In this document: piece by piece, positions 1 through 64,000 of the stretch | Layout of the letters: every line of letters starts with the position of its first letter | Numbering within the stretch: the stretch's first letter is position 1 | Virus record (IMG/VR): IMGVR_UViG_3300009180_002437 | Length of the DNA stretch: 64,000 bases | From: a virus | Taxonomy: Duplodnaviria > Heunggongvirae > Uroviricota > Caudoviricetes | Strand: one strand, 5' to 3' | Notes under the pieces: generated by a model | Databases searched by the model: none | Seen by the model: only the letters and a program-made list of their open reading frames with translations | What the model was told of the DNA's origin: nothing | Made by a program: the position numbers and the translations under genes

Positions 1-1
1 A

Positions 2-235
2 GGTGCTACTGTTCCTGTAACAGGCGCACAGAAAGTATTTGCCAGCTATCAATATGCTACTCCGGTCGCATCAATGGCTGCTGCTGCTAATCTGAGCATT
101 TATTCAGTTGGTTATCAATATGACTTGTCAAAGCGTACCAATGCGTATGCCTATGCTAGTCAGGCTCAAAACTATGCGTTCTTAGACGGTGCCAAGAGCA
201 CAGTTTATGGACTTGGTTTACGGCATCAGTTCTAG
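2..235 (+). CDS. Gram-negative outer-membrane porin, C-terminal fragment (5' end lies outside the window)
   Basis: Frame 2 is open from the window edge and ends ...STVYGLGLRHQF then TAG. An aromatic-rich beta-strand pattern ending in a C-terminal Phe, with the GLRHxF signature, is typical of Neisseria/Burkholderia-type general porins. Confidence 0.5.
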   Translation, partial: GATVPVTGAQKVFASYQYATPVASMAAAANLSIYSVGYQYDLSKRTNAYAYASQAQNYAFLDGAKSTVYGLGLRHQF

Positions 236-250
236 AAGTAAAAGGATAAC

Positions 251-790
251 ATGAACAAGTTTTTATCAATCGTTATCCTAGCACTGGCTTCCGCTTCAGC
301 GGTTGCTGGTGGCTATGTAACAGCAACCGACGGCAGCATCGTTAAGACTGGTAGTGATTTGTGTTTACACACAGGTTATTACACAGCTACTGATGCAGTT
401 AAAGGTTGTGACGCAGTTCCAGTTACCCCAGCTAAGCCAGCATCAATCACGCTTGACTCAGATGTATTGTTTAAGTTTGATTCGGCAACGCTAACCGCAG
501 ACGGTGTGAAAGCACTGGACGTGGTTGCAGCCAAAGCCGGTGGCGTTGTAATCATCGTAGGACACACTGATCGTATTGGATCTAGTCGATACAATCAATC
601 TTTAAGTGTTGCTCGTGCTGACACCGTTGCAAAATATGTAGGTGCAAAGGCAAAAGCAGATTACTCAGTAACTGGAGTTGGATCCACACAACCAAGTGGC
701 AAAACAAAACAATGTATTGGCCCTATGAGCCCGCAACTTATTGCTTGTTTAGCACCTGATCGTCGTGTAGTTATTACTATCGTTAAGTAA
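251..790 (+). CDS. OmpA C-terminal-domain (peptidoglycan-associated) protein with signal peptide
   Basis: N-terminal signal peptide MNKFLSIVILALASASAVAG. OmpA_C motif block FKFDSATL...GHTDRIGSSRYNQSLSVARADTV. Shine-Dalgarno site aaagga sits 6 nt upstream. Confidence 0.75.
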   Translation: MNKFLSIVILALASASAVAGGYVTATDGSIVKTGSDLCLHTGYYTATDAVKGCDAVPVTPAKPASITLDSDVLFKFDSATLTADGVKALDVVAAKAGGVVIIVGHTDRIGSSRYNQSLSVARADTVAKYVGAKAKADYSVTGVGSTQPSGKTKQCIGPMSPQLIACLAPDRRVVITIVK

Positions 791-893
791 CATGGCTTGG
801 GCCTCTGCGGTTTAACCGTACGCCTGAGTTTTCTAAATATAGCAACAAAACCCTACCCTGCCTCTCGCAGAAGCACACTTTGGAGGGTTACTC

Positions 894-921
894 GGGACAC
901 AGTAATGTGTCCCATTTCTTT
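894..921 (+). terminator. rho-independent terminator (GGGACAC-agtaat-GTGTCCC followed by a T-rich tract)
   Basis: A 7-bp GC-rich perfect stem with a 6-nt loop is followed by atttctttctctt, directly after the OmpA-like gene. Confidence 0.65.
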
Positions 922-924
922 CTC

Positions 925-953
925 TTGACATTTAATTCATCAACAACTATACT
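925..953 (+). promoter_or_regulatory. sigma70-type promoter TTGACA-17-TATACT
   Basis: The -35 TTGACA is at 925-930 and the -10 TATACT at 948-953, with a 17-nt spacer. Confidence 0.5.
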
Positions 954-1013
954 GTTATTATAGCAGTAAGAAGAATTTTATGCAGGTAACTCTCAAGATT
1001 AGGAACTATTATA

Positions 1014-1190
1014 ATGATTAGACTTTGGTTAATATTTGTTGTACTTTCAATATTAATTCATTTGGGTATCTCCACCTGGAGAAATATGAAAGGTAAGGAT
1101 CGATGGGCATTGACTAAGTCCATTGGTTATAGTATAATTGTTGCATTACTAGTTGTTCTATTCTTAACTTCAATCGTTATTTTATTCTAA
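1014..1190 (+). CDS. small two-TM membrane protein (58 aa, below the ORF-track cutoff); NfeD-like partner of the downstream SPFH gene?
   Basis: ATG at 1014 with AGGAA 8 nt upstream. It encodes MIRLWLIFVVLSILIHLGIST...SIIVALLVVLFLTSIVILF with two hydrophobic helices, and ends 8 nt before the SPFH gene. Confidence 0.4.
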   Translation: MIRLWLIFVVLSILIHLGISTWRNMKGKDRWALTKSIGYSIIVALLVVLFLTSIVILF

Positions 1191-1198
1191 GGAATTAT

Positions 1199-1996
1199 AT
1201 GAAACAAATTTTTAAATTGGCAGTTGTAGCAGGTCTTATCGCAACCACAGTTGGTTGTCAGCGTATTGAAACCGGCGAAGTAGGTGTACGAGTTGGCTTT
1301 GATAAACAAGTAAAACCAGGCGAGTTGCAACCAGGTTCTTTTAATCAAACACTAATTGGTGATGTACTTACATTCCCTGTTCGTGATGTATCAGTTAAGA
1401 TTGATGACATGACTCCGCTTGCCAAAGACAACAGCACTATGAAAGACATGGATGTTACTGTTATCTATAACATCAATCCAACGCAAGTTAGCGAATTGTA
1501 TGTTAGCAAGAACCGTAGCTTTCACGTTAAGCACAATGGTGACACTTACTTGATGTACAACTACATTTTCAATGCCGCACGAAATGCTGCTTACAAAGCT
1601 GCTCGTAAGTATGACGCATTGACTATGAACGACAGTCGTGCGTTAATGGAACAGGATATGAAAGACATCATTGCCAAGACCTTGGCAGATGAAAATCTTG
1701 CTGGTTCAATTACAGTAAGCCAAGTTCTTATTCGTGCGCTAACTCCAGCAGACTCAGTGGTTGCGTCAGCCAATGAATTGGTACGTTCTAAGAACGAGCT
1801 GTTGCAAAAGGAGGTTGAAGTCAAAACAGCCGAAGCAGAATCTCGTCGTATGGCAGCACTTACCAATCAAAGCTCGGCCAGTATTGCTTACATGAATGCT
1901 CAGGCTGCGTTAAACATCTCCGAAGGTGTCAAGAACGGTAAGGTGCAGACCATTATTGTTCCCAGCAACATGACCGGCTTGATGATTGGCAAGTAA
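1199..1996 (+). CDS. SPFH/band-7 (stomatin/prohibitin/HflKC-like) lipoprotein
   Basis: Lipobox LIATTVGC. SPFH-like core (GEVGVRVGFDKQ... followed by a coiled-coil C-terminal region). Shine-Dalgarno site aagga. Confidence 0.6.
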   Translation: MKQIFKLAVVAGLIATTVGCQRIETGEVGVRVGFDKQVKPGELQPGSFNQTLIGDVLTFPVRDVSVKIDDMTPLAKDNSTMKDMDVTVIYNINPTQVSELYVSKNRSFHVKHNGDTYLMYNYIFNAARNAAYKAARKYDALTMNDSRALMEQDMKDIIAKTLADENLAGSITVSQVLIRALTPADSVVASANELVRSKNELLQKEVEVKTAEAESRRMAALTNQSSASIAYMNAQAALNISEGVKNGKVQTIIVPSNMTGLMIGK

Positions 1997-2246
1997 TATG
2001 AACGAACGATTTCAGCAACTATTGAAACAGAGTACCAATCCTCCCTGGGATGGTGAGCAGGGCCCAATGAACGAATTTAATTTGGAACGGTTCGCTGAGT
2101 CGATTGTAAGAGAATGTGCCAAGTATATCAATGAACGCACTCAAGACTGGGATGCCGATTTGCGGTGGATCTTCAATGACGGTTCTGGTGATATGGCAGT
2201 CAATGTTGACGAATTATTAAATAGACATTTCGGAGTTGAAGAATGA
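1986..2246 (+). CDS. hypothetical protein, member 1 of a tandem three-gene paralog family
   Basis: Shares the FAESIVRECAKYI core and the C-terminal HFGVEE with the next two ORFs. Its stop overlaps the next start. Confidence 0.5.
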   Translation: MASNMNERFQQLLKQSTNPPWDGEQGPMNEFNLERFAESIVRECAKYINERTQDWDADLRWIFNDGSGDMAVNVDELLNRHFGVEE

Positions 2247-2440
2247 ACGAACGAATTAGAGAGCTTGCTGATGATGCTGGATTTATGGATTCTTGGTTTT
2301 CCGAATCCGGTGATGATTGTGAACGAGAACTTAAAAAGTTCGCCGAGTTGATTGTCGAAGAATGTATTAATATTTGTATTTCCAATAGAAACGATGACTC
2401 TGCCCAGTACATCGAAAAACATTTCGGAGTTGAAGAATGA
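2243..2440 (+). CDS. hypothetical protein, member 2 of the tandem paralog family
   Basis: Carries FAELIVEECINI and a C-terminal HFGVEE. Overlaps both neighbours at ATGA junctions. Confidence 0.5.
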   Translation: MNERIRELADDAGFMDSWFSESGDDCERELKKFAELIVEECINICISNRNDDSAQYIEKHFGVEE

Positions 2441-2700
2441 ACTTAGAACTGGTAGCCAAGCTATACGAGCAATCATATAAGACAGTACCACATAACCCCA
2501 CCAGCGGCTTTGATGCTAAATTGGAGGATCGTGTGTTTGTACCAGAGTTGTTCGCCGAGTTACTGGTCATGGAATGCTATGAAAGTTGCAGAAGTCAGGT
2601 ACTTGATAAAGAAACTGCTGACACAAACGAACTAACATATAATGATGCTGTTGGTGATTGTGCAATTGGGTTATTACAACATTTTGGGATGATGGAATGA
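2437..2700 (+). CDS. hypothetical protein, member 3 of the tandem paralog family
   Basis: Carries FAELLVMECYES and a C-terminal HFGMME. Confidence 0.5.
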   Translation: MNLELVAKLYEQSYKTVPHNPTSGFDAKLEDRVFVPELFAELLVMECYESCRSQVLDKETADTNELTYNDAVGDCAIGLLQHFGMME

Positions 2701-2843
2701 AGAAAACATTGGCTGTGCTACTTACAATTACTTTCCCAATTTGGTGTATCCCTGCTGTGCTGGGGTCACTAGCTTACTTGGCAGTGGCTACACTATATAA
2801 AGAAATGTTGGCATTTTTAGAATGGCTTGGAGTTAAAGAATGA
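2697..2843 (+). CDS. small membrane protein (48 aa)
   Basis: ATG at 2697 overlaps the upstream TGA as ATGA. The product MKKTLAVLLTITFPIWCIPAVLGSLAYLAVATLY is hydrophobic. Confidence 0.35.
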   Translation: MKKTLAVLLTITFPIWCIPAVLGSLAYLAVATLYKEMLAFLEWLGVKE

Positions 2844-3295
2844 CAAATCGTAGAGGATTTTTACAATCAGTATCGGCAGCATTGGGGTCAACCCTGTTGT
2901 CTGGTAGTACAGTTGCATCAGTATTGACAGCCGCACCTGTAGCATCAGGAGTAGCCACAGTGGCCGCAGTTGCGGCAGTGGCCAGACAGTTTAAGTCGAG
3001 TGGTGTTGTTCTTGATGCTGCCACGCTTGAACCAATATCTCGGGTGGTGATATTTAATGGAGACGAGTCAGTAATTAAAGAAGACGTGAAGTATTCTGAG
3101 ATATTTGACGATCCGGCAAGACTAGCAGAAATTGAAGAATTGGATAAATTATATCCTAATTCCAATGTGCATAGTAAATGGACCTTGGCGGCGACACGTT
3201 TGGTACTGGAAAAGAAAGGCATGCCACCACTTACTGCCGAGGAAGAAATTATGATTATTGAAGGTCGAAAGCCCGTGGTTGGAGTCGAGGGATGA
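2840..3295 (+). CDS. hypothetical protein with a twin-arginine (Tat) signal peptide
   Basis: N-terminus MTNRRGFLQSVSAALGSTLLSGSTVASV matches the S/T-R-R-x-F-L-K Tat motif followed by an h-region. Confidence 0.5.
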   Translation: MTNRRGFLQSVSAALGSTLLSGSTVASVLTAAPVASGVATVAAVAAVARQFKSSGVVLDAATLEPISRVVIFNGDESVIKEDVKYSEIFDDPARLAEIEELDKLYPNSNVHSKWTLAATRLVLEKKGMPPLTAEEEIMIIEGRKPVVGVEG

Positions 3296-3864
3296 CGTGG
3301 CCATTGGCTTCTCCATTGAAAGAAAATACCAACTGGATCGTTAGGGATAACGTCTTTAGTAATATTGAGCTTGATCAAATAATTAAATTAGGCAACAGTA
3401 TTACCTCCAGTACCGGTACGATAGGTTCTGAAATAACTAACGAATATCGTAAATCCAGTATAGCCTGGCTGGATACTGAAGATCCAGAATTCGATTGGAT
3501 ATATGCCACGCTTGCACCAGTGATTACTGAAATCAATGATGCATATTATCGATTTGATCTGAAGTCCCTCCAGACTTTACAGTTTACCCGGTATACCACC
3601 GCTGGCGTATATAAACCGCATACCGATCTGGGTAGGCAAAAGCCCACTAGAAAGTTGAGTTTTACTGTACAATTATCTGATACGACAAATTACGAAGGTG
3701 GAGATTTGCGTTTTTTAAATTTAAAGACAACCCCCGAGTCAGCCCCCAGGGCTCGAGGAAAAATTATTTTCTTCCCCAGCTGGATGACTCACGAGATAAC
3801 TCCCGTGACCCAGGGTACACGATATAGTCTAGTTGGGTGGGTAGAAGGACCGTTATTCAGATGA
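3292..3864 (+). CDS. 2-oxoglutarate/Fe(II)-dependent oxygenase (prolyl-hydroxylase-like)
   Basis: HxD...H facial triad (KPHTDLG ... THEITPV) plus the 2OG-binding RYSL (RxS) motif. Confidence 0.65.
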   Translation: MTWPLASPLKENTNWIVRDNVFSNIELDQIIKLGNSITSSTGTIGSEITNEYRKSSIAWLDTEDPEFDWIYATLAPVITEINDAYYRFDLKSLQTLQFTRYTTAGVYKPHTDLGRQKPTRKLSFTVQLSDTTNYEGGDLRFLNLKTTPESAPRARGKIIFFPSWMTHEITPVTQGTRYSLVGWVEGPLFR

Positions 3865-3880
3865 CGTCGGTAACGGCATC

Positions 3881-3909
3881 TGTATCGTTTTTGGCTAACC
3901 AGGTCAAGA
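3881..3909. repeat. 29-bp direct repeat, copy A (tgtatcgtttttggctaaccaggtcaaga)
   Basis: 26 of 29 positions are identical to copy B at 5958-5986. The two copies flank the 3980-5920 gene. Confidence 0.7.
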
Positions 3910-3979
3910 TGAATACTAAATTCAGATGAAATCTGCATGATGTGGATCAGTACGCTGTATCGGTATAAATACTATTATC

Positions 3980-5920
3980 ATGAAAATACACGAAATTACC
4001 TTGTTATTCGAGGGTTATCCCCAAGCTCAAGATGCTTTTATTCAGCAATCGGGCGGTGATACTGCATCAGTACAAAAAACTATCGCCGACTTTCGTCAGT
4101 TGGTGAATAGAAATCAGATCAAAGACACAAACCAAAAGAATATCGATTGGTGGGCCAAACAGGGCTGGGATAAGTTCAATGCTTTTGTCAATCAGGCATC
4201 AGCAATACCCAGCAAGACGCAAATGACCAGAAAGAAAATACCTGGGCAAAGCATCAACTTGGTGGATGATGCTCAGTGGCTCATCGTTGTGCCACTGGAC
4301 AAGGAAGCCAGCTGTTTTCATGGAAGAAACAGCAGTTGGTGTACTACTAAAGTTCATCAGGAACATTTTGAAAATTACTTCTACAACAATGAAGTAACCT
4401 TGATATATTGCTTTAATAAAGCCACTGGTGGTATGTGGGCTATAGCGGCACATAAAAGAACAGATCGCATGGAAATGTTTACACAACAAGATGCATCAAT
4501 ATCGGCAGAACAATTTACACAACTGACTGGTCTAGATCCTCAACAGTTACGATCCATGGCTCTGGGTGACGTTCATCAACCTGCAGTACAGGCATCCAGA
4601 GATCAATGGAAGGAATCTGTAGCATTGACAAAACAATTGATGGCTACAATGCCACGCGGCACCAGATCGGCAGAAATAGAAAAGCAATTGGAGTATAATA
4701 AAGTAGGGGGATTATGCTTTGATTATATCTACCGATTTCAGTCAATTGAATCCAAAGACTTTCCGTTGTCGATACAGATATCGGCAATTAACAAAAATGG
4801 TGCCGTATTGGACCGAATCAATAATCCTGTTCAAGCTGTGCAACTGGCAGCAGTCAAGAAGGAAAATCTTGGGTTGAAAACCATCATTGCTCATGGAGCC
4901 AAGCCCAATGAAGCCGTACAACTGGCAGCAGTCACACAACACGGTCCTGCTATAGGTTTCCTGAAAGCCGCCGGCATCACTCCCAGCGAGGCTGTTCAAA
5001 TGGCAGCAGTAAATCAGAGCGGTACTGCTATACATTCCATCATATCGAATGGTATCGTGCCCAGTGATGAGGTGCAAATAGCAGCAGTAACTCAGAATCC
5101 AGAAGCAATAAAATTCATAATCACAGATTTGGGCACTGAGCCAAGTCATGCTGTGCAAATGGCAGCAGTCAAACGTTACGGCGGAACGTTTCGAATGTTG
5201 ATGAATCATGGAATTGTTCCCAGCAAAGACGTTCAAGAAGAAGCAATAGCCAGGGACGGCCTTAGTATACAATATTTGAAAAATCCCAATGAGAGATTAC
5301 AATTGGCCGCAGTTAGCAATGTTGGCAGGGCTATATTGTTTATTCTCCGGGCCGGCATCAGACCAAGTCACGCGGTGCAATTGGCAGCAGTGACGCAGGA
5401 TGGGCTGGCACTCGATTATATCTTACAGGATAAAATTAAACCAGAGTATGATGTGCTATTAGCAGCAGTGACCCAGGATGGCCGTGCCATTGAATATATC
5501 CAAAATCCCGACGAGCGATTACAGATAGCCGCAGCCAAGAGAAATAGTGGTGCATTAAAACTTTTAATGAAAGCTGGAATAACCCCCAGTTATGCCGTAC
5601 AGATGGCGTCAGTTACTCATGATCCCTGGTCTATAAAATATTTGAAAAATCCCGATGAGAGATTACAATTGGCCGCAGTCAACAATCATGGTGGTGCATT
5701 ACATGAAATAATCAAATCTGGAATTCTTCCCAGCGAGGCGGTACAATTGGCCGCGGTCAAATCAAGCCCCATAGTATTACGTATGATCCAAAATCCCAGC
5801 ATGGCGGTTCGCGACGCTGCACACATAGCAGCACAAGAGAAAAAAGCTCAAGAGGATGCTGCTATAAACGCTGCCAGAGCTGCCAGAGCTGCTCAAGGTG
5901 CCCAAGCAGCACCGGCCTAA
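3980..5920 (+). CDS. repeat protein with about 13 tandem 26-27-aa repeats (DUF4116-like, AVQLAAVTQDG.AL.YI)
   Basis: A 646-aa ORF. Its C-terminal two thirds are periodic: VQLAAV[TK]Q.G.AI.[FY]I...GI.PS. No Shine-Dalgarno site was recognised. Confidence 0.55.
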   Translation: MKIHEITLLFEGYPQAQDAFIQQSGGDTASVQKTIADFRQLVNRNQIKDTNQKNIDWWAKQGWDKFNAFVNQASAIPSKTQMTRKKIPGQSINLVDDAQWLIVVPLDKEASCFHGRNSSWCTTKVHQEHFENYFYNNEVTLIYCFNKATGGMWAIAAHKRTDRMEMFTQQDASISAEQFTQLTGLDPQQLRSMALGDVHQPAVQASRDQWKESVALTKQLMATMPRGTRSAEIEKQLEYNKVGGLCFDYIYRFQSIESKDFPLSIQISAINKNGAVLDRINNPVQAVQLAAVKKENLGLKTIIAHGAKPNEAVQLAAVTQHGPAIGFLKAAGITPSEAVQMAAVNQSGTAIHSIISNGIVPSDEVQIAAVTQNPEAIKFIITDLGTEPSHAVQMAAVKRYGGTFRMLMNHGIVPSKDVQEEAIARDGLSIQYLKNPNERLQLAAVSNVGRAILFILRAGIRPSHAVQLAAVTQDGLALDYILQDKIKPEYDVLLAAVTQDGRAIEYIQNPDERLQIAAAKRNSGALKLLMKAGITPSYAVQMASVTHDPWSIKYLKNPDERLQLAAVNNHGGALHEIIKSGILPSEAVQLAAVKSSPIVLRMIQNPSMAVRDAAHIAAQEKKAQEDAAINAARAARAAQGAQAAPA

Positions 5921-5957
5921 AAGGCAGCATAATTTAAATGAGGACCTTGGCGCTCTA

Positions 5958-5986
5958 TGTATCAGTTTTGGCTAACTAGGTCAAGA
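5958..5986. repeat. 29-bp direct repeat, copy B (tgtatcagttttggctaactaggtcaaga)
   Basis: See copy A. Confidence 0.7.
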
Positions 5987-6003
5987 AAAATAATAAATTA
6001 TGG

Positions 6004-6032
6004 TTGACATTTAATCAAAGGTCAGCTATAAT
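6004..6032 (+). promoter_or_regulatory. perfect consensus sigma70 promoter TTGACA-17-TATAAT
   Basis: TTGACA at 6004-6009 and TATAAT at 6027-6032, with an exact 17-nt spacer. Confidence 0.65.
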
Positions 6033-6104
6033 GTAGTTGTAGTATGTAGTTAAGTTTAACTTTTATTTTAATCAACTTTGAAAGGCATCTTAGAAAGGCA
6101 TCTT

Positions 6105-6428
6105 ATGAAACAAGAAAATTTATTTAAAGTAGCAGGTACCTCCAACCATAATGGAGAAATTAAAGTACGTTTTGCCAATGACTTGGTATCGCGTATTAAG
6201 GCCCTGCATCGCGCAGGTCACACTGATGTTAACCTCGTTGAGCTACCCAAGCCAATGACCAAACTGGAAGCAGTTCAGTATCTGCAGTCAGTTGGATACA
6301 ATCAAGGTGACGTTGGTTATATCGTATCAGCTAAATTGGCTGAGAAAACCAAAATCGCCAAGAAAGGCGAAGTTAAGGTTAAGTCTGCAAAGGTTAGTAA
6401 ACCAGCTAAAGTCGCTGAAACAGTTTAA
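6105..6428 (+). CDS. small lysine-rich (histone-like tail) protein, probably highly expressed
   Basis: ATG at 6105 preceded by aaagg. The C-terminus is KAK-rich (KTKIAKKGEVKVKSAKVSKPAKV). It is flanked by a perfect promoter and a terminator. Confidence 0.5.
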   Translation: MKQENLFKVAGTSNHNGEIKVRFANDLVSRIKALHRAGHTDVNLVELPKPMTKLEAVQYLQSVGYNQGDVGYIVSAKLAEKTKIAKKGEVKVKSAKVSKPAKVAETV

Positions 6429-6441
6429 TTTTTCAGCAAAA

Positions 6442-6464
6442 AGGCGGCTAACAAGCCGCTTTTC
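6442..6464 (+). terminator. rho-independent terminator
   Basis: Stem aGGCGGCT with loop aaca and stem AGCCGCtt, followed by TTTT. Confidence 0.6.
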
Positions 6465-6487
6465 CACGAACTCGAATAATTAAATAT

Positions 6488-6730
6488 ATGAGTGAACAGG
6501 AAGTAGTGGAACCATTTCGGTTAGCCATCATGGAGATCATGATGATTTTACATAAACATGGTATTAGGGAAGTACACATAGGTGCTATGATGCGCCTAGT
6601 CGGCGTGGAAGAAGAAGATGCAAAAATCTGTGATGATGAGCGTATTATGTTAACCGAAGACTTTACCGAATATGTAAATCAAGTGTTGGCGTTATCATCT
6701 GTCAGCAGTGAAAATCAAACTTTACATTAA
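6488..6730 (+). CDS. hypothetical protein
   Basis: An 80-aa ORF packed tightly on the same strand. Confidence 0.35.
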   Translation: MSEQEVVEPFRLAIMEIMMILHKHGIREVHIGAMMRLVGVEEEDAKICDDERIMLTEDFTEYVNQVLALSSVSSENQTLH

Positions 6731-6972
6731 TGTCCGTCCCAGTATTTAAGAATATCGAATCAGTATATATTGTTATCTTACGGACGCAGGACGCAAAAAG
6801 TCTACTTCAAAAATGGCTATCATCAAATCGTTACGCATCGGCTCGTGTTGATGACAATCGACTGTATATAAACGATCATAATACTTACAATTTGTTCCTG
6901 GTCACATGGTCACATGGTTGGGATAACATCTTAGTATGGGATTGTTATATGAAGCGACACATTTACATTTAA
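6730..6972 (+). CDS. hypothetical protein
   Basis: An 80-aa ORF whose start overlaps the upstream stop (TAATG). Confidence 0.35.
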   Translation: MSVPVFKNIESVYIVILRTQDAKSLLQKWLSSNRYASARVDDNRLYINDHNTYNLFLVTWSHGWDNILVWDCYMKRHIYI

Positions 6973-6980
6973 CCAAAAAA

Positions 6981-7009
6981 TTTGTAGTATATGTCGTATA
7001 GTGTATAAT
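6981..7009 (+). promoter_or_regulatory. sigma70-type promoter (TTTGTA/TTGTAG ... TATAAT)
   Basis: TATAAT at 7004-7009 with a partial -35 element 16-17 nt upstream. Confidence 0.4.
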
Positions 7010-7033
7010 TAACAATACTATAAAGGAAATACT

Positions 7034-7222
7034 ATGTCAACACATGAACAAATCGTAGCAGCTTACGAAAACTACTTGGCTGAAAATGCTAAGTTCAGCG
7101 ACAAAGGTGTTAAAGCCGCCGCCGCCCGTGCCAGAAAATCTCTACAGGAAATCGCCAAGGCTGTCAAAGTACGCCGTGCTGAGATCACCACAGAAAAAGA
7201 AGCACTGACTCCAGCGAAGTAA
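7034..7222 (+). CDS. small basic alpha-helical protein (possible DNA-binding)
   Basis: A 62-aa product, KAAAARARKSLQEIAKAVKVRRAE. Shine-Dalgarno site aaagga. Confidence 0.4.
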   Translation: MSTHEQIVAAYENYLAENAKFSDKGVKAAAARARKSLQEIAKAVKVRRAEITTEKEALTPAK

Positions 7223-7413
7223 TGACTACGCACACACGTATCGTTATGGAAAACCCAGAAAATCCAGAGGAATTAATTCTGGACCTGGGTGAAGAAATTT
7301 GTGGTCCCCTCGGTTGGAAAGAGGGTGACACAATAGTATGGACAGATATGGGAAATGGATCATGGCAGCTAACAAAGCAACAAACGACCCTAACAACACC
7401 ACAGCAACAGTAG
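7222..7413 (+). CDS. hypothetical protein
   Basis: A 63-aa ORF with an ATGA overlap to the upstream gene. Confidence 0.35.
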   Translation: MTTHTRIVMENPENPEELILDLGEEICGPLGWKEGDTIVWTDMGNGSWQLTKQQTTLTTPQQQ

Positions 7414-7826
7414 CCCCCTCACTGACCTCTGTAATTAACGGCGGGTATGTTACCACCAGTACCACTGGTCCGGTGTACTACACTGGTGGTGGCATTGTCG
7501 GCGGCGGCGGCTATGCCGGTGGTGCTGGATTTGGCGGTGGTAATACTGCTATAGGCATTGGGTCATGGTCCAGTCAGCCAGCACCAGCCACAATCACTGC
7601 CGGCACACTAGAGCTATCGGGCGATAAAGCTGATATTAAAATCAATGGTGTCAGTCTAAATGACACTTTAACAGCTATACAAAAAAAATTAGATGTATTA
7701 ACCGTCAATCCTAAATTAGAAAATGAATGGGACAAGCTCAAGGAATTGGGTGAACAATATCGCAAGCTGGAAGCCGAACTTGCAGAAAAATCTCGTATGT
7801 GGGCAGCTTTAAAAAAGACTGAGTGA
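7362..7826 (+). CDS. Gly-rich / coiled-coil protein (start uncertain)
   Basis: The frame is open from 7338; the in-frame ATG at 7362 is preceded by GGGAAA. It has a GGGYAGGAGFGGG tract and a C-terminal coiled coil. It overlaps the previous ORF by about 50 nt. Confidence 0.35.
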   Translation: MAANKATNDPNNTTATVAPSLTSVINGGYVTTSTTGPVYYTGGGIVGGGGYAGGAGFGGGNTAIGIGSWSSQPAPATITAGTLELSGDKADIKINGVSLNDTLTAIQKKLDVLTVNPKLENEWDKLKELGEQYRKLEAELAEKSRMWAALKKTE

Positions 7827-8392
7827 TGAAAATTAAATATTTTTCATTACTGGTCTTGTTGGGATTGGGCGGGTGTTTAACTACACCCGTTCTAGACTCT
7901 ACACTAACATCGGTTGACTATGAATTAATGGATGCATTGATCTATGAAAGAACACCAACTCCATTGGTTAAAACTCCACTATTTTCTCCCAAGGACATTG
8001 AATGTCTGGCCCGGAATATATATTACGAATCAGGAGCAGAGCCACTTGAAGGCAAAGTTGCTGTGGCTGTGGTAACCATCAATCGCTCGAAAGATGAGAG
8101 ATTTGGTTCAAAAACGCTATGCGGCATTATATACACAAGAACAAATATAGGCAAGGGTGTGATAGTTTGCCAGTTTAGCTGGACCTGTGGTACTAAAATT
8201 CCAATTAAAAAAGATAGTGAGCATTGGCGGTTATCCAAGGAAGTTGCTGAGAACATAGCTCGTGGCGATTACAGTGAGTACTCGTACAAATATCGAAAAG
8301 CCCTATTCTTTCACGCTGTATCAGTCAAGCCATCATGGGCTTATGTCAAGCGTGTAGTAGCCCGTATCGGCGGCCATGTATTTTATGAATAG
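7823..8392 (+). CDS. SleB-family cell-wall hydrolase, lipoprotein
   Basis: Lipobox LGLGGC. Hydrolase_2/SleB signature ARNIYYESGAEPLEGKVAVAVVTINRSKDERF...CQFSWTCG. Confidence 0.55.
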   Translation: MMKIKYFSLLVLLGLGGCLTTPVLDSTLTSVDYELMDALIYERTPTPLVKTPLFSPKDIECLARNIYYESGAEPLEGKVAVAVVTINRSKDERFGSKTLCGIIYTRTNIGKGVIVCQFSWTCGTKIPIKKDSEHWRLSKEVAENIARGDYSEYSYKYRKALFFHAVSVKPSWAYVKRVVARIGGHVFYE

Positions 8393-8393
8393 C

Positions 8394-8422
8394 TTGACAA
8401 TTAAATCCGCTGTTACTATAAT
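8394..8422 (+). promoter_or_regulatory. perfect consensus sigma70 promoter TTGACA-17-TATAAT; the downstream ATG sits at the predicted +1 (leaderless)
   Basis: TTGACA at 8394-8399 and TATAAT at 8417-8422. The ATG at 8429 lies only 6 nt after the -10 element. Confidence 0.6.
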
Positions 8423-8428
8423 AGCTTT

Positions 8429-8821
8429 ATGACAATGCATCTACTCCCCCCGCTGTATTCGACCACAGGCAAAAAGAAAGGTCGCTATAAATTCGCATCT
8501 GCTGAGCAAAAACAGCAAGCTGAAGCTAATAAGGAAGAGTGGCAGCGTAAACTAAATGAATTTAATCGACTATCACCCTCTGTAAGGACGTCAAAGAGCC
8601 CTATGCCCACACTAAGCAAATCGCTACCCCGTATTCCCACCAGCCGTCAAACAGCTCACATTGAGTCCCTAGTAACCACCTGGGGTCCTTGCCTTAAGGT
8701 AGAAGATATGCAGTACACTGGCAACAAAATTAAGGGCATTGGCACAATGCATAAATCAAATGCGGTGCCGGTATTCAGTGACGAAGAAGCTGTTGAAATT
8801 TCACAAATGCGGAGAGGCTAA
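8429..8821 (+). CDS. hypothetical basic protein (possibly translated from a leaderless mRNA)
   Basis: A 130-aa ORF with no Shine-Dalgarno site. Its start codon abuts the promoter -10 element. Confidence 0.4.
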   Translation: MTMHLLPPLYSTTGKKKGRYKFASAEQKQQAEANKEEWQRKLNEFNRLSPSVRTSKSPMPTLSKSLPRIPTSRQTAHIESLVTTWGPCLKVEDMQYTGNKIKGIGTMHKSNAVPVFSDEEAVEISQMRRG

Positions 8822-8822
8822 G

Positions 8823-9272
8823 ATGAGCGTAACAGATAATACAACCGATTTATTTACAACTTTATTTGATTTTGATTCGACCAGTGAGCTTTTGAAGACT
8901 AAACCAACTGCACCTCGCCCAACATGTGTAAATCATGGATGTAGTAAGCCAGTTGCATCGGATGGTAAGCGTTGGCGTATTCATTGCGGACATTGCCAAG
9001 GTGCAAGTTACGGAAGAAACCCTCACGCAGCCGGAGTTACCCCATTAAAAACAGGTATTTGTTCAAATATTGATGGACATTTAGGATTTCCCTGTGTGAT
9101 AGACTGGAAAAAAGTTCCAGAATTTGCTAAAGGCATGACTGAAATTGACCATATTGACGGCAATCATTTGAATAATTCTATTAGCAACCTTAAAGAACTA
9201 TGTCCCATTTGTCATAAACTTAAAGGACAACGAGCCGGCGATTTTAAACGCGGTAGATACACACATAAATAA
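8823..9272 (+). CDS. HNH endonuclease
   Basis: HNH motif HIDGNHLNNSISNLKELCPICH plus upstream Cys/His pairs. Shine-Dalgarno site GGAGAGG. Confidence 0.65.
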   Translation: MSVTDNTTDLFTTLFDFDSTSELLKTKPTAPRPTCVNHGCSKPVASDGKRWRIHCGHCQGASYGRNPHAAGVTPLKTGICSNIDGHLGFPCVIDWKKVPEFAKGMTEIDHIDGNHLNNSISNLKELCPICHKLKGQRAGDFKRGRYTHK

Positions 9273-9301
9273 CTGCTCATAACAGGAGATAATAAAACAA
9301 A

Positions 9302-9523
9302 TTGAGTAAATCAGATGATGTAATTAAAATGGAGGGTGTAATCACCGAAGTATTACGAAACACGAATTATCGTGTTAAAATTGAAAACATTGAAAATCCC
9401 ATTCTCGCTACACTAAGCGGGAGAATACGCCAAAATAATATCAAAGTACTTACAGGCGACAGAGTACAGTTAGATATATCACCCTACGACCTATCTCGTG
9501 GTAGAATTACACGTAGGCTATGA
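9302..9523 (+). CDS. infA: translation initiation factor IF-1 homolog (S1-like OB fold)
   Basis: The 73-aa product aligns along its length with bacterial IF-1 (GVITEVLRNTNYRVKIENIENPILATLSGRIRQNNIKVLTGDRVQLDISPYDLSRGRITRR). It uses a TTG start, with AGGAG upstream. Confidence 0.7.
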   Translation: MSKSDDVIKMEGVITEVLRNTNYRVKIENIENPILATLSGRIRQNNIKVLTGDRVQLDISPYDLSRGRITRRL

Positions 9524-10083
9524 TTTTAATAAATACCTACATGAGAGATTTATTAAACTTAGTGGAAGCAGCAACCGTTTCAGCTAAACTGGAAACTACC
9601 CCACTACCCTACGCACATAAAGATCTGGCTCCCATAATGAGCGCAGACACAATAGAATACCACTACGAGCACCTGGCTAAAGGCTACGCTAAAAAGTACA
9701 ATGCCGGCGAAGGTGATGCCGATTTCAACCGTGCTGGCAGCTTCTTACACAACAAATTCTTTCCCCAATTGCAAGCACCAAAAGGTGCCAACCGTCCCAA
9801 GGGTGCGGTGCTAGAACTCATTGAAGCTAACTTCAAAACTTACGAAGATTTCAAGGTAGCGTTCAAAGAAGCTGCCATGAAGATTCAGGGATCGGGTTGG
9901 GTTTATCTCAGCACAGGTGGAACTATTAAAACCATACGAAATCATCAGGTTCGTACCGATATTTGTGTACTGGTTGACTGGTGGGAACATTCATGGTCGA
10001 CGGATTACAAGTGGGATAAAGAAAAGTATCTAGATAATATCTGGAAAATTATCAACTGGAACGTATGTTCGGAGAGAATATGA
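9520..10083 (+). CDS. sodB: Fe/Mn superoxide dismutase-like protein
   Basis: [21 protein letters not shown] aligns with the SodB N-terminus, the GSGWVYL block is present, and D-WWEH matches the Asp/His metal-ligand motif D-xWEHAYY. His residues sit at the ligand positions. Confidence 0.65.
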
Positions 10084-10406
10084 TCACACTAACTGAAAAC
10101 GCCGCGATTAAAATTAAAGATTTATTAGCAGAAGAAAACAATCCCAAGCTAAAACTTCGTGTATTCGTTCAGGGCGGCGGATGCAGTGGAATGCAGACAG
10201 GCTTTACCATGGATGAAGAACAAGCTGACGATGACTGGGAGGTCGAAGTCAATGGCGTTCATTTGTTAGTAGATAGTATGAGTAGTAATTATTTAAAAGG
10301 TTCAACCGTGGATTATCGCGATGATATCAATGGATCTGCCTTTGTTATCACTGGCATGGAAGCCACAACGACATGTGGCTGTGGTAGTAGTTTTTCACCA
10401 TATTAA
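10080..10406 (+). CDS. erpA: A-type Fe-S cluster carrier (IscA/ErpA/HesB family)
   Basis: [24 protein letters not shown] ... C-terminal TCGCGSSF, matching ErpA end to end. ATGA overlap with the SOD-like gene. Confidence 0.75.
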
Positions 10407-10463
10407 GCCCCGAATGACATAGACATTACTTTAGCTAAATAATAAGAGCTAAAGAGGACGGAT

Positions 10464-11885
10464 ATGTCGCAACAAATTATTAATGTAGGTACGGCGCCCA
10501 ACGATGGTTTGGGAACTCCAATACGTACTGCTTTTCAGTACACAAATAATAACTTCACGCAACTGTTTTCGTTGCCGAATCCTACACCCCCAACTACCCT
10601 AGTGGGCAAAGCGGGCGATGTCCCGGGTATGTATGCATACAGCGCGGCATATTTTTACTACTGTTTTGGAACTTATGATGGTTCCACTGTTATTTGGGCA
10701 CAGATTGCCCAGGGTAATACCTCAATCTCAAATATCGTTAATGGCACTAGTAATGTAAGAATCGGTAGTGCCAATGCCAATGTAACCGTGGGAGTAAACG
10801 GTACAGCAAATATTGCAGTTTTCAGTAATACTGGAGTATCAGTAACTGGTAATATTAGAACCTCTGGACAAATAACAGCCACTGGTAATGTATATGGTAA
10901 TGCCATTGTCGGCACTTACTTGTACGGAGATGGCAGCAATATTAGTAACATATCAGGTGGCGGGAATTACAGTAATACCAATGCAGCAGCATATCTACAG
11001 GTACTAACTTCAAATGTATCAACAACTGGCAACATAACCGGAAGTTATATTTTAGGCAATGGTAGAAATTTAACTGGATTACCGTTAACCTATGGCAATG
11101 CTAACGTTGCTAACTTTTTACCAGTATTTACTGGTAACATATTATCAAGTAATATGACCGCTACTGGAAACGTGCATGCCGGAAATATTAAAACGGTGGG
11201 AATAGTTTCAGCAACAGGAAACATCACTACTGACGGATATTTTATTGGCAATTTCGTTGGGAACATATCAGGTAACTTAGTAGTGCCTGGATCGAATACT
11301 CAAGTACTTTATAATGATAATGGAAATGCTGGAGCAAGCGCCGGGTTAATATTTAACTCTGCATCAAACATTTTATCAGTAACGGGAAATGTGTATGGCA
11401 ATTATTTTCTTGGTAACGGTAGTCAATTAACAGGGTTACCAGTTACGTATGGCAATGCCAATGTGGCTGCTTATCTACCAACTTATACCGGCAACATAAC
11501 AGCAGGTAATATCAGTACCACTGGAAATATAACAGCTAGCTATATTTTAGGTAATGGTAGTCAATTAACTGGCATCGCCGCCACCGGCATAAATGCAAAC
11601 GCACTAACTGGATCTACCTTATCAAGCAATGTTACTACCAGCAGCTTGACTTCTGTTGGTACTTTGGCAAATTTAAGTGTAACCGGCAATGTAGTGGCAT
11701 CTGGGGTAGTGACTTCTACCGGCACATTTAGATTGCCTAGTTATACTACCGCACAAATTGCCAACATATCAGCGGTAGAAGGAGATATGGTTTATAATTC
11801 AACTGTACAACAAATACAAGCATATCAAGCAAATGCCACAGGTAACGTAACATGGGTAAGTTTAAGTGTGTCTACTTACCAGTAA
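10464..11885 (+). CDS. tail fibre protein built of Phage_fiber_2-like repeats
   Basis: Many copies of a repeat about 30 aa long: ...TGN[IV]...YILGNGSQLTGLP.TYGNANVA.YLP.YTGNI. Confidence 0.6.
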   Translation: MSQQIINVGTAPNDGLGTPIRTAFQYTNNNFTQLFSLPNPTPPTTLVGKAGDVPGMYAYSAAYFYYCFGTYDGSTVIWAQIAQGNTSISNIVNGTSNVRIGSANANVTVGVNGTANIAVFSNTGVSVTGNIRTSGQITATGNVYGNAIVGTYLYGDGSNISNISGGGNYSNTNAAAYLQVLTSNVSTTGNITGSYILGNGRNLTGLPLTYGNANVANFLPVFTGNILSSNMTATGNVHAGNIKTVGIVSATGNITTDGYFIGNFVGNISGNLVVPGSNTQVLYNDNGNAGASAGLIFNSASNILSVTGNVYGNYFLGNGSQLTGLPVTYGNANVAAYLPTYTGNITAGNISTTGNITASYILGNGSQLTGIAATGINANALTGSTLSSNVTTSSLTSVGTLANLSVTGNVVASGVVTSTGTFRLPSYTTAQIANISAVEGDMVYNSTVQQIQAYQANATGNVTWVSLSVSTYQ

Positions 11886-11896
11886 TGGAGTAACTT

Positions 11897-14638
11897 ATGA
11901 CAGCACAGCCTATTTGGATTACTCCCCCTGGTAGTTTAGGTACTGTACCAGAAGGTGCTTACTACGAAGTACCACTGCGTGTTACCGATACGTTTACCAC
12001 TGACCTCATAGGTATCGTGGGTAGTGGATCTTCAGTCACAGCTACATTTTATACTCAGACAGTATCCATGTTCCAACCTGGTGATACTGTTGTGGTCACT
12101 GGAGTTAACCCGTCATCTTATAACGGTAGCTTTATAGTAACCAAATGTACCACTACACAAATTACATATACGAGTTCGGCTACCGGTACTTGGATCGGTG
12201 GCGGTACTATCACTTCCGTGCCATCGACTGTATATTTTGAATCTATTGCTGGCGCATTACCCGATGGTATTGAATGCACGACATCTGGCGTACTACAGGG
12301 TACTCCTACCAATGTGGTTACAGTGGCAGATGAAGCATTGGTAGTGGGAGTCAATGTTACCAGTAAATTTGCTATTAGGGCCTATACAACCAAAACAGTT
12401 GGTGGCATTACTGTCATTAATAGATTAGCCGATAGAACATTTACTATAACGGTCGCTGGGCAAAATCTACCCAGTTGGATCACACCTGCGGGCGAACTTA
12501 GTCAGCTATGGGTAGGTGAATTGTTGTCCCCAGGTATACAATTAGATTATACTACTGATAATACAACTGGAATTCCGCCGGCTATCAGCTTGTATTCGGG
12601 GAGTTTGCCCCCGGGAATTACAGTTAGTGATACTGGCTTAATTTCTGGATTTGTTGGCTTAAATCCAACAACATCTGCTCAACCTGGATTCAGTGTTAAC
12701 GGTCAAGGATTTAGTACATACCCATTTGATTTTGATATAGAAGCACAAAATTCCACATATACATTTACACTACAGGTTACTGATGGTCGAATATCTGCAT
12801 TACGAGAATTTAGCCTATTCGTATGGAGTACTGAGGCATTTACTGCTGACACTACCTTGATCACAGCTGATAACACCTATCTAACAGCCAGCATATCCAG
12901 TGTTAATACCCCAGTGATAACAAACCCTCAGGGATCTATTGGCACCACATACAGCAATACATATTTTGCTTACCAATTTGTGGGGAAGAATATTACCGGA
13001 GACACTATAGGGTATACTGGTGCTTCGTTACCCACAGGGTTAACACTTAATTCAACAACTGGATGGTTAACCGGATACTTACCTACAATTGGGCTATTCG
13101 AATCTACTTTTGATTTTACAGTAACCGCATACCTAACCAACTCGCCATCAGTGACTAGTGATCCATATGATTTTAGCCTGACAGTTGAAGGACCTATATT
13201 CTCCAATGTGACCTGGCTCACACCCTCCAACTTGGGCACCATTGCCAATGGGTCCACCAGTATATTTTATGTTGAGGCGACCAATACTACTAACACAAAT
13301 TTACAGTATCAATTAGTATCAGGATCAGATTCAAAATTACCGCAGGGATTAACTCTATTGCCATCAGGTAATATTGCTGGGCGTGTAAGTTTTAATGCAT
13401 ACCCCACCCCCGCTCAGTATGGTAGCACAGTATACACCTTTACAGTAAACGCTTACAGTACTAATGGATTTATCAGTGTTAATAAAACGTTCTCCATCAC
13501 GGTGGAGCGTGTCTACGAGACACCTTATCAAAACTTGTATATCCAATGTATGCCGCCGGTTGATGATCGAGAATTGATTGCTAGTTTACTGCAAAATTCT
13601 ACTATCTTTACTCCGTCACTACTATATCGTCCCGATGATACTAACTTTGGATTGAGTCGCAATGTCGTGTATCATCATGCATATGGATTAAATGCTGCCA
13701 GCGTGGATACCTATGTATCCTCACTTCAACTTAACCACTACTGGAAGAATTTACTCTTGGGAGAAATTAAAACAGCACAAGCTGTCGACCCTTTAACAGG
13801 TAATGTAGTGTACGAAGTAGTATATTCGGAAATCATAGATAGCTTAGTCAACAATGACAATCTAAGTGTTGGCAAAGAAGTGGTGCTGGCCTATCCAATA
13901 GAAGAGCAAACAATTGATGTAGTGTACCCTAATTCGCTTGATAACATGAGAGATCAGGTAATTGACGTAGTGGGACAGGAGAGTGACCTGTTACCGTTAT
14001 GGATGCAGAGTTCCCAAGCAGATGGTAAAGTTTTAGGGTTTATCCCAGCATGGGTAATTGCATATACAATACCAGGGGCGTCGGGGCAGATACAATACAA
14101 TATACAGACACAGTTTGGAATCCAATTAAATCTAGTGGATTTTGTAGCCGATCGGTATGAGCTTGATAACGCTCTTACAGTTAACTGGGATGGCAACACA
14201 CAAAGTTGGGTACCAAGCCCACCGGAGACGACATCATTTGACATCAATTACCACTATAATGTCACTATAGGCACAGCAGGCAATGTATACCTAGCGGGTG
14301 ATCAAATTAAGATCTTAGGCTCGTCACTGGGCGGGGTAACTCCTGCTAATGATTTACTCATAACGGTCAATACTGTAAATACCAATGGTGCCATCCTTGA
14401 TGCATTCTATTATGGTACTGCCAATAGCGCAGCGGCTGGTAATTCCTATGATAACTTAGCCGGGGTAAATGTAGTTGGTCCAGGCACTGGGGCCACTTGG
14501 GATATTACTGTAGTACCAGGAGTCGAAACTGTATTTGACGGGGGAAGCGTTACCTTTATTGCTCCAGCAGATACAGATACCAGCTCCACTGCTAACGACA
14601 AATACTTGTTGTATCCCAAATACAATATATTAGTTTAA
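11897..14638 (+). CDS. large virion structural protein (tail fibre or baseplate; repeated Ig-like 'ITP[PA]G.LG' modules)
   Basis: A 913-aa protein, Thr/Ser/Gly-rich and beta-rich, with repeated WITPPGSLGTV / WITPAGELSQLW / WLTPSNLGTI module starts. Confidence 0.5.
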   Translation: MTAQPIWITPPGSLGTVPEGAYYEVPLRVTDTFTTDLIGIVGSGSSVTATFYTQTVSMFQPGDTVVVTGVNPSSYNGSFIVTKCTTTQITYTSSATGTWIGGGTITSVPSTVYFESIAGALPDGIECTTSGVLQGTPTNVVTVADEALVVGVNVTSKFAIRAYTTKTVGGITVINRLADRTFTITVAGQNLPSWITPAGELSQLWVGELLSPGIQLDYTTDNTTGIPPAISLYSGSLPPGITVSDTGLISGFVGLNPTTSAQPGFSVNGQGFSTYPFDFDIEAQNSTYTFTLQVTDGRISALREFSLFVWSTEAFTADTTLITADNTYLTASISSVNTPVITNPQGSIGTTYSNTYFAYQFVGKNITGDTIGYTGASLPTGLTLNSTTGWLTGYLPTIGLFESTFDFTVTAYLTNSPSVTSDPYDFSLTVEGPIFSNVTWLTPSNLGTIANGSTSIFYVEATNTTNTNLQYQLVSGSDSKLPQGLTLLPSGNIAGRVSFNAYPTPAQYGSTVYTFTVNAYSTNGFISVNKTFSITVERVYETPYQNLYIQCMPPVDDRELIASLLQNSTIFTPSLLYRPDDTNFGLSRNVVYHHAYGLNAASVDTYVSSLQLNHYWKNLLLGEIKTAQAVDPLTGNVVYEVVYSEIIDSLVNNDNLSVGKEVVLAYPIEEQTIDVVYPNSLDNMRDQVIDVVGQESDLLPLWMQSSQADGKVLGFIPAWVIAYTIPGASGQIQYNIQTQFGIQLNLVDFVADRYELDNALTVNWDGNTQSWVPSPPETTSFDINYHYNVTIGTAGNVYLAGDQIKILGSSLGGVTPANDLLITVNTVNTNGAILDAFYYGTANSAAAGNSYDNLAGVNVVGPGTGATWDITVVPGVETVFDGGSVTFIAPADTDTSSTANDKYLLYPKYNILV

Positions 14639-14683
14639 CAATCAAATACGCTAAATAATAGAAACAATTAAGGAATACAGAAC

Positions 14684-15586
14684 ATGACCAGTGCAATAAA
14701 TCCAAACAACATCAATGGCGCTTACCCAGTAGCGGGCCAAGATAATAATTCACAGGGGTTTCGTACTAATTTTACAAATACTTCGACCAACTTCCAGTAT
14801 GCAGCACAAGAAATCACAGACTTACAGGGCAAAGTCGTGGTAAATGCACAGTTATCTGGCGGCGCGAACTTGTCAGTTCAAAACAACATGTTAAACTCTC
14901 CACTAACCAATGCGTTGGTAGCTGATTTTGCCTACACCACCGTTGGCCTTGGTAGTGTAAGCGGATCGTTTACTGTAAATTATGCAGTGGGTCATTATCA
15001 AACAGCCACACTAGCTGGCAGTGCAAGTGTAGCATTTACCAACTGGCCTATCTCCGGACAGACAGGTGTGGTAACTTTGCAGGTTACCGTACCAAATACA
15101 GCATATACCCTGACACTACCCACGGCAGTCAGTCAAAATATTAACGGGATACAGGGTCTTGTGTATCCAGCAGGTGCTAGCCCAGTGATTCAATTTGCCG
15201 CGACCGGAGTTTATACTTTTGTATTCTCTACTAGCACAAATGGATCTACTATTATCATTAATCAAAACAATGAAATACTGACCCCACTAAACAGCTCTAA
15301 AGAATCTGTAACAAGTGCCGCTGCTGCTAGCCTAGCAACAACTACCTCATTCTTTACCACAGCAGGAACCGCCACGCTGGCCAACGGAGTCGAGGGTCAG
15401 ATCAAAGTGTTCACGCAAACTGCATCAGCCTCCATGGTTATTACGGTGGCCAGTGCCGGTTGGAACTCAGCAACATCGGGAACTTCTGGTACTATTACGC
15501 TGGCAGCTAGAGGTGCTGGATGCACCCTACAGTATACCAATTCGGTTTGGTACTGTATTGGTAATAACGGCGCTACGTTTGGTTAA
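14684..15586 (+). CDS. hypothetical virion-associated protein
   Basis: A 300-aa protein, Thr/Ser/Ala-rich with beta-type composition, adjacent to the tail genes. Confidence 0.35.
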   Translation: MTSAINPNNINGAYPVAGQDNNSQGFRTNFTNTSTNFQYAAQEITDLQGKVVVNAQLSGGANLSVQNNMLNSPLTNALVADFAYTTVGLGSVSGSFTVNYAVGHYQTATLAGSASVAFTNWPISGQTGVVTLQVTVPNTAYTLTLPTAVSQNINGIQGLVYPAGASPVIQFAATGVYTFVFSTSTNGSTIIINQNNEILTPLNSSKESVTSAAAASLATTTSFFTTAGTATLANGVEGQIKVFTQTASASMVITVASAGWNSATSGTSGTITLAARGAGCTLQYTNSVWYCIGNNGATFG

Positions 15587-15596
15587 TCAAAACTGT

Positions 15597-15624
15597 TGAT
15601 TTACTACCGTCATTCCTGTACAAT
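15597..15624 (+). promoter_or_regulatory. sigma70-type promoter TTGATT-16-TACAAT; the ATG is 7 nt downstream (leaderless)
   Basis: TTGATT at 15597-15602, TACAAT at 15619-15624, ATG at 15632. Confidence 0.5.
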
Positions 15625-15631
15625 TTAATGT

Positions 15632-15856
15632 ATGGAACATCCACTTATCCCCAGCATCGATAACCTTACCACTGAAGAACTATTGGATAAGGTTAACGAA
15701 CTAAACAAAAAACTTGGCATAGCGCATCGTTTGGGTAATTACCATTTATGCACCCAAATTCGCATGGCCATAGAAACTTACCAAAACAAATATACAGACA
15801 AACTACGTGCTAGTCAGTCTGGTAAAGACACCGATGGAATCATTGATATATCATGA
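15632..15856 (+). CDS. hypothetical protein
   Basis: A 74-aa ORF with no Shine-Dalgarno site, abutting the promoter. Confidence 0.35.
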   Translation: MEHPLIPSIDNLTTEELLDKVNELNKKLGIAHRLGNYHLCTQIRMAIETYQNKYTDKLRASQSGKDTDGIIDIS

Positions 15857-16458
15857 ACGTTAGAATAGTTTGCCCCTTGAGTTTTATCGCCGGTATACAC
15901 TATAACGGTGAATTACAAATGAATAGTTATACTGTTAAGTTATTCATTTTAACCAATAGTTTAGATGGAACTATCAATAACATTGCACTTGATAGAATAA
16001 AATACTTTGTCTATCGAGAAATGGATAGTACTATTTTTATCAACAGCAAAGAAGAAGATCAGTGTCGATTATATCTTGACGCTAACATCAAAATTACCAC
16101 CATACCCGAAGAACCTATTGATCAACTGGTGGGTATAATGCTGTTTAATAAACTGACTGCCATTGTTGAAGATAGACTTATTATTGATGAAATAGAAATA
16201 AGTTCTGGTCTTGGCGACGGTATAATTTACATGCATAGTCAAGAAGAAAATGTAGATGATTTACCCATACCCGATTGGTGGGCAACTTCTGACCTAGCAC
16301 ATTGTGATGCTAAATTCCTTGACGCTGATGAATATATTACTCTAGCCAATGTAACTATATGGCGAGATTTAGAGTTGCAATGGCCCGACGAAGCTGAACC
16401 CGAAGTTGGAAATACTGTTGTATTTGCGGATTTTAAATTACTAGATGAAAAAGAATAA
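15853..16458 (+). CDS. hypothetical acidic protein
   Basis: A 201-aa ORF. Confidence 0.35.
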   Translation: MNVRIVCPLSFIAGIHYNGELQMNSYTVKLFILTNSLDGTINNIALDRIKYFVYREMDSTIFINSKEEDQCRLYLDANIKITTIPEEPIDQLVGIMLFNKLTAIVEDRLIIDEIEISSGLGDGIIYMHSQEENVDDLPIPDWWATSDLAHCDAKFLDADEYITLANVTIWRDLELQWPDEAEPEVGNTVVFADFKLLDEKE

Positions 16459-16969
16459 TTACGGGGAAATGATTTTTAATGAGAATGATGTCCTTGATCA
16501 ATTGATGAAGGGGCGTGCCGTTGATTCATTGAAAGGTATGCTGGTGGATGAAACTGTTGATATCGAACAGATAGTATATTTTGTGGATCACTTTCCAACT
16601 ACGTTTATGCCATACAAATTTACTCCTGATCAAGTTGTCTCGGTGCCCGCATGGGATGCCGCTCAACAGAAGACCTGGCATATGCCCCAGCAGTATCAGG
16701 ATATGGACATAGCAGAATACGTGTTAAGTTTATGTGTTGATGATGCCGAACTACAAAGGTGTGGGGAAGAGCTATTGCTGTACCAACAGCACAACCTATT
16801 TAATCTACTGAAATATTTAAAATATTTGGTGGATGTAATGAAAGAGAACCACGTAATTTGGGGTGTCGGGCGAGGCAGTAGTGTGGCCAGCTTTGTACTG
16901 TATAAATTAGGCGTACACCGTATAAACAGTATGTACTATAATTTATCCATCACCGAATTTTTACGTTAA
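16445..16969 (+). CDS. hypothetical protein with a DnaE-like GRGS..AS.V.Y.LG...FL motif
   Basis: WGVGRGSSVASFVLYKLGVHRINSMYYNLSITEFLR resembles the DnaE/PolC segment GPGRGSAAGSLVAY.LGIT...FERFLN. Confidence 0.3.
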   Translation: MKKNNYGEMIFNENDVLDQLMKGRAVDSLKGMLVDETVDIEQIVYFVDHFPTTFMPYKFTPDQVVSVPAWDAAQQKTWHMPQQYQDMDIAEYVLSLCVDDAELQRCGEELLLYQQHNLFNLLKYLKYLVDVMKENHVIWGVGRGSSVASFVLYKLGVHRINSMYYNLSITEFLR

Positions 16970-16993
16970 ATATAATGAATTCAGGAGAATATC

Positions 16994-17461
16994 ATGACAA
17001 CAAAAGTCTATAAAACCGCAAAAGGTAAACCAGTAGACCTTGGAGCATTACGTTTACAAAACGAAAATGTTCGAGCAGTTGGTAATATGAATGTAAATGC
17101 CCGTGGGGATAGGATCGACGCTGATGGCAACGTAATTGACCCTCGTAATCAACAGATTCAACGACGAATACAACGACAAACTAATGTGGCCAGCGGACCG
17201 GTACACTCAAGCTCACGTGCTCAACAAGCGGAACAGGTAGCAGCAGAAAATCCAGTGATGCCCACACGACCAGTAGCACCGGCTGCGGATCCACTCCCTA
17301 TTCCAGCGGCTCCTCCGGTTGCAACTAGGGAAACAATCGTTACCCAAGATAATGCATTTGCCGCGGCAATGGGACGTACCAAGACAGTTACACAGACGTT
17401 AGAATTAACCGAACGTCAGAAATTAGAAAATCAAATAGCGCAAGCAAAAAAGGGAAAATGA
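16994..17461 (+). CDS. hypothetical protein
   Basis: A 155-aa ORF. Shine-Dalgarno site caggag. Confidence 0.35.
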   Translation: MTTKVYKTAKGKPVDLGALRLQNENVRAVGNMNVNARGDRIDADGNVIDPRNQQIQRRIQRQTNVASGPVHSSSRAQQAEQVAAENPVMPTRPVAPAADPLPIPAAPPVATRETIVTQDNAFAAAMGRTKTVTQTLELTERQKLENQIAQAKKGK

Positions 17462-17853
17462 AAGCACAGTACGCACCACATAAAGTAGAAAAGCAGAAAC
17501 TTAAAGTATTACAAAACAATGTTCTGGTATCGGATATGGTGTTTGATGAACGTATCAGTACAGGCGGTATCTTACTGTTAAATGACAATGGCAAAGGCAA
17601 TGGTATTCGCCCACGCTGGGGTCGTGTATACGCAGTAGGTCCAGAACAAAAAGATGTTAACGTAGGTGATTGGGTATTGGTAGCACATGGTCGTTGGACT
17701 AGGGGTTTAGATCTCGAAGACGAAAATGGCAAATTAACCGTTCGTAAGATTGATCCTAAAGATATCCTACTAGTATCAGATGACGAAGAGTGCCCCACAG
17801 TCGAAGGCATTAGTTCTGCCGTGCATGTAGATCGTAAGGAAATGCCTAATTAA
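17458..17853 (+). CDS. GroES/gp31-like co-chaperonin
   Basis: Cpn10 pattern LKVLQNNVLV...ISTGGILL...WGRVYAVGPE...VNVGDWVLV...DILLV. Confidence 0.5.
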   Translation: MKAQYAPHKVEKQKLKVLQNNVLVSDMVFDERISTGGILLLNDNGKGNGIRPRWGRVYAVGPEQKDVNVGDWVLVAHGRWTRGLDLEDENGKLTVRKIDPKDILLVSDDEECPTVEGISSAVHVDRKEMPN

Positions 17854-17864
17854 ACCAAAGTGTT

Positions 17865-17893
17865 TGCTTTTATCATCTGCTCCATGTATAATT
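17865..17893 (+). promoter_or_regulatory. sigma70-type promoter (TTGCTT-17-TATAAT)
   Basis: TATAAT at 17888-17893. Confidence 0.4.
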
Positions 17894-17926
17894 GTATTAT
17901 GAATTTTAAAAAGCATGGAGCATTAA

Positions 17927-18853
17927 ATGAATGATTTATGGACAGAAAAGTACAGACCCAATACAGTCGATGGATATGTTTTTACAGACGATGCACAACG
18001 ACAGCAAGTACAACATTGGATTAAGCAAGGCAGTATCCCACACTTATTACTAAGTGGTAGTCCCGGCACTGGTAAAACTACCCTGGCTAAATTACTGATC
18101 AATGAGCTTGGGGTAGATGAATTTGATGTGCTATACTCAAATGGATCTAAAGATGCCCGTAAACTAGATTGGGTGGACAAACTGATTGGCTTTTGTAGTA
18201 CTATGCCTTTTGGTAAATTTAAAGTGGTATTGGTTGATGAAGCGGATTTTATGAATCCAAATTCTGTACAACCAGCACTTAGAAACCTAATGGAAGACTA
18301 CAGTGAAAGCGTCAGATTTATCCTGACCTGTAACTATCCCAATAAGATACTGCCAGCATTGCACAGTCGGTGTCAAGGGTTTCACATGCAAAAGACAGAT
18401 CTTGTGGAATTTACAGCTCGTCTAGCAACTGTATTGATCAGCGAAGAAATAGATTTTGACTTGCCCACACTTGATTTATTTGTAACAGCCACATATCCAG
18501 ATCTACGTAAATCGTTAAATTTGCTACAGGCTAATTCAACAACAGGAAAACTTGTTGAGCCCAGTTCAACTGAACAGTCAGTTGATAATTGGAGACTGCA
18601 AGCAGTATCGTTATTCAAAGCTGGTAATATCAATGAAGCACGTAAGGTTATCTGCAATCAAGCAAACATTGAAGATATGGATAGCATGTATCGATGGATG
18701 TATGATAACCTTTCGCTATGGAGTGACACACAGGAAGGACAAGACCGAGCGATTATTATTATTAGAAACTCGCTGGCTAACGTTCATTTGATGTCAGATC
18801 AAGAAATCAACTTATCAGCAACGCTTTGCGAATTAACTCAAATAGGAAATTAA
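17927..18853 (+). CDS. clamp-loader ATPase (RFC small-subunit / T4 gp44-like)
   Basis: Walker A LLLSGSPGTGKTT, DEAD-box-like VVLVDEADFM, and the SRC motif LHSRCQGF. Confidence 0.75.
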   Translation: MNDLWTEKYRPNTVDGYVFTDDAQRQQVQHWIKQGSIPHLLLSGSPGTGKTTLAKLLINELGVDEFDVLYSNGSKDARKLDWVDKLIGFCSTMPFGKFKVVLVDEADFMNPNSVQPALRNLMEDYSESVRFILTCNYPNKILPALHSRCQGFHMQKTDLVEFTARLATVLISEEIDFDLPTLDLFVTATYPDLRKSLNLLQANSTTGKLVEPSSTEQSVDNWRLQAVSLFKAGNINEARKVICNQANIEDMDSMYRWMYDNLSLWSDTQEGQDRAIIIIRNSLANVHLMSDQEINLSATLCELTQIGN

Positions 18854-19156
18854 ATGCGATACTTAGTTATCATGTATATTAAAAAGCCCGATGGGCAAGT
18901 AGATGAAGCAACAACTGTTACAAAATCACTTAAATCAAAAGACTTGTCTATGGGTAGTGTAATCCTTGACTTTAAAGAAAAGAAAATTGTTAAAGCCAGC
19001 TTTAGTGGCACACTGGCTGAGAAACGCTGGGATAAGATTCGAGATTTTTATTACGAGTTTTACCCAAAGTACATTGACCTGCTGGAAGCAGCCTATCAAA
19101 CTATAGAAGAGATTCAAAATGAAGTATCTACCGAAACAGAAAATAATCCTAACTGA
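18854..19156 (+). CDS. possible clamp-loader small subunit (gp62-like)
   Basis: A 100-aa ORF directly after the clamp-loader ATPase. The call rests on position only. Confidence 0.3.
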   Translation: MRYLVIMYIKKPDGQVDEATTVTKSLKSKDLSMGSVILDFKEKKIVKASFSGTLAEKRWDKIRDFYYEFYPKYIDLLEAAYQTIEEIQNEVSTETENNPN

Positions 19157-19724
19157 TTGTGACGGAGTATGTTTAGATTGGGAATGGGCATTTAATATCT
19201 GGATGTATCAACACGGATTTGAAGAAATTCCTGGTGCCAAACTAAACTATGACATGTCTGTACGTTATGGCATTCCGCGTGAACAAGTAGTTAAACTGAT
19301 CCGCATTTTTAATGAAAGTGCGTCTATCGGATTCTTGCCGCCCATGCGTGATGCCATGTATTATATCAAAAGATTGCATGAAGAATTTGGTTATAAGTTT
19401 CATGCCATTACTTCATTGAGTTTAGATCCTAATGCTCAGAAGCTAAGGGAAATGAATCTTCATAAGTTATTTGGTCCTACCGCATTTGAGCGTATTGTAT
19501 GTTTAGATACTGGTGCTGATAAAGATGAGGCGTTGGCAGAATATAAAGACTCCGGATATTATTGGATTGAAGATAAGTGGGCCAATGCCGAAGCCGGCTA
19601 TAAAGCCGGCCTCAGGTGTATCGTGTTAGAACATGGTCATAATATGTACGAGTATCATCCAGAAATTACTATCTTAAAAAACTGGAAAACAATATTTGAC
19701 CATATTACCGATCAGTCGGAATAA
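19119..19724 (+). CDS. HAD-family 5'(3')-deoxyribonucleotidase-like phosphatase
   Basis: N-terminal motif ILTDCDGV (DxDGV), plus downstream HAD motifs. Confidence 0.5.
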   Translation: MKYLPKQKIILTDCDGVCLDWEWAFNIWMYQHGFEEIPGAKLNYDMSVRYGIPREQVVKLIRIFNESASIGFLPPMRDAMYYIKRLHEEFGYKFHAITSLSLDPNAQKLREMNLHKLFGPTAFERIVCLDTGADKDEALAEYKDSGYYWIEDKWANAEAGYKAGLRCIVLEHGHNMYEYHPEITILKNWKTIFDHITDQSE

Positions 19725-20446
19725 AGGCGAAGCACGGAATCAATGATTCTGTGCCGCTGTATGTCGCGACTATCTAGCTCGCACACAGCTATTCCATTTA
19801 CACCTCCTTTCAACAATCTTTGGCATAAATCTGCGAGGCCGTTGTTACCTTTAGTGCGGTCAGCTTGTTCAATATCTCCCGTAATGACGATTTTACTGCC
19901 TTCGCCGATACGTGTCATTAGCATCTTACATTGTGCCGGAGTAGCATTCTGCATCTCATCAGCTATAATGTATGCGTTTTTAAAGGTTCTACCCCTCATA
20001 AACGCAAGTGGTGCTATCTCTATTTTTTGATCCTCTAACATACCAGCAATATCCTGCTGACGATAATATTCACGAAGAATATCAGTTAAGGGCCTTACCC
20101 ATGGATCCATCTTTTGGTTTAAATCTCCTGGTAAAAATCCATGTTTTTCATCTTCTACGCCAACTGCTGGTCGTGTTAGGATTATACGATCAACTTCTCC
20201 TTCGCGGAATGCCTTAACAGCGGCTAGCATAGCAAGGTAAGTTTTACCTGTACCAGCTGGACCTGCTGTGATTACAATATGTTGACTTTCATCTTGCAAT
20301 GCCAATACCAATCGCTCTTGATTTCGTGTACGGGGCACGATATCAATGGGACGTTGTTTTAAGGGTTTTGCTTGATTGAAGTTTATTGTATTTTCTTGAA
20401 ATACCGTATCACGGCGTTGTGATTTTACTGCTTTGTGTCTACTCAT
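19712..20446 (-). CDS. phoH: PhoH-like ATPase
   Basis: Walker A TAGPAGTGKTYLAM and Walker B IIADEMQN. The ATG at 20446 has GAGG 7 nt upstream. The ORF-track start at 20497 is a TTG. Confidence 0.8.
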   Translation of the reverse strand: MSRHKAVKSQRRDTVFQENTINFNQAKPLKQRPIDIVPRTRNQERLVLALQDESQHIVITAGPAGTGKTYLAMLAAVKAFREGEVDRIILTRPAVGVEDEKHGFLPGDLNQKMDPWVRPLTDILREYYRQQDIAGMLEDQKIEIAPLAFMRGRTFKNAYIIADEMQNATPAQCKMLMTRIGEGSKIVITGDIEQADRTKGNNGLADLCQRLLKGGVNGIAVCELDSRDIQRHRIIDSVLRLYSD

Positions 20447-20631
20447 TAAAGCCTCATGTAGAAGTAAGTTACTGCTATCAGCACCTTGCTGACCCAAGTA
20501 TTTACATCAGTGTATTTTTATATTCTATGAGTAGTAAAAAGGTGTTATAAGTTGATAAGTATTAGGCTATACTGTAAATTCTTACATTCCCAATATTATG
20601 CCATATTCGCAACTACACTAAATACTTGACT

Positions 20632-21246
20632 ATGGCAAACAAAGCATTCGATTCAGAAATATTCAAAGATCACCAAGATTATTGGCAAGTGGCCCAAAAC
20701 ATCAAGGACATATACCTATCCGAGGGTACGCTATTGACCCTGTTAGACTTCGAGCGTGTATTAGATTCCATGGATCTATACGCATTTAAAAACTGGGATA
20801 TCGGTGAGCTGGTACAAGGCCCAACAGTGGGAAAATATCACGTTAGTTGTATATTTCTCTGGCCCGAAAACTTAATGCCCGATCCACGTGGTGGACGTAG
20901 ATTATTACCGTTTGATTGTACTGTAAAGTACAAGAAAACTGACATGAAGATTCCCATTAAAATTGATGATCCTAGCGATTATCGCCCGGGAACAAAAATA
21001 GCAAGAATCATTGAGAAAAAGGTATGGTTGGTGGAAATCACCATGCCCAAAACTTTGATGAGCGATATACGTACAGGCAGTATTGATCTTGAAGAACAGG
21101 AACTTGATCTACAAGAATTAGATAACGCTTATTCGGTTGATGAACGTGGTACTGCACCTAGCGCACCGCCTGGAGCAGCACCGGCCCCAGCGGCACCTGC
21201 TGCTGCCGCAGCAGCCGCACCGGCCGCACCCCCCACTGGCGCATAA
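20632..21246 (+). CDS. hypothetical protein with a C-terminal Ala/Pro low-complexity tail
   Basis: The frame opens at 20626; the first ATG is at 20632. The C-terminus is APSAPPGAAPAPAAPAAAAAAAPAAPP. Confidence 0.4.
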   Translation: MANKAFDSEIFKDHQDYWQVAQNIKDIYLSEGTLLTLLDFERVLDSMDLYAFKNWDIGELVQGPTVGKYHVSCIFLWPENLMPDPRGGRRLLPFDCTVKYKKTDMKIPIKIDDPSDYRPGTKIARIIEKKVWLVEITMPKTLMSDIRTGSIDLEEQELDLQELDNAYSVDERGTAPSAPPGAAPAPAAPAAAAAAAPAAPPTGA

Positions 21247-21248
21247 AA

Positions 21249-21806
21249 ATGACTAATAAACCATCAAATTTTAACTTTGTTTTCGAAGGATTAGGATATA
21301 AGGATATGGATGGCTTGATCAAGCCTATTGTCCATGTTGATGAATTTACCAGTAAAATGGGTGACGATGATGATGTCATTGTATTATCTTTTTTCCTACG
21401 TGATCCTACCGCAGCCAAGGACCTAATGAATTGGTTTGAACGTGGCTATGATTTTATTATTGATGCTGATCGTAGCCCAGGTGAAATCAAAACAAATAGA
21501 TACCTAGTATTTGTTGAAATACGTCGACGCAGTACAGCCGGCGCACATGTCAACCGATTATTAGAAGACCTGAGTACACTAACAGAACATGATGTAGAAG
21601 ATTGGAAAATGGTGTACGATGGTAAGGAATTTCCCTTTAGCCAGGAAGAGTTTGAAAAAATAGTTCCACTATCGCCAAAAGCATATCGCGAGGCACACGA
21701 TGGTGAATTAAATGAAATGCGTACCGCAGCTGGATTACCAGTAAAAACATATTATGAGCAGGATAACGATATTAAATCAATACAATCTGCTGCGGGGATA
21801 CTGTAA
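21249..21806 (+). CDS. hypothetical protein
   Basis: A 185-aa ORF. Confidence 0.35.
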   Translation: MTNKPSNFNFVFEGLGYKDMDGLIKPIVHVDEFTSKMGDDDDVIVLSFFLRDPTAAKDLMNWFERGYDFIIDADRSPGEIKTNRYLVFVEIRRRSTAGAHVNRLLEDLSTLTEHDVEDWKMVYDGKEFPFSQEEFEKIVPLSPKAYREAHDGELNEMRTAAGLPVKTYYEQDNDIKSIQSAAGIL

Positions 21807-22036
21807 TGAAAATGTCAGAAATATTAAGAATAATAGCGGACACCATTGAGCCACTAGAAGAGTACGATCCTGCAGAAGTTACTCCTGACAATCCTGTAGA
21901 AGACCCTGCTCCTGGGATCGCATTGATCGTTCACCATGAACCGGAAATGGAACCTGAAATGCAGCAGGCCCCCGAACAAGAACTTCCTGCTGGACTAAGT
22001 GATATACTTAGGCTCGCCGGTGGCCCTGGTTGCTAG
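21806..22036 (+). CDS. small acidic protein
   Basis: A 76-aa ORF. Confidence 0.3.
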   Translation: MKMSEILRIIADTIEPLEEYDPAEVTPDNPVEDPAPGIALIVHHEPEMEPEMQQAPEQELPAGLSDILRLAGGPGC

Positions 22037-22054
22037 AATCTGGTGTCTATAAAT

Positions 22055-22315
22055 TTATTTTACTGAATCAAATATCTTTTTTTGTTCTATATACCAGTTA
22101 TTCCACGCATCAACTTTGTAACTACATTCATGATATTTTCCATAGTTTGTAGTTACATTAGATATTAAAACACTTAGTTTATTAGTTATAGGAGCAGCAG
22201 TAAGCTGTTCACATGCTGTGGTCAATGATGGCGGAACAGATGGAAAATTTCTTTCAACCGGCGTTGCGACACAGCCTGTTAAAAATAATAAAGATAAAAT
22301 TATAACTGATTTCAT
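22055..22315 (-). CDS. o-spanin-like outer-membrane lipoprotein
   Basis: Lipobox LLFLTGC, a Pro-rich segment, several Cys residues, and a 4-nt overlap with the upstream TM/coiled-coil gene. Confidence 0.5.
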   Translation of the reverse strand: MKSVIILSLLFLTGCVATPVERNFPSVPPSLTTACEQLTAAPITNKLSVLISNVTTNYGKYHECSYKVDAWNNWYIEQKKIFDSVK

Positions 22316-22758
22316 TTCTTAACTCCTACTAATGCTGATTGATTTAGTATGTCAATAGCCAATGGATCAACTTTACAAGTTAAGTCAAGTTTAGCAGCAT
22401 TTTTGGCAATGCGATTTTTAACTACATACTGAACTTCTTTCACAATTTTAACACGATCAACATACACCGTTTCAATTTTGCCATTAGCTTCAGCGGCCTC
22501 CTTCTCTGCCTTAGCAACCTTTATTTCAAGTTCGGCAACTCTTGCTGCCCATTTGGCTTCATTTGCAATTCCGCCTTCTATCCACACACAAAATACAATA
22601 AGCACGGCACTAGCAATACGAATTACAAATGCATTGGTTGTGATAAAAGGAATCATTTTAAGAATGTAGCTGGCCCCAAATGCTAGTATAGCAAATATTA
22701 ACAATAGATGATATACAAAATCAGGTAATAAAGATAACAGCCACATTATTTGCCACAT
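22312..22758 (-). CDS. i-spanin-like protein (N-terminal TM segments plus coiled coil)
   Basis: Hydrophobic N-terminus followed by AKWAARVAELEIKVAKAEKEAAEANGKIE. Shine-Dalgarno site AGGGG, one nt after the endolysin stop. Confidence 0.45.
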   Translation of the reverse strand: MWQIMWLLSLLPDFVYHLLLIFAILAFGASYILKMIPFITTNAFVIRIASAVLIVFCVWIEGGIANEAKWAARVAELEIKVAKAEKEAAEANGKIETVYVDRVKIVKEVQYVVKNRIAKNAAKLDLTCKVDPLAIDILNQSALVGVKK

Positions 22759-22759
22759 A

Positions 22760-23389
22760 TCATGCCCCTAGTACGTGACAAGCATGTTGATAGTGTTTTT
22801 CTCTGTCAGCAAGGCCAATGGTGCCACCATTGATTCGTTTAGTTAATGTTAAAATATCACCTGCGTCAGCAAATTGATTTAGTCCATTAGTTTCCCAGAA
22901 CCAACATGCGCTCTGAACAGCGCCTTCAAATGTACCTAGGTACTCTGGCAATTGTTCAACAGGAGTTTCTATACTTTCCGCAAAGCGTGTATAATTATCT
23001 TTGCCTGTTAACTGGATAAGACCCTTGCCTGCGTAACGCCATCCATCACCACTTTCTTCTGGACCATTGCCCATGCGGTCACAATAAGCACGATTGGCTA
23101 TCATTTCTTGATTGTGTGCGTATTGCTCTGCAATAGCAGGCGGAAAACGACTAGGCCAGACACGGCTTAATGATGCTGCTGTGTAGTTTAAGTTTTCTTT
23201 TAATGCTGTAAAATTAGCACTCTCGTGGGCACATTGAGCTAAAAAAGCAGCTACCCTAGGTACTGTGTTAATTTCGTAATCAGGTAATATACGTGATATA
23301 GCATCATACCACTCTGCCACATACGGATTGTTAGGTATAATTTGTGCCAGTTGTTCTGGTGTAAAGTTGAATGCGAATCCTTGACTCAT
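22760..23389 (-). CDS. endolysin, glycoside hydrolase family 19
   Basis: GH19 signature blocks AAFLAQCAHESANF and RYAGKGLIQLTGKDNY. Confidence 0.8.
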   Translation of the reverse strand: MSQGFAFNFTPEQLAQIIPNNPYVAEWYDAISRILPDYEINTVPRVAAFLAQCAHESANFTALKENLNYTAASLSRVWPSRFPPAIAEQYAHNQEMIANRAYCDRMGNGPEESGDGWRYAGKGLIQLTGKDNYTRFAESIETPVEQLPEYLGTFEGAVQSACWFWETNGLNQFADAGDILTLTKRINGGTIGLADREKHYQHACHVLGA

Positions 23390-23400
23390 TTAATTTTCCT

Positions 23401-23757
23401 TTATTTTTTAGGTACTAGGTGACCAAACTGAGCTTCAGCACGGCGTGTGCCTGGACCAGTAATTCCATCTGCTGTGATCTTAGCTCCGGCAGCAATTAGT
23501 TCTTTTTGACGTTTCTGAACAGCAGCATCAAAACCAGGTGGTTTAGCAGCTGGCTTGGCAGGTGCCTTAGCTGGTACTGCTGTGCCTTCGTATTTCTTGT
23601 GTACCTTAATAGTACGGCAAGTTTGCTTAGTTGTCCCATCTTTATTTAATACAACATGACCAGCTTTGTCTTTAACTGGATTACATACTTGTTTAGTTTC
23701 GGCGGCATTAGCAGAAGATGCTATGCCTAATATGATTATTGCAAATAGAGTTTTCAT
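23401..23757 (-). CDS. secreted protein with a C-terminal PG_binding_1-like motif
   Basis: Signal peptide MKTLFAIIILGIASSANA. C-terminal LIAAGAKITADGITGPGTRRAEAQFG. Confidence 0.4.
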   Translation of the reverse strand: MKTLFAIIILGIASSANAAETKQVCNPVKDKAGHVVLNKDGTTKQTCRTIKVHKKYEGTAVPAKAPAKPAAKPPGFDAAVQKRQKELIAAGAKITADGITGPGTRRAEAQFGHLVPKK

Positions 23758-23766
23758 TATTATTCC

Positions 23767-24291
23767 TTATAAGGGTTGATCTACTTGTGCTGCTGGACCT
23801 GGTTTGCCAGCATACATAGTTTTTGTTGGTGCGCTGTTAAACCCGGGAGATGGACTGTTAAATCCATTTGAGGGACTATTGAATCCAGGTGATGGGCTAC
23901 CAAATCCAGATGATGGACTGTTAAGCCCGGTTGACGGACTGTTAAATCCTGACGATGGGCTACCATATCCATTTGATGGATTATTACCATACCCTGTATT
24001 CATGCCATTGTTGACCCCGGCTAATTTTTCTTGGGTACGCCCAAATGCCGCTACTCCTATTATGGCACCCATTGCCATATGAAATAGTCCTGCTCCTTGA
24101 AGAGTGATTGGTTGCCATTGTGTTTCAACACGGCCACCATGTGCTGCTTGTATTAAACTCCATAGTATAGGAAATACCACAAAATCACACATACAGACAA
24201 ACATATACATCCACCCCATCATAGGGCGCCATTTGCTGTTCATCCAATCTTCTTTTTTCTTTTCGCTTTCAGATTGTACTGTTTCTGACAT
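23767..24291 (-). CDS. putative holin (2 TM) with a repetitive C-terminal tail
   Basis: Charged N-terminus, two TM helices, then about 7 repeats of NSPSxGF. It heads the lysis cassette. Shine-Dalgarno site GAGGA. Confidence 0.45.
   Translation of the reverse strand: MSETVQSESEKKKEDWMNSKWRPMMGWMYMFVCMCDFVVFPILWSLIQAAHGGRVETQWQPITLQGAGLFHMAMGAIIGVAAFGRTQEKLAGVNNGMNTGYGNNPSNGYGSPSSGFNSPSTGLNSPSSGFGSPSPGFNSPSNGFNSPSPGFNSAPTKTMYAGKPGPAAQVDQPL
23812..24003. repeat. 24-bp tandem coding repeat (about 7 copies) inside the putative holin gene
   Basis: The NSPSxGF periodicity also produces the antisense GLLNPxDG ORF at 23804..24082. Confidence 0.6.
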
Positions 24292-24341
24292 ACTAAATCC
24301 TCGAATTGTACAGATATTTATCTAGATTCACCAAAGCTAGA

Positions 24342-24370
24342 TTGACATAAATATCGTTTTACTATACAAT
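24342..24370 (+). promoter_or_regulatory. sigma70-type promoter TTGACA-17-TACAAT
   Basis: TTGACA at 24342-24347 and TACAAT at 24365-24370. Confidence 0.5.
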
Positions 24371-24402
24371 ACACCCATGACTATCTTATACCCTGTTACC
24401 AT

Positions 24403-25200
24403 ATGAGTAATCCTTACGATACACTGGGCGTGCCTAAAAACGCCACTACTGACGAAATTAAAAAGGCTTACCGCAAGTTGGCTAGTCAACATCATCCTGA
24501 CAAAGGTGGCGATACCAAAAAATTCCAAGACATACAAACAGCTTACGAGACACTGGGTGACGAACAAAAACGTGCTCAGTATGATAGACCACAGCCGCAA
24601 GGTGTGCATTTTGAATTTGGTGGACCGGGAGGATTCGATCTCGGTAGTATATTCAATATGTTCGGGGCGAAGGGATTTCAAAATCATCCTCCTGGTCAGC
24701 CACCAAGACAACAGCACACACGCATGAGCTTGTGGATTACCTTATCAGACATTGCATCGGGCGGAAAACGTACAGTAGCCATTGGCGGTAGCCACGGTAG
24801 TATGAACATTGAAATCGAAATCCCCATGGGTATCAATGATGGAGACAATGTTCAGTATGGAGGAATTGGTCCGGGAAATACGGATCTAATTATTAACTTC
24901 CGTATTCATCCTCACCCCAAATGGCAACGTAATGGATTGACACTAATTGCCGAACAAACGGTATCCATCTGGGACTGTTTAGTAGGCGGTGAAACAATTG
25001 TAAAAGATTTACTGAATAATCAATATACTATTAGTGTTCCCCCATTAACTCAACCAGGGAGTTTATTAAGATTAAAAGACAAAGGGTTGCGTAACAGGCA
25101 AGGTCAGTCCGGAGATCTACTGATTAGGATTCAGGCTAAAATGCCAGAATCTATCAGCCAAGAGCTATCGGAACTGATTAAAGAGCAGCAGGAAAAATAG
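24403..25200 (+). CDS. DnaJ-like co-chaperone (J domain plus DnaJ C-terminal-like domain, no zinc finger)
   Basis: J-domain DTLGVPKNATTDEIKKAYRKLASQHHPDKGG with the HPD motif, and a C-terminal beta-rich domain. Confidence 0.65.
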   Translation: MSNPYDTLGVPKNATTDEIKKAYRKLASQHHPDKGGDTKKFQDIQTAYETLGDEQKRAQYDRPQPQGVHFEFGGPGGFDLGSIFNMFGAKGFQNHPPGQPPRQQHTRMSLWITLSDIASGGKRTVAIGGSHGSMNIEIEIPMGINDGDNVQYGGIGPGNTDLIINFRIHPHPKWQRNGLTLIAEQTVSIWDCLVGGETIVKDLLNNQYTISVPPLTQPGSLLRLKDKGLRNRQGQSGDLLIRIQAKMPESISQELSELIKEQQEK

Positions 25201-25209
25201 TCTTATCAC

Positions 25210-25238
25210 TTGTATTTAAAATATTTTTACTATATACT
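25210..25238 (+). promoter_or_regulatory. sigma70-type promoter TTGTAT-17-TATACT
   Basis: TTGTAT at 25210-25215 and TATACT at 25233-25238. Confidence 0.45.
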
Positions 25239-25263
25239 ATAACGGTACTGGATAAAGGATACC

Positions 25264-27543
25264 ATGCAAAACAACAAAGAAATTGAAGCAATTGTAGGGC
25301 AGGCGGTTTCGATTGCTCGGATTAAACATCACGAGTATGTGCTAACCGAACATATATTATTGGCCTTAATACGCCACATTCCTTTCCGCAAAGTACTGGA
25401 AGGATTCGGTACAAGTATTGCACTCATGGACGAGGAATTAGATGTCTATTTGGACAGTTTAACCAGTATAGTTACATCTAAGTCAGAATTTCAACCACGT
25501 AAAACTAACGCCCTTGAACGTTGTTTTAATCGGGCTATGACACAGGTGTTATTTACTGGCCGCCGTTCAGTAACCACATTTGATTTGTATCTTGCTATGA
25601 TGAGTGAGACAAACAGTCACGCACATTACTTCCTGATGAAGTATGGAGTTAAGAAAGCCGAGTTTATGGAATACTGGCAGCAAAATTATAAAGCTGAAGA
25701 TGCCGAGGTTAGTGCTTCTGAAGCTGATGCCATCTTAACTGAATTTTGTACAAACCTAACCAAAATGGCTACTGAAGATAAGTTAGAGCCAATGATTGGC
25801 CGCTCAGCTGAACTAGACGAAATCATTACTGTACTGGCTCGAAAGTTTAAAGCTAACGTACTAATGGTGGGCGATCCGGGTGTAGGCAAAACTGCCATCG
25901 CAGAAGGGCTTGCCCAGGAAATTGTAAACAACCGTGTACCCGCATTCCTTAACGGACATGAAGTATGGAGTTTGGAAATCGGCTCATTGTTAGCCGGCAG
26001 TAAGTATCGTGGCGAATTTGAGGAAAAGTTTAAACAGGTCATTGGTGCATTAGAAGCCAAGAAAAATTGTATCTTATTTGTTGATGAAGCACATACAATG
26101 AAAGGCGCTGGCGCAAGTTCACAATCATCACTAGACTTTGCTAATATGCTAAAGCCAGCTATTACCAAGGGTTATCTTAAGGTAATTGCGTCAACTACCT
26201 GGGAAGAATTCTATGAGTCATTTGAAAAGGATCGTGCGCTAATGCGTCGATTCCATCGTGTGTCCATTGACGAACCCACGCCAGAAGTAACGGAGCAAAT
26301 CTTAATCGGCTTATCACCTCGCTTGGAAAAATTCCACGATGTGTTGATTGATACTGATGCTATTAAAGCAGCAGTAGACTTGTCGGGTCGTTACATACAT
26401 GATCGCAAGAATCCAGATAAGTCAATTGACTTGCTAGACGGTGCATGTGCCAAGGAACGTGTTAAAGATATAGGCACTACTACTGTGACTAAAGACATGA
26501 TCATGGCACAGTTGAGTCGTATTACTGAGGTTCCCATGGATCGTTTACAAAACGAACGTTCGGCTAATATTGTGGAACTGGAAGGTAATATTAAACAGAA
26601 GTTGTATGGCCAAGACGAAGCTGTTAATTCGGTACTTGAGCGGGTATACATTAACTTCTCGGGTATTGGTAACGAAAACAAACCAATTGCCAGCTTCTTA
26701 TTCTTGGGACCAACTGGCACAGGTAAGACAGAATTGGCCAAGTTATTGGCTGAGCATTTAGATATGCAGTTGTTGAAATATGACATGAGTGAGTTCCAGG
26801 AGAAGCATACTGTTAGCTCATTGATTGGTGCTCCCCCAGGATACGTTGGGTTTGAAGATGGTAATGTGGGTGGTGGAAAACTTATTAGTGATGTCAGTAA
26901 GAACCCTTATTCAATCTTGTTGTTTGATGAAATTGAAAAGGCACATCCGGATGTAGTTAACCTTATGTTGCAAATGTTGGATGAAGCTCGCATCACCAGT
27001 GCCAATGGTAAAACTGTTAACCTGAAGAACTGCATCATTATTATGACCAGTAACTTAGGTGCTCGCGACAATGAGAATAACAACATTGGCTTTGGGCAGA
27101 CACTGGAAAAGACAGGATCAGAACACAAGGCAATGAAGGATTTCTTTAAACCTGAATTACGTAATCGTATTGATCAAATCTGTCGCTTTAAGAAACTAGA
27201 TACACTGGCTGTTAAGAAAATTGTTGTTAAATTTGTTGATCAACTACAAACCAGTTTAAGCACAAAGAATATTCGTCTTAACTTATCCGAGCCAGTAATC
27301 GACATGCTGGTTGAAAAAGGCTATGATAACAAGATGGGTGCTCGACCATTAAATCGTAAGATTGATGAACTTATTCGCGTACCATTGAGTAAGAAAATTC
27401 TCTTTGAACGATTAAGTGACTGTGTAATTACAGCGGACATGGTTAATGATCAAATTGACTTTATCATCATACCTAATCCCGCATTAGCTATTGTCGACAA
27501 CTCAGGAATTATTTTACTTGATGGCGAATCTTCCACCGTTTAA
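25264..27543 (+). CDS. clpA: ClpA-like AAA+ unfoldase (two AAA modules, N-domain, IGF ClpP-docking loop)
   Basis: Walker A GDPGVGKTAIAEGLAQ and FLGPTGTGKTELAKLLA. The N-domain is ClpA-like. NIGFGQ sits at the position of the ClpA IGL loop. Confidence 0.8.
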   Translation: MQNNKEIEAIVGQAVSIARIKHHEYVLTEHILLALIRHIPFRKVLEGFGTSIALMDEELDVYLDSLTSIVTSKSEFQPRKTNALERCFNRAMTQVLFTGRRSVTTFDLYLAMMSETNSHAHYFLMKYGVKKAEFMEYWQQNYKAEDAEVSASEADAILTEFCTNLTKMATEDKLEPMIGRSAELDEIITVLARKFKANVLMVGDPGVGKTAIAEGLAQEIVNNRVPAFLNGHEVWSLEIGSLLAGSKYRGEFEEKFKQVIGALEAKKNCILFVDEAHTMKGAGASSQSSLDFANMLKPAITKGYLKVIASTTWEEFYESFEKDRALMRRFHRVSIDEPTPEVTEQILIGLSPRLEKFHDVLIDTDAIKAAVDLSGRYIHDRKNPDKSIDLLDGACAKERVKDIGTTTVTKDMIMAQLSRITEVPMDRLQNERSANIVELEGNIKQKLYGQDEAVNSVLERVYINFSGIGNENKPIASFLFLGPTGTGKTELAKLLAEHLDMQLLKYDMSEFQEKHTVSSLIGAPPGYVGFEDGNVGGGKLISDVSKNPYSILLFDEIEKAHPDVVNLMLQMLDEARITSANGKTVNLKNCIIIMTSNLGARDNENNNIGFGQTLEKTGSEHKAMKDFFKPELRNRIDQICRFKKLDTLAVKKIVVKFVDQLQTSLSTKNIRLNLSEPVIDMLVEKGYDNKMGARPLNRKIDELIRVPLSKKILFERLSDCVITADMVNDQIDFIIIPNPALAIVDNSGIILLDGESSTV

Positions 27544-28216
27544 TCACTTTGAACACAGGAGTACTGTGCTCAAAGATCGATTATTTTATGATAAATTCAA
27601 ATACTGTATCTCCTTCGTAATGGATGAGATTACAATATTAATTAAACCCGTTACTCATTATGATATTGATCGCTTGATTGATATTCGTAATGAGTATCGA
27701 AGACAGTATTCAAGGAATAGCCGACCATACAAAGTTCCGGATATTGCCTTGGATATACGACAACAGATTCACGAAATAGCCGATATATTGATCAAGACAA
27801 CGGAAGATTACAAATTCAATACATCATATAGAACAATGTGGTTGTATACCAACAGCGAAGATCTTATTAACAAGTTGGATAAATTAGAATTTATTAGTAA
27901 CATAAAAGTAAGCGAAGCTATTGTAAACCGACCCAGAGGTACTGTTAAACTAAAGAATCCCGAACACACGCATCGCAGCTATTTTCGTTTTCTTAGGCCC
28001 ACTGTTGATGATCGCAGGAGAATTGTTAATTTCCTAGACACTCACTCCTCCCATATTAAGCCCAGTCCGGCATTGTCACGATATCTGCTCAACGACGGCT
28101 TTCCTTTTATTCTGGAATATTTTTTTATAGATTATACAGGTGAGAGTTGGGTAACTGTTTTGACCTTGTTGTATCCGGGATTAATTAGGAAGACCCTACC
28201 AATTATCCCAGCATAA
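27521..28216 (+). CDS. hypothetical protein
   Basis: The frame opens at 27491 (TTG); the ATG at 27521 is preceded by AGGA. It overlaps the clpA 3' end. Confidence 0.35.
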   Translation: MANLPPFNHFEHRSTVLKDRLFYDKFKYCISFVMDEITILIKPVTHYDIDRLIDIRNEYRRQYSRNSRPYKVPDIALDIRQQIHEIADILIKTTEDYKFNTSYRTMWLYTNSEDLINKLDKLEFISNIKVSEAIVNRPRGTVKLKNPEHTHRSYFRFLRPTVDDRRRIVNFLDTHSSHIKPSPALSRYLLNDGFPFILEYFFIDYTGESWVTVLTLLYPGLIRKTLPIIPA

Positions 28217-28226
28217 ATAATAGACT

Positions 28227-28595
28227 ATGACAACCTTCACAAATCAACAATTACTGCCGCCCACTACATTTGGTACACCATCGGGAAATTACGATGGTTC
28301 AAGTTCCAGTTTCACGGGTAACGCTATTCCGGCAGCAAACTATTACGGTGGGCAAGGGTCTGCGCAAACAAACATTATACAAACAACCGGATTTCAGGGT
28401 GTCATTACTATTGAAGCATCACTAAATGACCTAACTCAACAGGCACTTTGGTTTGAAGTTGCCGCTTATGGCAATGCCAGCACACCCACTACCGACACGC
28501 AGGCACTCAATGTCATCGGTAACTTTGTTTGGATACGAGCCCATGTTACAGATTTTACTGCTGGCACGGTAAATTCAGCTAACGTGGTTTATTAA
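28227..28595 (+). CDS. hypothetical protein
   Basis: A 122-aa ORF. Confidence 0.35.
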   Translation: MTTFTNQQLLPPTTFGTPSGNYDGSSSSFTGNAIPAANYYGGQGSAQTNIIQTTGFQGVITIEASLNDLTQQALWFEVAAYGNASTPTTDTQALNVIGNFVWIRAHVTDFTAGTVNSANVVY

Positions 28596-28596
28596 T

Positions 28597-29433
28597 ATGA
28601 ACGTCATCGTAGTATATCCAGGGCGTTTTGAACCACCACATCGTGGACATAAATCCAGCTATAATGAGCTGCAAAAAGCATTTCCCGGGGCTAAGATACT
28701 AATTGCATCCAGTGGCATCACTGCGCCTATAACTCATCCTTTTAAGTTTGAAGACAAGGTAGCACTATTTACCAAACTGGGTGTTCCTGCTACCAACATA
28801 ATTTTGTCCAAGAGCCCGTACCAAATGCCTGAATTACGTGCAGATGTAAGTGAAGAAGAACAGGCTAATATTGTATTGATATTTGCTGTTAGCAAGAAAG
28901 ACCAACAAAACAATCCCGAAGCAGGCAAGAAGCCGCGTTTTGCATACGGTCTTAAAAAGAATGGGGAAAAGAGTTATATGCAACCCTACCCAGGCAGTAT
29001 CAAACAATGTCTGCCTATGACAAAACATGCGTATGTTTACGAAACAGAAACCAAGACATTTAAAGTACTGGGCAAAGACGCTGAAGGCGCTACCGCTATA
29101 CGCGATGCATATACCAACGGCAATGAAAATGAACGCGAGCATATCATACATGATTTGTATGGTAAAGACGACCACGCAATTAAAGACCTATTCGATCAGA
29201 GATTGGGCGTTGCCAAAAAGCTCAAGGATATCGTAATACAAGAACCTAACATAGACGGAGATGTTATTGAACAACCCATGCCCGTAGTACGCACAGAAAG
29301 CAAAGCTAAACTGGCTAAACTATTGGAATCAGCATTATCAGCCGAACGTGCAGCAAACCGCAGTTATACCACCATCAAAGAAGACTTAGCCCCCAACTAT
29401 GTAGACGAAAAAACAGGCAGAAAATTTTACTAG
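28597..29433 (+). CDS. NMN adenylyltransferase-like nucleotidyltransferase (archaeal NadM type)
   Basis: VVYPGRFEPPHRGH matches the NMNAT G-R-F-Q-P-x-H-x-G-H motif, and the downstream IASSGITAPITHPFKF block also aligns. Confidence 0.6.
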   Translation: MNVIVVYPGRFEPPHRGHKSSYNELQKAFPGAKILIASSGITAPITHPFKFEDKVALFTKLGVPATNIILSKSPYQMPELRADVSEEEQANIVLIFAVSKKDQQNNPEAGKKPRFAYGLKKNGEKSYMQPYPGSIKQCLPMTKHAYVYETETKTFKVLGKDAEGATAIRDAYTNGNENEREHIIHDLYGKDDHAIKDLFDQRLGVAKKLKDIVIQEPNIDGDVIEQPMPVVRTESKAKLAKLLESALSAERAANRSYTTIKEDLAPNYVDEKTGRKFY

Positions 29434-29478
29434 CCCTGACAAGTAGTGTAAATAGTTTACACTTTATAAGAGGAAACC

Positions 29479-30405
29479 ATGGCATCAACCCAAGCAGCAT
29501 CACCCGAAGTTCAAGCTACACCAACCGCACCAGCAGCACCCGTAGACCAAGCACCACAACAAGGACAAGTACAGGTCAACGTTGATTTTCTTAAGACCAC
29601 CCGTGTTCACATCTGCATGCCCTGCTACGGTGGTATGCTTACTGAATCTACTTTCATGAGTTATATTAAATGGGCCAATACAGCTCGTCAATTAGGCATT
29701 GACTGGACTATGGAAACAATGACAAACGAATCATTGATTTCTCGTGCTCGTAACACACTTACAGCTAAGTTCCTTTCAAATCCAGACTCAACGCACTTAA
29801 TGTTTATCGATGCTGATATTGGCTGGGAGCCATGGCATTTGTTAGTCCTGTTGAATCGTGACGTGGACGTTATCGGAGGATTATATCCTATGAAATCACT
29901 GCCGGTCAAATGGTGTGTCAACGGATTTGACGGTGCAGAAGAAGGCCCAGATGGCTTACAAGAAGTTACCAAAACTGGCACTGGCTTCTTGCTAATGAAG
30001 CGTGGTGTATTTGAGAAATTAAATGCTCACCCTGCGGTTAAGCCATTCAATAGTGATATCGGCCTTCCCCCAGAGTTAAACGTTTACATGAAAACCTACT
30101 TTGATACAGCAGTTCGTGAGAACCGTTACTACTCAGAAGATTGGACATTCTGCGAAAATTGGCGTGATTTAGGTGGTAAAGTATGGGTTGACAAACGTAT
30201 ATTATTACGTCACACTGGTACATACGTGTTTGACTTTGCTACACAAGATCAGTTATACAAAGATCTACATGCGTTAGCCATGCAGAATCAATCTCAATCG
30301 GTGGTACAAGCCGCTCCTGTTGTAGCAGATACATCAGCCCCCCAGGCTCCTGTTGACCCAATAGCAAAAGTAGTGGCAACCAGTAAAGGTAAAAAGAAAA
30401 AGTAA
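29479..30405 (+). CDS. putative GT-A-fold glycosyltransferase with an N-terminal Pro/Ala/Gln-rich region
   Basis: FIDADIG (DxD) and TGTGFLLMKRGVFEKL resemble GT2-like blocks. The call is weak. Confidence 0.35.
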   Translation: MASTQAASPEVQATPTAPAAPVDQAPQQGQVQVNVDFLKTTRVHICMPCYGGMLTESTFMSYIKWANTARQLGIDWTMETMTNESLISRARNTLTAKFLSNPDSTHLMFIDADIGWEPWHLLVLLNRDVDVIGGLYPMKSLPVKWCVNGFDGAEEGPDGLQEVTKTGTGFLLMKRGVFEKLNAHPAVKPFNSDIGLPPELNVYMKTYFDTAVRENRYYSEDWTFCENWRDLGGKVWVDKRILLRHTGTYVFDFATQDQLYKDLHALAMQNQSQSVVQAAPVVADTSAPQAPVDPIAKVVATSKGKKKK

Positions 30406-30481
30406 AACTACTCGCATAGTTTTATAAAGAAACCGCTATAGTTGATTCTGTAGCGGTTTCTGCTTTTTGGTAAATATTACT

Positions 30482-32941
30482 ATGAATATTGAACAACTTG
30501 AATCTTATAACTTAGCAGATGCTGTTAAGTTTCATGACCGTCTGAACCCATTACTATGGGATAGTCGTGAGAATCTGCACCCTGAAATACACAGTAAGTT
30601 GTTGAAAATTGCTGATGATTTTCGTGATTCGCTGGGCGTAAATGATTTAGAGCTTAAAGATATCACTATATCAGGTAGTAATGCTGCTTATTCCTATACT
30701 CCACATTCAGACATAGATTTACATTTAATTGTTGATTTATCCGGGGTAGATCACCCAGAAATCTACAGAGAATTATTTGATGCTAAAAAAGCCATTTACA
30801 ACAATGAGCATACAATTACAATCAAGGGAATTCCAGTGGAATTGTATGTGCAGGATGCTGCTCAAGATCATCATAGTCAGGGCATTTATAGTATAATAAA
30901 CAATGACTGGATACAGATCCCACGTAGAGTACAAGCTGATATCGACGATATGAGTGTGCGTAGCAAATACGAAGATTTAAGTAACCGTATTGACAAAGTT
31001 GTCAAAACTGAAAATCTTACTAAGATGGATGAACTTGCAGCAAAAATTAAAAAAATGCGACAAGAGGGATTAGCGGAACACGGTGAGTTTGGTCCCGAGA
31101 ATTTAGTATTTAAAATGTTACGCAATCAGGGTCACATTGAAGAATTACGAACAGCACGCCATGAAGCAAAAAGTAAAGAACTAAGTCTAAAAGAACGTGT
31201 CGGCAAACCTAAAACAATATATGGATACGGTCGAGACTTTGTGGATGAGGTTGCACTAACACCCGGTGGTGTGTCAGATCATACTAAAATGTTTGTGGAA
31301 AAAGAAGAAGCTCCGGTTAACTCACAACAGGAAATTATTGAAGATTTCATTGATTTTTGTTCGGCACAGTTATCATTAGCAAAAGAAATCAACTTACGAA
31401 TTCGACGTGACCCCGAGTGGTCTGTACGCAACAAGACATTTGGTAGATATGACCAACAGACCAATGAGTTAAATGTTGGGGTCAGTGGTCGTCATACCAT
31501 GGACATACTGCGTACCGTAGCACATGAGCTGGTGCATCAACGACAAAATGAAACTCAGGAAATGCCGCCGGATGCTGGAGCGGATGGTAGCGAATATGAA
31601 AATGAAGCCAATGCGCGGGCCGCTGTATTGATGCGTAAGTATGGTAAGCTACATCCTGAATTATTCGTACCATCTGAATTGAATGAAGAATTAGAAAAGC
31701 CAGTTACTGCTCATGGTTATATGTACAATCGACAAGATCAGCGTATAGCATGGACCAAAGAATTTGCTAGTGAGGCGGCGGCCAAGGAATGGGCACGCCG
31801 TCGTAATGCTACTTTATTAAGTATTGTTTCCAAACAATTGGAAGCAGTGGGTAATTTCACTGCCGACCCCCAACAGCAGGCTAGGATGTATCTGCAATAC
31901 CATACTGGTACGTTTGATCCAGCAACAATGCCCAAATTTTTGGCAATTAAACCTGGCGTTTCTTTATCCGTACAGCCTCCACCTCCTGGATCTTCTGGCT
32001 CGCATGAAGAAACATTGGCATATTTGTCAGCAGCTAATAAAAAGTTGCCCAAAGAGCTACAAGTTGGGTGGGATGAATTAAAGAATATCGGCGGCGTTAG
32101 TAACACAATTAAATTGACCGGTGAACCACATCCTGACAAATACAATCCAGCCACTGATCCTACCGTTGCCAATCCAGTTGCTACACCGTTCAAGGTACAG
32201 GAAAATGGGTTAGGTGGCTTGGCGGAAGGCTTAAATGAAGCATCCGGCTACATTCCAACCGAAGCAGAAAGCGCAAAACAAATAAACTGGATTAAGCCCA
32301 ACTTTGATTTTGAATGGCACGAAGTTGAAGAACAATCTAAGATGAAGCAAGTACCGCCCGAAGTAAGAAAATATTATCAAAAACATTTTCCCAACAAAGC
32401 CGCATGGCTTGCCGCAGTTCAAAATGGTAGAGCAGTTGTTGTGCCGCCTGATCATTCGTATGAGATTAGAAATGCCCCCCATGATAAGAAATCACTACTG
32501 CAAGTCTTGGCTCCTACTTCTCATGAAGGCGCTATTGGACCTGCCAAACAGAAAAGGGTCAACGCACTATTTTCTAAAGGTGGTCCGATAGAAATGCCTA
32601 TCATACTAAAAACAAGTAAAGGTTTGTGGTTAATTGGCGGTAAGACCAGACTAGGAACCGCAAATTACATCAAAGGAATTCCTGCTAAAGTATGGATGAT
32701 TGACGGTGACCAAGATGTGACGAAAGGTTTAAAAGAATCATCCGGTTATATTCCAACCGCAGCAGAAGCCAATGATCCACGTTTTGAGATGGCATTGACA
32801 GTTGATGTCAGACCAGGCGCATTAGGCAAGGCTGCTAACAGTTTCCTATTGAATACAGATAGGCAGGGTCATCCTCAAGAACTACGTCCTGATGGATTGG
32901 TCAATCGTATGATGGTGGAATATTTAGAGTTTAAACAATGA
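30482..32941 (+). CDS. large multidomain protein: Pol-beta-type nucleotidyltransferase motif plus HExxH metallopeptidase motif plus duplicated SSGYIPT module
   Basis: ISGSNAAYSYTPHSDIDLHLIV (GS...SDIDL). VAHELVHQRQ (HExxH). GLNEASGYIPTEAESA and LKESSGYIPTAAEAND are repeated. Confidence 0.45.
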   Translation: MNIEQLESYNLADAVKFHDRLNPLLWDSRENLHPEIHSKLLKIADDFRDSLGVNDLELKDITISGSNAAYSYTPHSDIDLHLIVDLSGVDHPEIYRELFDAKKAIYNNEHTITIKGIPVELYVQDAAQDHHSQGIYSIINNDWIQIPRRVQADIDDMSVRSKYEDLSNRIDKVVKTENLTKMDELAAKIKKMRQEGLAEHGEFGPENLVFKMLRNQGHIEELRTARHEAKSKELSLKERVGKPKTIYGYGRDFVDEVALTPGGVSDHTKMFVEKEEAPVNSQQEIIEDFIDFCSAQLSLAKEINLRIRRDPEWSVRNKTFGRYDQQTNELNVGVSGRHTMDILRTVAHELVHQRQNETQEMPPDAGADGSEYENEANARAAVLMRKYGKLHPELFVPSELNEELEKPVTAHGYMYNRQDQRIAWTKEFASEAAAKEWARRRNATLLSIVSKQLEAVGNFTADPQQQARMYLQYHTGTFDPATMPKFLAIKPGVSLSVQPPPPGSSGSHEETLAYLSAANKKLPKELQVGWDELKNIGGVSNTIKLTGEPHPDKYNPATDPTVANPVATPFKVQENGLGGLAEGLNEASGYIPTEAESAKQINWIKPNFDFEWHEVEEQSKMKQVPPEVRKYYQKHFPNKAAWLAAVQNGRAVVVPPDHSYEIRNAPHDKKSLLQVLAPTSHEGAIGPAKQKRVNALFSKGGPIEMPIILKTSKGLWLIGGKTRLGTANYIKGIPAKVWMIDGDQDVTKGLKESSGYIPTAAEANDPRFEMALTVDVRPGALGKAANSFLLNTDRQGHPQELRPDGLVNRMMVEYLEFKQ

Positions 32942-33627
32942 TACTCAGTGACTTTACCCCCGCCCGAAGAGCACGATTTAGCCGTGAACAACTAGACGGA
33001 TTACTAGCCGACCTTTGCGGAATGATTATTGATGGTCAAAAAGATAATTCGGATTTCTATGGCATGGTAGCAGCAGCAGTAATAGATCCCATGGGTCGAG
33101 TAGCAACAGGCGTAAACTATCTATATGGCAATGAACGCATACATGCCGAACGAGCTGCCGTAGACAACTATGAAAGAGAATACGGTGAGCTACCAGCGGG
33201 GTCTGTAGTGGTCACTACACTAAGCCCCTGTAATCAAGATACAGGTGACGTTAAAGAAACAACCTGTACCAGCGAATTAAATGAAAAACATGTTAAGATG
33301 GCCTATTGCGGATATCGTGATCCCACGCAGCATGATGAACACAACGACTTCGCTATTGTCATCACAGAAAATAACAAGCTACGGCATTTATGCAAAAAGT
33401 TTGCTGATACATTTTTGAAAAAAGATGTAGATGAAGCAGGTATCGGTATCAACGTATACGAAAACTTTGCTGATGGTAAAGGTCCAGGCCGCCCCGGTGA
33501 CAGCGTTAGACACGGTATACCCAAACATGCTACAAAAGCAGAATTAACTAAAGCAAGCCACGCAAAAGGTCGTAAAGGGCAGTTAGCTCGTTGGCAGCTG
33601 AATATGCGAAATGGACATAAGAAATAA
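32938..33627 (+). CDS. deaminase-like protein (HAE ... SPC motifs)
   Basis: RIHAERAAV and LSPCNQ resemble a CDA-fold zinc site, but the second Cys spacing is atypical. Confidence 0.35.
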   Translation: MILSDFTPARRARFSREQLDGLLADLCGMIIDGQKDNSDFYGMVAAAVIDPMGRVATGVNYLYGNERIHAERAAVDNYEREYGELPAGSVVVTTLSPCNQDTGDVKETTCTSELNEKHVKMAYCGYRDPTQHDEHNDFAIVITENNKLRHLCKKFADTFLKKDVDEAGIGINVYENFADGKGPGRPGDSVRHGIPKHATKAELTKASHAKGRKGQLARWQLNMRNGHKK

Positions 33628-33642
33628 TCCGCTAAATACAGT

Positions 33643-33930
33643 ATGGCCAAACAATTTGTACGCATACTGAGTAATATTGATTGCGAATGGGAGGGAATAA
33701 GCCCCATTTACCGTTTGTACATTAATAACGAGTTGTTTACCGAACGTACTTGGGTCTGGACTGATAGTGCCCTGGAAGAAAACCTACAGGTTGAAGCTGA
33801 ACCAGGTGTATATGAGGTAAGATATGAGTTGCTATCACCTAATTTAGCCCAGCTAAAGATAGGCAGTTTATCAGTAGATTTTGGACCAGCAGAAATACTG
33901 GACGATGCGCATTTTAGGATATTAGAATGA
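33643..33930 (+). CDS. hypothetical protein
   Basis: A 95-aa ORF. Confidence 0.3.
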   Translation: MAKQFVRILSNIDCEWEGISPIYRLYINNELFTERTWVWTDSALEENLQVEAEPGVYEVRYELLSPNLAQLKIGSLSVDFGPAEILDDAHFRILE

Positions 33931-34133
33931 GATTGTATGAATTTGTGGGACTCAAGGAAGATGCATCGGCAGGCGCCACTAGCTCAGGTAGCATTGCCAC
34001 TGTGTCTATGCCCATGGGTACAGTTCAGCGTAGAATTAGTCCAGATAATTTATTTTTAGGTAAATATACTACTGAGTTGAATTCAACGCCTAATACGCCG
34101 GATTCATATAAACAATACAAACGGAAAAAGTAA
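33927..34133 (+). CDS. hypothetical protein
   Basis: A 68-aa ORF with an ATGA overlap. Confidence 0.3.
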   Translation: MRLYEFVGLKEDASAGATSSGSIATVSMPMGTVQRRISPDNLFLGKYTTELNSTPNTPDSYKQYKRKK

Positions 34134-34573
34134 TGCTAACAGACTTGATGAAAATATTATTGGCTAGTGACTTCAGTTACTACTTGAAGGCGCACTTTTT
34201 TCACTGGAACGTGGAAGGTAAGGACTTTTACCAATATCACCAATTCCTACAGGCAGTATACGAAGACGCTTATGAAGCTGTGGATACTATCGCAGAATTT
34301 ATTCGTACGCTGGATGAATACGCCCCGGGTAGCTTATCACGCTACCAAGAATTAACACATATTCAAGATCAAACTAAAGTGCCACGTGCCCAATTGATGT
34401 TGGAAGAATTACTTCATGATTCACACATTATGGTTGAACTTCTTAATGAATGTTTTGCTGCTGCTACTCAAGAAAACAAGCAAGACATAGCAAATTTTAT
34501 CGCTGAAAGATTAACTGCTACCAACAAGTTTATCTGGATGCTGTCAAGTTTTTTGAGAGAAGCTAGAGCATAA
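34133..34573 (+). CDS. hypothetical protein
   Basis: A 146-aa ORF. Confidence 0.35.
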   Translation: MLTDLMKILLASDFSYYLKAHFFHWNVEGKDFYQYHQFLQAVYEDAYEAVDTIAEFIRTLDEYAPGSLSRYQELTHIQDQTKVPRAQLMLEELLHDSHIMVELLNECFAAATQENKQDIANFIAERLTATNKFIWMLSSFLREARA

Positions 34574-35265
34574 TGAGAGACGAAATTTACAGTATTGTTG
34601 AAAGATTAGCTGCCCTGGAAGGACGTATCGATACCCAGGCAAGCGGGACTATTACAGAATCTCGACAGAAAAAACCAGCCCTTTTCAACTACCTGAAAAG
34701 AACTGACGAAATGTTTAGTCCCGGCGTGTCGGGTGTAGAGTTTGCTGAAGATACTGTTGAAGAAGATGTACTGGCCCGAGTTAAACAAGGACTAGCCGAC
34801 TATCTCAAATCCGCGGAAGATGGTAAACAGGACAAAACTTTAATTAAAAAACAAAAACAAGATTTAGATTTAAAGAAAAAAGAATTACGTGATCGAACAC
34901 TACAAACTAAAGACCCGACCCATGTAAGTGATATGGAAGAAGATCCAACACAAGGTCCACATTCATCAGCATCGGGCGGCGGATCAAACCCCACATATGC
35001 ACGTGAAAGCCGTGAAACTGCACCTGTTAAGACTATACATATTCCGGTAGGTGAAGAAGTTGGACTGAGTGGCGGTGGTGGTAGTACGCTAGTGGAAATA
35101 CATGGCGATGAGCGCGATGGGTTCTGTATTAAATGTGCTGGTAAAGAAATGCGGTCTCGATTTAAGACCCTGGATGAATGCCAAATAGCATTGGAAATGT
35201 ATATGGCACACCGTAGAGCCAAACACGAAAGCGGTGGCACTGATGATTATATTGAGGAAGCATAA
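34573..35265 (+). CDS. hypothetical protein
   Basis: A 230-aa ORF, with ATGA overlaps at both ends. Confidence 0.35.
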   Translation: MRDEIYSIVERLAALEGRIDTQASGTITESRQKKPALFNYLKRTDEMFSPGVSGVEFAEDTVEEDVLARVKQGLADYLKSAEDGKQDKTLIKKQKQDLDLKKKELRDRTLQTKDPTHVSDMEEDPTQGPHSSASGGGSNPTYARESRETAPVKTIHIPVGEEVGLSGGGGSTLVEIHGDERDGFCIKCAGKEMRSRFKTLDECQIALEMYMAHRRAKHESGGTDDYIEEA

Positions 35266-38200
35266 TGAATTTGTTTAACCTGTTTGAAAATGACCGTTCG
35301 AGAAGAAATAAGGCACGTACTATCAGAGATCTATTCGACAGATGGACTAACAGTGAATACGCACCTTTCAATAGTGATTCCGGTGACCATAATGAAGTTA
35401 TACGTAAAGCAGCAAGTTTCTTACAGGATATTGTAGACCCCAGTCAAGTTGAAAGATTGTCACATAAATTAAGCGACTATTGGCATGGCGAAGATGGCAT
35501 GGAGTTAGATGAAAAGCTGGGCTCACAGTTGGTTAATCGTCGTCAAGCACACGCTCTTATCACCAAATTTAAAAGACATAGTTTTGGAGAAGGCGATGCA
35601 TCTGAATCAGAAGGTGCTGGTGTATTTGATGTTGGTGATCATGTACTGTTTAAAGGGCATTCGGCCGAGGTTATTGAGGTAGATGGAACAGCAGCCACTA
35701 TACGTGTTCCTAATTGGAAAAATGTTTCTGGTATGGTTGACGATACTACGGAAGTTGATCCTGCAAGTCATTTCTTAACACCCATAATGTCGGAAAGCGA
35801 CAGTGGGACAGTTGATATGACGGGTAAGAAATGTACTGCTTGTAAAAAAGGCACTTATCAAGAAACTAGTCAGCACGACGACATGGATGGGGTGCTACAT
35901 TGCACCAAGTGTCGCAAGGAAGTCAAGCGTCATCAGTCTGCTAAACCAAAAGAGAAAGGTGTGTCGGAAGGCAAAAAGGTAGATCGTTTTGTTGGGTATG
36001 TTGAAAAGAGCGAGGAAAAGGCCGGCAAGTCAAAGAAAGATGCCGAAAGCATTGCTTGGGCCACAGCCAACAAACGTGGTATGCTGGATAACAAGAATAA
36101 AAAAAAAGTTAAAGAAGATAGCATAGCTGATCAAGCAGCTAGAGATACACAGACTATGATGCAGGCATTCCAATCTGGACAAATGAAGCCCCAGGAGTTT
36201 GCACCTGGAGAAATCAAACCTTCTCAAATATATGGTCATCCCAAATGGCGAGAAACTATACAGGCTATGCTTAAAAAATATCCTAACAATCAAGAGCAAG
36301 GACGACAAGCTGCCGTAGATGCAATCAAACAAATGATCCAACAGGGAAATATTCAGGAAGGATTATCCAAAGAATTAGGTAAATGGATGAAATCCACATC
36401 TGGAAAAAGAATTTCGGAAGCAGGAGAATCAAACAATTATACTGCTAATGGATTTGTTGGATCCGACACTGGCGGCGGAGCATTTAGTGGATATAGAAGT
36501 CAACAGCGCCGGCCGACATGGTCGATCCAAGGCACCCCGCCACCTGCAATGCAATATCAAAAAGGTCCTGCGCCAGCTAATCCCCCTGAAATGCAATATC
36601 AAAAAGGTCCGGCTCCTGCCAGCAAAACTCCATTTAATTTCAGCGATTACGAATATGGCCCTGATAACACTACAATAGTCCCGAAGAAAAAGGCTGCACC
36701 GCCCGAGCCGAAAATAGATCAAACCTTTAGAGATAATCCTCCGGCCTATTTGCCTGACGTAGAAACTAAAGATCAGTTCAACCAGAGGACGCAGCAATGG
36801 CAGCAGAAGTTCGGCCCTCAACTGGGTGGTACTACTTCTGCGCCGGGGTACGAACAACCTGCACCTGGGAAAAAGGCACCAACTGACACTTCTGATCCAT
36901 TAGCAAAAAATAATTCACAATATGCTGTTCCTAATATGCCCAGTAGCCCAGTAGATACTACTAATCCATTAGCACCAAATAATTCACAATATGCTGCTCC
37001 TCCTAGCGTACCAACTCCTGCGCCACAGAGTGCTGCTCCGGCACCACAGAGTGCTGCTCCGGCACCACAGAGTGCTGCTCCGGCACCACAGAGTGCTGCT
37101 CCTGCACCACAAAAATCACGCCCAGGGTTGGCACCAGGTGCTGATCCGCAGGTTTATGATTGGCAACAAGAATTAAGAAAGAAGAATCCAGCACTCGTTG
37201 CAGACGGACTATGGGGTCCTGGTACAGATGCCGAAGCAAAACGACAACCTGACATTAAGCCGCCGGAGACAGCTAAACCAATGCCAGCTCAACCCGTGCC
37301 GCGTCAACAACCAGCACAACCAAAAACAACTGCACCTGAAGAACCTGCGCAACAAACTGGACCAGTTACTACAACAATCAGTTCAGACGAAGCTGAAAGA
37401 CGTAGACGCGAAGGCGGTGTCATGGCACCAAAAAGTGGCGCTGAGGACTATTTTAATCAACACTATAATCCGGACGGTACTGAAAAAGTACAACCTGCAC
37501 CAGTACGTCCTAAGCCTGCGCCGGCACGGCCGGCACCTGCTCCACAGCCGGCACAACCCGCACCAGTACGCCCTAGCCCTGCCCCACAGCAAGCACAACC
37601 TGCGCCACCAGTAAAGGCACAGCCTAGCCCTGAAATGGGGCAAGCGATGCCTGCGCCGGGGTACGAAGAGCCTGCACCTAGGAAAAAAGCACCACCTGAG
37701 TCGAAACTCGAATACTACCGCCGAACAGATCCCAAAGGATACGAACGCTATATGTACCTCCAAAACCTCAGCCAAACAGATCCCAAAGAATACGAACGCC
37801 AAATGCGACAATTAAATCCCCAAAATTACCCACCACAAACTGAGTCAAAGAATAACTCCAAGCCCAAGAGTATGAAACGTGCAGCCAATGACGCAACAGG
37901 TGCCAAGTTTGGTGGATACTATAAAGGTACACAAAAAGGTGCGCCACGACCAGGACAAGGTTTTGGCTCCATGGAAGAAGGTATCGCCGGCAACATGACA
38001 GTTCGTTCTGATACACTGACCAATTTAAAGAAACCTGAAGATTTGACCATGAAGACGGCGGATCCACTTAAAGGAAATCCTAACCGTAATGCATTGGTAA
38101 GCGCACAAGCAAGAAACCTTGTGGCCAAGGGTGCTCAGACAGCTGGTCCAGGAACAGGGGCTCATACAAATAAAGCTCTGGATGTTAAGAAAGGTGACTT

Positions 38201-38630
38201 CCGTAAAATGAAGCACAAAGGTTCTTTTGATTTTTCAGAATCAACTAACTTTTTAGCCTGGGCCATGGCATCTGGGTATAACGTTATTGGCAATCCAGCA
38301 GTATATGAATCTGCCAAGTACGAATACAATATGCTATTAGCAGAAGTAAAAAAAAAAGTTAAAGAAGCTGTAGATCCCAACGCAGCAGCACCAGCCGCTG
38401 CGCCTGCTGCACCTCCTGCTCCGCCGCCGCCTACACCCGACGACAATATTCCCGACCTAAAGCCGGGACAATATTTTGTTTGGCGTGTATATTTTGATGA
38501 TGGTACCAAAACACGTATGAAGATTACAGATCCCAAGTTTGATGTAAATAAATATTATGCTGATAAAAATATATCAGTGATTAATGTAGATTACAATTGG
38601 AAACCTAGAGGTAAAGCTAATGCAGTTTGA
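35265..38630 (+). CDS. 1121-aa low-complexity Pro/Ala/Gln-rich protein with a zinc ribbon and a PG_binding_1-like motif (possible ejected or internal virion protein)
   Basis: CTACKKGT...HCTKCRKE. LVADGLWGPGTDAEA. Many internal repeats (APQSAAP x5, DPLAKNNSQYA x2, APGYE.PAP.KKAP x2). Confidence 0.5.
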   Translation: MNLFNLFENDRSRRNKARTIRDLFDRWTNSEYAPFNSDSGDHNEVIRKAASFLQDIVDPSQVERLSHKLSDYWHGEDGMELDEKLGSQLVNRRQAHALITKFKRHSFGEGDASESEGAGVFDVGDHVLFKGHSAEVIEVDGTAATIRVPNWKNVSGMVDDTTEVDPASHFLTPIMSESDSGTVDMTGKKCTACKKGTYQETSQHDDMDGVLHCTKCRKEVKRHQSAKPKEKGVSEGKKVDRFVGYVEKSEEKAGKSKKDAESIAWATANKRGMLDNKNKKKVKEDSIADQAARDTQTMMQAFQSGQMKPQEFAPGEIKPSQIYGHPKWRETIQAMLKKYPNNQEQGRQAAVDAIKQMIQQGNIQEGLSKELGKWMKSTSGKRISEAGESNNYTANGFVGSDTGGGAFSGYRSQQRRPTWSIQGTPPPAMQYQKGPAPANPPEMQYQKGPAPASKTPFNFSDYEYGPDNTTIVPKKKAAPPEPKIDQTFRDNPPAYLPDVETKDQFNQRTQQWQQKFGPQLGGTTSAPGYEQPAPGKKAPTDTSDPLAKNNSQYAVPNMPSSPVDTTNPLAPNNSQYAAPPSVPTPAPQSAAPAPQSAAPAPQSAAPAPQSAAPAPQKSRPGLAPGADPQVYDWQQELRKKNPALVADGLWGPGTDAEAKRQPDIKPPETAKPMPAQPVPRQQPAQPKTTAPEEPAQQTGPVTTTISSDEAERRRREGGVMAPKSGAEDYFNQHYNPDGTEKVQPAPVRPKPAPARPAPAPQPAQPAPVRPSPAPQQAQPAPPVKAQPSPEMGQAMPAPGYEEPAPRKKAPPESKLEYYRRTDPKGYERYMYLQNLSQTDPKEYERQMRQLNPQNYPPQTESKNNSKPKSMKRAANDATGAKFGGYYKGTQKGAPRPGQGFGSMEEGIAGNMTVRSDTLTNLKKPEDLTMKTADPLKGNPNRNALVSAQARNLVAKGAQTAGPGTGAHTNKALDVKKGDFRKMKHKGSFDFSESTNFLAWAMASGYNVIGNPAVYESAKYEYNMLLAEVKKKVKEAVDPNAAAPAAAPAAPPAPPPPTPDDNIPDLKPGQYFVWRVYFDDGTKTRMKITDPKFDVNKYYADKNISVINVDYNWKPRGKANAV
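37018..37122. repeat. 21-bp perfect tandem repeat, 5 copies (gcaccacagagtgctgctccg; APQSAAP)
   Basis: Seen directly in the sequence. It generates spurious ORFs on both strands. Confidence 0.85.
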
Positions 38631-38739
38631 TAACGAGTATCCAGTATATCCCGAACAACAGGAAGGTGACGACAGTGATTACAAGCGTAATCCATACGCA
38701 CCTACCTGAATAGACAGACGTTACGGCGACAAATAACCT

Positions 38740-39294
38740 ATGCATATACACGAAATTATTACAGAAACAGAAGATATCAGTCGACAATTAACCCAAGCAC
38801 AGTTTATGCAAGGGCAATGTGCTGTATTAGCCCTCACGATACATAACATTGATTTCTGGAGGTATCAATTGGGATTTATTTACGAATTCTTTGATGAGAT
38901 GCCAGACATATACTTAGATCCTGACGAATTTGCAGCATTAGATCCACATATGCAACAAAGTATAAAAACCGATGATCGACATTGGGCGTTGACTCACGCT
39001 TATGTAATGGATTCTCGAACAGGGGAGTACATAGATGCAACAGGGCGACACAAAAATCCCCCTGATATTGGATATGGATTTAATGCCACACGGCACAATA
39101 AATTTCCTGCAGAGAGTGTAGACTTGGTAAGAGTCAGTACCCATATGGAGTGGGACGAGCAAAAAGAAGAGTGGATTATACTACGTGGGTGGGACGCTCT
39201 TGATAAAGTATACACCCCCGAAAATAAACAAAAAGCCCGAGAATACGCTATTAAGTATTTGGGGGTTAAAGACCCTGCCTTAGGGACCGTTTGA
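38740..39294 (+). CDS. hypothetical protein
   Basis: A 184-aa ORF. Confidence 0.35.
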   Translation: MHIHEIITETEDISRQLTQAQFMQGQCAVLALTIHNIDFWRYQLGFIYEFFDEMPDIYLDPDEFAALDPHMQQSIKTDDRHWALTHAYVMDSRTGEYIDATGRHKNPPDIGYGFNATRHNKFPAESVDLVRVSTHMEWDEQKEEWIILRGWDALDKVYTPENKQKAREYAIKYLGVKDPALGTV

Positions 39295-39327
39295 TGCTGC
39301 GGTAAAGGCGTCCGTGCAATTGAACTG

Positions 39328-39366
39328 CCCCGCGTAGTGGGCGGGGGATAAAGTAACCCCCATTTT
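39328..39366 (+). terminator. GC-rich hairpins (CCCCGC/GCGGGG and GGGGG/CCCCC) followed by ATTTT; possible terminator
   Basis: Seen in the intergenic region after 39294. Confidence 0.4.
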
Positions 39367-39376
39367 ACCATTACTC

Positions 39377-39404
39377 TTGTTTAATATAGCGATTAATGTA
39401 TAAT
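39377..39404 (+). promoter_or_regulatory. sigma70-type promoter TTGTTT-16-TATAAT
   Basis: TATAAT at 39399-39404. Confidence 0.45.
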
Positions 39405-39426
39405 ATATTTTTAACAAGGAACTATT

Positions 39427-39687
39427 ATGTCAGACAGAATCTTTTCAGGCGAAGCTACTAAAAAACTCGAATCAATGATTAACGAGGGTATGGCAGTTAT
39501 GCAGGAAATCGAAACACTTACCGGTGGATTGAATGACACCATTAAAGCCGTAGCAGAAGAATTGGAAATTAAACCCGGTATCCTTAAAAAGGCAATTCGG
39601 TTAGCACACAAATCTGAATTTGGCCGCGAACAGCAGGATCATGAATTGTTGGAAACTATCCTAACACAGGTCGGGAAAACTCTTTAA
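39427..39687 (+). CDS. hypothetical protein
   Basis: An 86-aa ORF with Shine-Dalgarno site aagga. Its stop abuts the polymerase GTG start. Confidence 0.4.
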   Translation: MSDRIFSGEATKKLESMINEGMAVMQEIETLTGGLNDTIKAVAEELEIKPGILKKAIRLAHKSEFGREQQDHELLETILTQVGKTL

Positions 39688-42348
39688 GTGAGTTATGTAG
39701 ACGCATTATATTCCCGCGACGCGGATCGTATACATATTGTAGAACGTGTTGATGGTAAAAGAGTATACAAAGAATATCCAGCCAATCACATATTTTATTA
39801 TGATGATCCCCGTGGTAAGTTCCAGTCAATATATGGAACTTCTGTGGCTCGTTTCTCCAGCCGGAACTTAAAAGAGTTTCGTAGGGAAGTGGCGGTGCAA
39901 AAAGGTCGGCAACTTTACGAATCCGATATTAACCCCGTGTTCCGTTGTCTGGAAGAAAACTATAAAGACAAAGATGCGCCAACACTACACGCAGCGTTTT
40001 TCGATATTGAGGTAGACTTCCACAAAGAACGAGGATACAGTCCTACGTCAGATCCATTTAATGCTATTACCGCAATATCAGTCTATCTGCAATGGATAGA
40101 TCAATTGGTCACCTTGGTTATTCCACCAAAACACATGAGCATGGAGACAGCACAGGAGATAGCATCGGAATTTGAAAACACTATTGTATTTGATAGTGAG
40201 GAGGAGATGCTAAAAACTTTCCTGGATCTAATTGAAGATGCAGATGTACTGTCAGGTTGGAATAGCGAGGGCTATGATATTCCCTACACAGTGAATCGTA
40301 TTACTCGTGTGTTGAGTAAGGACGACACTCGTAGGTTCTGTCTTTGGGGACAATATCCCAAGCCACGCGACTACGAACGCTATGGCACTACCAGCACAAC
40401 ATATGATTTAATTGGGCGGGTACATTTGGATTATATGCAGTTGTATATACAATATACATATGAGGAACGACATAGTTATAGTCTGGATGCTATTGCTGAG
40501 TATGAGTTAAACGAACACAAGACACAATACGAAGGAACACTGGATCAACTGTATAATCAAAACTTTAAAAAGTTTATTGAATATAACAGACAGGATACAA
40601 TGATCCTGAATAAACTTGACACCAAGTTACGCTTCTTGGACCTAGCCAATGAACTAGCACACGCTAACACAGTAACTCTGCAGAAGACCATGAGTGCAGT
40701 GGCGGTGACGGAACAGGCTATTATCAATGAAGCACATGAGCGTGGATTGGTCGTTCCCAATAAGAAACAACGATTACACGATGAGGATACTGCCGCGGCG
40801 GCAGGTGCTTATGTTGCGTATCCTAAAAAAGGTATACACGAATGGATTGGTGCTGTGGATATTAACAGTCTGTATCCATCAGCTATTCGTGCGTTGAATA
40901 TGGGAATGGAAACGGTAATTGGTCAATTACGTCCGGTAATGACCGATCGATATCTTGATGATCTTATCAGTCAGGGAAAATCTGCAACAGCAGCATGGGA
41001 AGGTATATTTGCATCGTTAGAATATACTGCGGTGATGGAACAGCAACGCGGTACTGAGATCACTGTAGACTGGCAGAATGGTGAGAAGTCCGTACACTCG
41101 GCTGCTGAGATCTGGAACATGGTGTTTAACAGTAACCAACCCTGGATACTGACTGCTAATGGTACCATTGTCACTTATGAGCGCAAGGGTGTTGTCCCGG
41201 GACTGCTGGAGCGGTGGTATGCTGAACGTAAAGAACTACAGGCCAAGAAGAAAGCAGCTACCGATCCAAAAGAAATAGCATTTTGGGATAAGCGTCAGTT
41301 GGTTAAGAAAATTAACCTAAACAGCTTATATGGTGCTATTCTTAATCAACATTGTCGGTTCTTTGACAAGCGTATTGGACAGTCAACTACGCTGACTGGT
41401 CGTAGTATTGCTCGTCATATGGCCGGTCATATCAATGAATGTATCATGGGTGTTAAGGATCATGTAGGCGAAGCCATCGTATATGGTGATACAGACTCAT
41501 GTTACTTTACTGCTTGGCCCGCGATTAAAGACGACGTAGCTAAGGGCGCAATGACCTGGAACAAGGACATGTGTATACAGTTATATGATAATATTGCTGA
41601 TCAAGTTAACGAATCATTTCCAGCATTTATGGAACAGGCATTCCACTGCCCGCGAGAGATGGGCGAACTGATCAAAGCAGGGCGCGAGCTGGTGGCATCT
41701 AACAGTTTGTTTATTACCAAGAAACGCTATGCTGTGTTGATCTATGACCTTGAAGGTAAACGATTGGATACCGATGGTAATCCTGGAAAGATTAAGGCCA
41801 TGGGATTGGATCTAAAAAGATCAGATACTCCTAAAGTGGTGCAGGAGTTCTTGTATGAGATTCTGGAAAAGGTCTTGACGGGTACATCACGTGATGATAT
41901 TATTGAAAGAATACGAGAATTTAAATATGCGTTTAAAGATAGACCAGCTTGGGAAAAAGGCACTCCTAAACGTGTTAACAATCTAACTACATACACCAAG
42001 AAAGAAGAAGCTGCGGGTAAGGCTAATCTTCCCGGTCATGTTCGTGCAGCATTAAATTGGAATAATCTGCGCAGAATGAACAGCGACAAATATAGTATGC
42101 AGATCGTTGATGGTATGAAAACTGTGGTGTGCAAACTAAAGGCTAATCCACTAGGTTGGACTAGTATTGGTTATCCTACAGATGAACAACGCTTGCCCGA
42201 ATGGTTTAAGGAATTGCCATTTGACCACAGTTTAATGGAAGCCACAATTGTAGATCAAAAGATCGATAACCTGCTAAGTGTACTAAACTGGGATCTAGCA
42301 AGTGCCACTAACACAGAAAATACTTTCCAATCACTATTTGAGTTTTAA
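39688..42348 (+). CDS. family-B DNA polymerase with 3'-5' exonuclease domain
   Basis: Exo I FFDIEVDF and Exo II YNRQDTMIL. Pol motif A DINSLYPSAI, motif B KINLNSLYGAI, motif C YGDTDS. GTG start immediately after the upstream TAA. Confidence 0.85.
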   Translation: MSYVDALYSRDADRIHIVERVDGKRVYKEYPANHIFYYDDPRGKFQSIYGTSVARFSSRNLKEFRREVAVQKGRQLYESDINPVFRCLEENYKDKDAPTLHAAFFDIEVDFHKERGYSPTSDPFNAITAISVYLQWIDQLVTLVIPPKHMSMETAQEIASEFENTIVFDSEEEMLKTFLDLIEDADVLSGWNSEGYDIPYTVNRITRVLSKDDTRRFCLWGQYPKPRDYERYGTTSTTYDLIGRVHLDYMQLYIQYTYEERHSYSLDAIAEYELNEHKTQYEGTLDQLYNQNFKKFIEYNRQDTMILNKLDTKLRFLDLANELAHANTVTLQKTMSAVAVTEQAIINEAHERGLVVPNKKQRLHDEDTAAAAGAYVAYPKKGIHEWIGAVDINSLYPSAIRALNMGMETVIGQLRPVMTDRYLDDLISQGKSATAAWEGIFASLEYTAVMEQQRGTEITVDWQNGEKSVHSAAEIWNMVFNSNQPWILTANGTIVTYERKGVVPGLLERWYAERKELQAKKKAATDPKEIAFWDKRQLVKKINLNSLYGAILNQHCRFFDKRIGQSTTLTGRSIARHMAGHINECIMGVKDHVGEAIVYGDTDSCYFTAWPAIKDDVAKGAMTWNKDMCIQLYDNIADQVNESFPAFMEQAFHCPREMGELIKAGRELVASNSLFITKKRYAVLIYDLEGKRLDTDGNPGKIKAMGLDLKRSDTPKVVQEFLYEILEKVLTGTSRDDIIERIREFKYAFKDRPAWEKGTPKRVNNLTTYTKKEEAAGKANLPGHVRAALNWNNLRRMNSDKYSMQIVDGMKTVVCKLKANPLGWTSIGYPTDEQRLPEWFKELPFDHSLMEATIVDQKIDNLLSVLNWDLASATNTENTFQSLFEF

Positions 42349-43275
42349 ATGACAGTAACGGAATTAGTACATTTTAAAAATCAACTGGATAAGCTGTCGG
42401 TTCCGCCTATACTAGAGAAGGCGGATATCGCTTTACAAGAATTTTCTCATGTAATGTCCGTGCATTCGTCTACTGATGTCGATAAGATTATCAACAGCCA
42501 TGCAGCTATCAAAGAAGCATTTAATTCTTTTGACAATGAATTAGCTGAGATTAAACGCAACTTAAAAAGCAACATTGAAGAAGCGGAACGAGTATTATTT
42601 CAACAAAGCTATAGAGCATACCATGATGAAAGTATCTACGATGCGCACCATATTCTAGGTAGGCGTTGGCAACCCGATATTAATCTTGAATTGTTTTATT
42701 CTAGAGTTAAGAAAACAGTGGATTGGCATTATCCCGCTATGATTTTCCGCCCGGGATTTGCCAACTTCATTGATGATATGGTGGGATACGATCCCTTATA
42801 TCTCGTTGAAGTTAGCCATCAATTTTTAGAACCAGTATTAACGAAATTTAACCCGCAATATCAGAGAAGACTGCGTCCATATATTATTAAAGAACACACT
42901 GACGATCCGCTGCTAGACCGATTGCCCAACGAACAGTTTGGTGTAATTGTAGGGTGTCACTTTTTTAACTTTAGGCCCCTGGAAGTGATTAAGAAATACC
43001 TGTCGGAAATTTATACCAAATTAAGACCAGGTGGTGTGTTTATGCTGACGTTCAATGACTGCGATCGTTGGCCAGCAGTAAAATTAGTGGAAGAAAAGAA
43101 AGACGGCAGTTATACACCCGGTAGTTTAGTTTTTGAATTGGCAAAATCCATGGGGTATACTATAGATTATTGCTGGCATGATGAAGGTCCACAGACCTGG
43201 CTTGAATTACGCAAACCCGGTATGTTATCATCGCTGAGAGGCGGACAGACTTTGGCAAAAATAATTTCAAAATAG
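42349..43275 (+). CDS. hypothetical protein (weak class-I SAM methyltransferase-like LRPGGVF motif)
   Basis: A 308-aa ORF. Confidence 0.3.
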   Translation: MTVTELVHFKNQLDKLSVPPILEKADIALQEFSHVMSVHSSTDVDKIINSHAAIKEAFNSFDNELAEIKRNLKSNIEEAERVLFQQSYRAYHDESIYDAHHILGRRWQPDINLELFYSRVKKTVDWHYPAMIFRPGFANFIDDMVGYDPLYLVEVSHQFLEPVLTKFNPQYQRRLRPYIIKEHTDDPLLDRLPNEQFGVIVGCHFFNFRPLEVIKKYLSEIYTKLRPGGVFMLTFNDCDRWPAVKLVEEKKDGSYTPGSLVFELAKSMGYTIDYCWHDEGPQTWLELRKPGMLSSLRGGQTLAKIISK

Positions 43276-43305
43276 TTGCAAGGTCTAAATACAATCTGTT
43301 ATACT
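43276..43305 (+). promoter_or_regulatory. sigma70-type promoter TTGCAA-18-TATACT
   Basis: Seen upstream of the 43330 gene. Confidence 0.35.
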
Positions 43306-43329
43306 ACATTTATTATAAAAGGAAATAAA

Positions 43330-44052
43330 ATGCGAGATCATCTATTAGATTTAATCAGTCACATTCATGCATTGGGCGGCATCGACCAGCTAAGAATTTC
43401 AGGTACAGACACAGAAACAAATTTCAACGCTATTGCTGACGATCGTTCGGTGGTAATTGACGGTATGTTTATTAATCCCGTAGCAGACTTCATGGGCACA
43501 TTTGGTATGCCCAATTTGAAGAAACTTAGTATTCTATTGAACTTAAAAGAATACCAAGAAGGTGCTAAGTTAACTATGAGCCGCAAAGATACCGGAGCCC
43601 CGGATCAACTGACTTTTGTAAACACCAACGGTGACTTTAAAAACAGCTATCGTTTTATGGCAGAAGCCCTGGCTAATGAAAAGATCAAACCTCCCAAGTT
43701 TAAAGACGTTACCTGGAACGTTGAATTTGAACCTAGTGCTGCTGCTATTCTGCGTTTAAAGATGCAAGCGTCAGCTAACGAAGAAGAAAATACATTCCAA
43801 GCTAAAGTTGAAGATGGGGATCTGAAGTTTTACTTTGGTGACCATAGCTCACACGCTGGTAACTTTGTATTCCAACCTGATGTAGGTGGTGATATCAAAC
43901 GTGCATGGCAATGGCCCGTTAAGACAGTTATTGGCATTTTGGATTTAGCTGGTGACAAAATTATGCGTATTAGCGATGGCGGTGCTACACAAATCATTGT
44001 TAACTCTGGTTTGGCAATCTATACTTTCATTATTCCAGCGCAGACAAAGTAA
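43330..44052 (+). CDS. possible sliding clamp (gp45-like); otherwise hypothetical
   Basis: ATG at 43330 with AAAGGAAAT Shine-Dalgarno site. The 240-aa length and segmental resemblance to T4 gp45 (..NLKKLSILLNL.., ..EENTF..) support only a weak call. Confidence 0.35.
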   Translation: MRDHLLDLISHIHALGGIDQLRISGTDTETNFNAIADDRSVVIDGMFINPVADFMGTFGMPNLKKLSILLNLKEYQEGAKLTMSRKDTGAPDQLTFVNTNGDFKNSYRFMAEALANEKIKPPKFKDVTWNVEFEPSAAAILRLKMQASANEEENTFQAKVEDGDLKFYFGDHSSHAGNFVFQPDVGGDIKRAWQWPVKTVIGILDLAGDKIMRISDGGATQIIVNSGLAIYTFIIPAQTK

Positions 44053-44055
44053 TCA

Positions 44056-45654
44056 ATGACTCAAGATAACCTTACCGCCAAACAACTGGACTATGCGATT
44101 TTTCTTCCTGCATTGTCGGGTTTTTACTCCAGCTATATAGGCAAACAACGTGGCGGCGTTCACGTTGAACCTGCTCGTATGCCCGCCAATATCCAGGATA
44201 TGGAGATGCTTAATTGGCTCAACGACCAAAAGGCATTGTTCCCATATAAATGGAGTCTGTACTCCGCGGGGCATGCCAATTTAGATATCAATAAACAGGA
44301 CTGGGCCGAAGACATGGTGCGTAATCGTGATCCCAATACATTCCTGTTGGGTGATTCAGGCGGGTTCCAGATCGGCAAAGGTCGATGGGAAGGTGACTGG
44401 AAAAATCCTGCATGTCCCAAAGCAAAACAAAAACGTGAGCAAGTTCTTGCCTGGATGGATGCGTATATGGACTATGGCATGGTACTGGATGTGCCTACAT
44501 GGATTACCAACTTTCCCAATAGTCGCAAGGTCACTGGTATCAATACATATCAAGACGCTGTTGATGCTACGTATATTAATAATGAATATTTTATTGCCAA
44601 TCGTTCGGGCAAATGTAAATTTTTAAATGTACTACAGGGTGGCAATCAAACAGACGCACACAAGTGGTATAACACCATGAAGAAGTATTGTGATCCAAAA
44701 CAATATCCCGGCAAACATTTTAATGGCTGGGCACTGGGCGGACAACATACGTCTGATATTGAACTGGTATTAAAAAGAATAGTTACACTTAGGTTTGAAG
44801 GATTGCTTGAAGAAGGTCTACATGACTGGATGCACTTCCTGGGTATTGGTAGACTTGAGTGGGCGTTGATGTTGACCGACATTCAACGTGCTGTTCGTAA
44901 ATATCACAATCCAAACTTTACTGTTAGCTTTGACTGTGCAAGTCCATTCTTGGCTACTGCCAATGGACAAGTATATCATCAAATTGATATTCAGGATAGG
45001 AAGAAGTGGTGCTATCGCATGAGTCCTATTGTTGACAATAAAAAGTACGCGACTGACACACGCACATATCGTGATGCGGTGCTACAAGATGGCCTAATAA
45101 AACACTTTGACGAGAGCCCAATGAGTGCAAACTTCCTGGTTAAAGATATCTGTTACTATAAAGATGGAGTTCCTAAAACTCCGGCTGAATTGGGAACGGA
45201 AACTTTTGATCCAGCTAATCCAGCACATTACACAGTGATGCCTGATCTAAATAAAATAGGCAAGATAGGTAGAACAAGTTGGGACTCGTTTAGCTATGCA
45301 TTGCTAATGGGACACAATGTCTGGACTCATATTGAATCTGTGCAGCGTTCCAATCGTGAGTATGATGCTGGAATTTGTCCCACTATGCTGGTAGAAGAAA
45401 AGTTTGAACAGCTATATTTCAGAGATTTAGTAGATGCCATATTTTCTATTGACAATTTAGAAGATGCTCTTGCTTTCATTGACTATCATGATAAATTTTG
45501 GCAACGGTTCGTTGGCACTAAAGGCGCTACTGGAAAGAAAACTGTTAATTCACGTACTATGTTTGATGCGTTATTTGAAATCCCCGATTATACGCAAGTA
45601 GATGAATCTGAACTGGATGAGTCTAAACTTGAAGATCTGGAAAAATCCGCATGA
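44056..45654 (+). CDS. dpdA: TGT-family protein, DpdA-like 7-deazaguanine DNA transglycosylase
   Basis: LLGDSGGFQIG (the TGT DSGGFQ motif), GMVLDVPTW, FLNVLQGG, WALGGQ, and VSFDCASPF (the catalytic Asp region D-x-FDC). Confidence 0.75.
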   Translation: MTQDNLTAKQLDYAIFLPALSGFYSSYIGKQRGGVHVEPARMPANIQDMEMLNWLNDQKALFPYKWSLYSAGHANLDINKQDWAEDMVRNRDPNTFLLGDSGGFQIGKGRWEGDWKNPACPKAKQKREQVLAWMDAYMDYGMVLDVPTWITNFPNSRKVTGINTYQDAVDATYINNEYFIANRSGKCKFLNVLQGGNQTDAHKWYNTMKKYCDPKQYPGKHFNGWALGGQHTSDIELVLKRIVTLRFEGLLEEGLHDWMHFLGIGRLEWALMLTDIQRAVRKYHNPNFTVSFDCASPFLATANGQVYHQIDIQDRKKWCYRMSPIVDNKKYATDTRTYRDAVLQDGLIKHFDESPMSANFLVKDICYYKDGVPKTPAELGTETFDPANPAHYTVMPDLNKIGKIGRTSWDSFSYALLMGHNVWTHIESVQRSNREYDAGICPTMLVEEKFEQLYFRDLVDAIFSIDNLEDALAFIDYHDKFWQRFVGTKGATGKKTVNSRTMFDALFEIPDYTQVDESELDESKLEDLEKSA

Positions 45655-46562
45655 AGAGTCTTGTTATAGGTATGGGCATCGGCCAGTTATATCTTCATGT
45701 ATTAGTTGAGTTAGGTCACGAAGTTGTTACTGTTGATAGTGATGCTGCTAAATCAGCCGATTATACTAACGTAAAATCAGCATTACAGGAACACGCATAT
45801 TTTGATACAGTAAACATTTGTACTCCTAACTTTACTCATTTGGAGATAGCAAGGGCTGTAGCTAAACATGCCAGGATCGTGTTCATTGAAAAACCAGGGT
45901 TAGAAACTTCAGCACAATGGAAACATCTATGTAATGAGTTTCCCGACACACGTTTTATGATGGTTAAGAATAATCAATATCGTGATAATATTAATGTATT
46001 AGCACAACTAGCACATAAGGCAACGATTATTAATCTAACATGGAACAACAACGATCGTGTTCCTAACCCTGGCACTTGGTTTACCACGTATGATTTATCG
46101 TTTGGTGGAGTAAGTAGAGATTTAATTCCACACTTATTAAGTTTATTCCAATCGCTGTCAGGCTTTACTCATGATCAAGCTAAACTAGATTACGAAACAG
46201 TGGATCAACGTTGGCAATTAAAAGACTTAATCAAAACTGACTATGGCATTGTAAATCCTAATGGAGTATATGATGTCGAAGATCATATAGAATTGCATTT
46301 TAATGACGCACAAGGCCGTAAGTGGTTTATTGAAAGTGACTGGCGTACACTAAATGGTGACGATCGCAGTATTCTAATGATATTTGCGGATGGGTCTCGT
46401 TATTATTATGAATTAGGCTTGTGTCCTGAAGATGCGTATAAGCGTATGATTGATACTGCTGTTAAAATGACGGACGTCGACGCATACTGGCAACATCAAT
46501 ATGAGTTGGATATGTGGATACATAAAACAATTGAATCGCTTGATTTAGTGGGGGCAACATGA
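45651..46562 (+). CDS. Gfo/Idh/MocA-family NAD(P)-dependent oxidoreductase
   Basis: Rossmann N-terminus MKSLVIGMGIGQ plus ICTPNFTHLEIARAVAKHARIVFIEKP (the family EKP motif). Confidence 0.55.
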   Translation: MKSLVIGMGIGQLYLHVLVELGHEVVTVDSDAAKSADYTNVKSALQEHAYFDTVNICTPNFTHLEIARAVAKHARIVFIEKPGLETSAQWKHLCNEFPDTRFMMVKNNQYRDNINVLAQLAHKATIINLTWNNNDRVPNPGTWFTTYDLSFGGVSRDLIPHLLSLFQSLSGFTHDQAKLDYETVDQRWQLKDLIKTDYGIVNPNGVYDVEDHIELHFNDAQGRKWFIESDWRTLNGDDRSILMIFADGSRYYYELGLCPEDAYKRMIDTAVKMTDVDAYWQHQYELDMWIHKTIESLDLVGAT

Positions 46563-47464
46563 GAACAAGAATTTTATATACAGATGGGAAGGGTAAGTTT
46601 ACGGAAACAGGTTGGAATAAACCCGATCCCACCGCAGATGAGATTGAAGTCAAAGCCGTTATGACCGGAGTATGCCGCAGCGACATTGACATGATGACTG
46701 GGGGCTTTGGTCCATTACCCTTGGAAATGAGTGGGCACGAAGGTCTGGGCAAGGTTACTCGTGTTGGGGCAAATGTACTGGACGTACGGGTAGGCGACCT
46801 AGTCTCCACTCGCGGCGAGCCAGCATATTCCGACTACTACAATGTTCGGCAGGGAGAGTATGTATCGGTACCCGAGGCACATCCTCGATACATTATTGAG
46901 CCAGTGGCCTGTGGGTATAACCTCATCATGCAGACATATGACGAACTGCTGGCACGACATGGCGATGGCAGTCGATTGTTAATCCTGGGCAGTGGATTTT
47001 TGGCTTGGGTAGCATATAACTCATTAATCATAGAAGGATTGCGATTTGAGGTAGATGTTGTGGGCAGTAGCAACACCGCAATATGGAAAGATCGATTACA
47101 GGATAAACCCGTAGGGCAGTACGATGTTGTTATTGACCTAAGTGATAAGACTACTGTATTTGATAGCGATATATTGAATCTTGGTGCATTAGTAGTCATG
47201 GGCACACAGAAACAAGTCACAACTGATTTTAGTCAACTGCTATGGAAAGCATGTACCATGGTATTTCCCAGTCCCCGCAATCCGAGATTCCATTTAGTCA
47301 TGGCTCGTGCGGAGTTTTGGGTAAGTAAAGGTAACTTAGATGTTGACTACTTCTGGACGCAAGCGTATACTAGAGATAGTGAGTGGCAACAGGCTTTTGA
47401 CGATGGCTTAAATCGTCCCAAAAATTATAGCCGTGGTTATATTGTATGGCAGGATAACAAATGA
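46559..47464 (+). CDS. zinc-binding MDR (alcohol/threonine dehydrogenase-like) oxidoreductase
   Basis: GVCRSDIDMM ... SGHEGLGKV (GHE motif) plus a downstream Rossmann GSGFLAW. Confidence 0.55.
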   Translation: MRTRILYTDGKGKFTETGWNKPDPTADEIEVKAVMTGVCRSDIDMMTGGFGPLPLEMSGHEGLGKVTRVGANVLDVRVGDLVSTRGEPAYSDYYNVRQGEYVSVPEAHPRYIIEPVACGYNLIMQTYDELLARHGDGSRLLILGSGFLAWVAYNSLIIEGLRFEVDVVGSSNTAIWKDRLQDKPVGQYDVVIDLSDKTTVFDSDILNLGALVVMGTQKQVTTDFSQLLWKACTMVFPSPRNPRFHLVMARAEFWVSKGNLDVDYFWTQAYTRDSEWQQAFDDGLNRPKNYSRGYIVWQDNK

Positions 47465-47919
47465 TTAATCAACAACGACAACAAGCATTAGCAGAAGAAG
47501 CTATCCGTATTATGTATAAAGCAGAACGTAAAGTATGGGTAACCTTTCGCAAAGAAGGTATTCACAAGTATCCCGCAGCAGCAACAGATCCCTTACTAGC
47601 AACAGGTGATGAATATGATGTGTCATTTCTAGCTAATGAGCATAGACATATTTTCCACTTCCGTGTTTGGATTGATGTATTTCATAACGATCGTGATATT
47701 GAGTTTATTCAGTTTAAACGATGGTTAGAAAATCTTTACAAAGATGGTATTCTATCATTAGATTATAAATCATGCGAAATGATCGCAGATGATTTATATA
47801 TTAACATTTCTGCACGTTATCCTAAACGTGCGGTGTGGATTGAGGTCTCCGAAGATGGTGAGAACGGATGCCTCATTAAATACGAACTTTCTCGCCCTTC
47901 ACAAACAGTATTAATTTAA
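47461..47919 (+). CDS. hypothetical protein; possibly a second T-fold (PTPS/QueD-like) protein
   Basis: ANEHRHIFHFRVWIDV...EFIQFKRWLENL loosely parallels the QueD blocks CxxxHGHSF.V.LEI ... DFAELK. Confidence 0.25.
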   Translation: MINQQRQQALAEEAIRIMYKAERKVWVTFRKEGIHKYPAAATDPLLATGDEYDVSFLANEHRHIFHFRVWIDVFHNDRDIEFIQFKRWLENLYKDGILSLDYKSCEMIADDLYINISARYPKRAVWIEVSEDGENGCLIKYELSRPSQTVLI

Positions 47920-47929
47920 AGGAATTAAA

Positions 47930-48151
47930 ATGGCAAAGTTGTCTTTCAAGCCTAACGAACGTGCAAATCAAACTCTAGACGATCTCGAGAAGTTTTTAGA
48001 ATTCTGTAGAGATTATGGGTATCGCTACAACGAGAACGATTTATATAATTTTAAAGCGTATGCTTGGCAACAATACAACAAATTTGTTCAGGGTAAAAAT
48101 GCCAAGAACATGTGGGCCGAAGATGCACGCAGATTTGGGAAAATAAATTGA
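47930..48151 (+). CDS. hypothetical protein
   Basis: A 73-aa ORF with Shine-Dalgarno site aaagga. Confidence 0.35.
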   Translation: MAKLSFKPNERANQTLDDLEKFLEFCRDYGYRYNENDLYNFKAYAWQQYNKFVQGKNAKNMWAEDARRFGKIN

Positions 48152-49203
48152 CAGTTTTTTTAGTTGATCTAGAAGCAGTCTCAACCCGGTATACCGGGCA
48201 GTGGAAGACTCATCTTCCACTGTTACTTGAAAAGGAAGGACATAATGTCCATATTATTGACGGACCTACTGATATCCCTAATGCTACAACTCCTGGTGCT
48301 TTTCTTAATTTTGGGGGCACCAACATTTACAAAGCTGCACAAGTTGAAGCTATGGGTAGACTCTTCACCCAGGGTGAAGTTAAGCCTGGCGATCATTTTA
48401 TCTTTACAGACGCTTGGCATCCTGGTATTATTAACCTTAGATACATGAGTGAGTTACTGAAAATTCCAGTAACTACACACGGTCTATGGCATGCAGGTAG
48501 CTATGATCCTGAAGATTTTCTAGGTCGGTTAATCGGCGATAAACCCTGGGTTAGGCATGCGGAAAAAAGTTTCTTTTTTGCGTTTGATCATAACTATTTT
48601 GCCACTGATTTTCATATCAAGATGTTTGCCAAGAACTTATTTGATGCAGTGGACAATGGTGCAAACCCTTACGTAACACGAACTGGGTGGCCCATGGAAT
48701 ATATGGATGAACTACTTACCCCATACAAGAATCTAAAGAAGCGTAATCTTGTATTATTTCCACATCGCATTGCCCAGGAAAAACAAGTGGAAATATTTCG
48801 GGATCTAGCATCTAAATTACCACAGTATGAATTCATTGTGTGTCAGGATCAAGAACTAACTAAACATGAATACCATACGTTATTAGGTGAAGCAAAAGTA
48901 GTATTCAGTGCTAACCTACAGGAAACACTGGGTATCAGTTGTTACGAGGGTGCAGTTGTTAATGCTATCCCCATGGTACCTGATAGACTTAGTTATAGAG
49001 AAATGTATTATGATGAATTTAGATATGATTCTACATTTACTCAAAATTATAAATTTTATGAAAAAAGCAGACCGTATCTAGCTAAAAAACTCATGTCATA
49101 CATGAGCAACTATGAATCATTGCTGCCTTTACTGGAACAACAAGCAGCCAAATTGTCCAAGGATTTCTTTTCGGCCGGTAATTTACTATTAAATATAAGA
49201 TGA
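48148..49203 (+). CDS. GT4-like glycosyltransferase
   Basis: C-terminal ETLGISCYEGAVVNAIPMV (E-x7-E-like GT-B motif). TTG at 48148 overlaps the upstream TGA, with GGGAAAA upstream. Confidence 0.45.
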   Translation: MTVFLVDLEAVSTRYTGQWKTHLPLLLEKEGHNVHIIDGPTDIPNATTPGAFLNFGGTNIYKAAQVEAMGRLFTQGEVKPGDHFIFTDAWHPGIINLRYMSELLKIPVTTHGLWHAGSYDPEDFLGRLIGDKPWVRHAEKSFFFAFDHNYFATDFHIKMFAKNLFDAVDNGANPYVTRTGWPMEYMDELLTPYKNLKKRNLVLFPHRIAQEKQVEIFRDLASKLPQYEFIVCQDQELTKHEYHTLLGEAKVVFSANLQETLGISCYEGAVVNAIPMVPDRLSYREMYYDEFRYDSTFTQNYKFYEKSRPYLAKKLMSYMSNYESLLPLLEQQAAKLSKDFFSAGNLLLNIR

Positions 49204-49910
49204 AAATTTTAGTATGTGGTGCCTCAGTAGTAATGCCTGACCTGTCAGCCTCATGGACTCAACGCACTTGGGTACATTATTTACAACAAAAATTAAACTG
49301 TGAGATCGTAAATATAGCACGAGCAGGATGTGGAAACCAGTATATTCACGATGCAGTAATCGCAGAGGTTACTGAAAGGCCATATGATTTAGTTTTAGTA
49401 TCTTGGAATATTGCAAATCGAGTAGAATTTAGAACTCATCAAAAACTACCAATAACAGACTGGATTAGAAAAGGAAAAAATACTAATCCACACACCGAAT
49501 ATATGCAGTCAGAATGGATATGGCCACATACTGCTGACAATATAATGCCTTCTGAAGAAGCGGCGGAAAATAAAAATGAATTATTCCGACGTCGATTTCT
49601 CACTATTCCAACCTATGAAATCAATCATCAGATAATGTTAACCCAAGCATTGTCACTTCAGTCTACACTTAAATCCTACGGTATACCATATACCTTTGTC
49701 TGGTACCGAACGCTGTTACGGCTCAAACAGTTTAAAAATTATTACAATAAAATTGACTGGAATTTCGTGCATCCTGATAGTCTTTTTAGACAGGCCAAAA
49801 ACAAGAAGATGTGGGATGACAAATCTCTACATCCTACTGATGAAGCGTATAGATGGTATGCCGATGAGATGTACAAGTTCCTTAATGACAGGAATCTAAT
49901 AAAGCCCTAG
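49200..49910 (+). CDS. SGNH/GDSL-like hydrolase (block V DxxH present; block I is a GAS variant)
   Basis: ILVCGASVV and DKSLHPTDEAYRWYA. Confidence 0.4.
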   Translation: MKILVCGASVVMPDLSASWTQRTWVHYLQQKLNCEIVNIARAGCGNQYIHDAVIAEVTERPYDLVLVSWNIANRVEFRTHQKLPITDWIRKGKNTNPHTEYMQSEWIWPHTADNIMPSEEAAENKNELFRRRFLTIPTYEINHQIMLTQALSLQSTLKSYGIPYTFVWYRTLLRLKQFKNYYNKIDWNFVHPDSLFRQAKNKKMWDDKSLHPTDEAYRWYADEMYKFLNDRNLIKP

Positions 49911-50961
49911 ATATTTTTCCTGCTGGGCTAAGTGGAATACTATCAACACACTTGAGTACTGCTGGTTTGCAATGTTTACCAAGGCTGATCAAAAAGTTCT
50001 TGATAGTATCTTCATCGCATGTACCTACATATAGACACTTAACATGATCTGTACCAAATACCACACATTCCTGCATACCCGGAATGTTCTGTAGTAACTG
50101 TCGTTCGATACTCACAGGATTAATTTTAGAACCCTTGACGTTAATTTGATCACGACTACGACCCAGTATACGATAGTAACCCATTTCATCTTGGTCAGCT
50201 AGGTCTCCTGTATCGTACCAATCACCATGACAAATATTAAAACCCTTGATCATCAAATGACCATTTTCAATTTTAGCTTCTATGCCATCAGGCAATCCTA
50301 CTGTGCCAACTCGTTGTGGGCCGGCAAGTGGATTAGTGAAACAGTGACTCATTGCTTCTGTCATACCAAACGCTTCTACTATAGGAACATTAAACTTTGC
50401 GCTTAATTTGTGATATAAATCGTGTGACATAGGAGCACTGGCAGAACGTATAAATCTTAAATTGTCAAAATTTAATTCAGCAATAACTCTTAGTACATCA
50501 GGAATGGCAGTTATAAAAGTTGGCTTAGTAGAGGGAAAGGTTTTAATGTCTTTCATAGTAACGTAGGTAGTTTCGCATCCTGCTAATTGCGCCGCCCAGT
50601 AAAAACCCTGCCCATGCGCATGCCATAAGCTCATGATGCTGGTATATCTATCGTTAGCTGTCAAGTTGTATGATCTAACAATAGTAGCAGCCATGTTGTT
50701 TAGATGTGCTTGTGTAAAGCTACAAAACTTACTATCTCCTGTGGTGCCTGATGTATACCAAAGTACTCTTTCGTTAGGATAGTCATTACCATTTCTAACT
50801 TTTTCTTGATCTCGAGTGATGTATAAACTCCAGTCGGAATTTTCCAATAGGTATCGGTTCCTAGCCTCAGGGGCATTAGGATTTATGATCATTATCGAAT
50901 GATCTTTTAACTGGGGAATAAAATCTTGTGGATTGTCCACACATAAGACGGCACGTTTCAT
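49882..50961 (-). CDS. adenylate-forming enzyme (acyl/aryl-AMP ligase, DltA-sized)
   Basis: AMP-binding motif WYTSGTTGDSKF, plus YDTGDLA and RSRDQINVKGSKI. The likely start is MKRAVLCVD at 50961; the ORF-track start 50997 lies upstream. Confidence 0.65.
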   Translation of the reverse strand: MKRAVLCVDNPQDFIPQLKDHSIMIINPNAPEARNRYLLENSDWSLYITRDQEKVRNGNDYPNERVLWYTSGTTGDSKFCSFTQAHLNNMAATIVRSYNLTANDRYTSIMSLWHAHGQGFYWAAQLAGCETTYVTMKDIKTFPSTKPTFITAIPDVLRVIAELNFDNLRFIRSASAPMSHDLYHKLSAKFNVPIVEAFGMTEAMSHCFTNPLAGPQRVGTVGLPDGIEAKIENGHLMIKGFNICHGDWYDTGDLADQDEMGYYRILGRSRDQINVKGSKINPVSIERQLLQNIPGMQECVVFGTDHVKCLYVGTCDEDTIKNFLISLGKHCKPAVLKCVDSIPLSPAGKISRALLDSCH

Positions 50962-50968
50962 GCAGATA

Positions 50969-50997
50969 TTTATATAGCCATAATGGTAGCGTATCAA
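50969..50997 (-). promoter_or_regulatory. sigma70-type promoter on the minus strand (TTGATA-17-TATAAA)
   Basis: Read as the reverse complement of 50969-50997. It diverges from the plus-strand promoter. Confidence 0.45.
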
Positions 50998-51046
50998 TTT
51001 ATGGTTAAGTTATAATAGTGAATGACAAATGAAATTACCATAAACT

Positions 51047-51075
51047 TTGACTCAGGCCTAAATAGTCTATATAAT
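51047..51075 (+). promoter_or_regulatory. sigma70 promoter TTGACT-17-TATAAT
   Basis: TTGACT at 51047-51052 and TATAAT at 51070-51075. Shine-Dalgarno site aaggaag before the ATG at 51095. Confidence 0.6.
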
Positions 51076-51094
51076 ATAACAACAAGGAAGCAAT

Positions 51095-51493
51095 ATGCCA
51101 TTTTTAAATGAAATGTTTACGCAAAGATCATCTACTCCCGAAGAGTATGATCGACTCTATGAATCTGACAACCTATATGTTGCTTGGGCCAACTCAAGAG
51201 AAGATAAAAAAATAGCGGTATTTGCCGACGCCATAGATCCCGAGAGTTACACTTGGCGACAGTCATTAGTGGGTGAGGCAAAAAGTAAATCTAAACTTCA
51301 AAATGATACTACTGACGGTCCGGTACAGGGACATATCTTCAGTGTCAGCAAAGAGCAAATGGATCTATTTGAAAAGGTAGCACTTATGCCTTCCATGAAG
51401 TATGGCTATAGATTTGAGAAATACGATATCAATGATCTCAAAGAAAAAGAGAAGCAAGAGATGGTAGATATACTTAAACAGGAAGATGAATAA
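51095..51493 (+). CDS. hypothetical protein
   Basis: A 132-aa ORF. Confidence 0.4.
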   Translation: MPFLNEMFTQRSSTPEEYDRLYESDNLYVAWANSREDKKIAVFADAIDPESYTWRQSLVGEAKSKSKLQNDTTDGPVQGHIFSVSKEQMDLFEKVALMPSMKYGYRFEKYDINDLKEKEKQEMVDILKQEDE

Positions 51494-52186
51494 ATGGCGG
51501 GATACTTAGGTGACAGCATTCGTCGCAGAATGCAAGCAGATGGTAAGAGATTTTGGGCCGGCGACAACATCAGTGACTACGTTACTGAAGAAGATAAAAG
51601 GATTCTAATTAACGAAGCCACAGAGGCGTTCGAAACTGTACTAGAAAGTCTATTGATCGACATTGACGCTGATCCCAATAGTCAAGGCACAGCGCATAGA
51701 TTGGCCAAAATGTATTTTAACGAAATTATGGCAGGCAGATATGAGCCTGCCCCAGATTGTACAGCGTTTCCAAATGATTCGGAGAATAGATATGAAGGTA
51801 TGTTGGTCGTGCGCAGTGAGTTGCGTAGTATGTGCAGTCACCACCATCAGCCTGTTACTGGTGTTGCCTACATTGGAATCCTTGCCGCAAATAAACTTAT
51901 CGGGCTATCTAAGTATACTAGGATTGCTCAGTGGTGTGCTCGCCGTGGTACTCTGCAGGAAGAGCTCTGTAACGACATCGCCCGAGAAATAATGCGAGCA
52001 ACCGACAGTGAGGATGTGGGTGTTTATATTCAAGCCATACACGGCTGCTGCGAAAATCGCGGAATTATGGCACACAGTAGTTTAACACAGACTACAGTAT
52101 TGAAAGGTGCGTTCAAGGAACACATGGATACAAAGAAGGAATTCTTTGATAATATTAAACTACAACAAGACTTTGCCCCACGATAG
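51494..52186 (+). CDS. folE: GTP cyclohydrolase I
   Basis: MCSHHHQPVTGVAYIGI...GLSKYTRIAQWCARRGTLQEEL aligns with the FolE CEHH/GLSK/R-QE active-site block. Confidence 0.75.
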   Translation: MAGYLGDSIRRRMQADGKRFWAGDNISDYVTEEDKRILINEATEAFETVLESLLIDIDADPNSQGTAHRLAKMYFNEIMAGRYEPAPDCTAFPNDSENRYEGMLVVRSELRSMCSHHHQPVTGVAYIGILAANKLIGLSKYTRIAQWCARRGTLQEELCNDIAREIMRATDSEDVGVYIQAIHGCCENRGIMAHSSLTQTTVLKGAFKEHMDTKKEFFDNIKLQQDFAPR

Positions 52187-52195
52187 GAGATCATA

Positions 52196-52423
52196 ATGGC
52201 AACTAAAACGTTTTTACCAACAACTGAAATCAGCGAAATCAAACACAAACTAGAAAAAGTAAACGAAAACTTTACTGTCTACATGTATGACAACGGATTT
52301 ATGTTTGAAATTGCAGGACGAAACCGTGCTGGCGATTATAAAACTGTTAAAATTCTTTGTCAAAATATGGATCAATTGGTATCCTTGGTACAGCAAGCTG
52401 CTGATATGGAAAAAGATGATTGA
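52196..52423 (+). CDS. hypothetical protein
   Basis: A 75-aa ORF with Shine-Dalgarno site aggag. Confidence 0.4.
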   Translation: MATKTFLPTTEISEIKHKLEKVNENFTVYMYDNGFMFEIAGRNRAGDYKTVKILCQNMDQLVSLVQQAADMEKDD

Positions 52424-52772
52424 TCATGTTAAAGTAGGCGGCCCGTGGATAGAAATTACAACTTCTGGCGGTACTATACCATATGTTCCATCCGGCCCTA
52501 ACCCCATGCAGGGTGCAGTTAGAGTTATAAATGGACAACAAGAAGTTTGGAATGGCACCACTTGGATGGCCATGTACGGTAATAGTGCAACAATTAATTT
52601 AACTAAACATGCAGAAGCAATAATGGCATGGGCCGACAAGAAAATGACACAAGAACATAGGGCAGAAGAATTGGCCAAAACTAAACCTGCAGTAGCAGAT
52701 GCCCTTGCTGCGGCTAAACACGCACAAGAGCAACTTAATATTATATTACTATTAACAGAGGAAAATAAATGA
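52416..52772 (+). CDS. hypothetical protein
   Basis: The frame opens at 52287; the ATG at 52416 overlaps the upstream stop. Confidence 0.35.
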   Translation: MIDHVKVGGPWIEITTSGGTIPYVPSGPNPMQGAVRVINGQQEVWNGTTWMAMYGNSATINLTKHAEAIMAWADKKMTQEHRAEELAKTKPAVADALAAAKHAQEQLNIILLLTEENK

Positions 52773-52918
52773 CACCAATGGTTAAAAACTTTGCCAAGTG
52801 CGGATGTGGTCGTACCAGAGACCTAGAAGGCTATTGCGATAGTAGCCACGCACTATCAGAAGAGGAATATGCAGAACTGCAGAAAAATGAAGATATTGAT
52901 TGGGGAGATGAAGAATGA
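52769..52918 (+). CDS. 49-aa Cys-rich mini-protein with a CDGSH-like motif (absent from the ORF track)
   Basis: ATGACACCAATGG... encodes MTPMVKNFAKCGCGRTRDLEGYCDSSHALSEEEYAELQKNEDIDWGDEE. The CxC...CDSSH motif resembles a CDGSH iron-sulfur domain. ATGA coupling at both ends. Confidence 0.35.
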   Translation: MTPMVKNFAKCGCGRTRDLEGYCDSSHALSEEEYAELQKNEDIDWGDEE

Positions 52919-53223
52919 AATGGTTTAAACGAAAGATACTACAATGGTTGCAGGAAGCGCAAATGGAACAGTTAAATGATGAACCGTTAAATTCTCGCTT
53001 GGTCGACATGGATTCTGTTGAGGATGACAGCGGGCATAAAATTGACATGGGTAAATCAGTTAGATTTTCCGTGCTACCCGCAAGAGGTGGATGTGTAATC
53101 GAAATTAAATCCTGGAACCAAAAAGACCACGAATGGGATATTGTAGCACATATTATTCCTGAAGGTGAAGATATCGCTCATCGTGTTGGCCAATTGGTAT
53201 CTATGGAATTTTTACGTCGATGA
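52915..53223 (+). CDS. hypothetical protein
   Basis: A 102-aa ORF. Confidence 0.35.
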   Translation: MKWFKRKILQWLQEAQMEQLNDEPLNSRLVDMDSVEDDSGHKIDMGKSVRFSVLPARGGCVIEIKSWNQKDHEWDIVAHIIPEGEDIAHRVGQLVSMEFLRR

Positions 53224-53558
53224 CTTTGTACGCCGTTAATCCTGTACTGACAAATAGTGGTAGTGGGTATACAAATAATACTACTATCAATGTTGGTCCC
53301 GTCAGTCCAGCGTTGGGTCAAATACGATACAATACTACCATTAGCTCATTTGAACTGTATGATGGTACTTATTGGCAACCTGCGTTAGCTACCGCAACCG
53401 CAATTGAGGATTTCCTTGAACAAGCTAAGACAAGCGTTACAGAACATATCAATAACGAACACGCAGGTAATGTGACTATTAATGACGCATTGGCGACATG
53501 GTTGGAAGCATGTGATAAGTTTAAAGTTATCATTGCAATTGCAGGTAAAAGTAAATAA
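53220..53558 (+). CDS. hypothetical protein
   Basis: A 112-aa ORF. Confidence 0.35.
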   Translation: MTLYAVNPVLTNSGSGYTNNTTINVGPVSPALGQIRYNTTISSFELYDGTYWQPALATATAIEDFLEQAKTSVTEHINNEHAGNVTINDALATWLEACDKFKVIIAIAGKSK

Positions 53559-53591
53559 TGCAGCAAAGCGGCCTTTTGGCATCACCCCCGC

Positions 53592-53620
53592 TATACAAAC
53601 TCTGCTGCCTATGCTATAAT
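53592..53620 (+). promoter_or_regulatory. sigma70-type promoter (TATACA-17-TATAAT)
   Basis: TATAAT at 53615-53620. Shine-Dalgarno site aggag before 53640. Confidence 0.4.
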
Positions 53621-53639
53621 ATATCATAGGAGATCAATA

Positions 53640-54284
53640 ATGGCAAATAACCCCCACCAGCAAGCACTAAGTGATTACTTCGATGCTCGCATCAATCATT
53701 ATCATCACACAAAATCTGGTAACACAGTAGGGCCAGTCTTGCAAAAAAGTCTAGCAGATAACGTAGAGCAGGCATTGAGTAGCGTGCCATCAACTGTGCA
53801 ATACAAGTACACCAGTACAAAAGAATATCACGACGCTTTTCCCTGCGCCTACAGACAGTGGCGAGCAGATAGCCACTGTAATTTAATACATGGCTACAGC
53901 TTTAGTATGAAGTTTTACTTTGGCACCAACGACCTGGATGTACGCAACTGGGCAGCAGACTACGGTGGACTCAAAGAGCTAAAAGACACACTAGAAGATC
54001 AGTTTGATCATACATTGCTAGTAGCAGAAGATGATCCAGAACTGGAGACATTTAAACTGCTGCAATCTAAGAACATGGCCAAGCTGACTATTTTGCCACG
54101 TTTAGGTTGTGAAGGATTAGCTGACATGCTGTACCGGTATGTTAATGGCGTTTATATTCCTGACATGTGGGGAACGGCAGAAGCAGATAGACTTTGGTGC
54201 TATCGTGTAGAAGTACGCGAAACACAAAGCAATATGGCTTACAGAGAAGGACATAGAGAATGGCATGAGGATTTATTAATATGA
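53640..54284 (+). CDS. queD: QueD-like 6-carboxytetrahydropterin synthase (PTPS/T-fold) with an N-terminal extension
   Basis: SHCNLIHGYSFSMKFYFG and DYGGLKELKDTLEDQFDHTLL parallel the QueD blocks KCGRLHGHSF.V.LEI and DFAELK...LDHHYL. The second zinc His of HGH is replaced by Tyr. Confidence 0.5.
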   Translation: MANNPHQQALSDYFDARINHYHHTKSGNTVGPVLQKSLADNVEQALSSVPSTVQYKYTSTKEYHDAFPCAYRQWRADSHCNLIHGYSFSMKFYFGTNDLDVRNWAADYGGLKELKDTLEDQFDHTLLVAEDDPELETFKLLQSKNMAKLTILPRLGCEGLADMLYRYVNGVYIPDMWGTAEADRLWCYRVEVRETQSNMAYREGHREWHEDLLI

Positions 54285-54589
54285 GTTCCAAAGAATATGA
54301 CGAAACCCTACAACTCGATCGTAGGGTAATGGAAGCTCTGGGCATACTGCAAGAGGAGTGTGCTGAGGTTATAGTTGAAGTTAGTAAATGTCGGAGATTT
54401 GGAATCGACAGTGAACATTATACTACCAAAGAACTGCACAAAGATATGCTAGCACAGGAGATCGGCGATGTAATGTGCATGGTGGATATATTGGTTGAGC
54501 AGGGTGTAATTGATAGAGCTGAACTGATTCTGGCCAGGGAACGTAAAAGAGAAAAACTTAAACGATGGTCCAAGATCTTTGAAGATTAG
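54281..54589 (+). CDS. MazG-like nucleoside triphosphate pyrophosphohydrolase
   Basis: All-alpha EE..E...GD pattern: LQEECAEVIVEV ... AQEIGDVMCMVDIL. Confidence 0.5.
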   Translation: MSSKEYDETLQLDRRVMEALGILQEECAEVIVEVSKCRRFGIDSEHYTTKELHKDMLAQEIGDVMCMVDILVEQGVIDRAELILARERKREKLKRWSKIFED

Positions 54590-54646
54590 AAAATTGTTAA
54601 GTGCATATATTAAACAGTAAATAGTTCAATTACAGAAAGGATATCA

Positions 54647-55474
54647 ATGGCCAAGTCCACAAATGAATATAAAATAGCAGTATTATTACCCACCAGAGGT
54701 AGAACTACAGCACTAAAGCTCAGTATTATTAGTATTTTTAACCGTGTACTTGACCTAGATGGAGTCCAACTATTACTGGGATTCGATAATGATGACGAAG
54801 TTGGGTTAGGTTATTTCTCCACAGATATTCAACCCTGGATGGAAGAAAAAGGAATCAACTATACGGTAATGGTTTTTGAACCCATGGGATATAACGGTCT
54901 AAATCGTTACTACAATGGGCTGGCGGCGCAGGCAACCGCCGATTGGCTATTTGTATGGAATGATGATGCACTCATGGAGACAACAGGCTGGGACAAAGTT
55001 GTAACCAGCCATACTGGCGAGTTCAAACTACTTAAAATTCACGTACATCGTGAACATCCGTATTCCATCTTCCCCATCTATCCCAAGGAATGGTATGACT
55101 TATTTGGATTCGTGTCACGTCACCAAATGACCGATGCCGAACTTAGTCAAATTGCATATATGCTGGACATTATGGAAATTGTGGAAATTTATGCCACACA
55201 TGATAGACATGATTTAACTGGCAATAATAACGACACTACATATCAAAAACGTGATATGCTGGAAGGTAATCCTAATAATCCACTGGACTTTCATCATAAA
55301 TCATATGGAAATGGCAGACTAATGGACGCTGAACATATCTCTACGCATTTAGCCGCAAAAGGTGTAGATCTTACTTTTTGGCACAATGTTAAACTGGGAA
55401 AACAAGATCCCTGGGAAAAACTTAGGGCCAATGATATCAACAAACAAATGACACAAACACCGGTAAAGAGATAA
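54647..55474 (+). CDS. putative glycosyltransferase (GT-A-like, DD motif)
   Basis: KIAVLLPTRGR ... FVWNDDA. The call is weak. Confidence 0.3.
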   Translation: MAKSTNEYKIAVLLPTRGRTTALKLSIISIFNRVLDLDGVQLLLGFDNDDEVGLGYFSTDIQPWMEEKGINYTVMVFEPMGYNGLNRYYNGLAAQATADWLFVWNDDALMETTGWDKVVTSHTGEFKLLKIHVHREHPYSIFPIYPKEWYDLFGFVSRHQMTDAELSQIAYMLDIMEIVEIYATHDRHDLTGNNNDTTYQKRDMLEGNPNNPLDFHHKSYGNGRLMDAEHISTHLAAKGVDLTFWHNVKLGKQDPWEKLRANDINKQMTQTPVKR

Positions 55475-56703
55475 TGAGTAAAATTACAGAAAGTAACCAT
55501 ATGTGGCAATGCCTAATTACTGGGGCGCCGGTGACAAGGGTATTGGATTTTGGGCAGCATGCCTACGCCGATACCTTTATCGCCGAGGATCAGTTAAAAT
55601 TAGCTGAACCTGTATTCCCATTAGAAGTACATCTAAATACCGAATCAGGCGGATTGCAACTGGGCTACGTGAGCGATGCTAAGGATAGATATAACTTATA
55701 CAGCTATAGCTACACCAGTTCAAACTCCACCACCGCCAGGAATCATTGGGACGAGTATGCTGCAACAATCAAAGGTCGATTCAAGCCCCAGGGCTTGGTG
55801 GTGGAGATCGGCAGTAATGATGGATACCTAATTAAACAATTTCAAGATGACGGGGTAACCGCATTAGGTGTTGACTCATCCAAAGCCATGTGTGACATTG
55901 CCAAAGCTGCAGGTGTTAAAACAGTCAAAGGTCTGTTTGACATATCGCTAGCTGATAAATTGAAAGAAAAACATGGCCTTGCCAAGGTGATCATGGCCAA
56001 CAACGTGTTTAATCACGCTAACGATCCCATTAACTTTGCTATTGGCATAACACACCTATTGGACAAAGATGGTATATTTGTTTTTGAAGTCCCTTACTGG
56101 GCCAGTATGGTAGAAAGCGGCCGCTTTGTGGATATGGTATACCACGAACACATTTCTTACTTTACCATTAAAAGTGTTTGGAATTTATTGCAACAAGTTG
56201 GCTTAACTATCGCGGACTACGATGTAGTCGATTATCATGGTGGTAGCCTACGTGTGATAGCCAAAATGGATACTGGTGATGGAACACCTATTCTTGTGCA
56301 GTCGGCTATTGAACGAGAAACGGCCATGGGGTTATTCAATCATAAGTTCTACAAGAAGTTGCAGGCTAAATTTGTACAACAACGTAATACCTGGCTCCGT
56401 AACTTTTATCAAATATTGGCTGATGAACCTGATGCTGTCATTATCGGAGTCGGTGCCGCAGCCAAGGCCAATACCTGGCTTACCTGGCATAAATTAGATA
56501 AAACATTACTGCATTGTATTACTGATGCTAGTGAATTCAAACAGGGTAAGTACACCCCACTATCACGTATCCCAATTAAAAGTGATGATGAGTTTGCGCT
56601 ACACGAAAAACCATATGCATTGGTGTTAAGCTGGAACATTGGAGAACCACTTAAACAAGCATTATTAAAAATTAATCCCAACACAAGGTTCATATCACAA
56701 TGA
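55474..56703 (+). CDS. NDP-hexose C-methyltransferase (TylC3/CloU-like: zinc-binding N-domain plus class-I MTase)
   Basis: N-terminal CLITGAPVTRVLDFGQHAYADTF (putative Zn-binding domain). VVEIGSNDGYL (motif I). C-methyltransferase-type C-terminal domain. Confidence 0.6.
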   Translation: MSKITESNHMWQCLITGAPVTRVLDFGQHAYADTFIAEDQLKLAEPVFPLEVHLNTESGGLQLGYVSDAKDRYNLYSYSYTSSNSTTARNHWDEYAATIKGRFKPQGLVVEIGSNDGYLIKQFQDDGVTALGVDSSKAMCDIAKAAGVKTVKGLFDISLADKLKEKHGLAKVIMANNVFNHANDPINFAIGITHLLDKDGIFVFEVPYWASMVESGRFVDMVYHEHISYFTIKSVWNLLQQVGLTIADYDVVDYHGGSLRVIAKMDTGDGTPILVQSAIERETAMGLFNHKFYKKLQAKFVQQRNTWLRNFYQILADEPDAVIIGVGAAAKANTWLTWHKLDKTLLHCITDASEFKQGKYTPLSRIPIKSDDEFALHEKPYALVLSWNIGEPLKQALLKINPNTRFISQ

Positions 56704-57107
56704 AATATTATAATGTCGCAATTAACACCGAGCCCGGACTAGGCTCATTCCAAGACGATCGTGGATCTATCGTAGATATCTTTTATAAAAAGGCCATCAA
56801 TCACGGATGTATCATTAGTAATAATCCCGGTGCCGTTCGTGGTAATCACTATCATAATCATACTGTACAGTATACCTATGTTATTGCAGGTGACCTAACT
56901 TATTACTCACAACCAGCAGACAAATCCGAACCAGTATCCACTTACGTGGCAGTTACTGGAGACGTCATTATCAGTGATCCCAAAGAAATTCATGCTATGA
57001 AAGCTGGTGAGTTTGGATGTGTTTTTATAGCCTTTGCCGAAGGCCCACGTGGTGGCGAAGATTACGAAACAGATACAGTAAGAGTTGATTCTATTATTCC
57101 TGAATGA
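56700..57107 (+). CDS. cupin-fold sugar 3,4-ketoisomerase (FdtA/WxcM-like)
   Basis: DDRGSIVDIFYKK ... AVRGNHYHNH matches FdtA E-RGS...RG-H-H. Confidence 0.55.
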   Translation: MKYYNVAINTEPGLGSFQDDRGSIVDIFYKKAINHGCIISNNPGAVRGNHYHNHTVQYTYVIAGDLTYYSQPADKSEPVSTYVAVTGDVIISDPKEIHAMKAGEFGCVFIAFAEGPRGGEDYETDTVRVDSIIPE

Positions 57108-57700
57108 AAACAGTAGTTATATTTGGAGGAAGTGGTGGGATAGGTAAAGCCACATGTGAAGTCTTTGCCGCGGCTGGGTATACAGTACACCCTGTTAGTA
57201 GTAAACAAATTGACTTTTTATGGGAACAAAGTCAATTTCAAGTAGATAACTTGTTGAAACAAATTTTGCCCGACGTGGTGGTCAACTGCGTTGGGCATTT
57301 TGATGACGCCAACAAAGAGCCTCATTTTAAAACAATGAACATTAACGTAGGCTCTAACTGGAGTATCATTAAACATTACATAGAAAACGTTAGTACCAAG
57401 CCAGTTAAAATTATCATGGTGGGTTCCAGTGCTTACAAGGCCGGTCGAAAGGCCTATATTTTGTACGCTGCTAGTAAGGCAGCACTATATAATATGTGGC
57501 AAGGCGCTTGCGAGCATTTTACGGGGTCAAATGTGTCATTAGGTTTGATTAACCCAGTAAGAACTCGTACACCGATGATAGATATGTCAACTAAAGATAT
57601 TTGTCTAGAGCCAATGGATGTAGCACAAGCAATTTTAAATATGACATCAGTCAGTGGTAACGAACTGGTTGATATGAAGTATCCAGAGGAAACAAAATGA
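57104..57700 (+). CDS. short-chain dehydrogenase/reductase (SDR)
   Basis: VVIFGGSGGIGKA (TGxxxGIG) and YAASKAAL (YxxxK). Confidence 0.6.
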   Translation: MKTVVIFGGSGGIGKATCEVFAAAGYTVHPVSSKQIDFLWEQSQFQVDNLLKQILPDVVVNCVGHFDDANKEPHFKTMNINVGSNWSIIKHYIENVSTKPVKIIMVGSSAYKAGRKAYILYAASKAALYNMWQGACEHFTGSNVSLGLINPVRTRTPMIDMSTKDICLEPMDVAQAILNMTSVSGNELVDMKYPEETK

Positions 57701-58473
57701 AAATTGGAATTATAGGCAAGGGAACGGTAGGCAAGGCAGTATACGAAGGGCTTAATCACTTGGGACATGAAATGAGTTTCTTTGATCCTGCGTATGATGG
57801 GTCAACACTCGGTGATGTGTTGGGTACAGATTGTGTGTTTATCAGTGTACCAACTAACCAAGCAGCAAATGGAGATTGTGATACCAGTATCGTGGAAAGT
57901 GTTATTTCAGCATTACACGCAGCCGAATATACAGGACTAGTCAGTATCAAAAGTACAGTAGTTCCCGGCACTTGTGATCGTTTATCAGCAGCATATCCTA
58001 AACTACGTATTTGTTCAGTACCAGAATTTCTCCGTGCCAAGACAGCATTAGCTGACTTTATGTATAACCATGATTTACTAATTATCGGCAGCACTCGTGA
58101 TGAAGATTATGTCATGATGAGAAAAATACATGGCAACTTGCCTAAGAATGTGGCTTGTGTTAGGCCAGCAGAAGCAGAAGTTGTAAAATACTTTAACAAC
58201 GTTAATCACGCTACACAAATTATATTTGCCAATATTGCCTATGCTGTATGTAAGAAGCTGGGTGTTGACTATGACAATGTATATAACGCTATCATTCAGC
58301 GTGATAGTATTAATCCAGCTTACCTAATGTGTAATGAGAATCTGCGTGGATTTGGCGGTCATTGTTTGCCCAAGGATACCAGTGCTTGGAACAATTTAGT
58401 TAAAAGTTTAGGGCTAGAGTTTTCAATGATCCAAGCCCTAATTGATGACAACGCAAAGGTGAACAATGAGTAA
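57697..58473 (+). CDS. UDP-glucose/GDP-mannose dehydrogenase-family protein (short, lacks the C-terminal UDP-binding domain)
   Basis: MKIGIIGKGTVGKAV Rossmann fold, and the catalytic GFGGHCLPKDT (GGxCxxKD). Only 258 aa. Confidence 0.55.
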   Translation: MKIGIIGKGTVGKAVYEGLNHLGHEMSFFDPAYDGSTLGDVLGTDCVFISVPTNQAANGDCDTSIVESVISALHAAEYTGLVSIKSTVVPGTCDRLSAAYPKLRICSVPEFLRAKTALADFMYNHDLLIIGSTRDEDYVMMRKIHGNLPKNVACVRPAEAEVVKYFNNVNHATQIIFANIAYAVCKKLGVDYDNVYNAIIQRDSINPAYLMCNENLRGFGGHCLPKDTSAWNNLVKSLGLEFSMIQALIDDNAKVNNE

Positions 58474-59365
58474 AATCTTAATCACAGGTGCTAGTGGACT
58501 GTTAGGGACGGAATTTTGTCACCAACTTAAGGCAGCTGGACATGAAGTATGGGCAGTAGATAATCATAGCCGTAGTTCGACTATCCCTCCATGTGACGAA
58601 TGGCATAAGATGGATCTATTGGCAAATGATAGATTTATTGGACTAGCATCATTGCCCCGTGACTTTGACTACATTTATCACTATGGTGCAATCAACGGCA
58701 CTACTAACTTTTATAAGATGCCCAACAAGGTATTGGAAAACAACTTTGTCAGTGATATCAATATTTTCAACTTTGCCAAGAAGTGTACTAATCTTAAACG
58801 ATTGGTATACGCCTCAAGTTCGGAAGTGGTAGCAGATGATCCAGTTAGTCCCGTACCAGAAAACTCAGATGTATTCATCAAGGATATACATAACGCACGT
58901 TGGAGTTATCGTCTGGCCAAAATTACCAGTGAAAACTTTTTGGCTAATTCTGATCTACCATATGTTATGATACGTTATTTTAATGTGTATGGTGCAAATT
59001 CAAAGCAGGGGCATTTTCTCGGTGACCAAATTGACAAGATTAAAAATGGTGTCTTTTCGGTTATAGGTTCACATGAAACACGTTCGTTCTGTCATGTGAG
59101 CGATGCTATTCGTGCCAGTATCTATGTTGCTGAAAATGCCAATCGTGTACTGGTAAACATTGGTAATGATCGTGAAATATCAATTGGTGATGCGGTTCGT
59201 GTTATAGCAACCGAACTTGGGCATCCTGATGCTGTATTCGAAGAATTGCCCAGCATGTCGGGATCGGTTGCTAATCGGCGTCCTGACATTACCAAACTAC
59301 GTGAAATTATGCCCGATTATTCGCCCATGAGTTTTGAAGAAGGTATTCGGCAAATTTTAAGTTGA
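58466..59365 (+). CDS. NAD-dependent sugar epimerase/4,6-dehydratase (extended SDR)
   Basis: ILITGASGLLG and YRLAK (YxxxK). Confidence 0.6.
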   Translation: MSKILITGASGLLGTEFCHQLKAAGHEVWAVDNHSRSSTIPPCDEWHKMDLLANDRFIGLASLPRDFDYIYHYGAINGTTNFYKMPNKVLENNFVSDINIFNFAKKCTNLKRLVYASSSEVVADDPVSPVPENSDVFIKDIHNARWSYRLAKITSENFLANSDLPYVMIRYFNVYGANSKQGHFLGDQIDKIKNGVFSVIGSHETRSFCHVSDAIRASIYVAENANRVLVNIGNDREISIGDAVRVIATELGHPDAVFEELPSMSGSVANRRPDITKLREIMPDYSPMSFEEGIRQILS

Positions 59366-59390
59366 CAAAAATCTATGGGTAATGTATAAT
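59362..59390 (+). promoter_or_regulatory. perfect consensus sigma70 promoter TTGACA-17-TATAAT (overlaps the upstream stop codon)
   Basis: TTGACA at 59362-59367 and TATAAT at 59385-59390. AGGAG before the ATG at 59421. Confidence 0.6.
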
Positions 59391-59420
59391 TTCTAAATAC
59401 ATTATCCCATAGGAGCTCTA

Positions 59421-59975
59421 ATGAAAAAAGTTCATTACACAGATCAAGATATTCGCAGTTTTGTTCATAAAATTATCCGTGATATGCGTCGTGATAATTG
59501 GCAACCTGATTACATCGTAGGACTCACTCGCGGCGGTCTTACACCAGCTAACATGCTGAGTCAATATTTAGAAATCCCCATGGAATGTTTAAAGGTCAGT
59601 TTACGTGACAGCAGCACACAATCCGAAACTAATTGCTGGATGTCGGAAGATGCTTTTGGGTACGTGGATACTGCTGTTATCCCCAGGCCAGAAGAGTCCA
59701 TTACTACAGATCCCAGCCGTCGCAAAAAAATTCTTATTGTAGATGACATCAATGATACTGGTGCTACACTTAATTGGATCAAGAAAGATTGGCCCGGTAG
59801 TTGTTTGCCCGATGATCCTGCGTGGAATGAGATTTGGGGACAGAATGTTCGCTTTGCTGTGCTGGTGGACAATTTGGACAGTAAATTTCATGATGTTGAC
59901 TACACGGGCACTGAGATCAATAAAGCCGAAGAAGATGTTTGGTGTGTATTCCCCTGGGAAAATTGGTGGGTATGA
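59421..59975 (+). CDS. type-I phosphoribosyltransferase, xanthine-guanine PRTase (Gpt)-like
   Basis: PRPP loop KILIVDDINDTGATL. The TRGGLTPANMLSQYL and C-terminal FPWENWWV segments parallel E. coli Gpt. Confidence 0.6.
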   Translation: MKKVHYTDQDIRSFVHKIIRDMRRDNWQPDYIVGLTRGGLTPANMLSQYLEIPMECLKVSLRDSSTQSETNCWMSEDAFGYVDTAVIPRPEESITTDPSRRKKILIVDDINDTGATLNWIKKDWPGSCLPDDPAWNEIWGQNVRFAVLVDNLDSKFHDVDYTGTEINKAEEDVWCVFPWENWWV

Positions 59976-60200
59976 AAACAGATTGGATCACCATTACCTG
60001 CTCACACAACCTGTGTCTGTGGAGCGACTGTTATAAATGGTGTCTGAGTACGTGGGGGCGTAATAACGAATGGGTCTATATGGGCCCGGGTAAATTTCAT
60101 TTTAAGAACTCGTGTGATGCGATGTTTTTTAGATTGAAATGGTTATAAAGCACTTTCCAGGAAACTGGTGAGTAATTGATTTTTAAAATAGGAGATTATT

Positions 60201-60905
60201 ATGTTTAATACAAATCAGATAGATACTAATACAGTAGAATTAAGTTTTCGGTCAGCAGAAGAAGTCAATAACGCAATGAGTCGCGTCTATGGATATATGG
60301 GGTTAGCAGTAATTGTATCAATGTTGGTAAGTTACTTTGTGGGAACTAGCCCGGAGTTACTAAAATTCTTTTTCACGGGTATTACAAAGTGGATCGTAAT
60401 CTTTGCTCCACTAGCAGCAGTATTTGGTATTGCTATGATATTGGCACGTAGCCCGGGCAAAAGTACTGCTCTACTATGCCTGTATGGTTTTGCGGCACTA
60501 ATGGGCCTGAGCTTTGCTACAATCTTTGCTGTGTTCACCATGGGAAGTATTGTCAGTGCATTTATGGGTGCTGCTGTATTATTTGGCACTATGAGTTTTT
60601 ATGGTTATTTTACTAAACAGAGTCTAGATAGTCTTGGTAAGTTTATGTTTATTGGATTAATCGCCATTGTTATTGCCAGTATAGTTAATATCTTTATTGG
60701 TAGTACTGTAATGCAAATGGTTATTAGTGCGTTAGCTATCATTATCTTTCTTGGATTAACTGCGTATGATACACAACAAATCCGTGAAATGGTCAGTGTT
60801 GACTCTAGTTCAGTAGTTGAAGTAACCGGTGCGTTGACATTATACCTGGACTTTATTAACATTTTCCTCAATTTGTTAAACTTGTTTGGCAATAAAAACG
60901 ACTAA
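60201..60905 (+). CDS. Bax-inhibitor-1/YccA (TMBIM) family 7-TM membrane protein
   Basis: A 234-aa polytopic protein with the family N-terminal pattern (MSRVYGYMGLAV...) and 7 hydrophobic helices. Confidence 0.55.
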   Translation: MFNTNQIDTNTVELSFRSAEEVNNAMSRVYGYMGLAVIVSMLVSYFVGTSPELLKFFFTGITKWIVIFAPLAAVFGIAMILARSPGKSTALLCLYGFAALMGLSFATIFAVFTMGSIVSAFMGAAVLFGTMSFYGYFTKQSLDSLGKFMFIGLIAIVIASIVNIFIGSTVMQMVISALAIIIFLGLTAYDTQQIREMVSVDSSSVVEVTGALTLYLDFINIFLNLLNLFGNKND

Positions 60906-60906
60906 C

Positions 60907-61269
60907 ATGAATTTTACAATTGACGAATCAAAACCCTTTGATGTAACTATACGTGAAGTCATCAGTAGTTTGGAAAATCCAGAGAATCCTACTGCTGATG
61001 ACTTAGTTAGAATTTTAAAAGGTTACCAACCTATGACCAGTGTCAGAAATGATGACAGTCCTGAGTTTAAAGCACTACGAACCCAACTGGAATCGGAAGG
61101 TTATATCAATTGTGAGCGTGGCTGGTGGAACGGCGACCGTGTACTAAAATCATTTACTTTAAATGGGATTAAATTTGAAGTAGGTAATAAGTTCTTCTCC
61201 GGTGCAGCGATGCATAACCACTTAGAATGGGAAAGAAAATATGAAAACCAGAGAACAAATCATAACTAG
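60907..61269 (+). CDS. hypothetical protein
   Basis: The ATG at 60907 follows the upstream TAA. Confidence 0.35.
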   Translation: MNFTIDESKPFDVTIREVISSLENPENPTADDLVRILKGYQPMTSVRNDDSPEFKALRTQLESEGYINCERGWWNGDRVLKSFTLNGIKFEVGNKFFSGAAMHNHLEWERKYENQRTNHN

Positions 61270-61441
61270 TATGTGTTATACTTATAGACATGACTATGGG
61301 CTCGAAAAACCTACTGGAGATAACTTTGCTAGTAAGTTATCATCAGGCACCACACAGGCAGAGCGCGAATCACTATGGCGTCAAATGGCGCAGATATTTG
61401 ATAACGATATATTACCACATATGGAATTTAAAAATGAGTAA
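61241..61441 (+). CDS. hypothetical protein
   Basis: A 66-aa ORF. Confidence 0.3.
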   Translation: MKTREQIITSMCYTYRHDYGLEKPTGDNFASKLSSGTTQAERESLWRQMAQIFDNDILPHMEFKNE

Positions 61442-62276
61442 ATTAAAAGTAGCAGAGTTGTTTTATAGTATTCAAGGTGAAGGCAGATATATGGGAGTAC
61501 CCTCAATCTTCCTACGTACATTCGGCTGTAATTTTACCTGCGATGGCTTTGGTATGCCACGCGGAGAGAAAAGTCAAGAAAGACATAATATTGTAGTAGC
61601 TAATTACCAAACATATAATGAGCTGCCATTAGTGAGTTCTGGCTGTGACTCATATGCCTCCTGGATGCCGGAATTTAAGAATCTAAGTCCATTAATGGAA
61701 ACTGATGGCATCGTAGATCGCATTATGGAGATCTTACCGTATAAACAATGGGCAATGGAACATCTAGTCATTACAGGTGGCGAGCCATTGTTAGGTTGGC
61801 AACGTGCTTATCCAAACTTGCTTAACCATGATAAGATGAAAGACTTGCGTGAAATTACTTTTGAAACTAATGGCACTCAGCCGTTAACGCCAGAGTTCAA
61901 ACATTTTCTAGGTGAATGGACTGCTGAACATTGGCATAGAGAAGTTACATTCTCGATCAGTGCTAAACTTAGTAATTCAGGCGAGTTACGTGAAGATGCT
62001 ATTAAACCTGAAGTTGTACTGGAATATCAAGACACAGGCTATGCTTACCTAAAGTTTGTAGTGGCTACTGAAGAAGATGTCGAGGAAGCCCTGGCAGTTA
62101 CACAGATTTATCAAACAGCAGGATTTAAAGGTCCAGTTTATTTGATGCCAGTCGGCGGGGTTGAAAGTGTATATGCACTTAACAATCGTCGTGTAGCAGA
62201 ACTAGCCATGGCGAACGGATTACGTTACAGTGATCGTTTACAAGTTCCACTCTTTAAAAATGAGTGGGGAACTTAA
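61434..62276 (+). CDS. queE: 7-carboxy-7-deazaguanine synthase (radical SAM)
   Basis: MSKLKVAELFYSIQGEGRYMGVPSIFLRTFGCNFTCDGFG matches the QueE N-terminus and its CxxxCxxC-type cluster motif. Confidence 0.7.
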   Translation: MSKLKVAELFYSIQGEGRYMGVPSIFLRTFGCNFTCDGFGMPRGEKSQERHNIVVANYQTYNELPLVSSGCDSYASWMPEFKNLSPLMETDGIVDRIMEILPYKQWAMEHLVITGGEPLLGWQRAYPNLLNHDKMKDLREITFETNGTQPLTPEFKHFLGEWTAEHWHREVTFSISAKLSNSGELREDAIKPEVVLEYQDTGYAYLKFVVATEEDVEEALAVTQIYQTAGFKGPVYLMPVGGVESVYALNNRRVAELAMANGLRYSDRLQVPLFKNEWGT

Positions 62277-62319
62277 GGTGTTTTTATTAACGCCAGACGC
62301 AGCATTAGGAATAATAGAT

Positions 62320-62703
62320 ATGTACAACATGATTAAAAATTGGTTTAAAAAGAAGCCAGTAGAACAAGCAGCACCAGAAGCACCGTCAACACCAGTTAAG
62401 ACGGCTAAGGATATTGCCACTGAACGAGGTGAGTCATATGTCAATATCGTCAGCATGGATATTGATCCAAATGGCATGGGCATGGGGTCGTTCGAACTAG
62501 ATTGGAACGAAAAGTTTATTGCTGATCTAGTTAGACATGGTTACATGATGGATCAAAATGATACTGATGCTGACATTGTAGATCGTTGGTTTACTAATGT
62601 ATGCCGCAATGTAGTATTGGAAACATATGAACAGTACGAAGCCATGAATAATCGTGTGGTTAAGTCTAAAGATGTTGGTGGTGGTATGAGTGAGGTTGGA
62701 TAG
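62320..62703 (+). CDS. hypothetical protein
   Basis: The ATG at 62320 is preceded by AGGA. Confidence 0.35.
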   Translation: MYNMIKNWFKKKPVEQAAPEAPSTPVKTAKDIATERGESYVNIVSMDIDPNGMGMGSFELDWNEKFIADLVRHGYMMDQNDTDADIVDRWFTNVCRNVVLETYEQYEAMNNRVVKSKDVGGGMSEVG

Positions 62704-62726
62704 TATCAACTAATTCTAAATGTAGT

Positions 62727-62755
62727 TTGACTTTTAATACTTGGACTGCTATACT
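62727..62755 (+). promoter_or_regulatory. sigma70 promoter TTGACT-17-TATACT; the ATG is 5 nt downstream (leaderless)
   Basis: TTGACT at 62727-62732, TATACT at 62750-62755, ATG at 62761. Confidence 0.5.
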
Positions 62756-62760
62756 AACAT

Positions 62761-63762
62761 ATGAAATATATTCTTATCGACACAGCTAACCTTTTCTTTC
62801 GTGCTAGGCATGGTGCTTTCCGTGCGGGCGACACTTGGGAAAAGGTAGGATTCGCCCTACACGTCACACTAATGGCTGCTAATAAAATGGCACGCCGCTT
62901 TGAAGCTGACCATGTAGTTTTTGCCCTAGAGGGGCGTAGCTGGCGCAAGGACTTTTATAAGCCCTATAAAGCTAACCGTGCAGTGGCTAAACAAGCACTC
63001 ACAGAGCAGGAATCCGACGAGGATAAAATGTTCTGGGAAACGTATGATGCATTAACTAAATACTTGGGCGAGAAGACCAATTGTAGTGTTATACGATGTC
63101 CCACCGCAGAAGGCGATGATATTATAGCTCGCTGGATAGCATTACACCCTGAAGATGAACATGTCATTATCAGTAGTGATACCGACTTCGTTCAGTTAGT
63201 AGCACCCAATGTCAAACAATATAACGGTATAACCGACGAACTAATCACCCTTGAAGGAACCTTTAATGATAAAGGAAAAATTGTTATCGATAAGAAAACT
63301 AAAGAACCTAAGCCGCCAGCTAAACCGCAGTGGCTACTCTTCGAAAAGTGTATGCGCGGCGATTCAACGGATAACATCTTCTCAGCATACCCGGGAGTAC
63401 GAGTTAATGGTACTAAGAAGAAGATTGGACTTACGGAAGCATTCGAGGACCGTGGCAAAAAAGGATACGCTTGGAACAACATGATGTTACAACGTTGGAC
63501 TGATCCAGATGGTGCAGAACATCGTGTGCTGGATGACTACAATCGTAATGTAACATTAGTTGACTTGACTGCACAACCCGAAGATGTTAAGCTGACTATT
63601 GATACCAGTATCAAGGAACAGGTTAGTCACAAGGATGTGGGTCAAGTAGGAGTACGTTTCTTACAGTTTTGTGGGAAATACGAATTAGTTAAATGTAGTG
63701 AAAATGCCGAAGCATTTGGCAGTTGGATGAATAAAACTTATAGTGGAATATTAAATGCTTAA
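62761..63762 (+). CDS. 5'-3' exonuclease / flap endonuclease (T4 RNase H-like, PIN/53EXO)
   Basis: N-terminal ILIDTANLFFR and the metal site SSDTDFVQLV. Confidence 0.7.
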   Translation: MKYILIDTANLFFRARHGAFRAGDTWEKVGFALHVTLMAANKMARRFEADHVVFALEGRSWRKDFYKPYKANRAVAKQALTEQESDEDKMFWETYDALTKYLGEKTNCSVIRCPTAEGDDIIARWIALHPEDEHVIISSDTDFVQLVAPNVKQYNGITDELITLEGTFNDKGKIVIDKKTKEPKPPAKPQWLLFEKCMRGDSTDNIFSAYPGVRVNGTKKKIGLTEAFEDRGKKGYAWNNMMLQRWTDPDGAEHRVLDDYNRNVTLVDLTAQPEDVKLTIDTSIKEQVSHKDVGQVGVRFLQFCGKYELVKCSENAEAFGSWMNKTYSGILNA

Positions 63763-63943
63763 TTTTTTGTTTGGTATAGGGACACTTATTATAGCGTTAT
63801 TTGTAATATCGTTAACTTTTATACTAGCAAAACAAGATAAAGATCGTGTTACGATAACATATGATTGCCGTATGTTGCAGGGAAACTGGCATCCAGATTT
63901 TCCAATAGCAGTAATGGAAGAATGTAAAAAGAGGATAAAGTAA
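63755..63943 (+). CDS. small membrane protein
   Basis: A 62-aa product with one TM helix. Confidence 0.35.
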   Translation: MLNFLFGIGTLIIALFVISLTFILAKQDKDRVTITYDCRMLQGNWHPDFPIAVMEECKKRIK

Positions 63944-64000
63944 TGAAAGATAATATTAGAGAATCAAAATATAAAGTAGGAGATGTAGTAAGAGTACCAT
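63943..64000 (+). CDS. hypothetical protein (3' end outside the window)
   Basis: ATG overlaps the upstream TAA. Shine-Dalgarno site gagga. Confidence 0.3.
   Translation, partial: MKDNIRESKYKVGDVVRVP

Follow-up and report, generated by a model that had tools for sequence, protein, structure and literature searches.

The locus described here raises the question of how a phage could complete a 7-deazaguanine base, and whether it inserts that base into DNA, if its genome segment encodes FolE, QueD- and QueE-like enzymes and a TGT-family protein but no QueC. The window, i.e. the whole stretch of 64 kb that was analysed, had been described in the initial annotation as a DNA-modification island with pathway genes scattered among unrelated ones. 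The most probable explanation, in which we have good though not full confidence, is a module by which the phage substitutes a 7-deazaguanine base, made via the QueC-independent "DG" branch, for the guanine of its DNA. This is a known kind of system, as the published branch proceeds through FolE, QueD, QueE, DpdL, and then DpdA, to 2'-deoxy-7-deazaguanosine (dDG) in DNA (PMC10516641). Within it, the window phage carries a divergent transglycosylase clade, whose relatives include Pseudomonas phage PA5oct. The genes considered below are listed in Table 1.

Table 1. Genes of the candidate module, their positions in the window, and the basis of assignment
Feature	Position	Strand	Basis
DpdA-like TGT-fold transglycosylase, divergent, remote DpdA2 relative	44056-45654	+	532 aa, ATG start
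GFO/IDH/MocA-family oxidoreductase, accessory	45651-46562	+	Pfam PF01408 1.3e-7
Zn-alcohol-dehydrogenase-like oxidoreductase (ADH_N), accessory	46559-47464	+	Pfam PF08240 4.7e-10
DpdL, QueD-paralogous T-fold protein, proposed 7-carboxy-7-deazaguanine decarboxylase	47461-47919	+	BLASTP, LxxxHRHxF signature
GT-B (GT4-like) glycosyltransferase	48148-49203	+	AF2 and Foldseek; E-x7-E motif ETLGISCYE
Short AMP-binding (adenylate-forming) enzyme	49882-50997	-	Pfam PF00501 6e-28
GTP cyclohydrolase I (FolE), opening step of the pathway	51494-52186	+	Pfam PF01227 1.1e-38; PHROG 2197 2.7e-45
QueD-like CPH4 synthase, PTPS/T-fold	53640-54284	+	Pfam PF01242 2.5e-15; PHROG QueD-like 1.4e-35
MazG-like nucleoside triphosphate pyrophosphohydrolase	54281-54589	+	PHROG 4856 7e-19; Pfam MazG weak, 0.0027
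Second glycosyltransferase-like protein, weakly supported, 275 aa	54647-55474	+	PHROG 14945 glycosyltransferase 5e-5
NDP-sugar tailoring cassette, five genes with overlapping start/stop codons	55474-59365	+	Pfam
C-methyltransferase of the cassette	55474-56703	+	Pfam
Cupin of the cassette	56700-57107	+	Pfam
SDR of the cassette	57104-57700	+	Pfam
Nucleotide-sugar dehydrogenase-like gene of the cassette	57697-58473	+	Pfam
Epimerase/dehydratase of the cassette	58466-59365	+	Pfam
Type I phosphoribosyltransferase (PRTase), nearest xanthine/hypoxanthine-guanine PRTases	59421-59975	+	Pfam PF00156 2.2e-16
QueE, 7-carboxy-7-deazaguanine synthase, radical SAM	61434-62276	+	PHROG 2076 QueE-like 1.4e-54

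The 532-aa protein contains the blocks LLGDSGGFQIG, VLQGGN, WALGGQ, and VSFDCASP, and it therefore belongs to the TGT superfamily and retains intact catalytic residues. Sequence searches against Pfam, including its TGT model, PHROGs, and the PDB gave no match, and none of its more than 6,600 metagenomic homologs is annotated. That the blocks did not arise by chance is seen from the AlphaFold (AF2) model (pLDDT 81, pTM 0.83): its top 44 Foldseek matches in the PDB are all tRNA-guanine transglycosylases (E 2e-7, prob 1.0), its neighbours in BFVD are TGT-like proteins of phages, among them nt-1 DpdA2 and phiST DpdA3, and alignments with DpdA2, DpdA3, and TGT show no variation at the catalytic D100 (in DSGGFQ) and D293 (in SFDC). 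The catalytic block, previously read as D-x-FDC, does include the catalytic Asp; the actual motif is S-F-D-C, and the upstream Asp is absent. The profile of the clade matches DpdA2 of Acidovorax phage ACP17 (hhalign 93.8%, E 1.8e-7), whereas BLASTP of the protein against the same DpdA2 finds nothing. The zinc-binding CxCxxC motif of TGT is absent from the protein; segments inserted at approximately residues 300-400 occupy the position of the TGT zinc subdomain, and neither this subdomain nor a PUA domain is present in the model or the alignment. The extra length, formerly attributed to a C-terminal extension, is provided in part by a disordered acidic tail (residues 488-532), and the inserts and a helical region reaching residue ~487 also contribute.

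All four blocks had been taken as hallmarks of a DNA-acting DpdA; they are present, but alone they do not separate DNA-acting from tRNA-acting enzymes, so that assignment of DNA as the likely target rests on the genomic context. The gene is located directly after PolB in a replication module that is syntenic with that of PA5oct, and GC content is flat across the region (0.38-0.41). Thus, the genes form an embedded module rather than a compositional island. No tRNA genes were found in the window. PA5oct, Vibrio phage 2.275.O, and 75 of 80 related metagenomic IMG/VR loci encode homologs of the 532-aa protein amid 7-deazaguanine genes; in the Vibrio phage, where no DpdA had been found as of 2019, the homolog lies beside QueF, YhhQ, QueC, and FolE. 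The DNA of PA5oct is known to resist restriction at G-containing sites. Since fold, remote homology to DpdA2, and synteny agree, a DpdA-centred module is supported.

The assignments of the three early pathway genes stand. The FolE translation displays the zinc-site motifs CSHH and HGC. The QueD-like protein is 32% identical to QueD of phiST and 53% to that of ACP17; all three have CxxxHGY where the canonical motif is CxxxHGH. Homology of QueE begins at 61434 within an open reading frame spanning 61290-62276, and the product from this ATG is 48% identical to QueE of BUCT-ZZ01; it scores 19.4 bits against Pfam Radical_SAM, under the 29.5 cut-off, and a plain CxxxCxxC motif was not found in it. 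These deviations of QueD and QueE, like the missed Pfam TGT model, the absent CxCxxC motif, and the empty BLASTP comparison with ACP17 DpdA2, weigh against the preferred explanation.

The absence of QueC from the window was confirmed both by a scan of all six frames, which revealed no SGGxDS PP-loop, and by BLASTP with QueC, QueF, and YhhQ of Vibrio phage 2.275.O, which gave no match. Likewise, neither QueC nor QueF was observed in the 80 IMG/VR loci. The window covers 64 kb of a genome that is likely several hundred kb long, and QueC could therefore lie elsewhere. However, the missing QueC ceases to be a puzzle because of a gene that the initial annotation had overlooked: dpdL, which defines the published QueC-independent dDG branch (PMC10516641). 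Its product contains L-ANE-HRH-I-F, an exact match to the LxxxHRHxF signature defined in the same work (PMC10516641), and BLASTP aligns it with gp040 (DpdL) of Cellulophaga phage phiST (36% identity, E 4e-15), EST35_0318 of PA5oct (53%), and DpdL of ACP17 (58%, E 4e-48). In phiST, which encodes FolE, QueD, QueE, DpdL, and DpdA3 and lacks QueC, dDG fully replaces dG (PMC10516641). The decarboxylase activity of DpdL is only a proposal in the literature, and co-expression of dpdL and dpdA of phiST and ACP17 in Escherichia coli yielded no dDG (PMC10516641).

According to the proposed pathway, FolE, QueD, and QueE would convert GTP to 7-carboxy-7-deazaguanine (CDG), DpdL would remove its carboxyl group to give 7-deazaguanine, and the DpdA-like enzyme, a very divergent relative of DpdA2, would install it in duplex DNA in exchange for guanine, with Asp293 as the predicted nucleophile and Asp100 as the predicted general acid/base. 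The end product would be dDG or a derivative, which would block restriction enzymes.

The genes lying between FolE, QueD, and QueE, earlier considered unrelated, turned out to include components that recur with them in other phages, namely DpdL, the conserved glycosyltransferase (GT), the MazG-like protein, and the PRTase. It is probable that the GT4 enzyme, the sugar-nucleotide (NDP-sugar) genes, the MazG-like protein, and the purine-type PRTase are all parts of this system. Membership of the AMP-binding enzyme is uncertain: it matches acyl-CoA-ligase-like NCBIfam models below their cut-offs, and its gene occurs in L007, a relative at 71% identity, but in just one of the 80 loci.

The conserved GT suggests an appreciable, though less than even, chance that the same pathway goes further, with the GT4 enzyme adding a sugar to 7-deazaguanine, be it the free base or the residue in DNA; the second GT-like protein may participate, and adjacent NDP-sugar genes would supply lineage-specific donor sugars. 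The GT gene has a TTG start overlapping the stop of a preceding small ORF. Its product keeps the E-x7-E motif, and its AF2 model (pLDDT 75) matches glycogen synthase, BshA, PglA, and BH4 glucosyltransferase in the PDB (Foldseek E 1e-8 to 1e-5), but the acceptor-binding N-terminal domain is modelled at low confidence. A GT adjoins DpdL or lies within 4 kb of it in six other cultured lineages (Phosso, PA5oct, ACP17, Xanthomonas BUDD/X1, Burkholderia BCSR5, and Synechococcus BUCT-ZZ01), two of which, ACP17 and BUCT-ZZ01, have it in a minimal operon; the orders DpdA2, GT, DpdL, QueE in ACP17 and TGT-like, GT, DpdL ... QueE in PA5oct match the arrangement here and add to the synteny behind the main reading. 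In 76 of the 80 loci the GT is directly downstream of DpdL, the remaining four loci ending there. Sugar genes accompany it: an epimerase and a DegT aminotransferase are encoded between GT and FolE in 52-54 loci, whereas in a window-type subset of 13 the GFO gene, whose start in the window overlaps the stop of the DpdA-like gene, is always paired with the ADH gene, which in the window overlaps both neighbours, upstream of GT and between the DpdA-like gene and DpdL. The NDP-sugar cassette (TIGR03026 NDP-sugar dehydrogenase in NCBIfam, 1.5e-39, below cut-off) is found in the same order in 5-9 loci, and the second GT-like gene, devoid of Pfam, NCBIfam, or PDB-sequence matches, follows QueD in 30. 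HuiG of huimycin biosynthesis sets a precedent, being a GT that uses a 7-deazapurine as the free base, and the failure of dpdL and dpdA alone to yield dDG in E. coli also favours this reading. On the other hand, dDG offers no obvious O-acceptor, the phiST group has plain dDG and no such GT, and sugar cassettes of large phages can serve other purposes, e.g. glycosylation of the host surface or virion.

A nucleotide-level route is unlikely. In this scheme, the PRTase would join CDG or 7-deazaguanine to PRPP, leading to 7-deaza-dGTP for incorporation by the phage PolB, the MazG-like enzyme would deplete dGTP, and the TGT-like enzyme would be secondary, e.g. patching residual G. Homologs of the PRTase (NCBIfam xanthine PRTase 6.6e-10, below cut-off) were detected at 1e-5 in 7 of 50,697 phage records, six of which encode DpdL, and in BUCT-ZZ01 the gene lies inside the Que operon, between QueE and QueD. 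7-Deaza-dGTP is a good polymerase substrate. The start of the MazG-like gene overlaps the stop of QueD, and in phiST MazG is likewise beside FolE and DpdL. Tubercidin biosynthesis includes a PRTase, TubE, acting on CDG and PRPP (PMC6112128). However, the transglycosylase is conserved with intact catalytic Asp residues in every such phage (alignments, 80 loci), post-replicative insertion has been argued for (PMC10516641), and the window revealed no dedicated kinase or reductase. Moreover, the PRTase was detected in 7 of 80 loci, though most end before its position, and it could instead return guanine released by the exchange to GTP for FolE.

It is improbable that CDG itself is inserted, giving dCDG, with DpdL acting elsewhere, e.g. 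on DNA-borne CDG or a pterin. DpdA3 may insert CDG, DpdA2 of VH7D does so inefficiently when queC is mutated, and the activity of DpdL is only a proposal, but phiST, with the same gene set, has dDG rather than dCDG (PMC10516641), and DpdL is kept beside the transglycosylase throughout this lineage, as judged from the 80 loci. A role outside DNA, either on tRNA or in synthesis of a soluble 7-deazapurine or pterin glycoside or nucleoside by FolE, QueD, QueE, GT, and PRTase, is very improbable: although tRNA-acting TGTs are the nearest solved structures, the fold matches of the GT include BH4 glucosyltransferases, and the PRTase and GT gene sets resemble the tubercidin and huimycin clusters, the nearest sequence relative of the 532-aa protein is a phage DpdA2, PUA and zinc subdomains are missing, the gene follows PolB in a window free of tRNA genes, and PA5oct DNA is restriction-resistant.

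The module producing a 7-deazaguanine base for insertion into DNA thus remains the preferred reading. The published pathway explains none of the GT, NDP-sugar genes, and PRTase, and conservation of the GT and sugar genes suggests that the pathway may not stop at plain dDG. If the GT indeed adds a sugar, 7-deazaguanine in phage DNA would be further decorated.

The initial annotation had found FolE, a QueD-like protein, QueE and a DpdA-like protein of the tRNA-guanine transglycosylase (TGT) family in the window and had left the missing QueC as a puzzle. The absence itself was borne out: the six-frame translation of the 64-kb window contains no SGGxD[ST] PP-loop of QueC, BLASTP with the QueC, QueF, YhhQ and Ntn-amidotransferase proteins of Vibrio phage 2.275.O matched nothing in it, and neither QueC nor QueF was mapped in any of 80 related IMG/VR loci (flanks of up to 10 kb). 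The puzzle disappears with a gene that had been overlooked, dpdL, whose product was matched among all window ORFs by gp040 of phage phiST (BLASTP, 36% identity, E 4e-15), by PA5oct EST35_0318 (53%) and by the DpdL of Acidovorax phage ACP17 (ASD50405; 58% identity, E 4e-48). DpdL is a QueD-paralogous T-fold protein with LxxxHRHxF instead of CxxxHGH (PMC10516641), and the window protein, with L-ANE-HRH-I-F, carries exactly this published signature. In phiST, FolE, QueD, QueE, DpdL (gp040, a QueD paralog and proposed decarboxylase of 7-carboxy-7-deazaguanine, CDG) and DpdA3, without QueC, lead to full replacement of dG by 2'-deoxy-7-deazaguanosine, dDG (Cui, Hutinet et al., NAR 2023, PMC10516641). 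In the window, DpdL likewise occurs alongside the DpdA-like protein, FolE, QueD and QueE and without QueC; therefore, the lack of QueC is the hallmark of this published branch, which the overlooked gene defines.

Coordinates of features in the window and in related phage loci
Feature	Sequence	Location	Strand	Remarks
OmpA-like protein	Window	251-790		
SPFH/Band-7 protein	Window	1199-1996		
2OG-Fe(II) oxygenase	Window	3292-3864		
Fe/Mn superoxide dismutase	Window	9520-10083		
PhoH	Window	19712-20497	-	
DnaJ	Window	24403-25200		
ATP-dependent protease	Window	25264-27543		759 aa
dCMP-deaminase-like protein	Window	32938-33627		
Family-B DNA polymerase (PolB)	Window	39688-42348		Upstream of module
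DpdA-like protein	Window	44056-45654	+	ATG start, 532 aa
GFO/ADH pair	Window	45651-47464	+	Between DpdA-like gene and DpdL
DpdL	Window	47461-47919	+	152 aa; PHROG 17812 'unknown'
GT4-like glycosyltransferase (GT)	Window	48148-49203	+	TTG start overlaps preceding stop
FolE	Window	51494-52186		
QueD-like protein	Window	53640-54284		
NDP-sugar cassette	Window	54647-59365	+	Starts with second GT-like gene (54647-55474)
Type I phosphoribosyltransferase (PRTase)	Window	59421-59975	+	Pfam PF00156, 2.2e-16
QueE ORF	Window	61290-62276		Homology starts at 61434
DpdL-GT pair	Locus L001	16617-18140		
DpdL-GT pair	Locus L009	6969-8381		
DpdL-GT pair	Locus L010	5690-7219		
DpdL-GT pair	Phosso PV764938	150428-151872		
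PRTase homolog	Locus L010	11303-11764		
PRTase homolog	Locus L004	25281-25709		
DpdA-like homolog NVP2275O_468	Vibrio phage 2.275.O (L002)	11905-13695		596 aa

The three early enzymes of the pathway were recovered as first assigned: FolE by Pfam (1.1e-38), the QueD-like protein by Pfam PTPS (2.5e-15; 57 bits versus a cut-off of 22.4) and the PHROG 'QueD-like' (1.4e-35), and QueE by PHROG (1.4e-54). The window QueE is 48% identical to the annotated QueE of Synechococcus phage BUCT-ZZ01; its Pfam Radical_SAM score of 19.4 bits is under the cut-off of 29.5, and the plain CxxxCxxC motif was not found in the ORF. The QueD-like protein was itself considered as a candidate DpdL and rejected, as it gave no alignment to phiST DpdL and aligns to the QueD proteins of phiST (32%) and ACP17 (53%). 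Its motif CNLIHGY (CxxxHGY) has Tyr for His relative to the canonical CxxxHGH, a variant common to the QueD proteins of the window phage, phiST, ACP17 and BUCT-ZZ01; a His upstream of the motif is also changed to Tyr in the window protein. The same four proteins lack the histidine that serves as the first zinc ligand in E. coli QueD, so that the proteins called 'QueD' in these DpdL phages may differ in catalysis from canonical QueD.

The TGT membership of the 532-aa protein is missed by sequence libraries and seen in its structure. Its translation contains the blocks LLGDSGGFQIG, VLQGGN, WALGGQ and VSFDCASP; the DSGGFQ, QGG, LGG and FDC motifs noted initially are therefore present, but the supposed D-x-FDC is actually S-F-D-C, and the upstream D-x is absent. 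Searches of Pfam (E<=0.01, including the PF01702 HMM), PHROGs and PDB sequences (phmmer) gave zero TGT matches, and hmmsearch of the PDB with two family profiles matched no TGT, its sole hits, to a kallikrein and to the C-terminal domain of DnaG (E 0.8-1.9), being dismissed as noise. The protein has more than 6,600 metagenomic homologs (E<=1e-3; contigs of up to 371 kb), and precomputed Pfam domains were found in none of the 120 listed. In contrast, the AlphaFold2 model, for which 37 homologs were used (pLDDT 81, pTM 0.83), adopts the (beta/alpha)8 TGT fold, and its 44 best Foldseek matches in the PDB are all TGTs (E 2e-7 to 1e-4, probability 1.0) of bacterial (Z. mobilis), human (QTRT1) and archaeal (ArcTGT) origin. 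Among viral predicted structures its neighbors are further phage TGT-like proteins: (i) a 596-aa protein of the same length as the Vibrio phage 2.275.O homolog, (ii) the 'tRNA guanine transglycosylase' of Achromobacter phage Motura, (iii) R9TGF0 of Vibrio phage nt-1, in the length class of the nt-1 DpdA2 (E 8e-10, 14% identity), and, more distantly, (iv) the 259-aa DpdA3 of phiST (M4SLA5; E 1.6e-3).

Residues D100 (DSGG) and D293 (FDC) form invariant columns in a seven-sequence alignment (A4) with ACP17 DpdA2, phiST DpdA3 and Z. mobilis TGT, and are also invariant in the alignment of the DpdA-like clade (A5). In Z. mobilis TGT the catalytic aspartates are D102 (DSGG) and D280 (FDC). Relative to this enzyme and PF01702, the 532-aa protein shares the TIM barrel, the motif order DSGG, LD, QG, GG, LGxG, FDC and both catalytic aspartates; it differs by an identity of about 12%, the lack of a Pfam match, insertions, an acidic tail, a phage replication-module context, and the absence of the zinc site CxCxxC...H, the segment of which is gapped or replaced in A4. 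In hhalign comparisons, the A5 profile, which is more diverse than an earlier clade profile (A1, of low diversity, Neff 1.7) owing to the addition of PA5oct, Phosso and 2.275.O, scored 93.8% against ACP17 DpdA2 (E 1.8e-7; 183 core columns, DSGG to SFD) versus 3.7% against Z. mobilis TGT; BLASTP between the 532-aa protein and ACP17 DpdA2 found nothing. Against phiST DpdA3 (CGPG_00065, gp042) the values were 1.9% with A1 and 6.3% with A5, and because of this difference from DpdA2 we rejected membership in DpdA3, with which the similarity is at the fold level only. Fold matches, invariant aspartates and the profile alignment together mark the protein as a TGT-fold enzyme whose catalytic aspartates are intact, and point to DpdA2 as the nearest of its assigned relatives.

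The added length of the protein had been ascribed to a C-terminal extension. In the AlphaFold2 model such an extension is present, as a helical part reaching to about residue 487 and a disordered acidic tail (488-532), but insertions at about 300-400 also contribute. The tail (window 45520-45654) is conserved in character (DDSxLDExKLDxLE) and may have a replisome-docking role. The helices that precede it gave a non-significant profile match (E ~1) to the helicase-binding C-terminal domain of DnaG primase.

Comparison with other phages places the DpdA-like gene in the same pathway context, which speaks for an action of its product on DNA. It is linked to FolE, QueD, QueE and DpdL in the window, in the Pseudomonas jumbo phage PA5oct (Wroclawvirus) and in 75 of the 80 IMG/VR loci, and is pathway-linked in Vibrio phage 2.275.O as well. 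Among cultured phages, PA5oct has the protein nearest to the 532-aa one (36% identity, 81% coverage), encoded in the order PolB ... virion protein, TGT-like, GT, DpdL ... PRTase-like, QueE ... RNaseH, where all module genes but QueE are annotated as hypothetical. It differs in having VLSGS in place of VLQGG and LxxxHFHxF in DpdL, and in lacking the sugar cassette of the window entirely. Restriction enzymes that cut at G-containing sites fail on PA5oct DNA, for which a modified G has been suggested; the preprint names QueE and PTPS but no transglycosylase (PMC12191111). The ACP17 cluster (QueD, FolE, x, DpdA2, GT, DpdL, QueE) shares with the window the gene set and the local order of transglycosylase, GT4 and DpdL, with identities of 58% for DpdL, 53% for QueD and 34.5% for GT. 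The order DpdA2, GT, DpdL, QueE mirrors PA5oct and the window, so that the DpdA-like gene occupies the DpdA2 position. ACP17 differs in its compact operon, in the lack of NDP-sugar tailoring genes, and in its 424-aa DpdA2, which has no BLASTP match to the window protein and is linked to it by hhalign alone. No QueC is given for ACP17 in a genome-wide table of 2019, and we found no report in the literature on modification of its DNA. In 2.275.O, listed in 2019 with a pathway but no DpdA, the homolog lies directly upstream of genes for QueF, a transporter of YhhQ type, QueC, an Ntn-type amidohydrolase and FolE; therefore, the clade also appears to serve preQ0/preQ1-type pathways. The phiST pathway resembles the window in FolE, QueD (CxxxHGY), QueE and DpdL (LxxxHRHxF), the absence of QueC, an adjacent MazG-like gene, the proximity of DNA polymerase genes and a homologous purine-type PRTase (31% identity). 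It differs in its short DpdA3, to which the link is only structural, in having neither a GT4 partner nor sugar genes, and in gene arrangement, the window genes being spread over 18 kb.

The reading best supported by these comparisons, and in our view a probable one, is that the module directs replacement of guanine by 7-deazaguanine. FolE, QueD and QueE would turn GTP into CDG, DpdL would strip the carboxyl group to give 7-deazaguanine, and the DpdA-like enzyme would put this base in place of guanine in DNA. All these steps are assigned from homology and context; decarboxylation of CDG by DpdL is a proposal in the literature too.

The genes that separate FolE, QueD and QueE had been considered unrelated; in fact they include DpdL, a conserved glycosyltransferase, sugar genes, a MazG-like gene and a PRTase, all recurring with the pathway genes. 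The glycosyltransferase matched neither Pfam nor PHROG. Its AlphaFold2 model (pLDDT 75, with a poorly modeled acceptor domain) has the two-Rossmann GT-B fold, and 124 Foldseek matches in the PDB at E<=1e-3 are led by GT4/GT5-type enzymes, among them glycogen synthase, BshA, PglA and the BH4 glucosyltransferase; the motif E259-x7-E267 is invariant in the GT alignment (A3). By tblastn, the gene either neighbors DpdL directly or lies no more than 4 kb from it in Phosso, PA5oct-like phages, ACP17, Xanthomonas BUDD/X1, Burkholderia BCSR5 and Synechococcus BUCT-ZZ01, and was not found in the phiST group. The pair of DpdL and a GT4-fold protein thus occurs in at least seven phage lineages. The 80 IMG/VR loci, which were retrieved with DpdL and mapped by phmmer, represent one lineage, so the counts come from non-independent loci; GT follows DpdL in 76 of them, and the other four end there.

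The conserved gene order in these loci is PolB, p308, p258, TGT-like, GFO and ADH or other genes, DpdL, GT, epimerase and DegT (in most loci), FolE ... QueD, sometimes MazG, a second GT-like gene, sometimes a sugar cassette, PRTase, QueE and exonuclease. Where present, the cassette runs C-methyltransferase, cupin, SDR, sugar dehydrogenase, epimerase. The NDP-sugar cassette and the GFO/ADH pair of the window are thus lineage variants of one sugar-tailoring set by which the GT is always accompanied. The second GT-like protein is without Pfam, NCBIfam or PDB-sequence support, and every NCBIfam match naming the sugar, AMP-binding and PRTase genes is under its curated cut-off.

A possible extension of the 7-deazaguanine pathway, which we advance tentatively, is that the final base is a glycosylated 7-deazaguanine and not plain dDG. 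The conservation of GT and sugar genes beside DpdL speaks for it, as does HuiG, a Pfam PF13439 glycosyltransferase of the huimycin pathway whose substrate is a free 7-deazapurine. The HuiG sugar is reportedly placed on the 2-amino group. The GT4 enzyme accompanying DpdL would add a sugar, with the NDP-sugar genes between the Que genes supplying lineage-specific amino-deoxy or C-methyl-branched sugars, and the operon-embedded PRTase would either supply FolE with GTP recycled from expelled guanine or form a nucleotide of a 7-deazapurine. The published dDG pathway includes no glycosyltransferase (PMC10516641). With the same tentativeness, such a base could be ascribed to this abundant jumbo-phage lineage and shared by PA5oct, Phosso, ACP17, BUCT-ZZ01 and relatives.

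The PRTase and the MazG-like protein also allow for a route at the nucleotide level, which we consider unlikely. The PRTase scores 60 bits against PF00156 (cut-off 26.3), and its nearest NCBIfam models, all under cut-off, are xanthine and hypoxanthine PRTases. Homologs occur in only seven phage records, six of which encode DpdL; in BUCT-ZZ01 the gene lies between QueE and QueD, inside the Que operon. The MazG-like gene overlaps the QueD stop, and the phiST MazG adjoins FolE and DpdL. In tubercidin biosynthesis, the PRTase TubE uses CDG and PRPP, a precedent for this route; however, the phage PRTase could equally return expelled guanine to GTP, and it may do either. The likeness of HuiG and TubE to the phage enzymes is one of pathway logic: the huimycin and tubercidin pathways of Actinomycetota also combine a CDG- or preQ0-derived 7-deazapurine with a GT4-type enzyme or a PRTase, but they yield soluble secondary metabolites and include no transglycosylase. 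Insertion of CDG itself into DNA is less likely still, and a module with a role other than in DNA is the most improbable reading of all.

The phage is a large one, and the module sits in an array of plus-strand genes. A horizontally acquired island was rejected, because GC content is flat across the flagged 18 kb (0.38-0.41) and relatives show synteny in this region. The only minus-strand gene of the module encodes an AMP-binding (acyl-adenylate-forming) enzyme (49882-50997), about 120 N-terminal residues short, which could activate the CDG carboxylate but is shared by few relatives (one of the 80 loci and the 71%-identity relative L007). A Bax inhibitor-1/YccA-family membrane protein (60201-60905; Pfam 5e-53) lies between PRTase and QueE and occurs in 3 of the 80 loci. 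Two unassigned proteins, of 308 aa (42349-43275) and 258 aa (43276-44052; PHROG 12062), separate PolB from the DpdA-like gene in 68-70 of the 80 loci; the latter has homologs in 2.275.O (_465) and in PA5oct (EST35_0314), the PA5oct protein being one that mass spectrometry has identified in virions. The same region holds an extra 357-aa radical-SAM protein in 8 of the 80 loci and in the related locus L005 (8931-10004), where it immediately precedes the DpdA-like gene; the window does not encode it.

Further upstream are genes for a clamp loader, ATP-dependent protease, DnaJ, PhoH and a lysis cassette. In an opposite-strand block (22055-24291, minus) lie genes for an endolysin of GH19 type (22760-23389) and for a holin-like protein with three transmembrane segments (23767-24291). 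The eight auxiliary genes from OmpA-like to dCMP-deaminase-like protein (see table) are typical of very large phages. The segment 36001-38000 has a GC content of 0.487 versus about 0.41 elsewhere and an AT skew of 0.33; it lies inside ORF 35265-38630 (1121 aa), which has no PHROG match. The window has no tRNA genes, in keeping with a DNA role of the transglycosylase, and no near-identical DNA was found among 50,697 phage records.

Modifications of DNA with 7-deazaguanines are a major phage defense against restriction enzymes and CRISPR. The pathway type described here is already known (PMC10516641). Beyond the literature found are a divergent, unannotated and very abundant transglycosylase clade, the strict linkage of DpdL with GT and sugar genes, and a PRTase specific to DpdL phages; literature searches on PA5oct with DpdA, on DpdL and on glycosylated dDG gave nothing relevant. 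The main caveat on novelty is that the clade may already be filed under DpdA2 in the 2023 NAR supplementary tables. Wherever checked, its members are annotated as hypothetical, yet there are thousands of them in metagenomes. The clade is a candidate for the missing insertion enzyme of PA5oct-like therapeutic jumbo phages with restriction-resistant DNA, and for that of Vibrio phage 2.275.O. The published pathway offers no place for the strict linkage of DpdL to GT, with sugar-nucleotide genes and PRTase nearby; this linkage may explain why dpdL and dpdA alone produced no dDG in E. coli (PMC10516641). A glycosylated 7-deazaguanine, if true, would be the purine counterpart of glucosylated and arabinosylated hydroxymethyl-pyrimidines, and the DpdL-GT linkage predicts a new hypermodified purine in the DNA of phages that are already in culture.

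Follow-up and report, generated by a model that had tools for sequence, protein, structure and literature searches.

Gene content of the region between PolB and FEN

We analysed a window of 64,000 nucleotides, part of the genome of an uncultured jumbo phage whose PolB is 50% identical to the PolB of Sinorhizobium phage Phosso, and compared it with about 150 related loci. At least 67 independent metagenomic loci show the same gene order, so the arrangement is not a product of chance. All eleven open reading frames named in a first-pass annotation of this DNA are present at the coordinates given there, and every gene described below lies on the plus strand apart from one adenylating enzyme. That annotation had combined the sugar genes into a single deoxysugar toolkit, meant either for a deazaguanine or hydroxymethyl base in DNA or for conversion of the host surface; the comparison with related loci instead splits the region from PolB to FEN, which we read as three separable modules.

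The first module consists of a DpdA-like transglycosylase, two dehydrogenases, DpdL and a GT4 glycosyltransferase. The DpdA-like protein (44056-45654; 532 aa), a putative DNA-guanine transglycosylase of a distant TGT family, has no match in Pfam, PHROG, NCBIfam or the PDB, and BLAST does not link its family to the DpdA proteins of Acidovorax phage ACP17 and Xanthomonas phage X1. Its assignment comes from remote homology: a family profile of 107 sequences aligned in hhalign with the annotated TGT/DpdA of X1 (probability 94%, E 1e-7), a 424-aa protein of the ACP17 cluster (96%, E 1e-9) and the TGT of Z. mobilis (46%, E 3e-5), with the motifs DSGGFQ, GWAxGG, HFLG and SFDxxSP in register. Protein gp316 of phage PA5oct is 36% identical to it. 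Both dehydrogenase labels of the first-pass annotation were borne out. The Gfo/Idh/MocA NAD(P) sugar oxidoreductase (GFO; 45651-46562; PF01408, E 1.3e-7) was found in 28 loci, in each between DpdA and DpdL. The Zn-dependent MDR dehydrogenase (46559-47464; ADH_N, E 4.7e-10), which shows the Zn motifs GVCRSD and GHEG and weak NCBIfam matches to polyol and inosose dehydrogenases, co-occurs with GFO in related loci.

A 152-aa open reading frame that had been passed over (47461-47919) encodes DpdL, a putative QueD paralogue proposed in the literature to decarboxylate 7-carboxy-7-deazaguanine (CDG). Its residues L57-ANE-H61-R-H63-I-F65 form the DpdL signature LxxxHRHxF as defined in PMC10516641; it matches phrog_17812 and is 58%, 52%, 53% and 69% identical to the DpdL-type proteins of ACP17, X1, PA5oct and Phosso, respectively. 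A small 71-aa open reading frame, read directly from the sequence (47931-48146), separates it from the GT4-type (GT-B, retaining) glycosyltransferase (48148-49203). Each neighbouring pair in the series DpdA, GFO, MDR and DpdL overlaps by 4 nt, as do GT4 and the gene that follows it. Further along lie FolE, a GTP cyclohydrolase I (51494-52186; PF01227, E 1.1e-38), a PTPS-family QueD with a 60-aa N-terminal extension and 53% identity to ACP17 QueD (53640-54284; PF01242, E 2.5e-15), and QueE, a CDG synthase with homologues in more than 420 viral loci (61431-62276; NCBIfam QueE models, E 1e-15 to 2e-9). These three of the four interleaved deazaguanine genes reported earlier were thus confirmed, DpdA being recognised only through remote homology. 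A MazG-like nucleotide pyrophosphohydrolase (54281-54589) is suggested by a PF03819 match below the cut-off (E 0.0027), and no QueC motif was found anywhere in the 64 kb.

The second module, block 2, contains six genes that overlap by 1-8 nt. It opens with a soluble GT-A (GT2-like) glycosyltransferase (54647-55474), followed by an NDP-sugar 3-C-methyltransferase of the TylC3/MtmC/TcaB9 family (55474-56703). The latter, already labelled TylC3-like, has full-length PDB matches to MtmC (E 3e-55) and TcaB9 (E 7e-38) along with Pfam matches to Methyltransf_14/23/13, and its N-terminal zinc site is degenerate, with a single Cys. The next gene (56700-57107), previously described as an FdtA-like ketoisomerase, proved to encode only a generic small cupin, probably a sugar-nucleotide epimerase or isomerase, with weak matches to Cupin_2 and Polysacc_synt_C and a weak likeness to the WbcJ/Cap5F cupin. 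It always follows the C-methyltransferase, cellular genomes included, and both form a triad, in phage and cellular loci alike, with a short classical SDR (57104-57700; adh_short, E 1.6e-16) that agrees with its earlier label and is probably a ketoreductase. The UGDH-like dehydrogenase (57697-58473; NDP-sugar DHase, E 1.5e-39) belongs to the expected family but is a short form, conserved at 256-259 aa in 67 loci, which aligns with residues 76-312 of the 444-aa 3vtf, retains the catalytic GFGGHCLPKD and lacks the whole C-terminal UDP-binding domain and about 50 residues of the N-domain. The last gene (58466-59365) does encode an extended SDR; its presumed 4,6-dehydratase/epimerase function, however, gave way to a UXS/ArnA-like UDP-glucuronate decarboxylase candidate, with human UXS1 as the top PDB match over the full length (E 3e-19), an NCBIfam match to UDP-4-keto-pentose/UDP-xylose synthase (E 1e-12) and visible SSE and YxxxK motifs.

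The third module, an optional extra, is a gene pair. Its short ANL-family adenylating enzyme (acyl/aminoacyl-AMP ligase; 49882-50997, minus strand, likely start ATG at 50961) was correctly labelled, with an AMP-binding match of E 6e-28 and many NCBIfam acyl-CoA ligase matches. For the 236-aa partner (49200-49910), nothing beyond a sub-threshold DUF6071 match was found for the earlier label of SGNH hydrolase. It is possibly an SGNH-like esterase or acyltransferase, in which GAS and HPT..AY motifs can be seen by eye, and it occurs only in the five closest loci, each time with the AMP-ligase.

The explanation that we favour, at a probability of about 0.5 for the whole, is that the phage DNA carries a glycosylated 7-deazaguanine and that a second, independent system performs a branched-pentose glycosylation. 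It builds on the gene identities, folds, conserved order and patterns of co-occurrence and independence seen at these loci, from which we infer all substrates, the sequence of reactions and the acceptor of each glycosyltransferase. The first-pass interpretation as a whole is partly supported.

The proposed branched-sugar block and its presumed acceptor

Block 2 resembles the L-mycarose finishing set TylC3-TylK-TylC2, in which genes for a C-methyltransferase, a cupin epimerase (TylK) and a ketoreductase (TylC2) likewise stand side by side, and its methyltransferase shares full-length homology with this set and with MtmC/TcaB9/KijD1. It differs in being phage-borne, in the single Cys of the zinc site, and in having the short UGDH and the UXS-like decarboxylase as upstream enzymes in place of RmlA/RmlB, so that the substrate is probably a UDP-4-keto-pentose and not a dTDP-4-keto-6-deoxyhexose. 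These two adjoining genes also resemble the pair of UDP-glucose dehydrogenase and UDP-xylose synthase/ArnA-type enzymes, including the catalytic Cys and the YxxxK/SSE motifs, apart from the domain and residues that the UGDH lacks. Judged from the sequences, a branched pentose derived from UDP-glucuronate therefore appears to fit block 2 better than the deoxyhexose route proposed at first. The short UGDH would convert host UDP-glucose to UDP-glucuronate, a starting point that would explain why the window holds no RmlA-like gene, an absence that we confirmed. The UXS-like SDR would then yield a UDP-4-keto-pentose by decarboxylation, the TylC3-type enzyme would add a C-methyl group beside the keto group, and the cupin, in a putative role, and the short SDR would epimerise and reduce the methylated pentose. 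Given the missing UDP-binding domain and the degenerate zinc site, this UDP-sugar route may not run as drawn.

About 67 loci keep the order of block 2, and so does a second lineage, a T4-like one in which the block lies beside PolB. Fourteen loci that span PolB to FEN keep the block with zero matches to any deazaguanine-module gene, and block 2 and the AMP-ligase/SGNH-like pair persist in close and distant relatives that gave no match to DpdA, DpdL, GT4, GFO, MDR, FolE, QueD, MazG or QueE, absences judged within 10 kb on either side and by a top-80 ranking rather than over whole genomes. The contigs of the closest deazaguanine-free relatives were not among the best-ranked DpdA and QueE matches in that ranking. 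The AMP-ligase is also kept in loci without deazaguanine genes (L002-L005). Because block 2 persists where none of the deazaguanine genes was found in that range, its target is likely to be independent of deazaguanine; and since the AMP-ligase/SGNH-like pair persists with it, neither can tailor a deazaguanine-linked sugar, contrary to what had been suggested for both blocks. The soluble GT-A would thus transfer the branched pentose to a cytoplasmic, deazaguanine-independent acceptor, perhaps a different position in DNA or a glycan of the virion or the host, and the optional adenylating enzyme and SGNH-like pair may acylate a product.

Block 2, with or without this pair, could alternatively supply a branched sugar for virion proteins or a host envelope glycan, unrelated to DNA, in line with the second option of the first-pass annotation. 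Its independence from the deazaguanine genes and the lack of a local base-hydroxylating enzyme are in keeping with such a role, as is the resemblance of the GT-A to teichoic-acid, O-antigen and giant-virus GT2s, the last being its closest viral structural neighbours and usually tied to virion glycans. The methyltransferase-cupin-SDR triad, moreover, is shared with cellular loci of Polynucleobacter, Pelagibacteraceae, acI and DPANN, which have the appearance of glycan loci and contain several further sugar genes of the extended-SDR type. We nevertheless hold this role to be rather doubtful. Neither the block nor its immediate surroundings contain a flippase, a polymerase, a Gtr-type protein or any other membrane component, and the GT-A itself lacks a transmembrane segment. 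Two unrelated phage lineages, moreover, have the block among their replication genes, between clamp, PolB and FEN or UvsX, a location shared with known phage DNA glycosyltransferases.

The same location would suit a second DNA-glycosylation system, in which the GT-A would attach the branched pentose to a DNA base whose synthesis is encoded in another part of the genome, such as a 5-hydroxy or 5-hydroxymethyl pyrimidine; where a phage has both modules, this system may lengthen the GT4 sugar. Phage GT-As with a TarP-like fold, paired with sugar epimerases, glycosylate 5hmC near polymerase/clamp genes, and phage-encoded NDP-sugar routes are known for DNA arabinosylation. However, the R...DDD...EDY/F motif published for DNA GT-As can be recognised only in part, and neither the 64-kb window nor the 10 kb on either side in 147 related loci yielded a ThyA, hydroxymethylase, gp42 or TET-type gene, and we regard this system as unlikely.

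The GT4 glycosyltransferase beside DpdL and DpdA

The other half of the favoured explanation, glycosylated 7-deazaguanine in DNA, concerns the GT4. In six divergent groups of phages (the present lineage, PA5oct, ACP17, Xanthomonas phage X1, Phosso and the uncultured contig L199) a homologue adjoins DpdL, DpdA or both, at pairwise identities of only 26-50%. DpdA is tracked by DpdL in 84 and by GT4 in 76 related loci, even where no other sugar genes are present. The slot beside DpdL-GT holds sugar-tailoring genes that differ between sub-lineages: GFO and MDR in the present phage, and elsewhere a different GT4 with an extended SDR, or three to four other genes, the same pattern as in phage DNA-glycosylation clusters. 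By gene neighbourhood, GT4, GFO and MDR belong with the deazaguanine genes. The 4-nt overlaps from DpdA to DpdL and the adjacency of GT4 in six groups make a sugar on deazaguanine, as first suggested, a reasonable proposal for this module.

FolE, QueD and QueE would produce CDG by the branch that lacks QueC, DpdL would process the CDG base, and the distant DpdA-type transglycosylase would insert the processed base into DNA. GT4 would attach a sugar to the 7-deazaguanine base, either ahead of its insertion or once it is in the DNA, using as donor a host UDP-sugar that GFO and MDR may re-tailor in the present phage. Within the favoured explanation, GT4 would be a conserved, so far unreported member of the CDG-branch DNA-modification system. 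The closest known systems are the DpdL-type clusters of Cellulophaga phage phiST, which carries dDG, and ACP17 (Cui et al. 2023, PMC10516641). They share FolE, QueD and QueE without QueC, a DpdL with LxxxHRHxF, a distant TGT/DpdA missed by standard HMMs and a position adjoining the DNA polymerase; the MazG-like gene has a counterpart in the MazG/dUTPase-like gene of phiST. Unlike phiST, all six groups carry GT4 beside DpdL and/or DpdA, and the present window differs from both phages in adding GFO and MDR. The word 'glycosyl' is absent from Cui et al. 2023, and we found no paper connecting a glycosyltransferase with deazaguanine DNA. The same study reported that dpdA and dpdL of ACP17 alone gave no dDG and suggested that further enzymes are needed, and the enzyme resistance of PA5oct DNA points to a modified G.

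Known phage DNA glycosylation clusters include those for alpha/beta-glucosyl-5hmC in T4, arabinosyl-5hoC in RB69, DLP3 and HY126 (PMC13326640) and 5hmC glycans from metavirome GT clusters (bioRxiv 10.1101/2023.12.21.572611). Like the present locus, they contain GT-B/GT4-like and GT-A enzymes that are soluble and share their structural neighbours with those found here (6kih, BshA, the BH4 glucosyltransferase and TarP), along with phage-encoded sugar-nucleotide tailoring genes beside the GT, near polymerase/clamp genes, that vary between relatives. They act, however, on the hydroxyl of a modified pyrimidine made with a ThyA homologue or a TET-like oxygenase, neither of which was found here, whereas GT4 is partnered with a purine-modifying system and its acceptor is a presumed one.

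GT4 might also be co-located and co-expressed with DpdA and DpdL yet glycosylate another early-infection target, such as a different base or hydroxyl in DNA, a replication protein (DpdA itself included) or an intermediate of pterin or deazapurine type, the DNA carrying ordinary dDG/dCDG. phiST, for which the phage collection searched contains no GT4 homologue, makes plain dDG through DpdL, and 7-deazaguanine offers no obvious hydroxyl handle, which counts against a glycosylated base. Even so, we think such a target quite unlikely, since adjacency to DpdL and/or DpdA is kept in all six lineages despite their divergence and no ThyA/hydroxymethylase homologue is present, in the window or the 147 loci, to supply a pyrimidine hydroxyl.

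A free glycosylated deazapurine small molecule would have precedents in huimycin and dapiramicin, which are N2-glycosylated 7-deazaguanines, and in the tubercidin/cadeguomycin pathways, which dispense with QueC and use FolE, QueD, QueE and a phosphoribosyltransferase, and a phosphoribosyltransferase gene is present in this cluster; we consider it highly improbable, as a DpdA-type DNA transglycosylase is always present, the PA5oct evidence places the modified G in DNA, and the phosphoribosyltransferase is just as common in relatives that lack FolE or QueE. This HPRT/XPRT-like neighbour (59421-59975; PF00156, E 2.2e-16), found with or without deazaguanine genes and uniformly fast-evolving, is coupled to neither module.

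Separate occurrence of the sugar and deazaguanine modules

Comparison with related loci suggests that the island combines two systems, namely a deazaguanine DNA-modification system with its own glycosyltransferase and a varying set of sugar-tailoring genes, and an independent, phage-borne branched-pentose pathway. The first-pass annotation had read the sugar genes as a single tailoring toolkit. Its gene list was sound, in that every listed ORF is present in the window and domain searches confirmed the identities of the Gfo/Idh/MocA oxidoreductase (GFO, 45651-46562), the Zn-dependent dehydrogenase (MDR, 46559-47464) and the adenylating enzyme (49882-50997, minus strand). The single toolkit, on the other hand, did not survive a comparison of 29 window proteins with 147 related loci by tblastn, supplemented by gene maps, since the modules occur separately across these loci.

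The second block of sugar genes (block 2; GT-A glycosyltransferase, C-methyltransferase, cupin, SDR, short UGDH and UXS-like SDR, 54647-59365) was found in approximately 67 of the 147 loci. Fourteen loci that span the region from the family-B DNA polymerase (PolB) to FEN retain block 2 with no match, at any coverage, to the deazaguanine module, that is, to DpdA, GFO, MDR, DpdL, GT4, FolE, QueD, MazG or QueE. The missing genes occupy four separate segments of the window, and thus all four segments are absent from these relatives. Among the fourteen are the closest relatives of the window (L002-L006), in which the flanking genes share 71-96% identity with those of the window. The contigs of these relatives, one of them 177 kb long, were not among the best 80 matches to DpdA (at least 59% identity) or the best 80 matches to QueE (at least 68%). 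The converse arrangement, a deazaguanine core with no block 2, was seen in many loci, and the five-gene cassette running from the C-methyltransferase to the UXS-like SDR recurs in a T4-like lineage unrelated to this one, again inside the replication cluster and beside a different GT2. The acceptor of block 2 therefore does not depend on deazaguanine. The earlier idea of a sugar placed on deazaguanine remains reasonable for the first block and extends neither to block 2 nor to the acyl-ligase pair.

This pair, composed of the adenylating enzyme and a 236-aa protein (49200-49910, plus strand), is confined to the five closest loci among the 147, and L002-L005 retain it with no deazaguanine genes. 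The enzyme, a member of the ANL family, has an AMP-binding domain (E 6e-28, profile positions 166-357) and the C-terminal subdomain, with an N-terminus about 130 residues shorter than in typical members. Its partner had been called an SGNH hydrolase; no SGNH model matched it, its block I reads GAS and not GDS, and the DUF6071 match (E 0.0016) fell below the cut-off.

The phosphoribosyltransferase gene (PRT, 59421-59975) was considered as a component coupled to the deazaguanine module by a tubercidin-like route. It is present with or without FolE, QueE and DpdA, and its identity is 50-65% throughout with no split into subfamilies, so the tubercidin-type link to 7-carboxy-7-deazaguanine (CDG) was dropped.

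A CDG-branch deazaguanine system and its glycosyltransferase

Between MDR and the glycosyltransferase we identified a 152-aa ORF (47461-47919) that shares 4 nt with the MDR gene and was absent from the first-pass annotation. DpdL has been defined as a paralogue of QueD that carries LxxxHRHxF in place of CxxxHGH, was proposed by Cui et al. in 2023 to decarboxylate CDG, and is reported in phages such as phiST and ACP17 that carry DpdA, FolE, QueD and QueE and lack QueC (PMC10516641). The 152-aa ORF carries the motif L-ANE-H-R-H-I-F (L57...H61-R-H63-I-F65), which matches this signature, and is 58% identical to the DpdL-type ORF of ACP17, 52% to that of Xanthomonas phage X1, 53% to PA5oct gp318 and 69% to Phosso gp223. 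Its one family match is to a single PHROG with no assigned function. No match came from a profile search against the PDB or from scanning 18 members with Pfam, and hhalign against E. coli QueD gave the expected register with a probability of only 5%. The ORF is nevertheless assigned as DpdL because of the published motif and the identity to the ACP17, X1 and PA5oct ORFs.

The synthesis genes were readily recognized, with FolE matching PF01227 (E 1e-38), QueD matching PF01242 (E 2.5e-15) and QueE matching an NCBIfam model (E 1e-15). The SGGxDS PP-loop motif of QueC is absent from all frames of the 64-kb window, and no QueC match was found among the scanned ORFs. Taken together with the DpdL motif and identities, this absence indicates that the island is a deazaguanine system of the CDG/DpdL branch. 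QueD214, which was considered as a member of block 2, was rejected, being the ordinary QueD of DpdL-type clusters and 53% identical to that of ACP17. Xanthomonas phage X1 encodes a 177-aa PP-loop protein of the PAPS-reductase family (SGGKDS; L201 4341-4874) between FolE and GT4/DpdA/DpdL, which might be a QueC stand-in or might amidate CDG.

The 532-aa protein at 44056-45654 had no match in Pfam, PHROGs, NCBIfam, or phmmer and hmmsearch runs against the PDB. Its family includes 947 representative clusters, and all ten of the remote members looked up are named 'hypothetical'. A profile of 107 members aligned by hhalign with the X1 protein annotated as a queuine tRNA-ribosyltransferase (TGT; probability 94%, E 1e-7) and with a 424-aa protein of the ACP17 cluster (96%, E 1e-9), and more weakly with the TGT of Z. 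mobilis, for which an approximate sequence was used (46%, E 3e-5). The TGT motifs DSGGFQ, GWAxGG, HFLG and SFDxxSP are in register within these alignments, and this remote homology points to a putative distant DpdA. Remote homologues of this protein (31-39% identity; L195-L198) adjoin integrases in small temperate phages and in bacterial elements, where neither a glycosyltransferase nor genes for deazaguanine synthesis lie nearby; one of these homologues shares its cluster with a protein from an Azospirillum plasmid.

The GT4 glycosyltransferase (48148-49203) has a GT-B fold of two Rossmann domains and a C-terminal EX7E motif. Within the window lineage the core order is PolB, clamp, DpdA, DpdL, GT4, FolE, and then PRT, QueE and FEN; DpdL accompanies DpdA in 84 loci and GT4 accompanies DpdA in 76, even where there are no other sugar genes. 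Five further groups likewise have a homologue of GT4 in the deazaguanine cluster, in the orders QueD, FolE, x, DpdA, GT4, DpdL, QueE (ACP17; x, an intervening gene), DpdA, GT4, DpdL with QueE further along (PA5oct-like phages), DpdL, GT4, x, FolE with QueE further along (Phosso), GT4, TGT, DpdL, QueE (Xanthomonas phage X1) and DpdL, x, GT4, DpdA-like (L199, an uncultured contig). These cluster GT4s share 26-50% pairwise identity, and more distant homologues occur in other settings, for example in PhiXhv-12. No GT4 match was found in phiST, which has plain dDG, the deazaguanine deoxynucleoside, in its DNA. DpdL and DpdA thus have a conserved partner in GT4.

The slot beside DpdL and GT4, by comparison, is variable in the window lineage. 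It holds GFO and MDR in the window and in 28 loci overall, invariably between DpdA and DpdL, a different GT4-type enzyme and an extended SDR in L042, L049, L028, L041 and L037, and three to four extra genes in L062 and L096. A fixed glycosyltransferase with swappable sugar-tailoring genes is likewise the pattern of phage DNA-glycosylation clusters. The window GT4 also has its top structural neighbours in common with the verified DNA arabinosyltransferases of RB69, DLP3 and HY126, a likeness of fold that leaves the acceptor undefined. A 71-aa ORF (47931-48146) lies between DpdL and GT4 and ends just upstream of the TTG start of GT4; some relatives have an ORF of about 95 aa in its place. Another small family (132-157 aa, motif YL..NHS.F), with no counterpart in the window, adjoins GT4 and DpdA in ACP17 (L150 6323-6721), in L199 (902-1375) and in X1 (L201 5522-5953).

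We propose, with a probability of roughly one in three, that in phages carrying DpdA, DpdL and GT4 (among them the window lineage, PA5oct, ACP17, X1 and Phosso) guanine is replaced or decorated by a glycosylated 7-deazaguanine, held by a new linkage and bearing a lineage-specific sugar determined by swappable tailoring genes. FolE, QueD and QueE would make CDG, DpdL would process it and DpdA would exchange it into DNA, and GT4 would add a sugar from a UDP-sugar donor re-tailored by GFO and MDR, for example through oxidation and reduction at one carbon. Under such a scheme the tailoring genes that set the sugar would be GFO and MDR here and epimerase-type SDRs elsewhere. The weakest step is the attachment of the sugar. 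Because 7-deazaguanine has no hydroxyl, the sugar would have to be joined as an N- or C-glycoside, or else through an ester on CDG; one such option is a glycoside at N2 or C7, perhaps formed together with decarboxylation by DpdL.

To our knowledge, all DNA glycosylations are on pyrimidines (5hmC, 5hoC, 5hmU/base J), and we know of only eight 7-deazaguanines in DNA, all small and sugar-free. No link between a glycosyltransferase and deazaguanine DNA was found in the searchable papers. The proposed base, if confirmed, would be the first sugar-modified purine in any DNA, and a glycosyltransferase conserved in deazaguanine clusters would extend DNA hypermodification to glycosylated purines. The GT4 family has at least 8000 members in environmental data, so such a base, if real, would be common in the environment. 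A conserved glycosyltransferase of this kind would also account for two published observations, both of which fit with GT4 as a member of the system. The pattern in which DNA of PA5oct, a therapeutic jumbo phage, resists restriction enzymes indicates a modified G, and expression of dpdA and dpdL of ACP17 in E. coli gave no dDG, from which Cui et al. suggested that additional enzymes are involved (PMC10516641). Four cultured phages carry the trio of DpdA, DpdL and GT4, and the claim is therefore directly testable.

A putative branched-pentose pathway in block 2

The C-methyltransferase (55474-56703) is of the TylC3 type, as first proposed, with a full-length match to MtmC (13-393, E 3e-55) and further matches to TcaB9 and to Pfam Methyltransf_13, _23 and _14. 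The full-length alignment covers the three-domain architecture of an N-terminal zinc domain, a SAM domain and a C-terminal domain. TcaB9-type enzymes have a four-cysteine zinc site in the N-terminal domain. This site was not found here, as residues 1-100 (55474-55770) hold a single cysteine, C13, which is also the only invariant cysteine among 11 homologues, and the Pfam match to an N-terminal 'zinc ribbon' lies right at the cut-off (31.5 against 31.3 bits).

Family searches confirmed both SDRs, short and extended, and the UGDH-like protein, with two refinements. The UGDH-like protein (57697-58473) keeps the catalytic cysteine motif, GFGGHCLPKD, but ends about 30 residues beyond it and aligns to residues 76-312 only of the 444-aa 3vtf, so that the entire C-terminal UDP-binding domain is missing; this shortened form is conserved, measuring 256-259 aa across 67 loci. 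The protein first labelled a 4,6-dehydratase/epimerase is indeed an extended SDR, with SSE and Y-RLA-K motifs, but its best PDB match is the UDP-glucuronate decarboxylase UXS1 (E 3e-19), ahead of GalE (about 1e-11 to 1e-13), all with modest scores. The small protein first labelled FdtA-like had only generic cupin matches, all scoring under the cut-off, and resembles the WbcJ/Cap5F cupin weakly. GT-A has the GT-A fold with a DxD-type metal site, and a BFVD structure search returned generic viral GT2s only, the nearest neighbours being phage and giant-virus GT2s. We also confirmed the reported absence of an RmlA-like gene, the RmlB-like matches being distant extended SDRs only. Homologues of ThyA or T4 gp42 near the glycosyltransferases were not found in the window or the 147 loci with approximate query sequences.

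On this enzyme content, the short UGDH and the UXS-like enzyme, a classical pairing, may convert UDP-glucose to UDP-glucuronate and then to a UDP-4-keto-pentose or UDP-xylose. Enzymes of the TylC3 type methylate 4-keto sugars, and the C-methyltransferase would act on the 4-keto sugar here. The cupin may then epimerise the product and the short SDR reduce it, as TylK and TylC2 respectively do in the mycarose pathway. Since the route would start from host UDP-glucose, no nucleotidyltransferase would be needed. With a soluble GT-A and no encoded membrane partner, the acceptor is probably cytoplasmic; another DNA base, virion proteins and lipid-linked host glycans are possible candidates. Block 2 would lead from UDP-glucose to a C-methyl-branched pentose in a few compactly encoded steps, common to phages and streamlined plankton and including an unusual UGDH with no nucleotide-binding domain.

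The triad of C-methyltransferase, cupin and SDR is also adjacent in streamlined freshwater and marine plankton, including Polynucleobacter, Pelagibacteraceae, acI actinobacteria, Saccharibacteria and DPANN archaea (L152-L194), where it sits amid other extended-SDR sugar genes. The copy on a 1.2-Mb contig of Polynucleobacter sp. 73C-SIWE (L152) shares 62% identity, a level that suggests exchange of genes and is possibly a clue to the host.

Phage lineage and minor features of the window

No near-identical DNA to the window was found among 50,697 phage records. PolB (39688-42348) is 50% identical to that of the Sinorhizobium jumbo phage Phosso, 46% to that of Atu_ph07 and about 42% to those of Rak2-like phages. 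The remainder of the window encodes a clamp loader, Lon-like protease, DnaJ, PhoH, SOD and further genes typical of large phages, and IMG/VR holds hundreds of related contigs, several above 300 kb; the source is an abundant, uncultured jumbo-phage lineage. A 39-kb contig from a 'Haliscomenobacter sp.' MAG (NZ_JBBAKG010000058.1) carries FolE, QueD, GT-A, the entire block 2, QueE, p157 and FEN in the phage order; it probably belongs to a phage of this lineage and was placed in the bacterial MAG by binning.

Host-like auxiliary genes at 3292-3864, 9520-10083, 24403-27543 and 60201-60905 encode a 2OG-Fe(II) oxygenase, an Fe/Mn superoxide dismutase, DnaJ, a Lon-like ATP-dependent protease and a Bax-inhibitor-1 membrane protein. 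A low-complexity, Q/P/K-rich ORF of 1121 aa (35265-38630) had no family match; its GC content (0.49) and AT skew (0.33) are both well above those of the remaining window, and a 21-bp tandem repeat lies inside it at 37015-37111. The 308-aa protein at 42349-43275 is conserved between PolB and the clamp-like gene, has a faint methyltransferase-like match (phrog_4752, E 0.005) and is retained in relatives both with and without deazaguanine genes. Many relatives (L001, L009, L041, L056 and L118) have an extra ORF of 369-376 aa between QueE/p157 and FEN that is absent from the window.

A consensus promoter scan, run with a terminator scan, found promoter-like sites to be no commoner than in shuffled sequence. 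Its best plus-strand matches lie in the intergenic gaps upstream of p132/FolE, QueD and PRT, with near-consensus sites at 51047-51075 (p132/FolE) and 53592-53620 (QueD), and a perfect TTGACA-17-TATAAT at 59362-59390, between the UXS-like gene and PRT. The sites upstream of QueD and PRT hint that QueD, MazG and block 2 form one transcription unit here.

Follow-up and report, generated by a model that had tools for sequence, protein, structure and literature searches.

The window, i.e. the whole stretch of 64,000 nucleotides of viral DNA analysed here, encodes a purine-type phosphoribosyltransferase (PRT) that we tentatively assign to the phage module for replacing guanine by 7-deazaguanine in DNA, as an accessory enzyme dedicated to it. 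The protein has the fold and the catalytic motifs of the 6-oxopurine phosphoribosyltransferases, its gene lies among the genes of a predicted module of this kind, and its homologues co-occur with deazaguanine genes in phages. We give slightly less than even weight to the reading that the PRT converts the guanine released by a DpdA-type transglycosylase to GMP, pulling the base exchange and refuelling FolE. The substrate of the enzyme would show whether the replacement precedes or follows DNA replication, and the presence of 7-deazaguanine in phage DNA currently attracts interest in research on counter-defence.

The phosphoribosyltransferase and its gene

The reading frame proposed by the first-pass annotation was confirmed with its start, stop, ribosome-binding site and Pfam domain:

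59421-59975 (+): purine-type (XGPRT-like) phosphoribosyltransferase, 184 amino acids, ATG start, TGA stop; assigned from profiles, fold and invariant columns; key residues R37-G38-G39, D108-D109, D112, W174 and P178-W179
59412-59415 (+): ribosome-binding site GGAG, 5 nt upstream of the PRT ATG, read directly
59362-59390 (+): sigma-70-type promoter, TTGACA (59362-59367), 17-nt spacer, TATAAT (59385-59390), 12/12 match

The promoter, which had been described as perfect and as the gene's own, was recovered both by reading and in a scan. The window has eight promoters that deviate from the consensus at one position at most, when 1.05 are expected, and none of 100 shuffles gave eight, indicating that the phage uses a signal of the sigma-70 type. 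An own promoter instead of co-transcription would suit a general auxiliary gene of purine salvage or a regulatory PRT-like protein that has no specific coupling to DpdA. Such a protein, which we consider unlikely, would increase the supply of GMP and GTP from degraded host nucleic acids or act as a sensor of PRPP or guanine nucleotides in the manner of PyrR, PurR and 5vog, and its position near the Que genes would mean no more than expression at the same time.

The earlier assignment to the Gpt-like type-I phosphoribosyltransferases is supported by several comparisons: The protein matches Pfam PF00156 (Pribosyltran) with E=2.2e-16 and 60 bits at a gathering threshold of 26.3, and the profile PHROG 8995 'phosphoribosyl transferase' in three stretches (E=9.1e-16, 59 bits). 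Among solved proteins, the nearest in sequence and fold are Pyrococcus PH0095 (1vdm), Sulfolobus HGXPRT/GpT-2 (4z1o, 4zfn), H. pylori XGHPRT and E. coli XGPRT; with the AlphaFold2 model (pLDDT 90), Foldseek ranked 1vdm, 4z1o/4zfn, 7kl6 and 1a95, all of them 6-oxopurine phosphoribosyltransferases, as the best PDB folds. The fold matches also include PyrR and the ppGpp-bound PRT-like protein 5vog, and this is a point in favour of a regulatory function.

In E. coli Gpt, the residues for catalysis and base binding are the R37-G-G loop, D88/D89, D92, which contacts N7, and the stacking W134; the third Asp of the PRPP loop of XGPRT and HGPRT contacts the purine N7. All of these have counterparts in the PRT: R37-G38-G39, D108/D109, D112 and W174 align with them and are (nearly) invariant, and D112 falls on E. 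coli XGPRT D92 and human HGPRT D137. The PRPP loop that had been described is present, ILIVDDINDTGATL at residues 104-117, and the segment ILIVDDINDTGAT at 104-116 combines a hydrophobic run, two acidic residues and xxDTGxT; D108, D109, G114 and T116 are conserved among the homologues. The C-terminus, which had also been called Gpt-like, reads VWCVFPWENWW and is aligned with W-x-x-(F/Q)-P-W in GpT-2, PH0095 and XGPRT, so that by alignment W174 is the base-stacking Trp. G38, D108, D112 and W174 are the only invariant columns in 18 homologues with 25-43% identity. To our knowledge, the N7-contacting Asp is absent from adenine, uracil and orotate phosphoribosyltransferases. We favour guanine as the substrate because the PRT resembles the 6-oxopurine enzymes most, in sequence as well as in fold, and because the Asp typical of these enzymes, D112, and the stacking W174 are invariant.

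The PRT thus shares with XGPRT and the archaeal 6-oxopurine enzymes the type-I fold, the RGG pyrophosphate loop, the (V/I)DDxxDTGxT motif including the third Asp, and the C-terminal W-x-x-F-P-W base-stacking motif. However, the identity to these enzymes is only 19-25%, and unlike them, the PRT family has two conserved insertions at about residues 63-100 and 125-140 and a (T/L)RD(G/S) loop motif of its own and is phage-borne and set in 7-deazaguanine modules. The best NCBIfam match is Xpt (38.7 bits, cut-off 138). The PRT falls outside the Gpt equivalog NF006613 (38.7 bits, curated cut-off 138) and outside Hpt (23.5 bits with TIGR01203, cut-off 150; 19.4 bits with NF006605, cut-off 181), and the other phage homologues reach 31-94 bits with NF006613, every one below the cut-off of 138. 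The PRT may work like Gpt, yet it fails the curated Gpt and Hpt tests, and its family, found mainly in phages and marked by the conserved insertions, appears to be a sister family.

At the position of the O6-binding Lys115 of E. coli, the PRT of the window has Asn151, and other homologues have K or R. Co-variation of the pocket residues with the end product of the pathway (DG, ADG, fdPreQ1 or preQ0) was sought, and none was found; the independence of the Lys115-aligned residue (K, R or N) from the end product suggests one common substrate, and this again supports guanine.

The deazaguanine module of the window

The description of the locus as devoted to 7-deazaguanine chemistry, with the PRT next to the Que genes, was correct. 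The following genes form the module and its surroundings:

39688-42348 (+): family-B (T4 gp43-like) DNA polymerase, phrog_262 E=3e-190; head of the syntenic block
44056-45654 (+): DpdA-like putative DNA-guanine transglycosylase (TGT fold), 532 amino acids; assigned from motifs, hhalign and predicted structure
47461-47919 (+): DpdL homologue (QueD paralogue), predicted 7-carboxy-7-deazaguanine (CDG) decarboxylase of phiST-type dDG phages
51494-52186 (+): FolE, GTP cyclohydrolase I; Pfam PF01227 E=1e-38, phiST FolE E=1e-36
53640-54284 (+): QueD-like 6-carboxytetrahydropterin synthase; Pfam PTPS E=2.5e-15, phiST QueD E=2.6e-20
54281-54589 (+): MazG-like NTP pyrophosphohydrolase; Pfam MazG E=0.0027, below cut-off; start overlaps the QueD stop
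61434-62276 (+): QueE-like radical-SAM CDG synthase; weak radical-SAM Pfam match, phiST QueE E=1e-5, family HMM

The Cellulophaga phage phiST has FolE, QueD and QueE, no QueC, and 2'-deoxy-7-deazaguanine in place of all G; its DpdL is the predicted CDG decarboxylase and its DpdA3 the predicted insertase (Cui et al. 2023, PMC10516641). In the window, FolE, QueD, QueE, DpdL and a DpdA-family transglycosylase are likewise present. The DpdL homologue matches phiST DpdL (CGPG_00067) with E=6.8e-13 in phmmer and with E=4.8e-24 when the profile of its family is used, and it also matches phrog_17812. QueC was not found in the 64 kb with an HMM built from a single sequence, and the SGGxDS motif is absent from all ORFs of at least 60 amino acids in the window. 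Since DpdL and a DpdA-like protein are present and no QueC was found, the window carries a predicted 7-deazaguanine (dDG) module of the phiST type. The predicted product of such a module is 7-deazaguanine, so if the PRT uses a deazapurine at all, the candidates are CDG or 7-deazaguanine; preQ0 and preQ1, which the first-pass annotation had put forward, are to be dropped.

The QueD proteins of the window (CNLIHGY) and of phiST (CKFLHGY; locus L083, 9212-9706 (-)) have CxxxHGY instead of the canonical CxxxHGH, so that Tyr takes the place of the second His of the zinc site. The MazG-like gene, at its place between QueD and QueE, is conserved in 14 related loci.

The 532-residue protein contains the motifs GDSGGFQ (100), VLQGG (193), GWALGG (228), MHFLG (260) and SFDCASP (292). 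Its predicted structure (pLDDT 82) has exclusively TGT-family proteins as top Foldseek matches, and hhalign to the DpdA3 profile gave a probability of 43% with E=2.5e-4. Pfam, PADLOC and PDB sequence-profile searches recognised neither this protein nor phiST DpdA3, so that motifs, hhalign and predicted structure are the sole means by which it was recognised. Other candidates were rejected: The 363-residue product of 48112-49203 showed no profile or hhalign signal to DpdA3 and weak glycosyltransferase matches only, and those of 43276-44052 (258 amino acids) and 42349-43275 (308 amino acids) gave no signal as DpdA3. The DpdA-like family has no Pfam model, is as large as the PRT family and travels with it. 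Two hypothetical proteins next to Que genes of other phages carry similar motifs and are probably unrecognised DpdA proteins: MAINES_00850 of phage MaInes (locus L085, 862-1662 (-)), with MDNS...QGE...HLLG...IDSAVP, and a protein of phage BUCT-ZZ01 (locus L001, 15254-16504), with ADSGGLQ.

The window belongs to a T4-like phage, and related contigs reach 245-344 kb; a nucleotide search with 58400-61400 against isolated phages gave no match, and the phage is known from metagenomes alone. Several further genes lie in or near the module. Genes of the sugar-nucleotide type are interspersed at 54647-59365, 45651-47464, 48112-49203 and 49882-50997 (-): a glycosyltransferase-like protein, a sugar C-methyltransferase, a cupin, an SDR, a UDP-glucose/GDP-mannose dehydrogenase-like protein and an epimerase, as well as oxidoreductases of the GFO/IDH/MocA and ADH-like types, another protein with weak similarity to glycosyltransferases and, on the opposite strand, an AMP-binding enzyme. 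In relatives (L003, L072, L274), epimerase and C-methyltransferase genes are again located between QueD and PRT, and further DNA hypermodification or modification of the host surface are possibilities for this gene set. Between PRT and QueE, 60201-60905 encodes a membrane protein of the Bax-inhibitor-1/YccA family (Pfam Bax1-I, E=5e-53), which recurs near FolE in a few relatives (L003, L042, L071, L074). The 157-residue protein encoded by 62230-62703 is located after QueE and before a 5'-3' exonuclease in 73 of 82 related loci, and its sole match is a weak one to a PHROG 'virion structural protein'. Finally, 25264-27543 encodes a ClpB-like double-AAA+ chaperone of 759 amino acids.

Association of the phosphoribosyltransferase with deazaguanine genes

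Homologues of the PRT are abundant: There are at least 7,946 environmental proteins and more than 594 IMG/VR contigs. In a set of 82 loci, made up of the 80 closest viral loci and two isolate loci, QueE (76/82), FolE (53/82) and QueD (31/82) are found within 10 kb of the PRT, and the gene order is conserved. As this linkage could be lineage synteny, distant relatives (25-44% identity) were sampled with two other queries. Among them, a compact QueE-QueD-PRT-FolE-DpdL-DpdA3 operon with overlapping genes is present in many unrelated contigs, and of the 79 loci retrieved with BUCT-ZZ01 as query, 50 have a DpdA-type gene. When only the 71 viral loci are counted in which the PRT has 6 kb or more of sequence on either side, a synthesis gene is present in 61 and a synthesis and/or DpdA gene in 65 of them; for the closest relatives within this set, the synthesis gene is present in all cases (45/45). 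Among the best cellular homologues, the synthesis gene occurs at only one of 80 loci, and this exception looks like a viral contig.

The difference between viral and cellular loci and the overlapping genes in the compact operons of unrelated lineages argue against a general salvage or regulatory protein; moreover, the fusion to FolE described below and the presence of all catalytic residues suggest that the protein catalyses a specific step of the pathway. What speaks for salvage or regulation are six of the 71 well-flanked viral loci that have no Que or DpdA gene within 10 kb (one of them is phiST, with the cluster 17 kb away), and one PRT clade without synthesis genes nearby, in which most contigs have short flanks. 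The neighbour-joining tree of the PRTs is poorly resolved and serves for description only.

PRT homologues lie inside deazaguanine modules in at least six phage lineages, with the following arrangements in isolated phages:

phiST, phi13:1, phi19:2: PRT about 17 kb from the cluster, ribonucleotide reductase three genes downstream
Synechococcus phage BUCT-ZZ01: QueE-PRT-x-QueD-FolE ... DSGG-motif gene-DpdL
Brevundimonas phage MaInes: ribonucleotide reductase-dNMP kinase-FolE-PRT, and QueC-QueD-QueE-x-gene with DpdA-like motifs, next to the polymerase
Flavobacterium phage immuto_2-6A: QueD-x-QueE-x-x-PRT-FolE ... DpdA-x-DpdN-thymidylate-kinase-like-QueF
Campylobacter CP220 group: PRT-x-radical SAM
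Queuovirinae, e.g. Pseudomonas phage NP1: PRT domain fused to the FolE N-terminus, between QueD and DpdA

The homologue of phiST is CGPG_00045. In the Queuovirinae, the fused N-terminal domain of about 135 amino acids keeps RGG, DDxxDTGxT and WIVFPWE and is followed by FolE; annotations as 'GTP cyclohydrolase' hide such fusions (L273, 6809-7702, NP1 gp36; L108, 9782-10753; L109; L110). The PRT is present in all three groups with 100% replacement of G, i.e. the phiST (dDG), CP220 (dADG) and immuto (fdPreQ1) groups, for which complete replacement has been reported (PMC10516641). The first-pass annotation had asked whether the gene co-occurs with dpdA in related phages, and this is indeed the case: The PRT accompanies DpdA-type transglycosylases as well as FolE, QueD and QueE across many unrelated phages. 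A DpdA-type gene is found in every phage examined in enough detail, namely the window phage, phiST, CP220, immuto, MaInes, BUCT-ZZ01 and NP1; the evidence is a motif match only for MaInes and one motif for BUCT-ZZ01, and it is taken from PMC10516641 for phiST and CP220.

Genes for P-loop (d)NMP-kinase-like proteins lie in or beside three unrelated clusters:

phiST CGPG_00066: locus L083, 6382-6861 (-); matches AAA_18 and AAA_33
immuto gp203: locus L191, 12618-13142
MaInes: locus L084, 7635-8300

CGPG_00066 was treated as a gene of unknown function by Cui et al. (PMC10516641). In compact cyanophage-like operons, genes for a dCTP-deaminase/dUTPase-fold protein and a DUF3310 protein directly follow DpdA3 (L094, 4432-4935, and 26 other loci), and genes for a GDP-mannose 4,6-dehydratase, the clamp and the clamp loader come after these two.

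A scan of IMG/VR that started from the phiST PRT yielded no relatives. A GTDB scan found mainly chromosomal homologues of Sphingomonadales, with genes for a LysR regulator and a protein of the adenosine-deaminase family as neighbours; this setting suggests that they form an uncharacterised family of purine-salvage phosphoribosyltransferases. These proteins (loci L198-L272, e.g. L211, 5266-8489) likewise score below the Gpt cut-off. That these nearest cellular homologues stand alone, with no Que genes nearby, also favours guanine as the substrate.

Proposed guanine recycling, a possible nucleotide-level route and known systems

If guanine is the substrate, the PRT could be integrated with the module as follows: FolE, QueD and QueE would convert GTP to the free base CDG, DpdL would decarboxylate CDG to 7-deazaguanine, and the DpdA-like transglycosylase would exchange G in the phage DNA for this base, with one free guanine coming out per exchange. 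The PRT would then use PRPP to convert the released guanine to GMP. This removal would pull the reversible exchange toward complete replacement, and GMP, via GTP, would feed FolE again, so that replacement occurs at no net guanine cost. The first-pass annotation had named GMP salvage for FolE as well as a nucleotide route from a deazaguanine base, and the analysis agrees with either. In addition to the arguments from fold, pocket and cellular homologues, from which we infer the substrate, the gene neighbourhoods point to this source of guanine, to the pull on the exchange and to this direction of the flux: A DpdA-type gene with intact TGT motifs accompanies the PRT in the phages examined in detail, and the PRT adjoins FolE in many lineages (QueD-PRT-FolE-DpdL-DpdA3 operons, MaInes, immuto and the window) and is even fused to it in the Queuovirinae. 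In the Queuovirinae phage iggy, the modification is described as partial and motif-specific (PMC10484667), which points to DpdA.

Yet, the host enzymes Gpt and Hpt could already salvage guanine. Moreover, the gene for the MazG-like NTP pyrophosphatase is translationally coupled in the operon (window and phiST, CGPG_00068 in the latter), and kinase-like genes are present in the clusters of phiST, immuto and MaInes; both fit a pathway at the nucleotide level at least as well, even if a GMP kinase would also fit recycling. Other phage systems replace a base completely before replication, as far as is known, and this speaks against recycling of guanine as well.

These points lead to the other function to be weighed, in which the PRT is a deazapurine phosphoribosyltransferase like TubE and ToyH; we regard it as possible but somewhat doubtful. 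A free 7-deazaguanine base and PRPP would yield a ribonucleotide for a pre-replicative dNTP route, with CDG, the common QueE product, as the most plausible substrate and 7-deazaguanine as the alternative. Decarboxylation by DpdL if needed, phosphorylation and reduction by ribonucleotide reductase would give dDGTP for the phage polymerase, MazG-like enzymes would exclude dGTP, and DpdA would polish residual G or have another role. As the product of QueE is a free base, a phosphoribosyltransferase is required for any dNTP route, and the phage PRT is the sole candidate. Its presence in all three complete-replacement groups, the MazG-like gene that overlaps QueD in the window and lies between QueD and QueE in relatives, the kinase-like genes (phiST CGPG_00066, the thymidylate-kinase-like gene of immuto and the dNMP kinase gene beside FolE-PRT in MaInes), and DpdN, which is PurN-like with PurN acting on a ribonucleotide, are all in line with this idea, as is the pre-replicative mode of other complete replacements. 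A modified-dGTP route has been proposed for Campylobacter phages (PMC6884629), and ADG nucleoside has been reported in CP220-infected cells, to judge from the citation in PMC10516641.

The precedent is TubE, a purine phosphoribosyltransferase of 194 amino acids that is encoded beside FolE, QueD and QueE homologues in a cluster without QueC and forms CDG ribotide from CDG and PRPP (PMC6112128). However, TubE does not accept 7-deazaguanine (PMC6112128), which counts against a deazapurine substrate of the PRT and for guanine. The constant company of a DpdA-like transglycosylase with intact motifs would make a second insertion route redundant, and a PRT fused to FolE in the Queuovirinae, where the partial and motif-specific modification (PMC10484667) points to DpdA, also speaks against it. 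The 6-oxopurine-type Asp is invariant, though a 7-deazapurine has no N7, and it would adjoin the carboxylate of CDG; on the other hand, the argument for guanine from D112 would collapse if TubE and ToyH keep this Asp.

If the PRT is a guanine sink and recycler, as we prefer, it explains how the base exchange reaches completion without net purine cost. If it is a deazaguanine phosphoribosyltransferase, a nucleotide-level route is established. The PRT would then be the missing entry point of the pre-replicative path from free CDG or DG via the ribonucleotide and dDGTP into phage DNA, for which we see a less than even chance, short of what we would call probable; such a path would account for 100% replacement in phages like phiST, CP220 and immuto as well as in the very abundant environmental T4-like lineage of the window, and it would leave open the role of the DpdA3-like and the 532-residue TGT-fold proteins.

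In the known systems, the parallels to TubE and ToyH (ACF06639.1), the Streptomyces CDG and preQ0 phosphoribosyltransferases of tubercidin and toyocamycin biosynthesis, concern size and gene context: These enzymes have about 190 amino acids and FolE, QueD and QueE neighbours, as does the PRT. This context is found in the window, and synthesis genes are present in 61 of the 71 well-flanked viral loci. The tubercidin cluster lacks QueC and combines a phosphoribosyltransferase with a decarboxylase, like PRT and DpdL (PMC6112128; bioRxiv 2026.04.15.718813). In contrast to the phage module, the product of TubE and ToyH is a secreted nucleoside antibiotic rather than DNA, the tubercidin decarboxylase is a UbiD enzyme and not a T-fold QueD paralogue, and no transglycosylase goes with TubE.

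The window and the phiST module share FolE, QueD with the CxxxHGY variant, QueE, a DpdL homologue, a TGT-fold DpdA-like protein, a MazG-like gene, the absence of QueC, a neighbouring DNA polymerase and a PRT homologue. They differ in the sugar-nucleotide genes interspersed in the module of the window and in the transglycosylase: The DpdA-like protein of 532 amino acids belongs to a subfamily different from, and much larger than, DpdA3 (259 amino acids), and the HMMs do not cross-detect. According to the published model, all such modifications are post-replicative (PMC10516641). This model contains no PRT for phiST, and the main texts of the papers on these phage systems do not mention the enzyme; the supplement of Cui et al. 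may list it. The complete-replacement model with DpdL and DpdA3 could not be reconstituted: dpdL and dpdA3 gave no dDG in E. coli, and the authors suspected missing enzymes (PMC10516641), a result that would be in agreement with a nucleotide-level route. The PRT is conserved in exactly these modules. By its genes, the module of the window belongs to the known dDG system of the phiST type, and the new point is the PRT as one of its conserved components.
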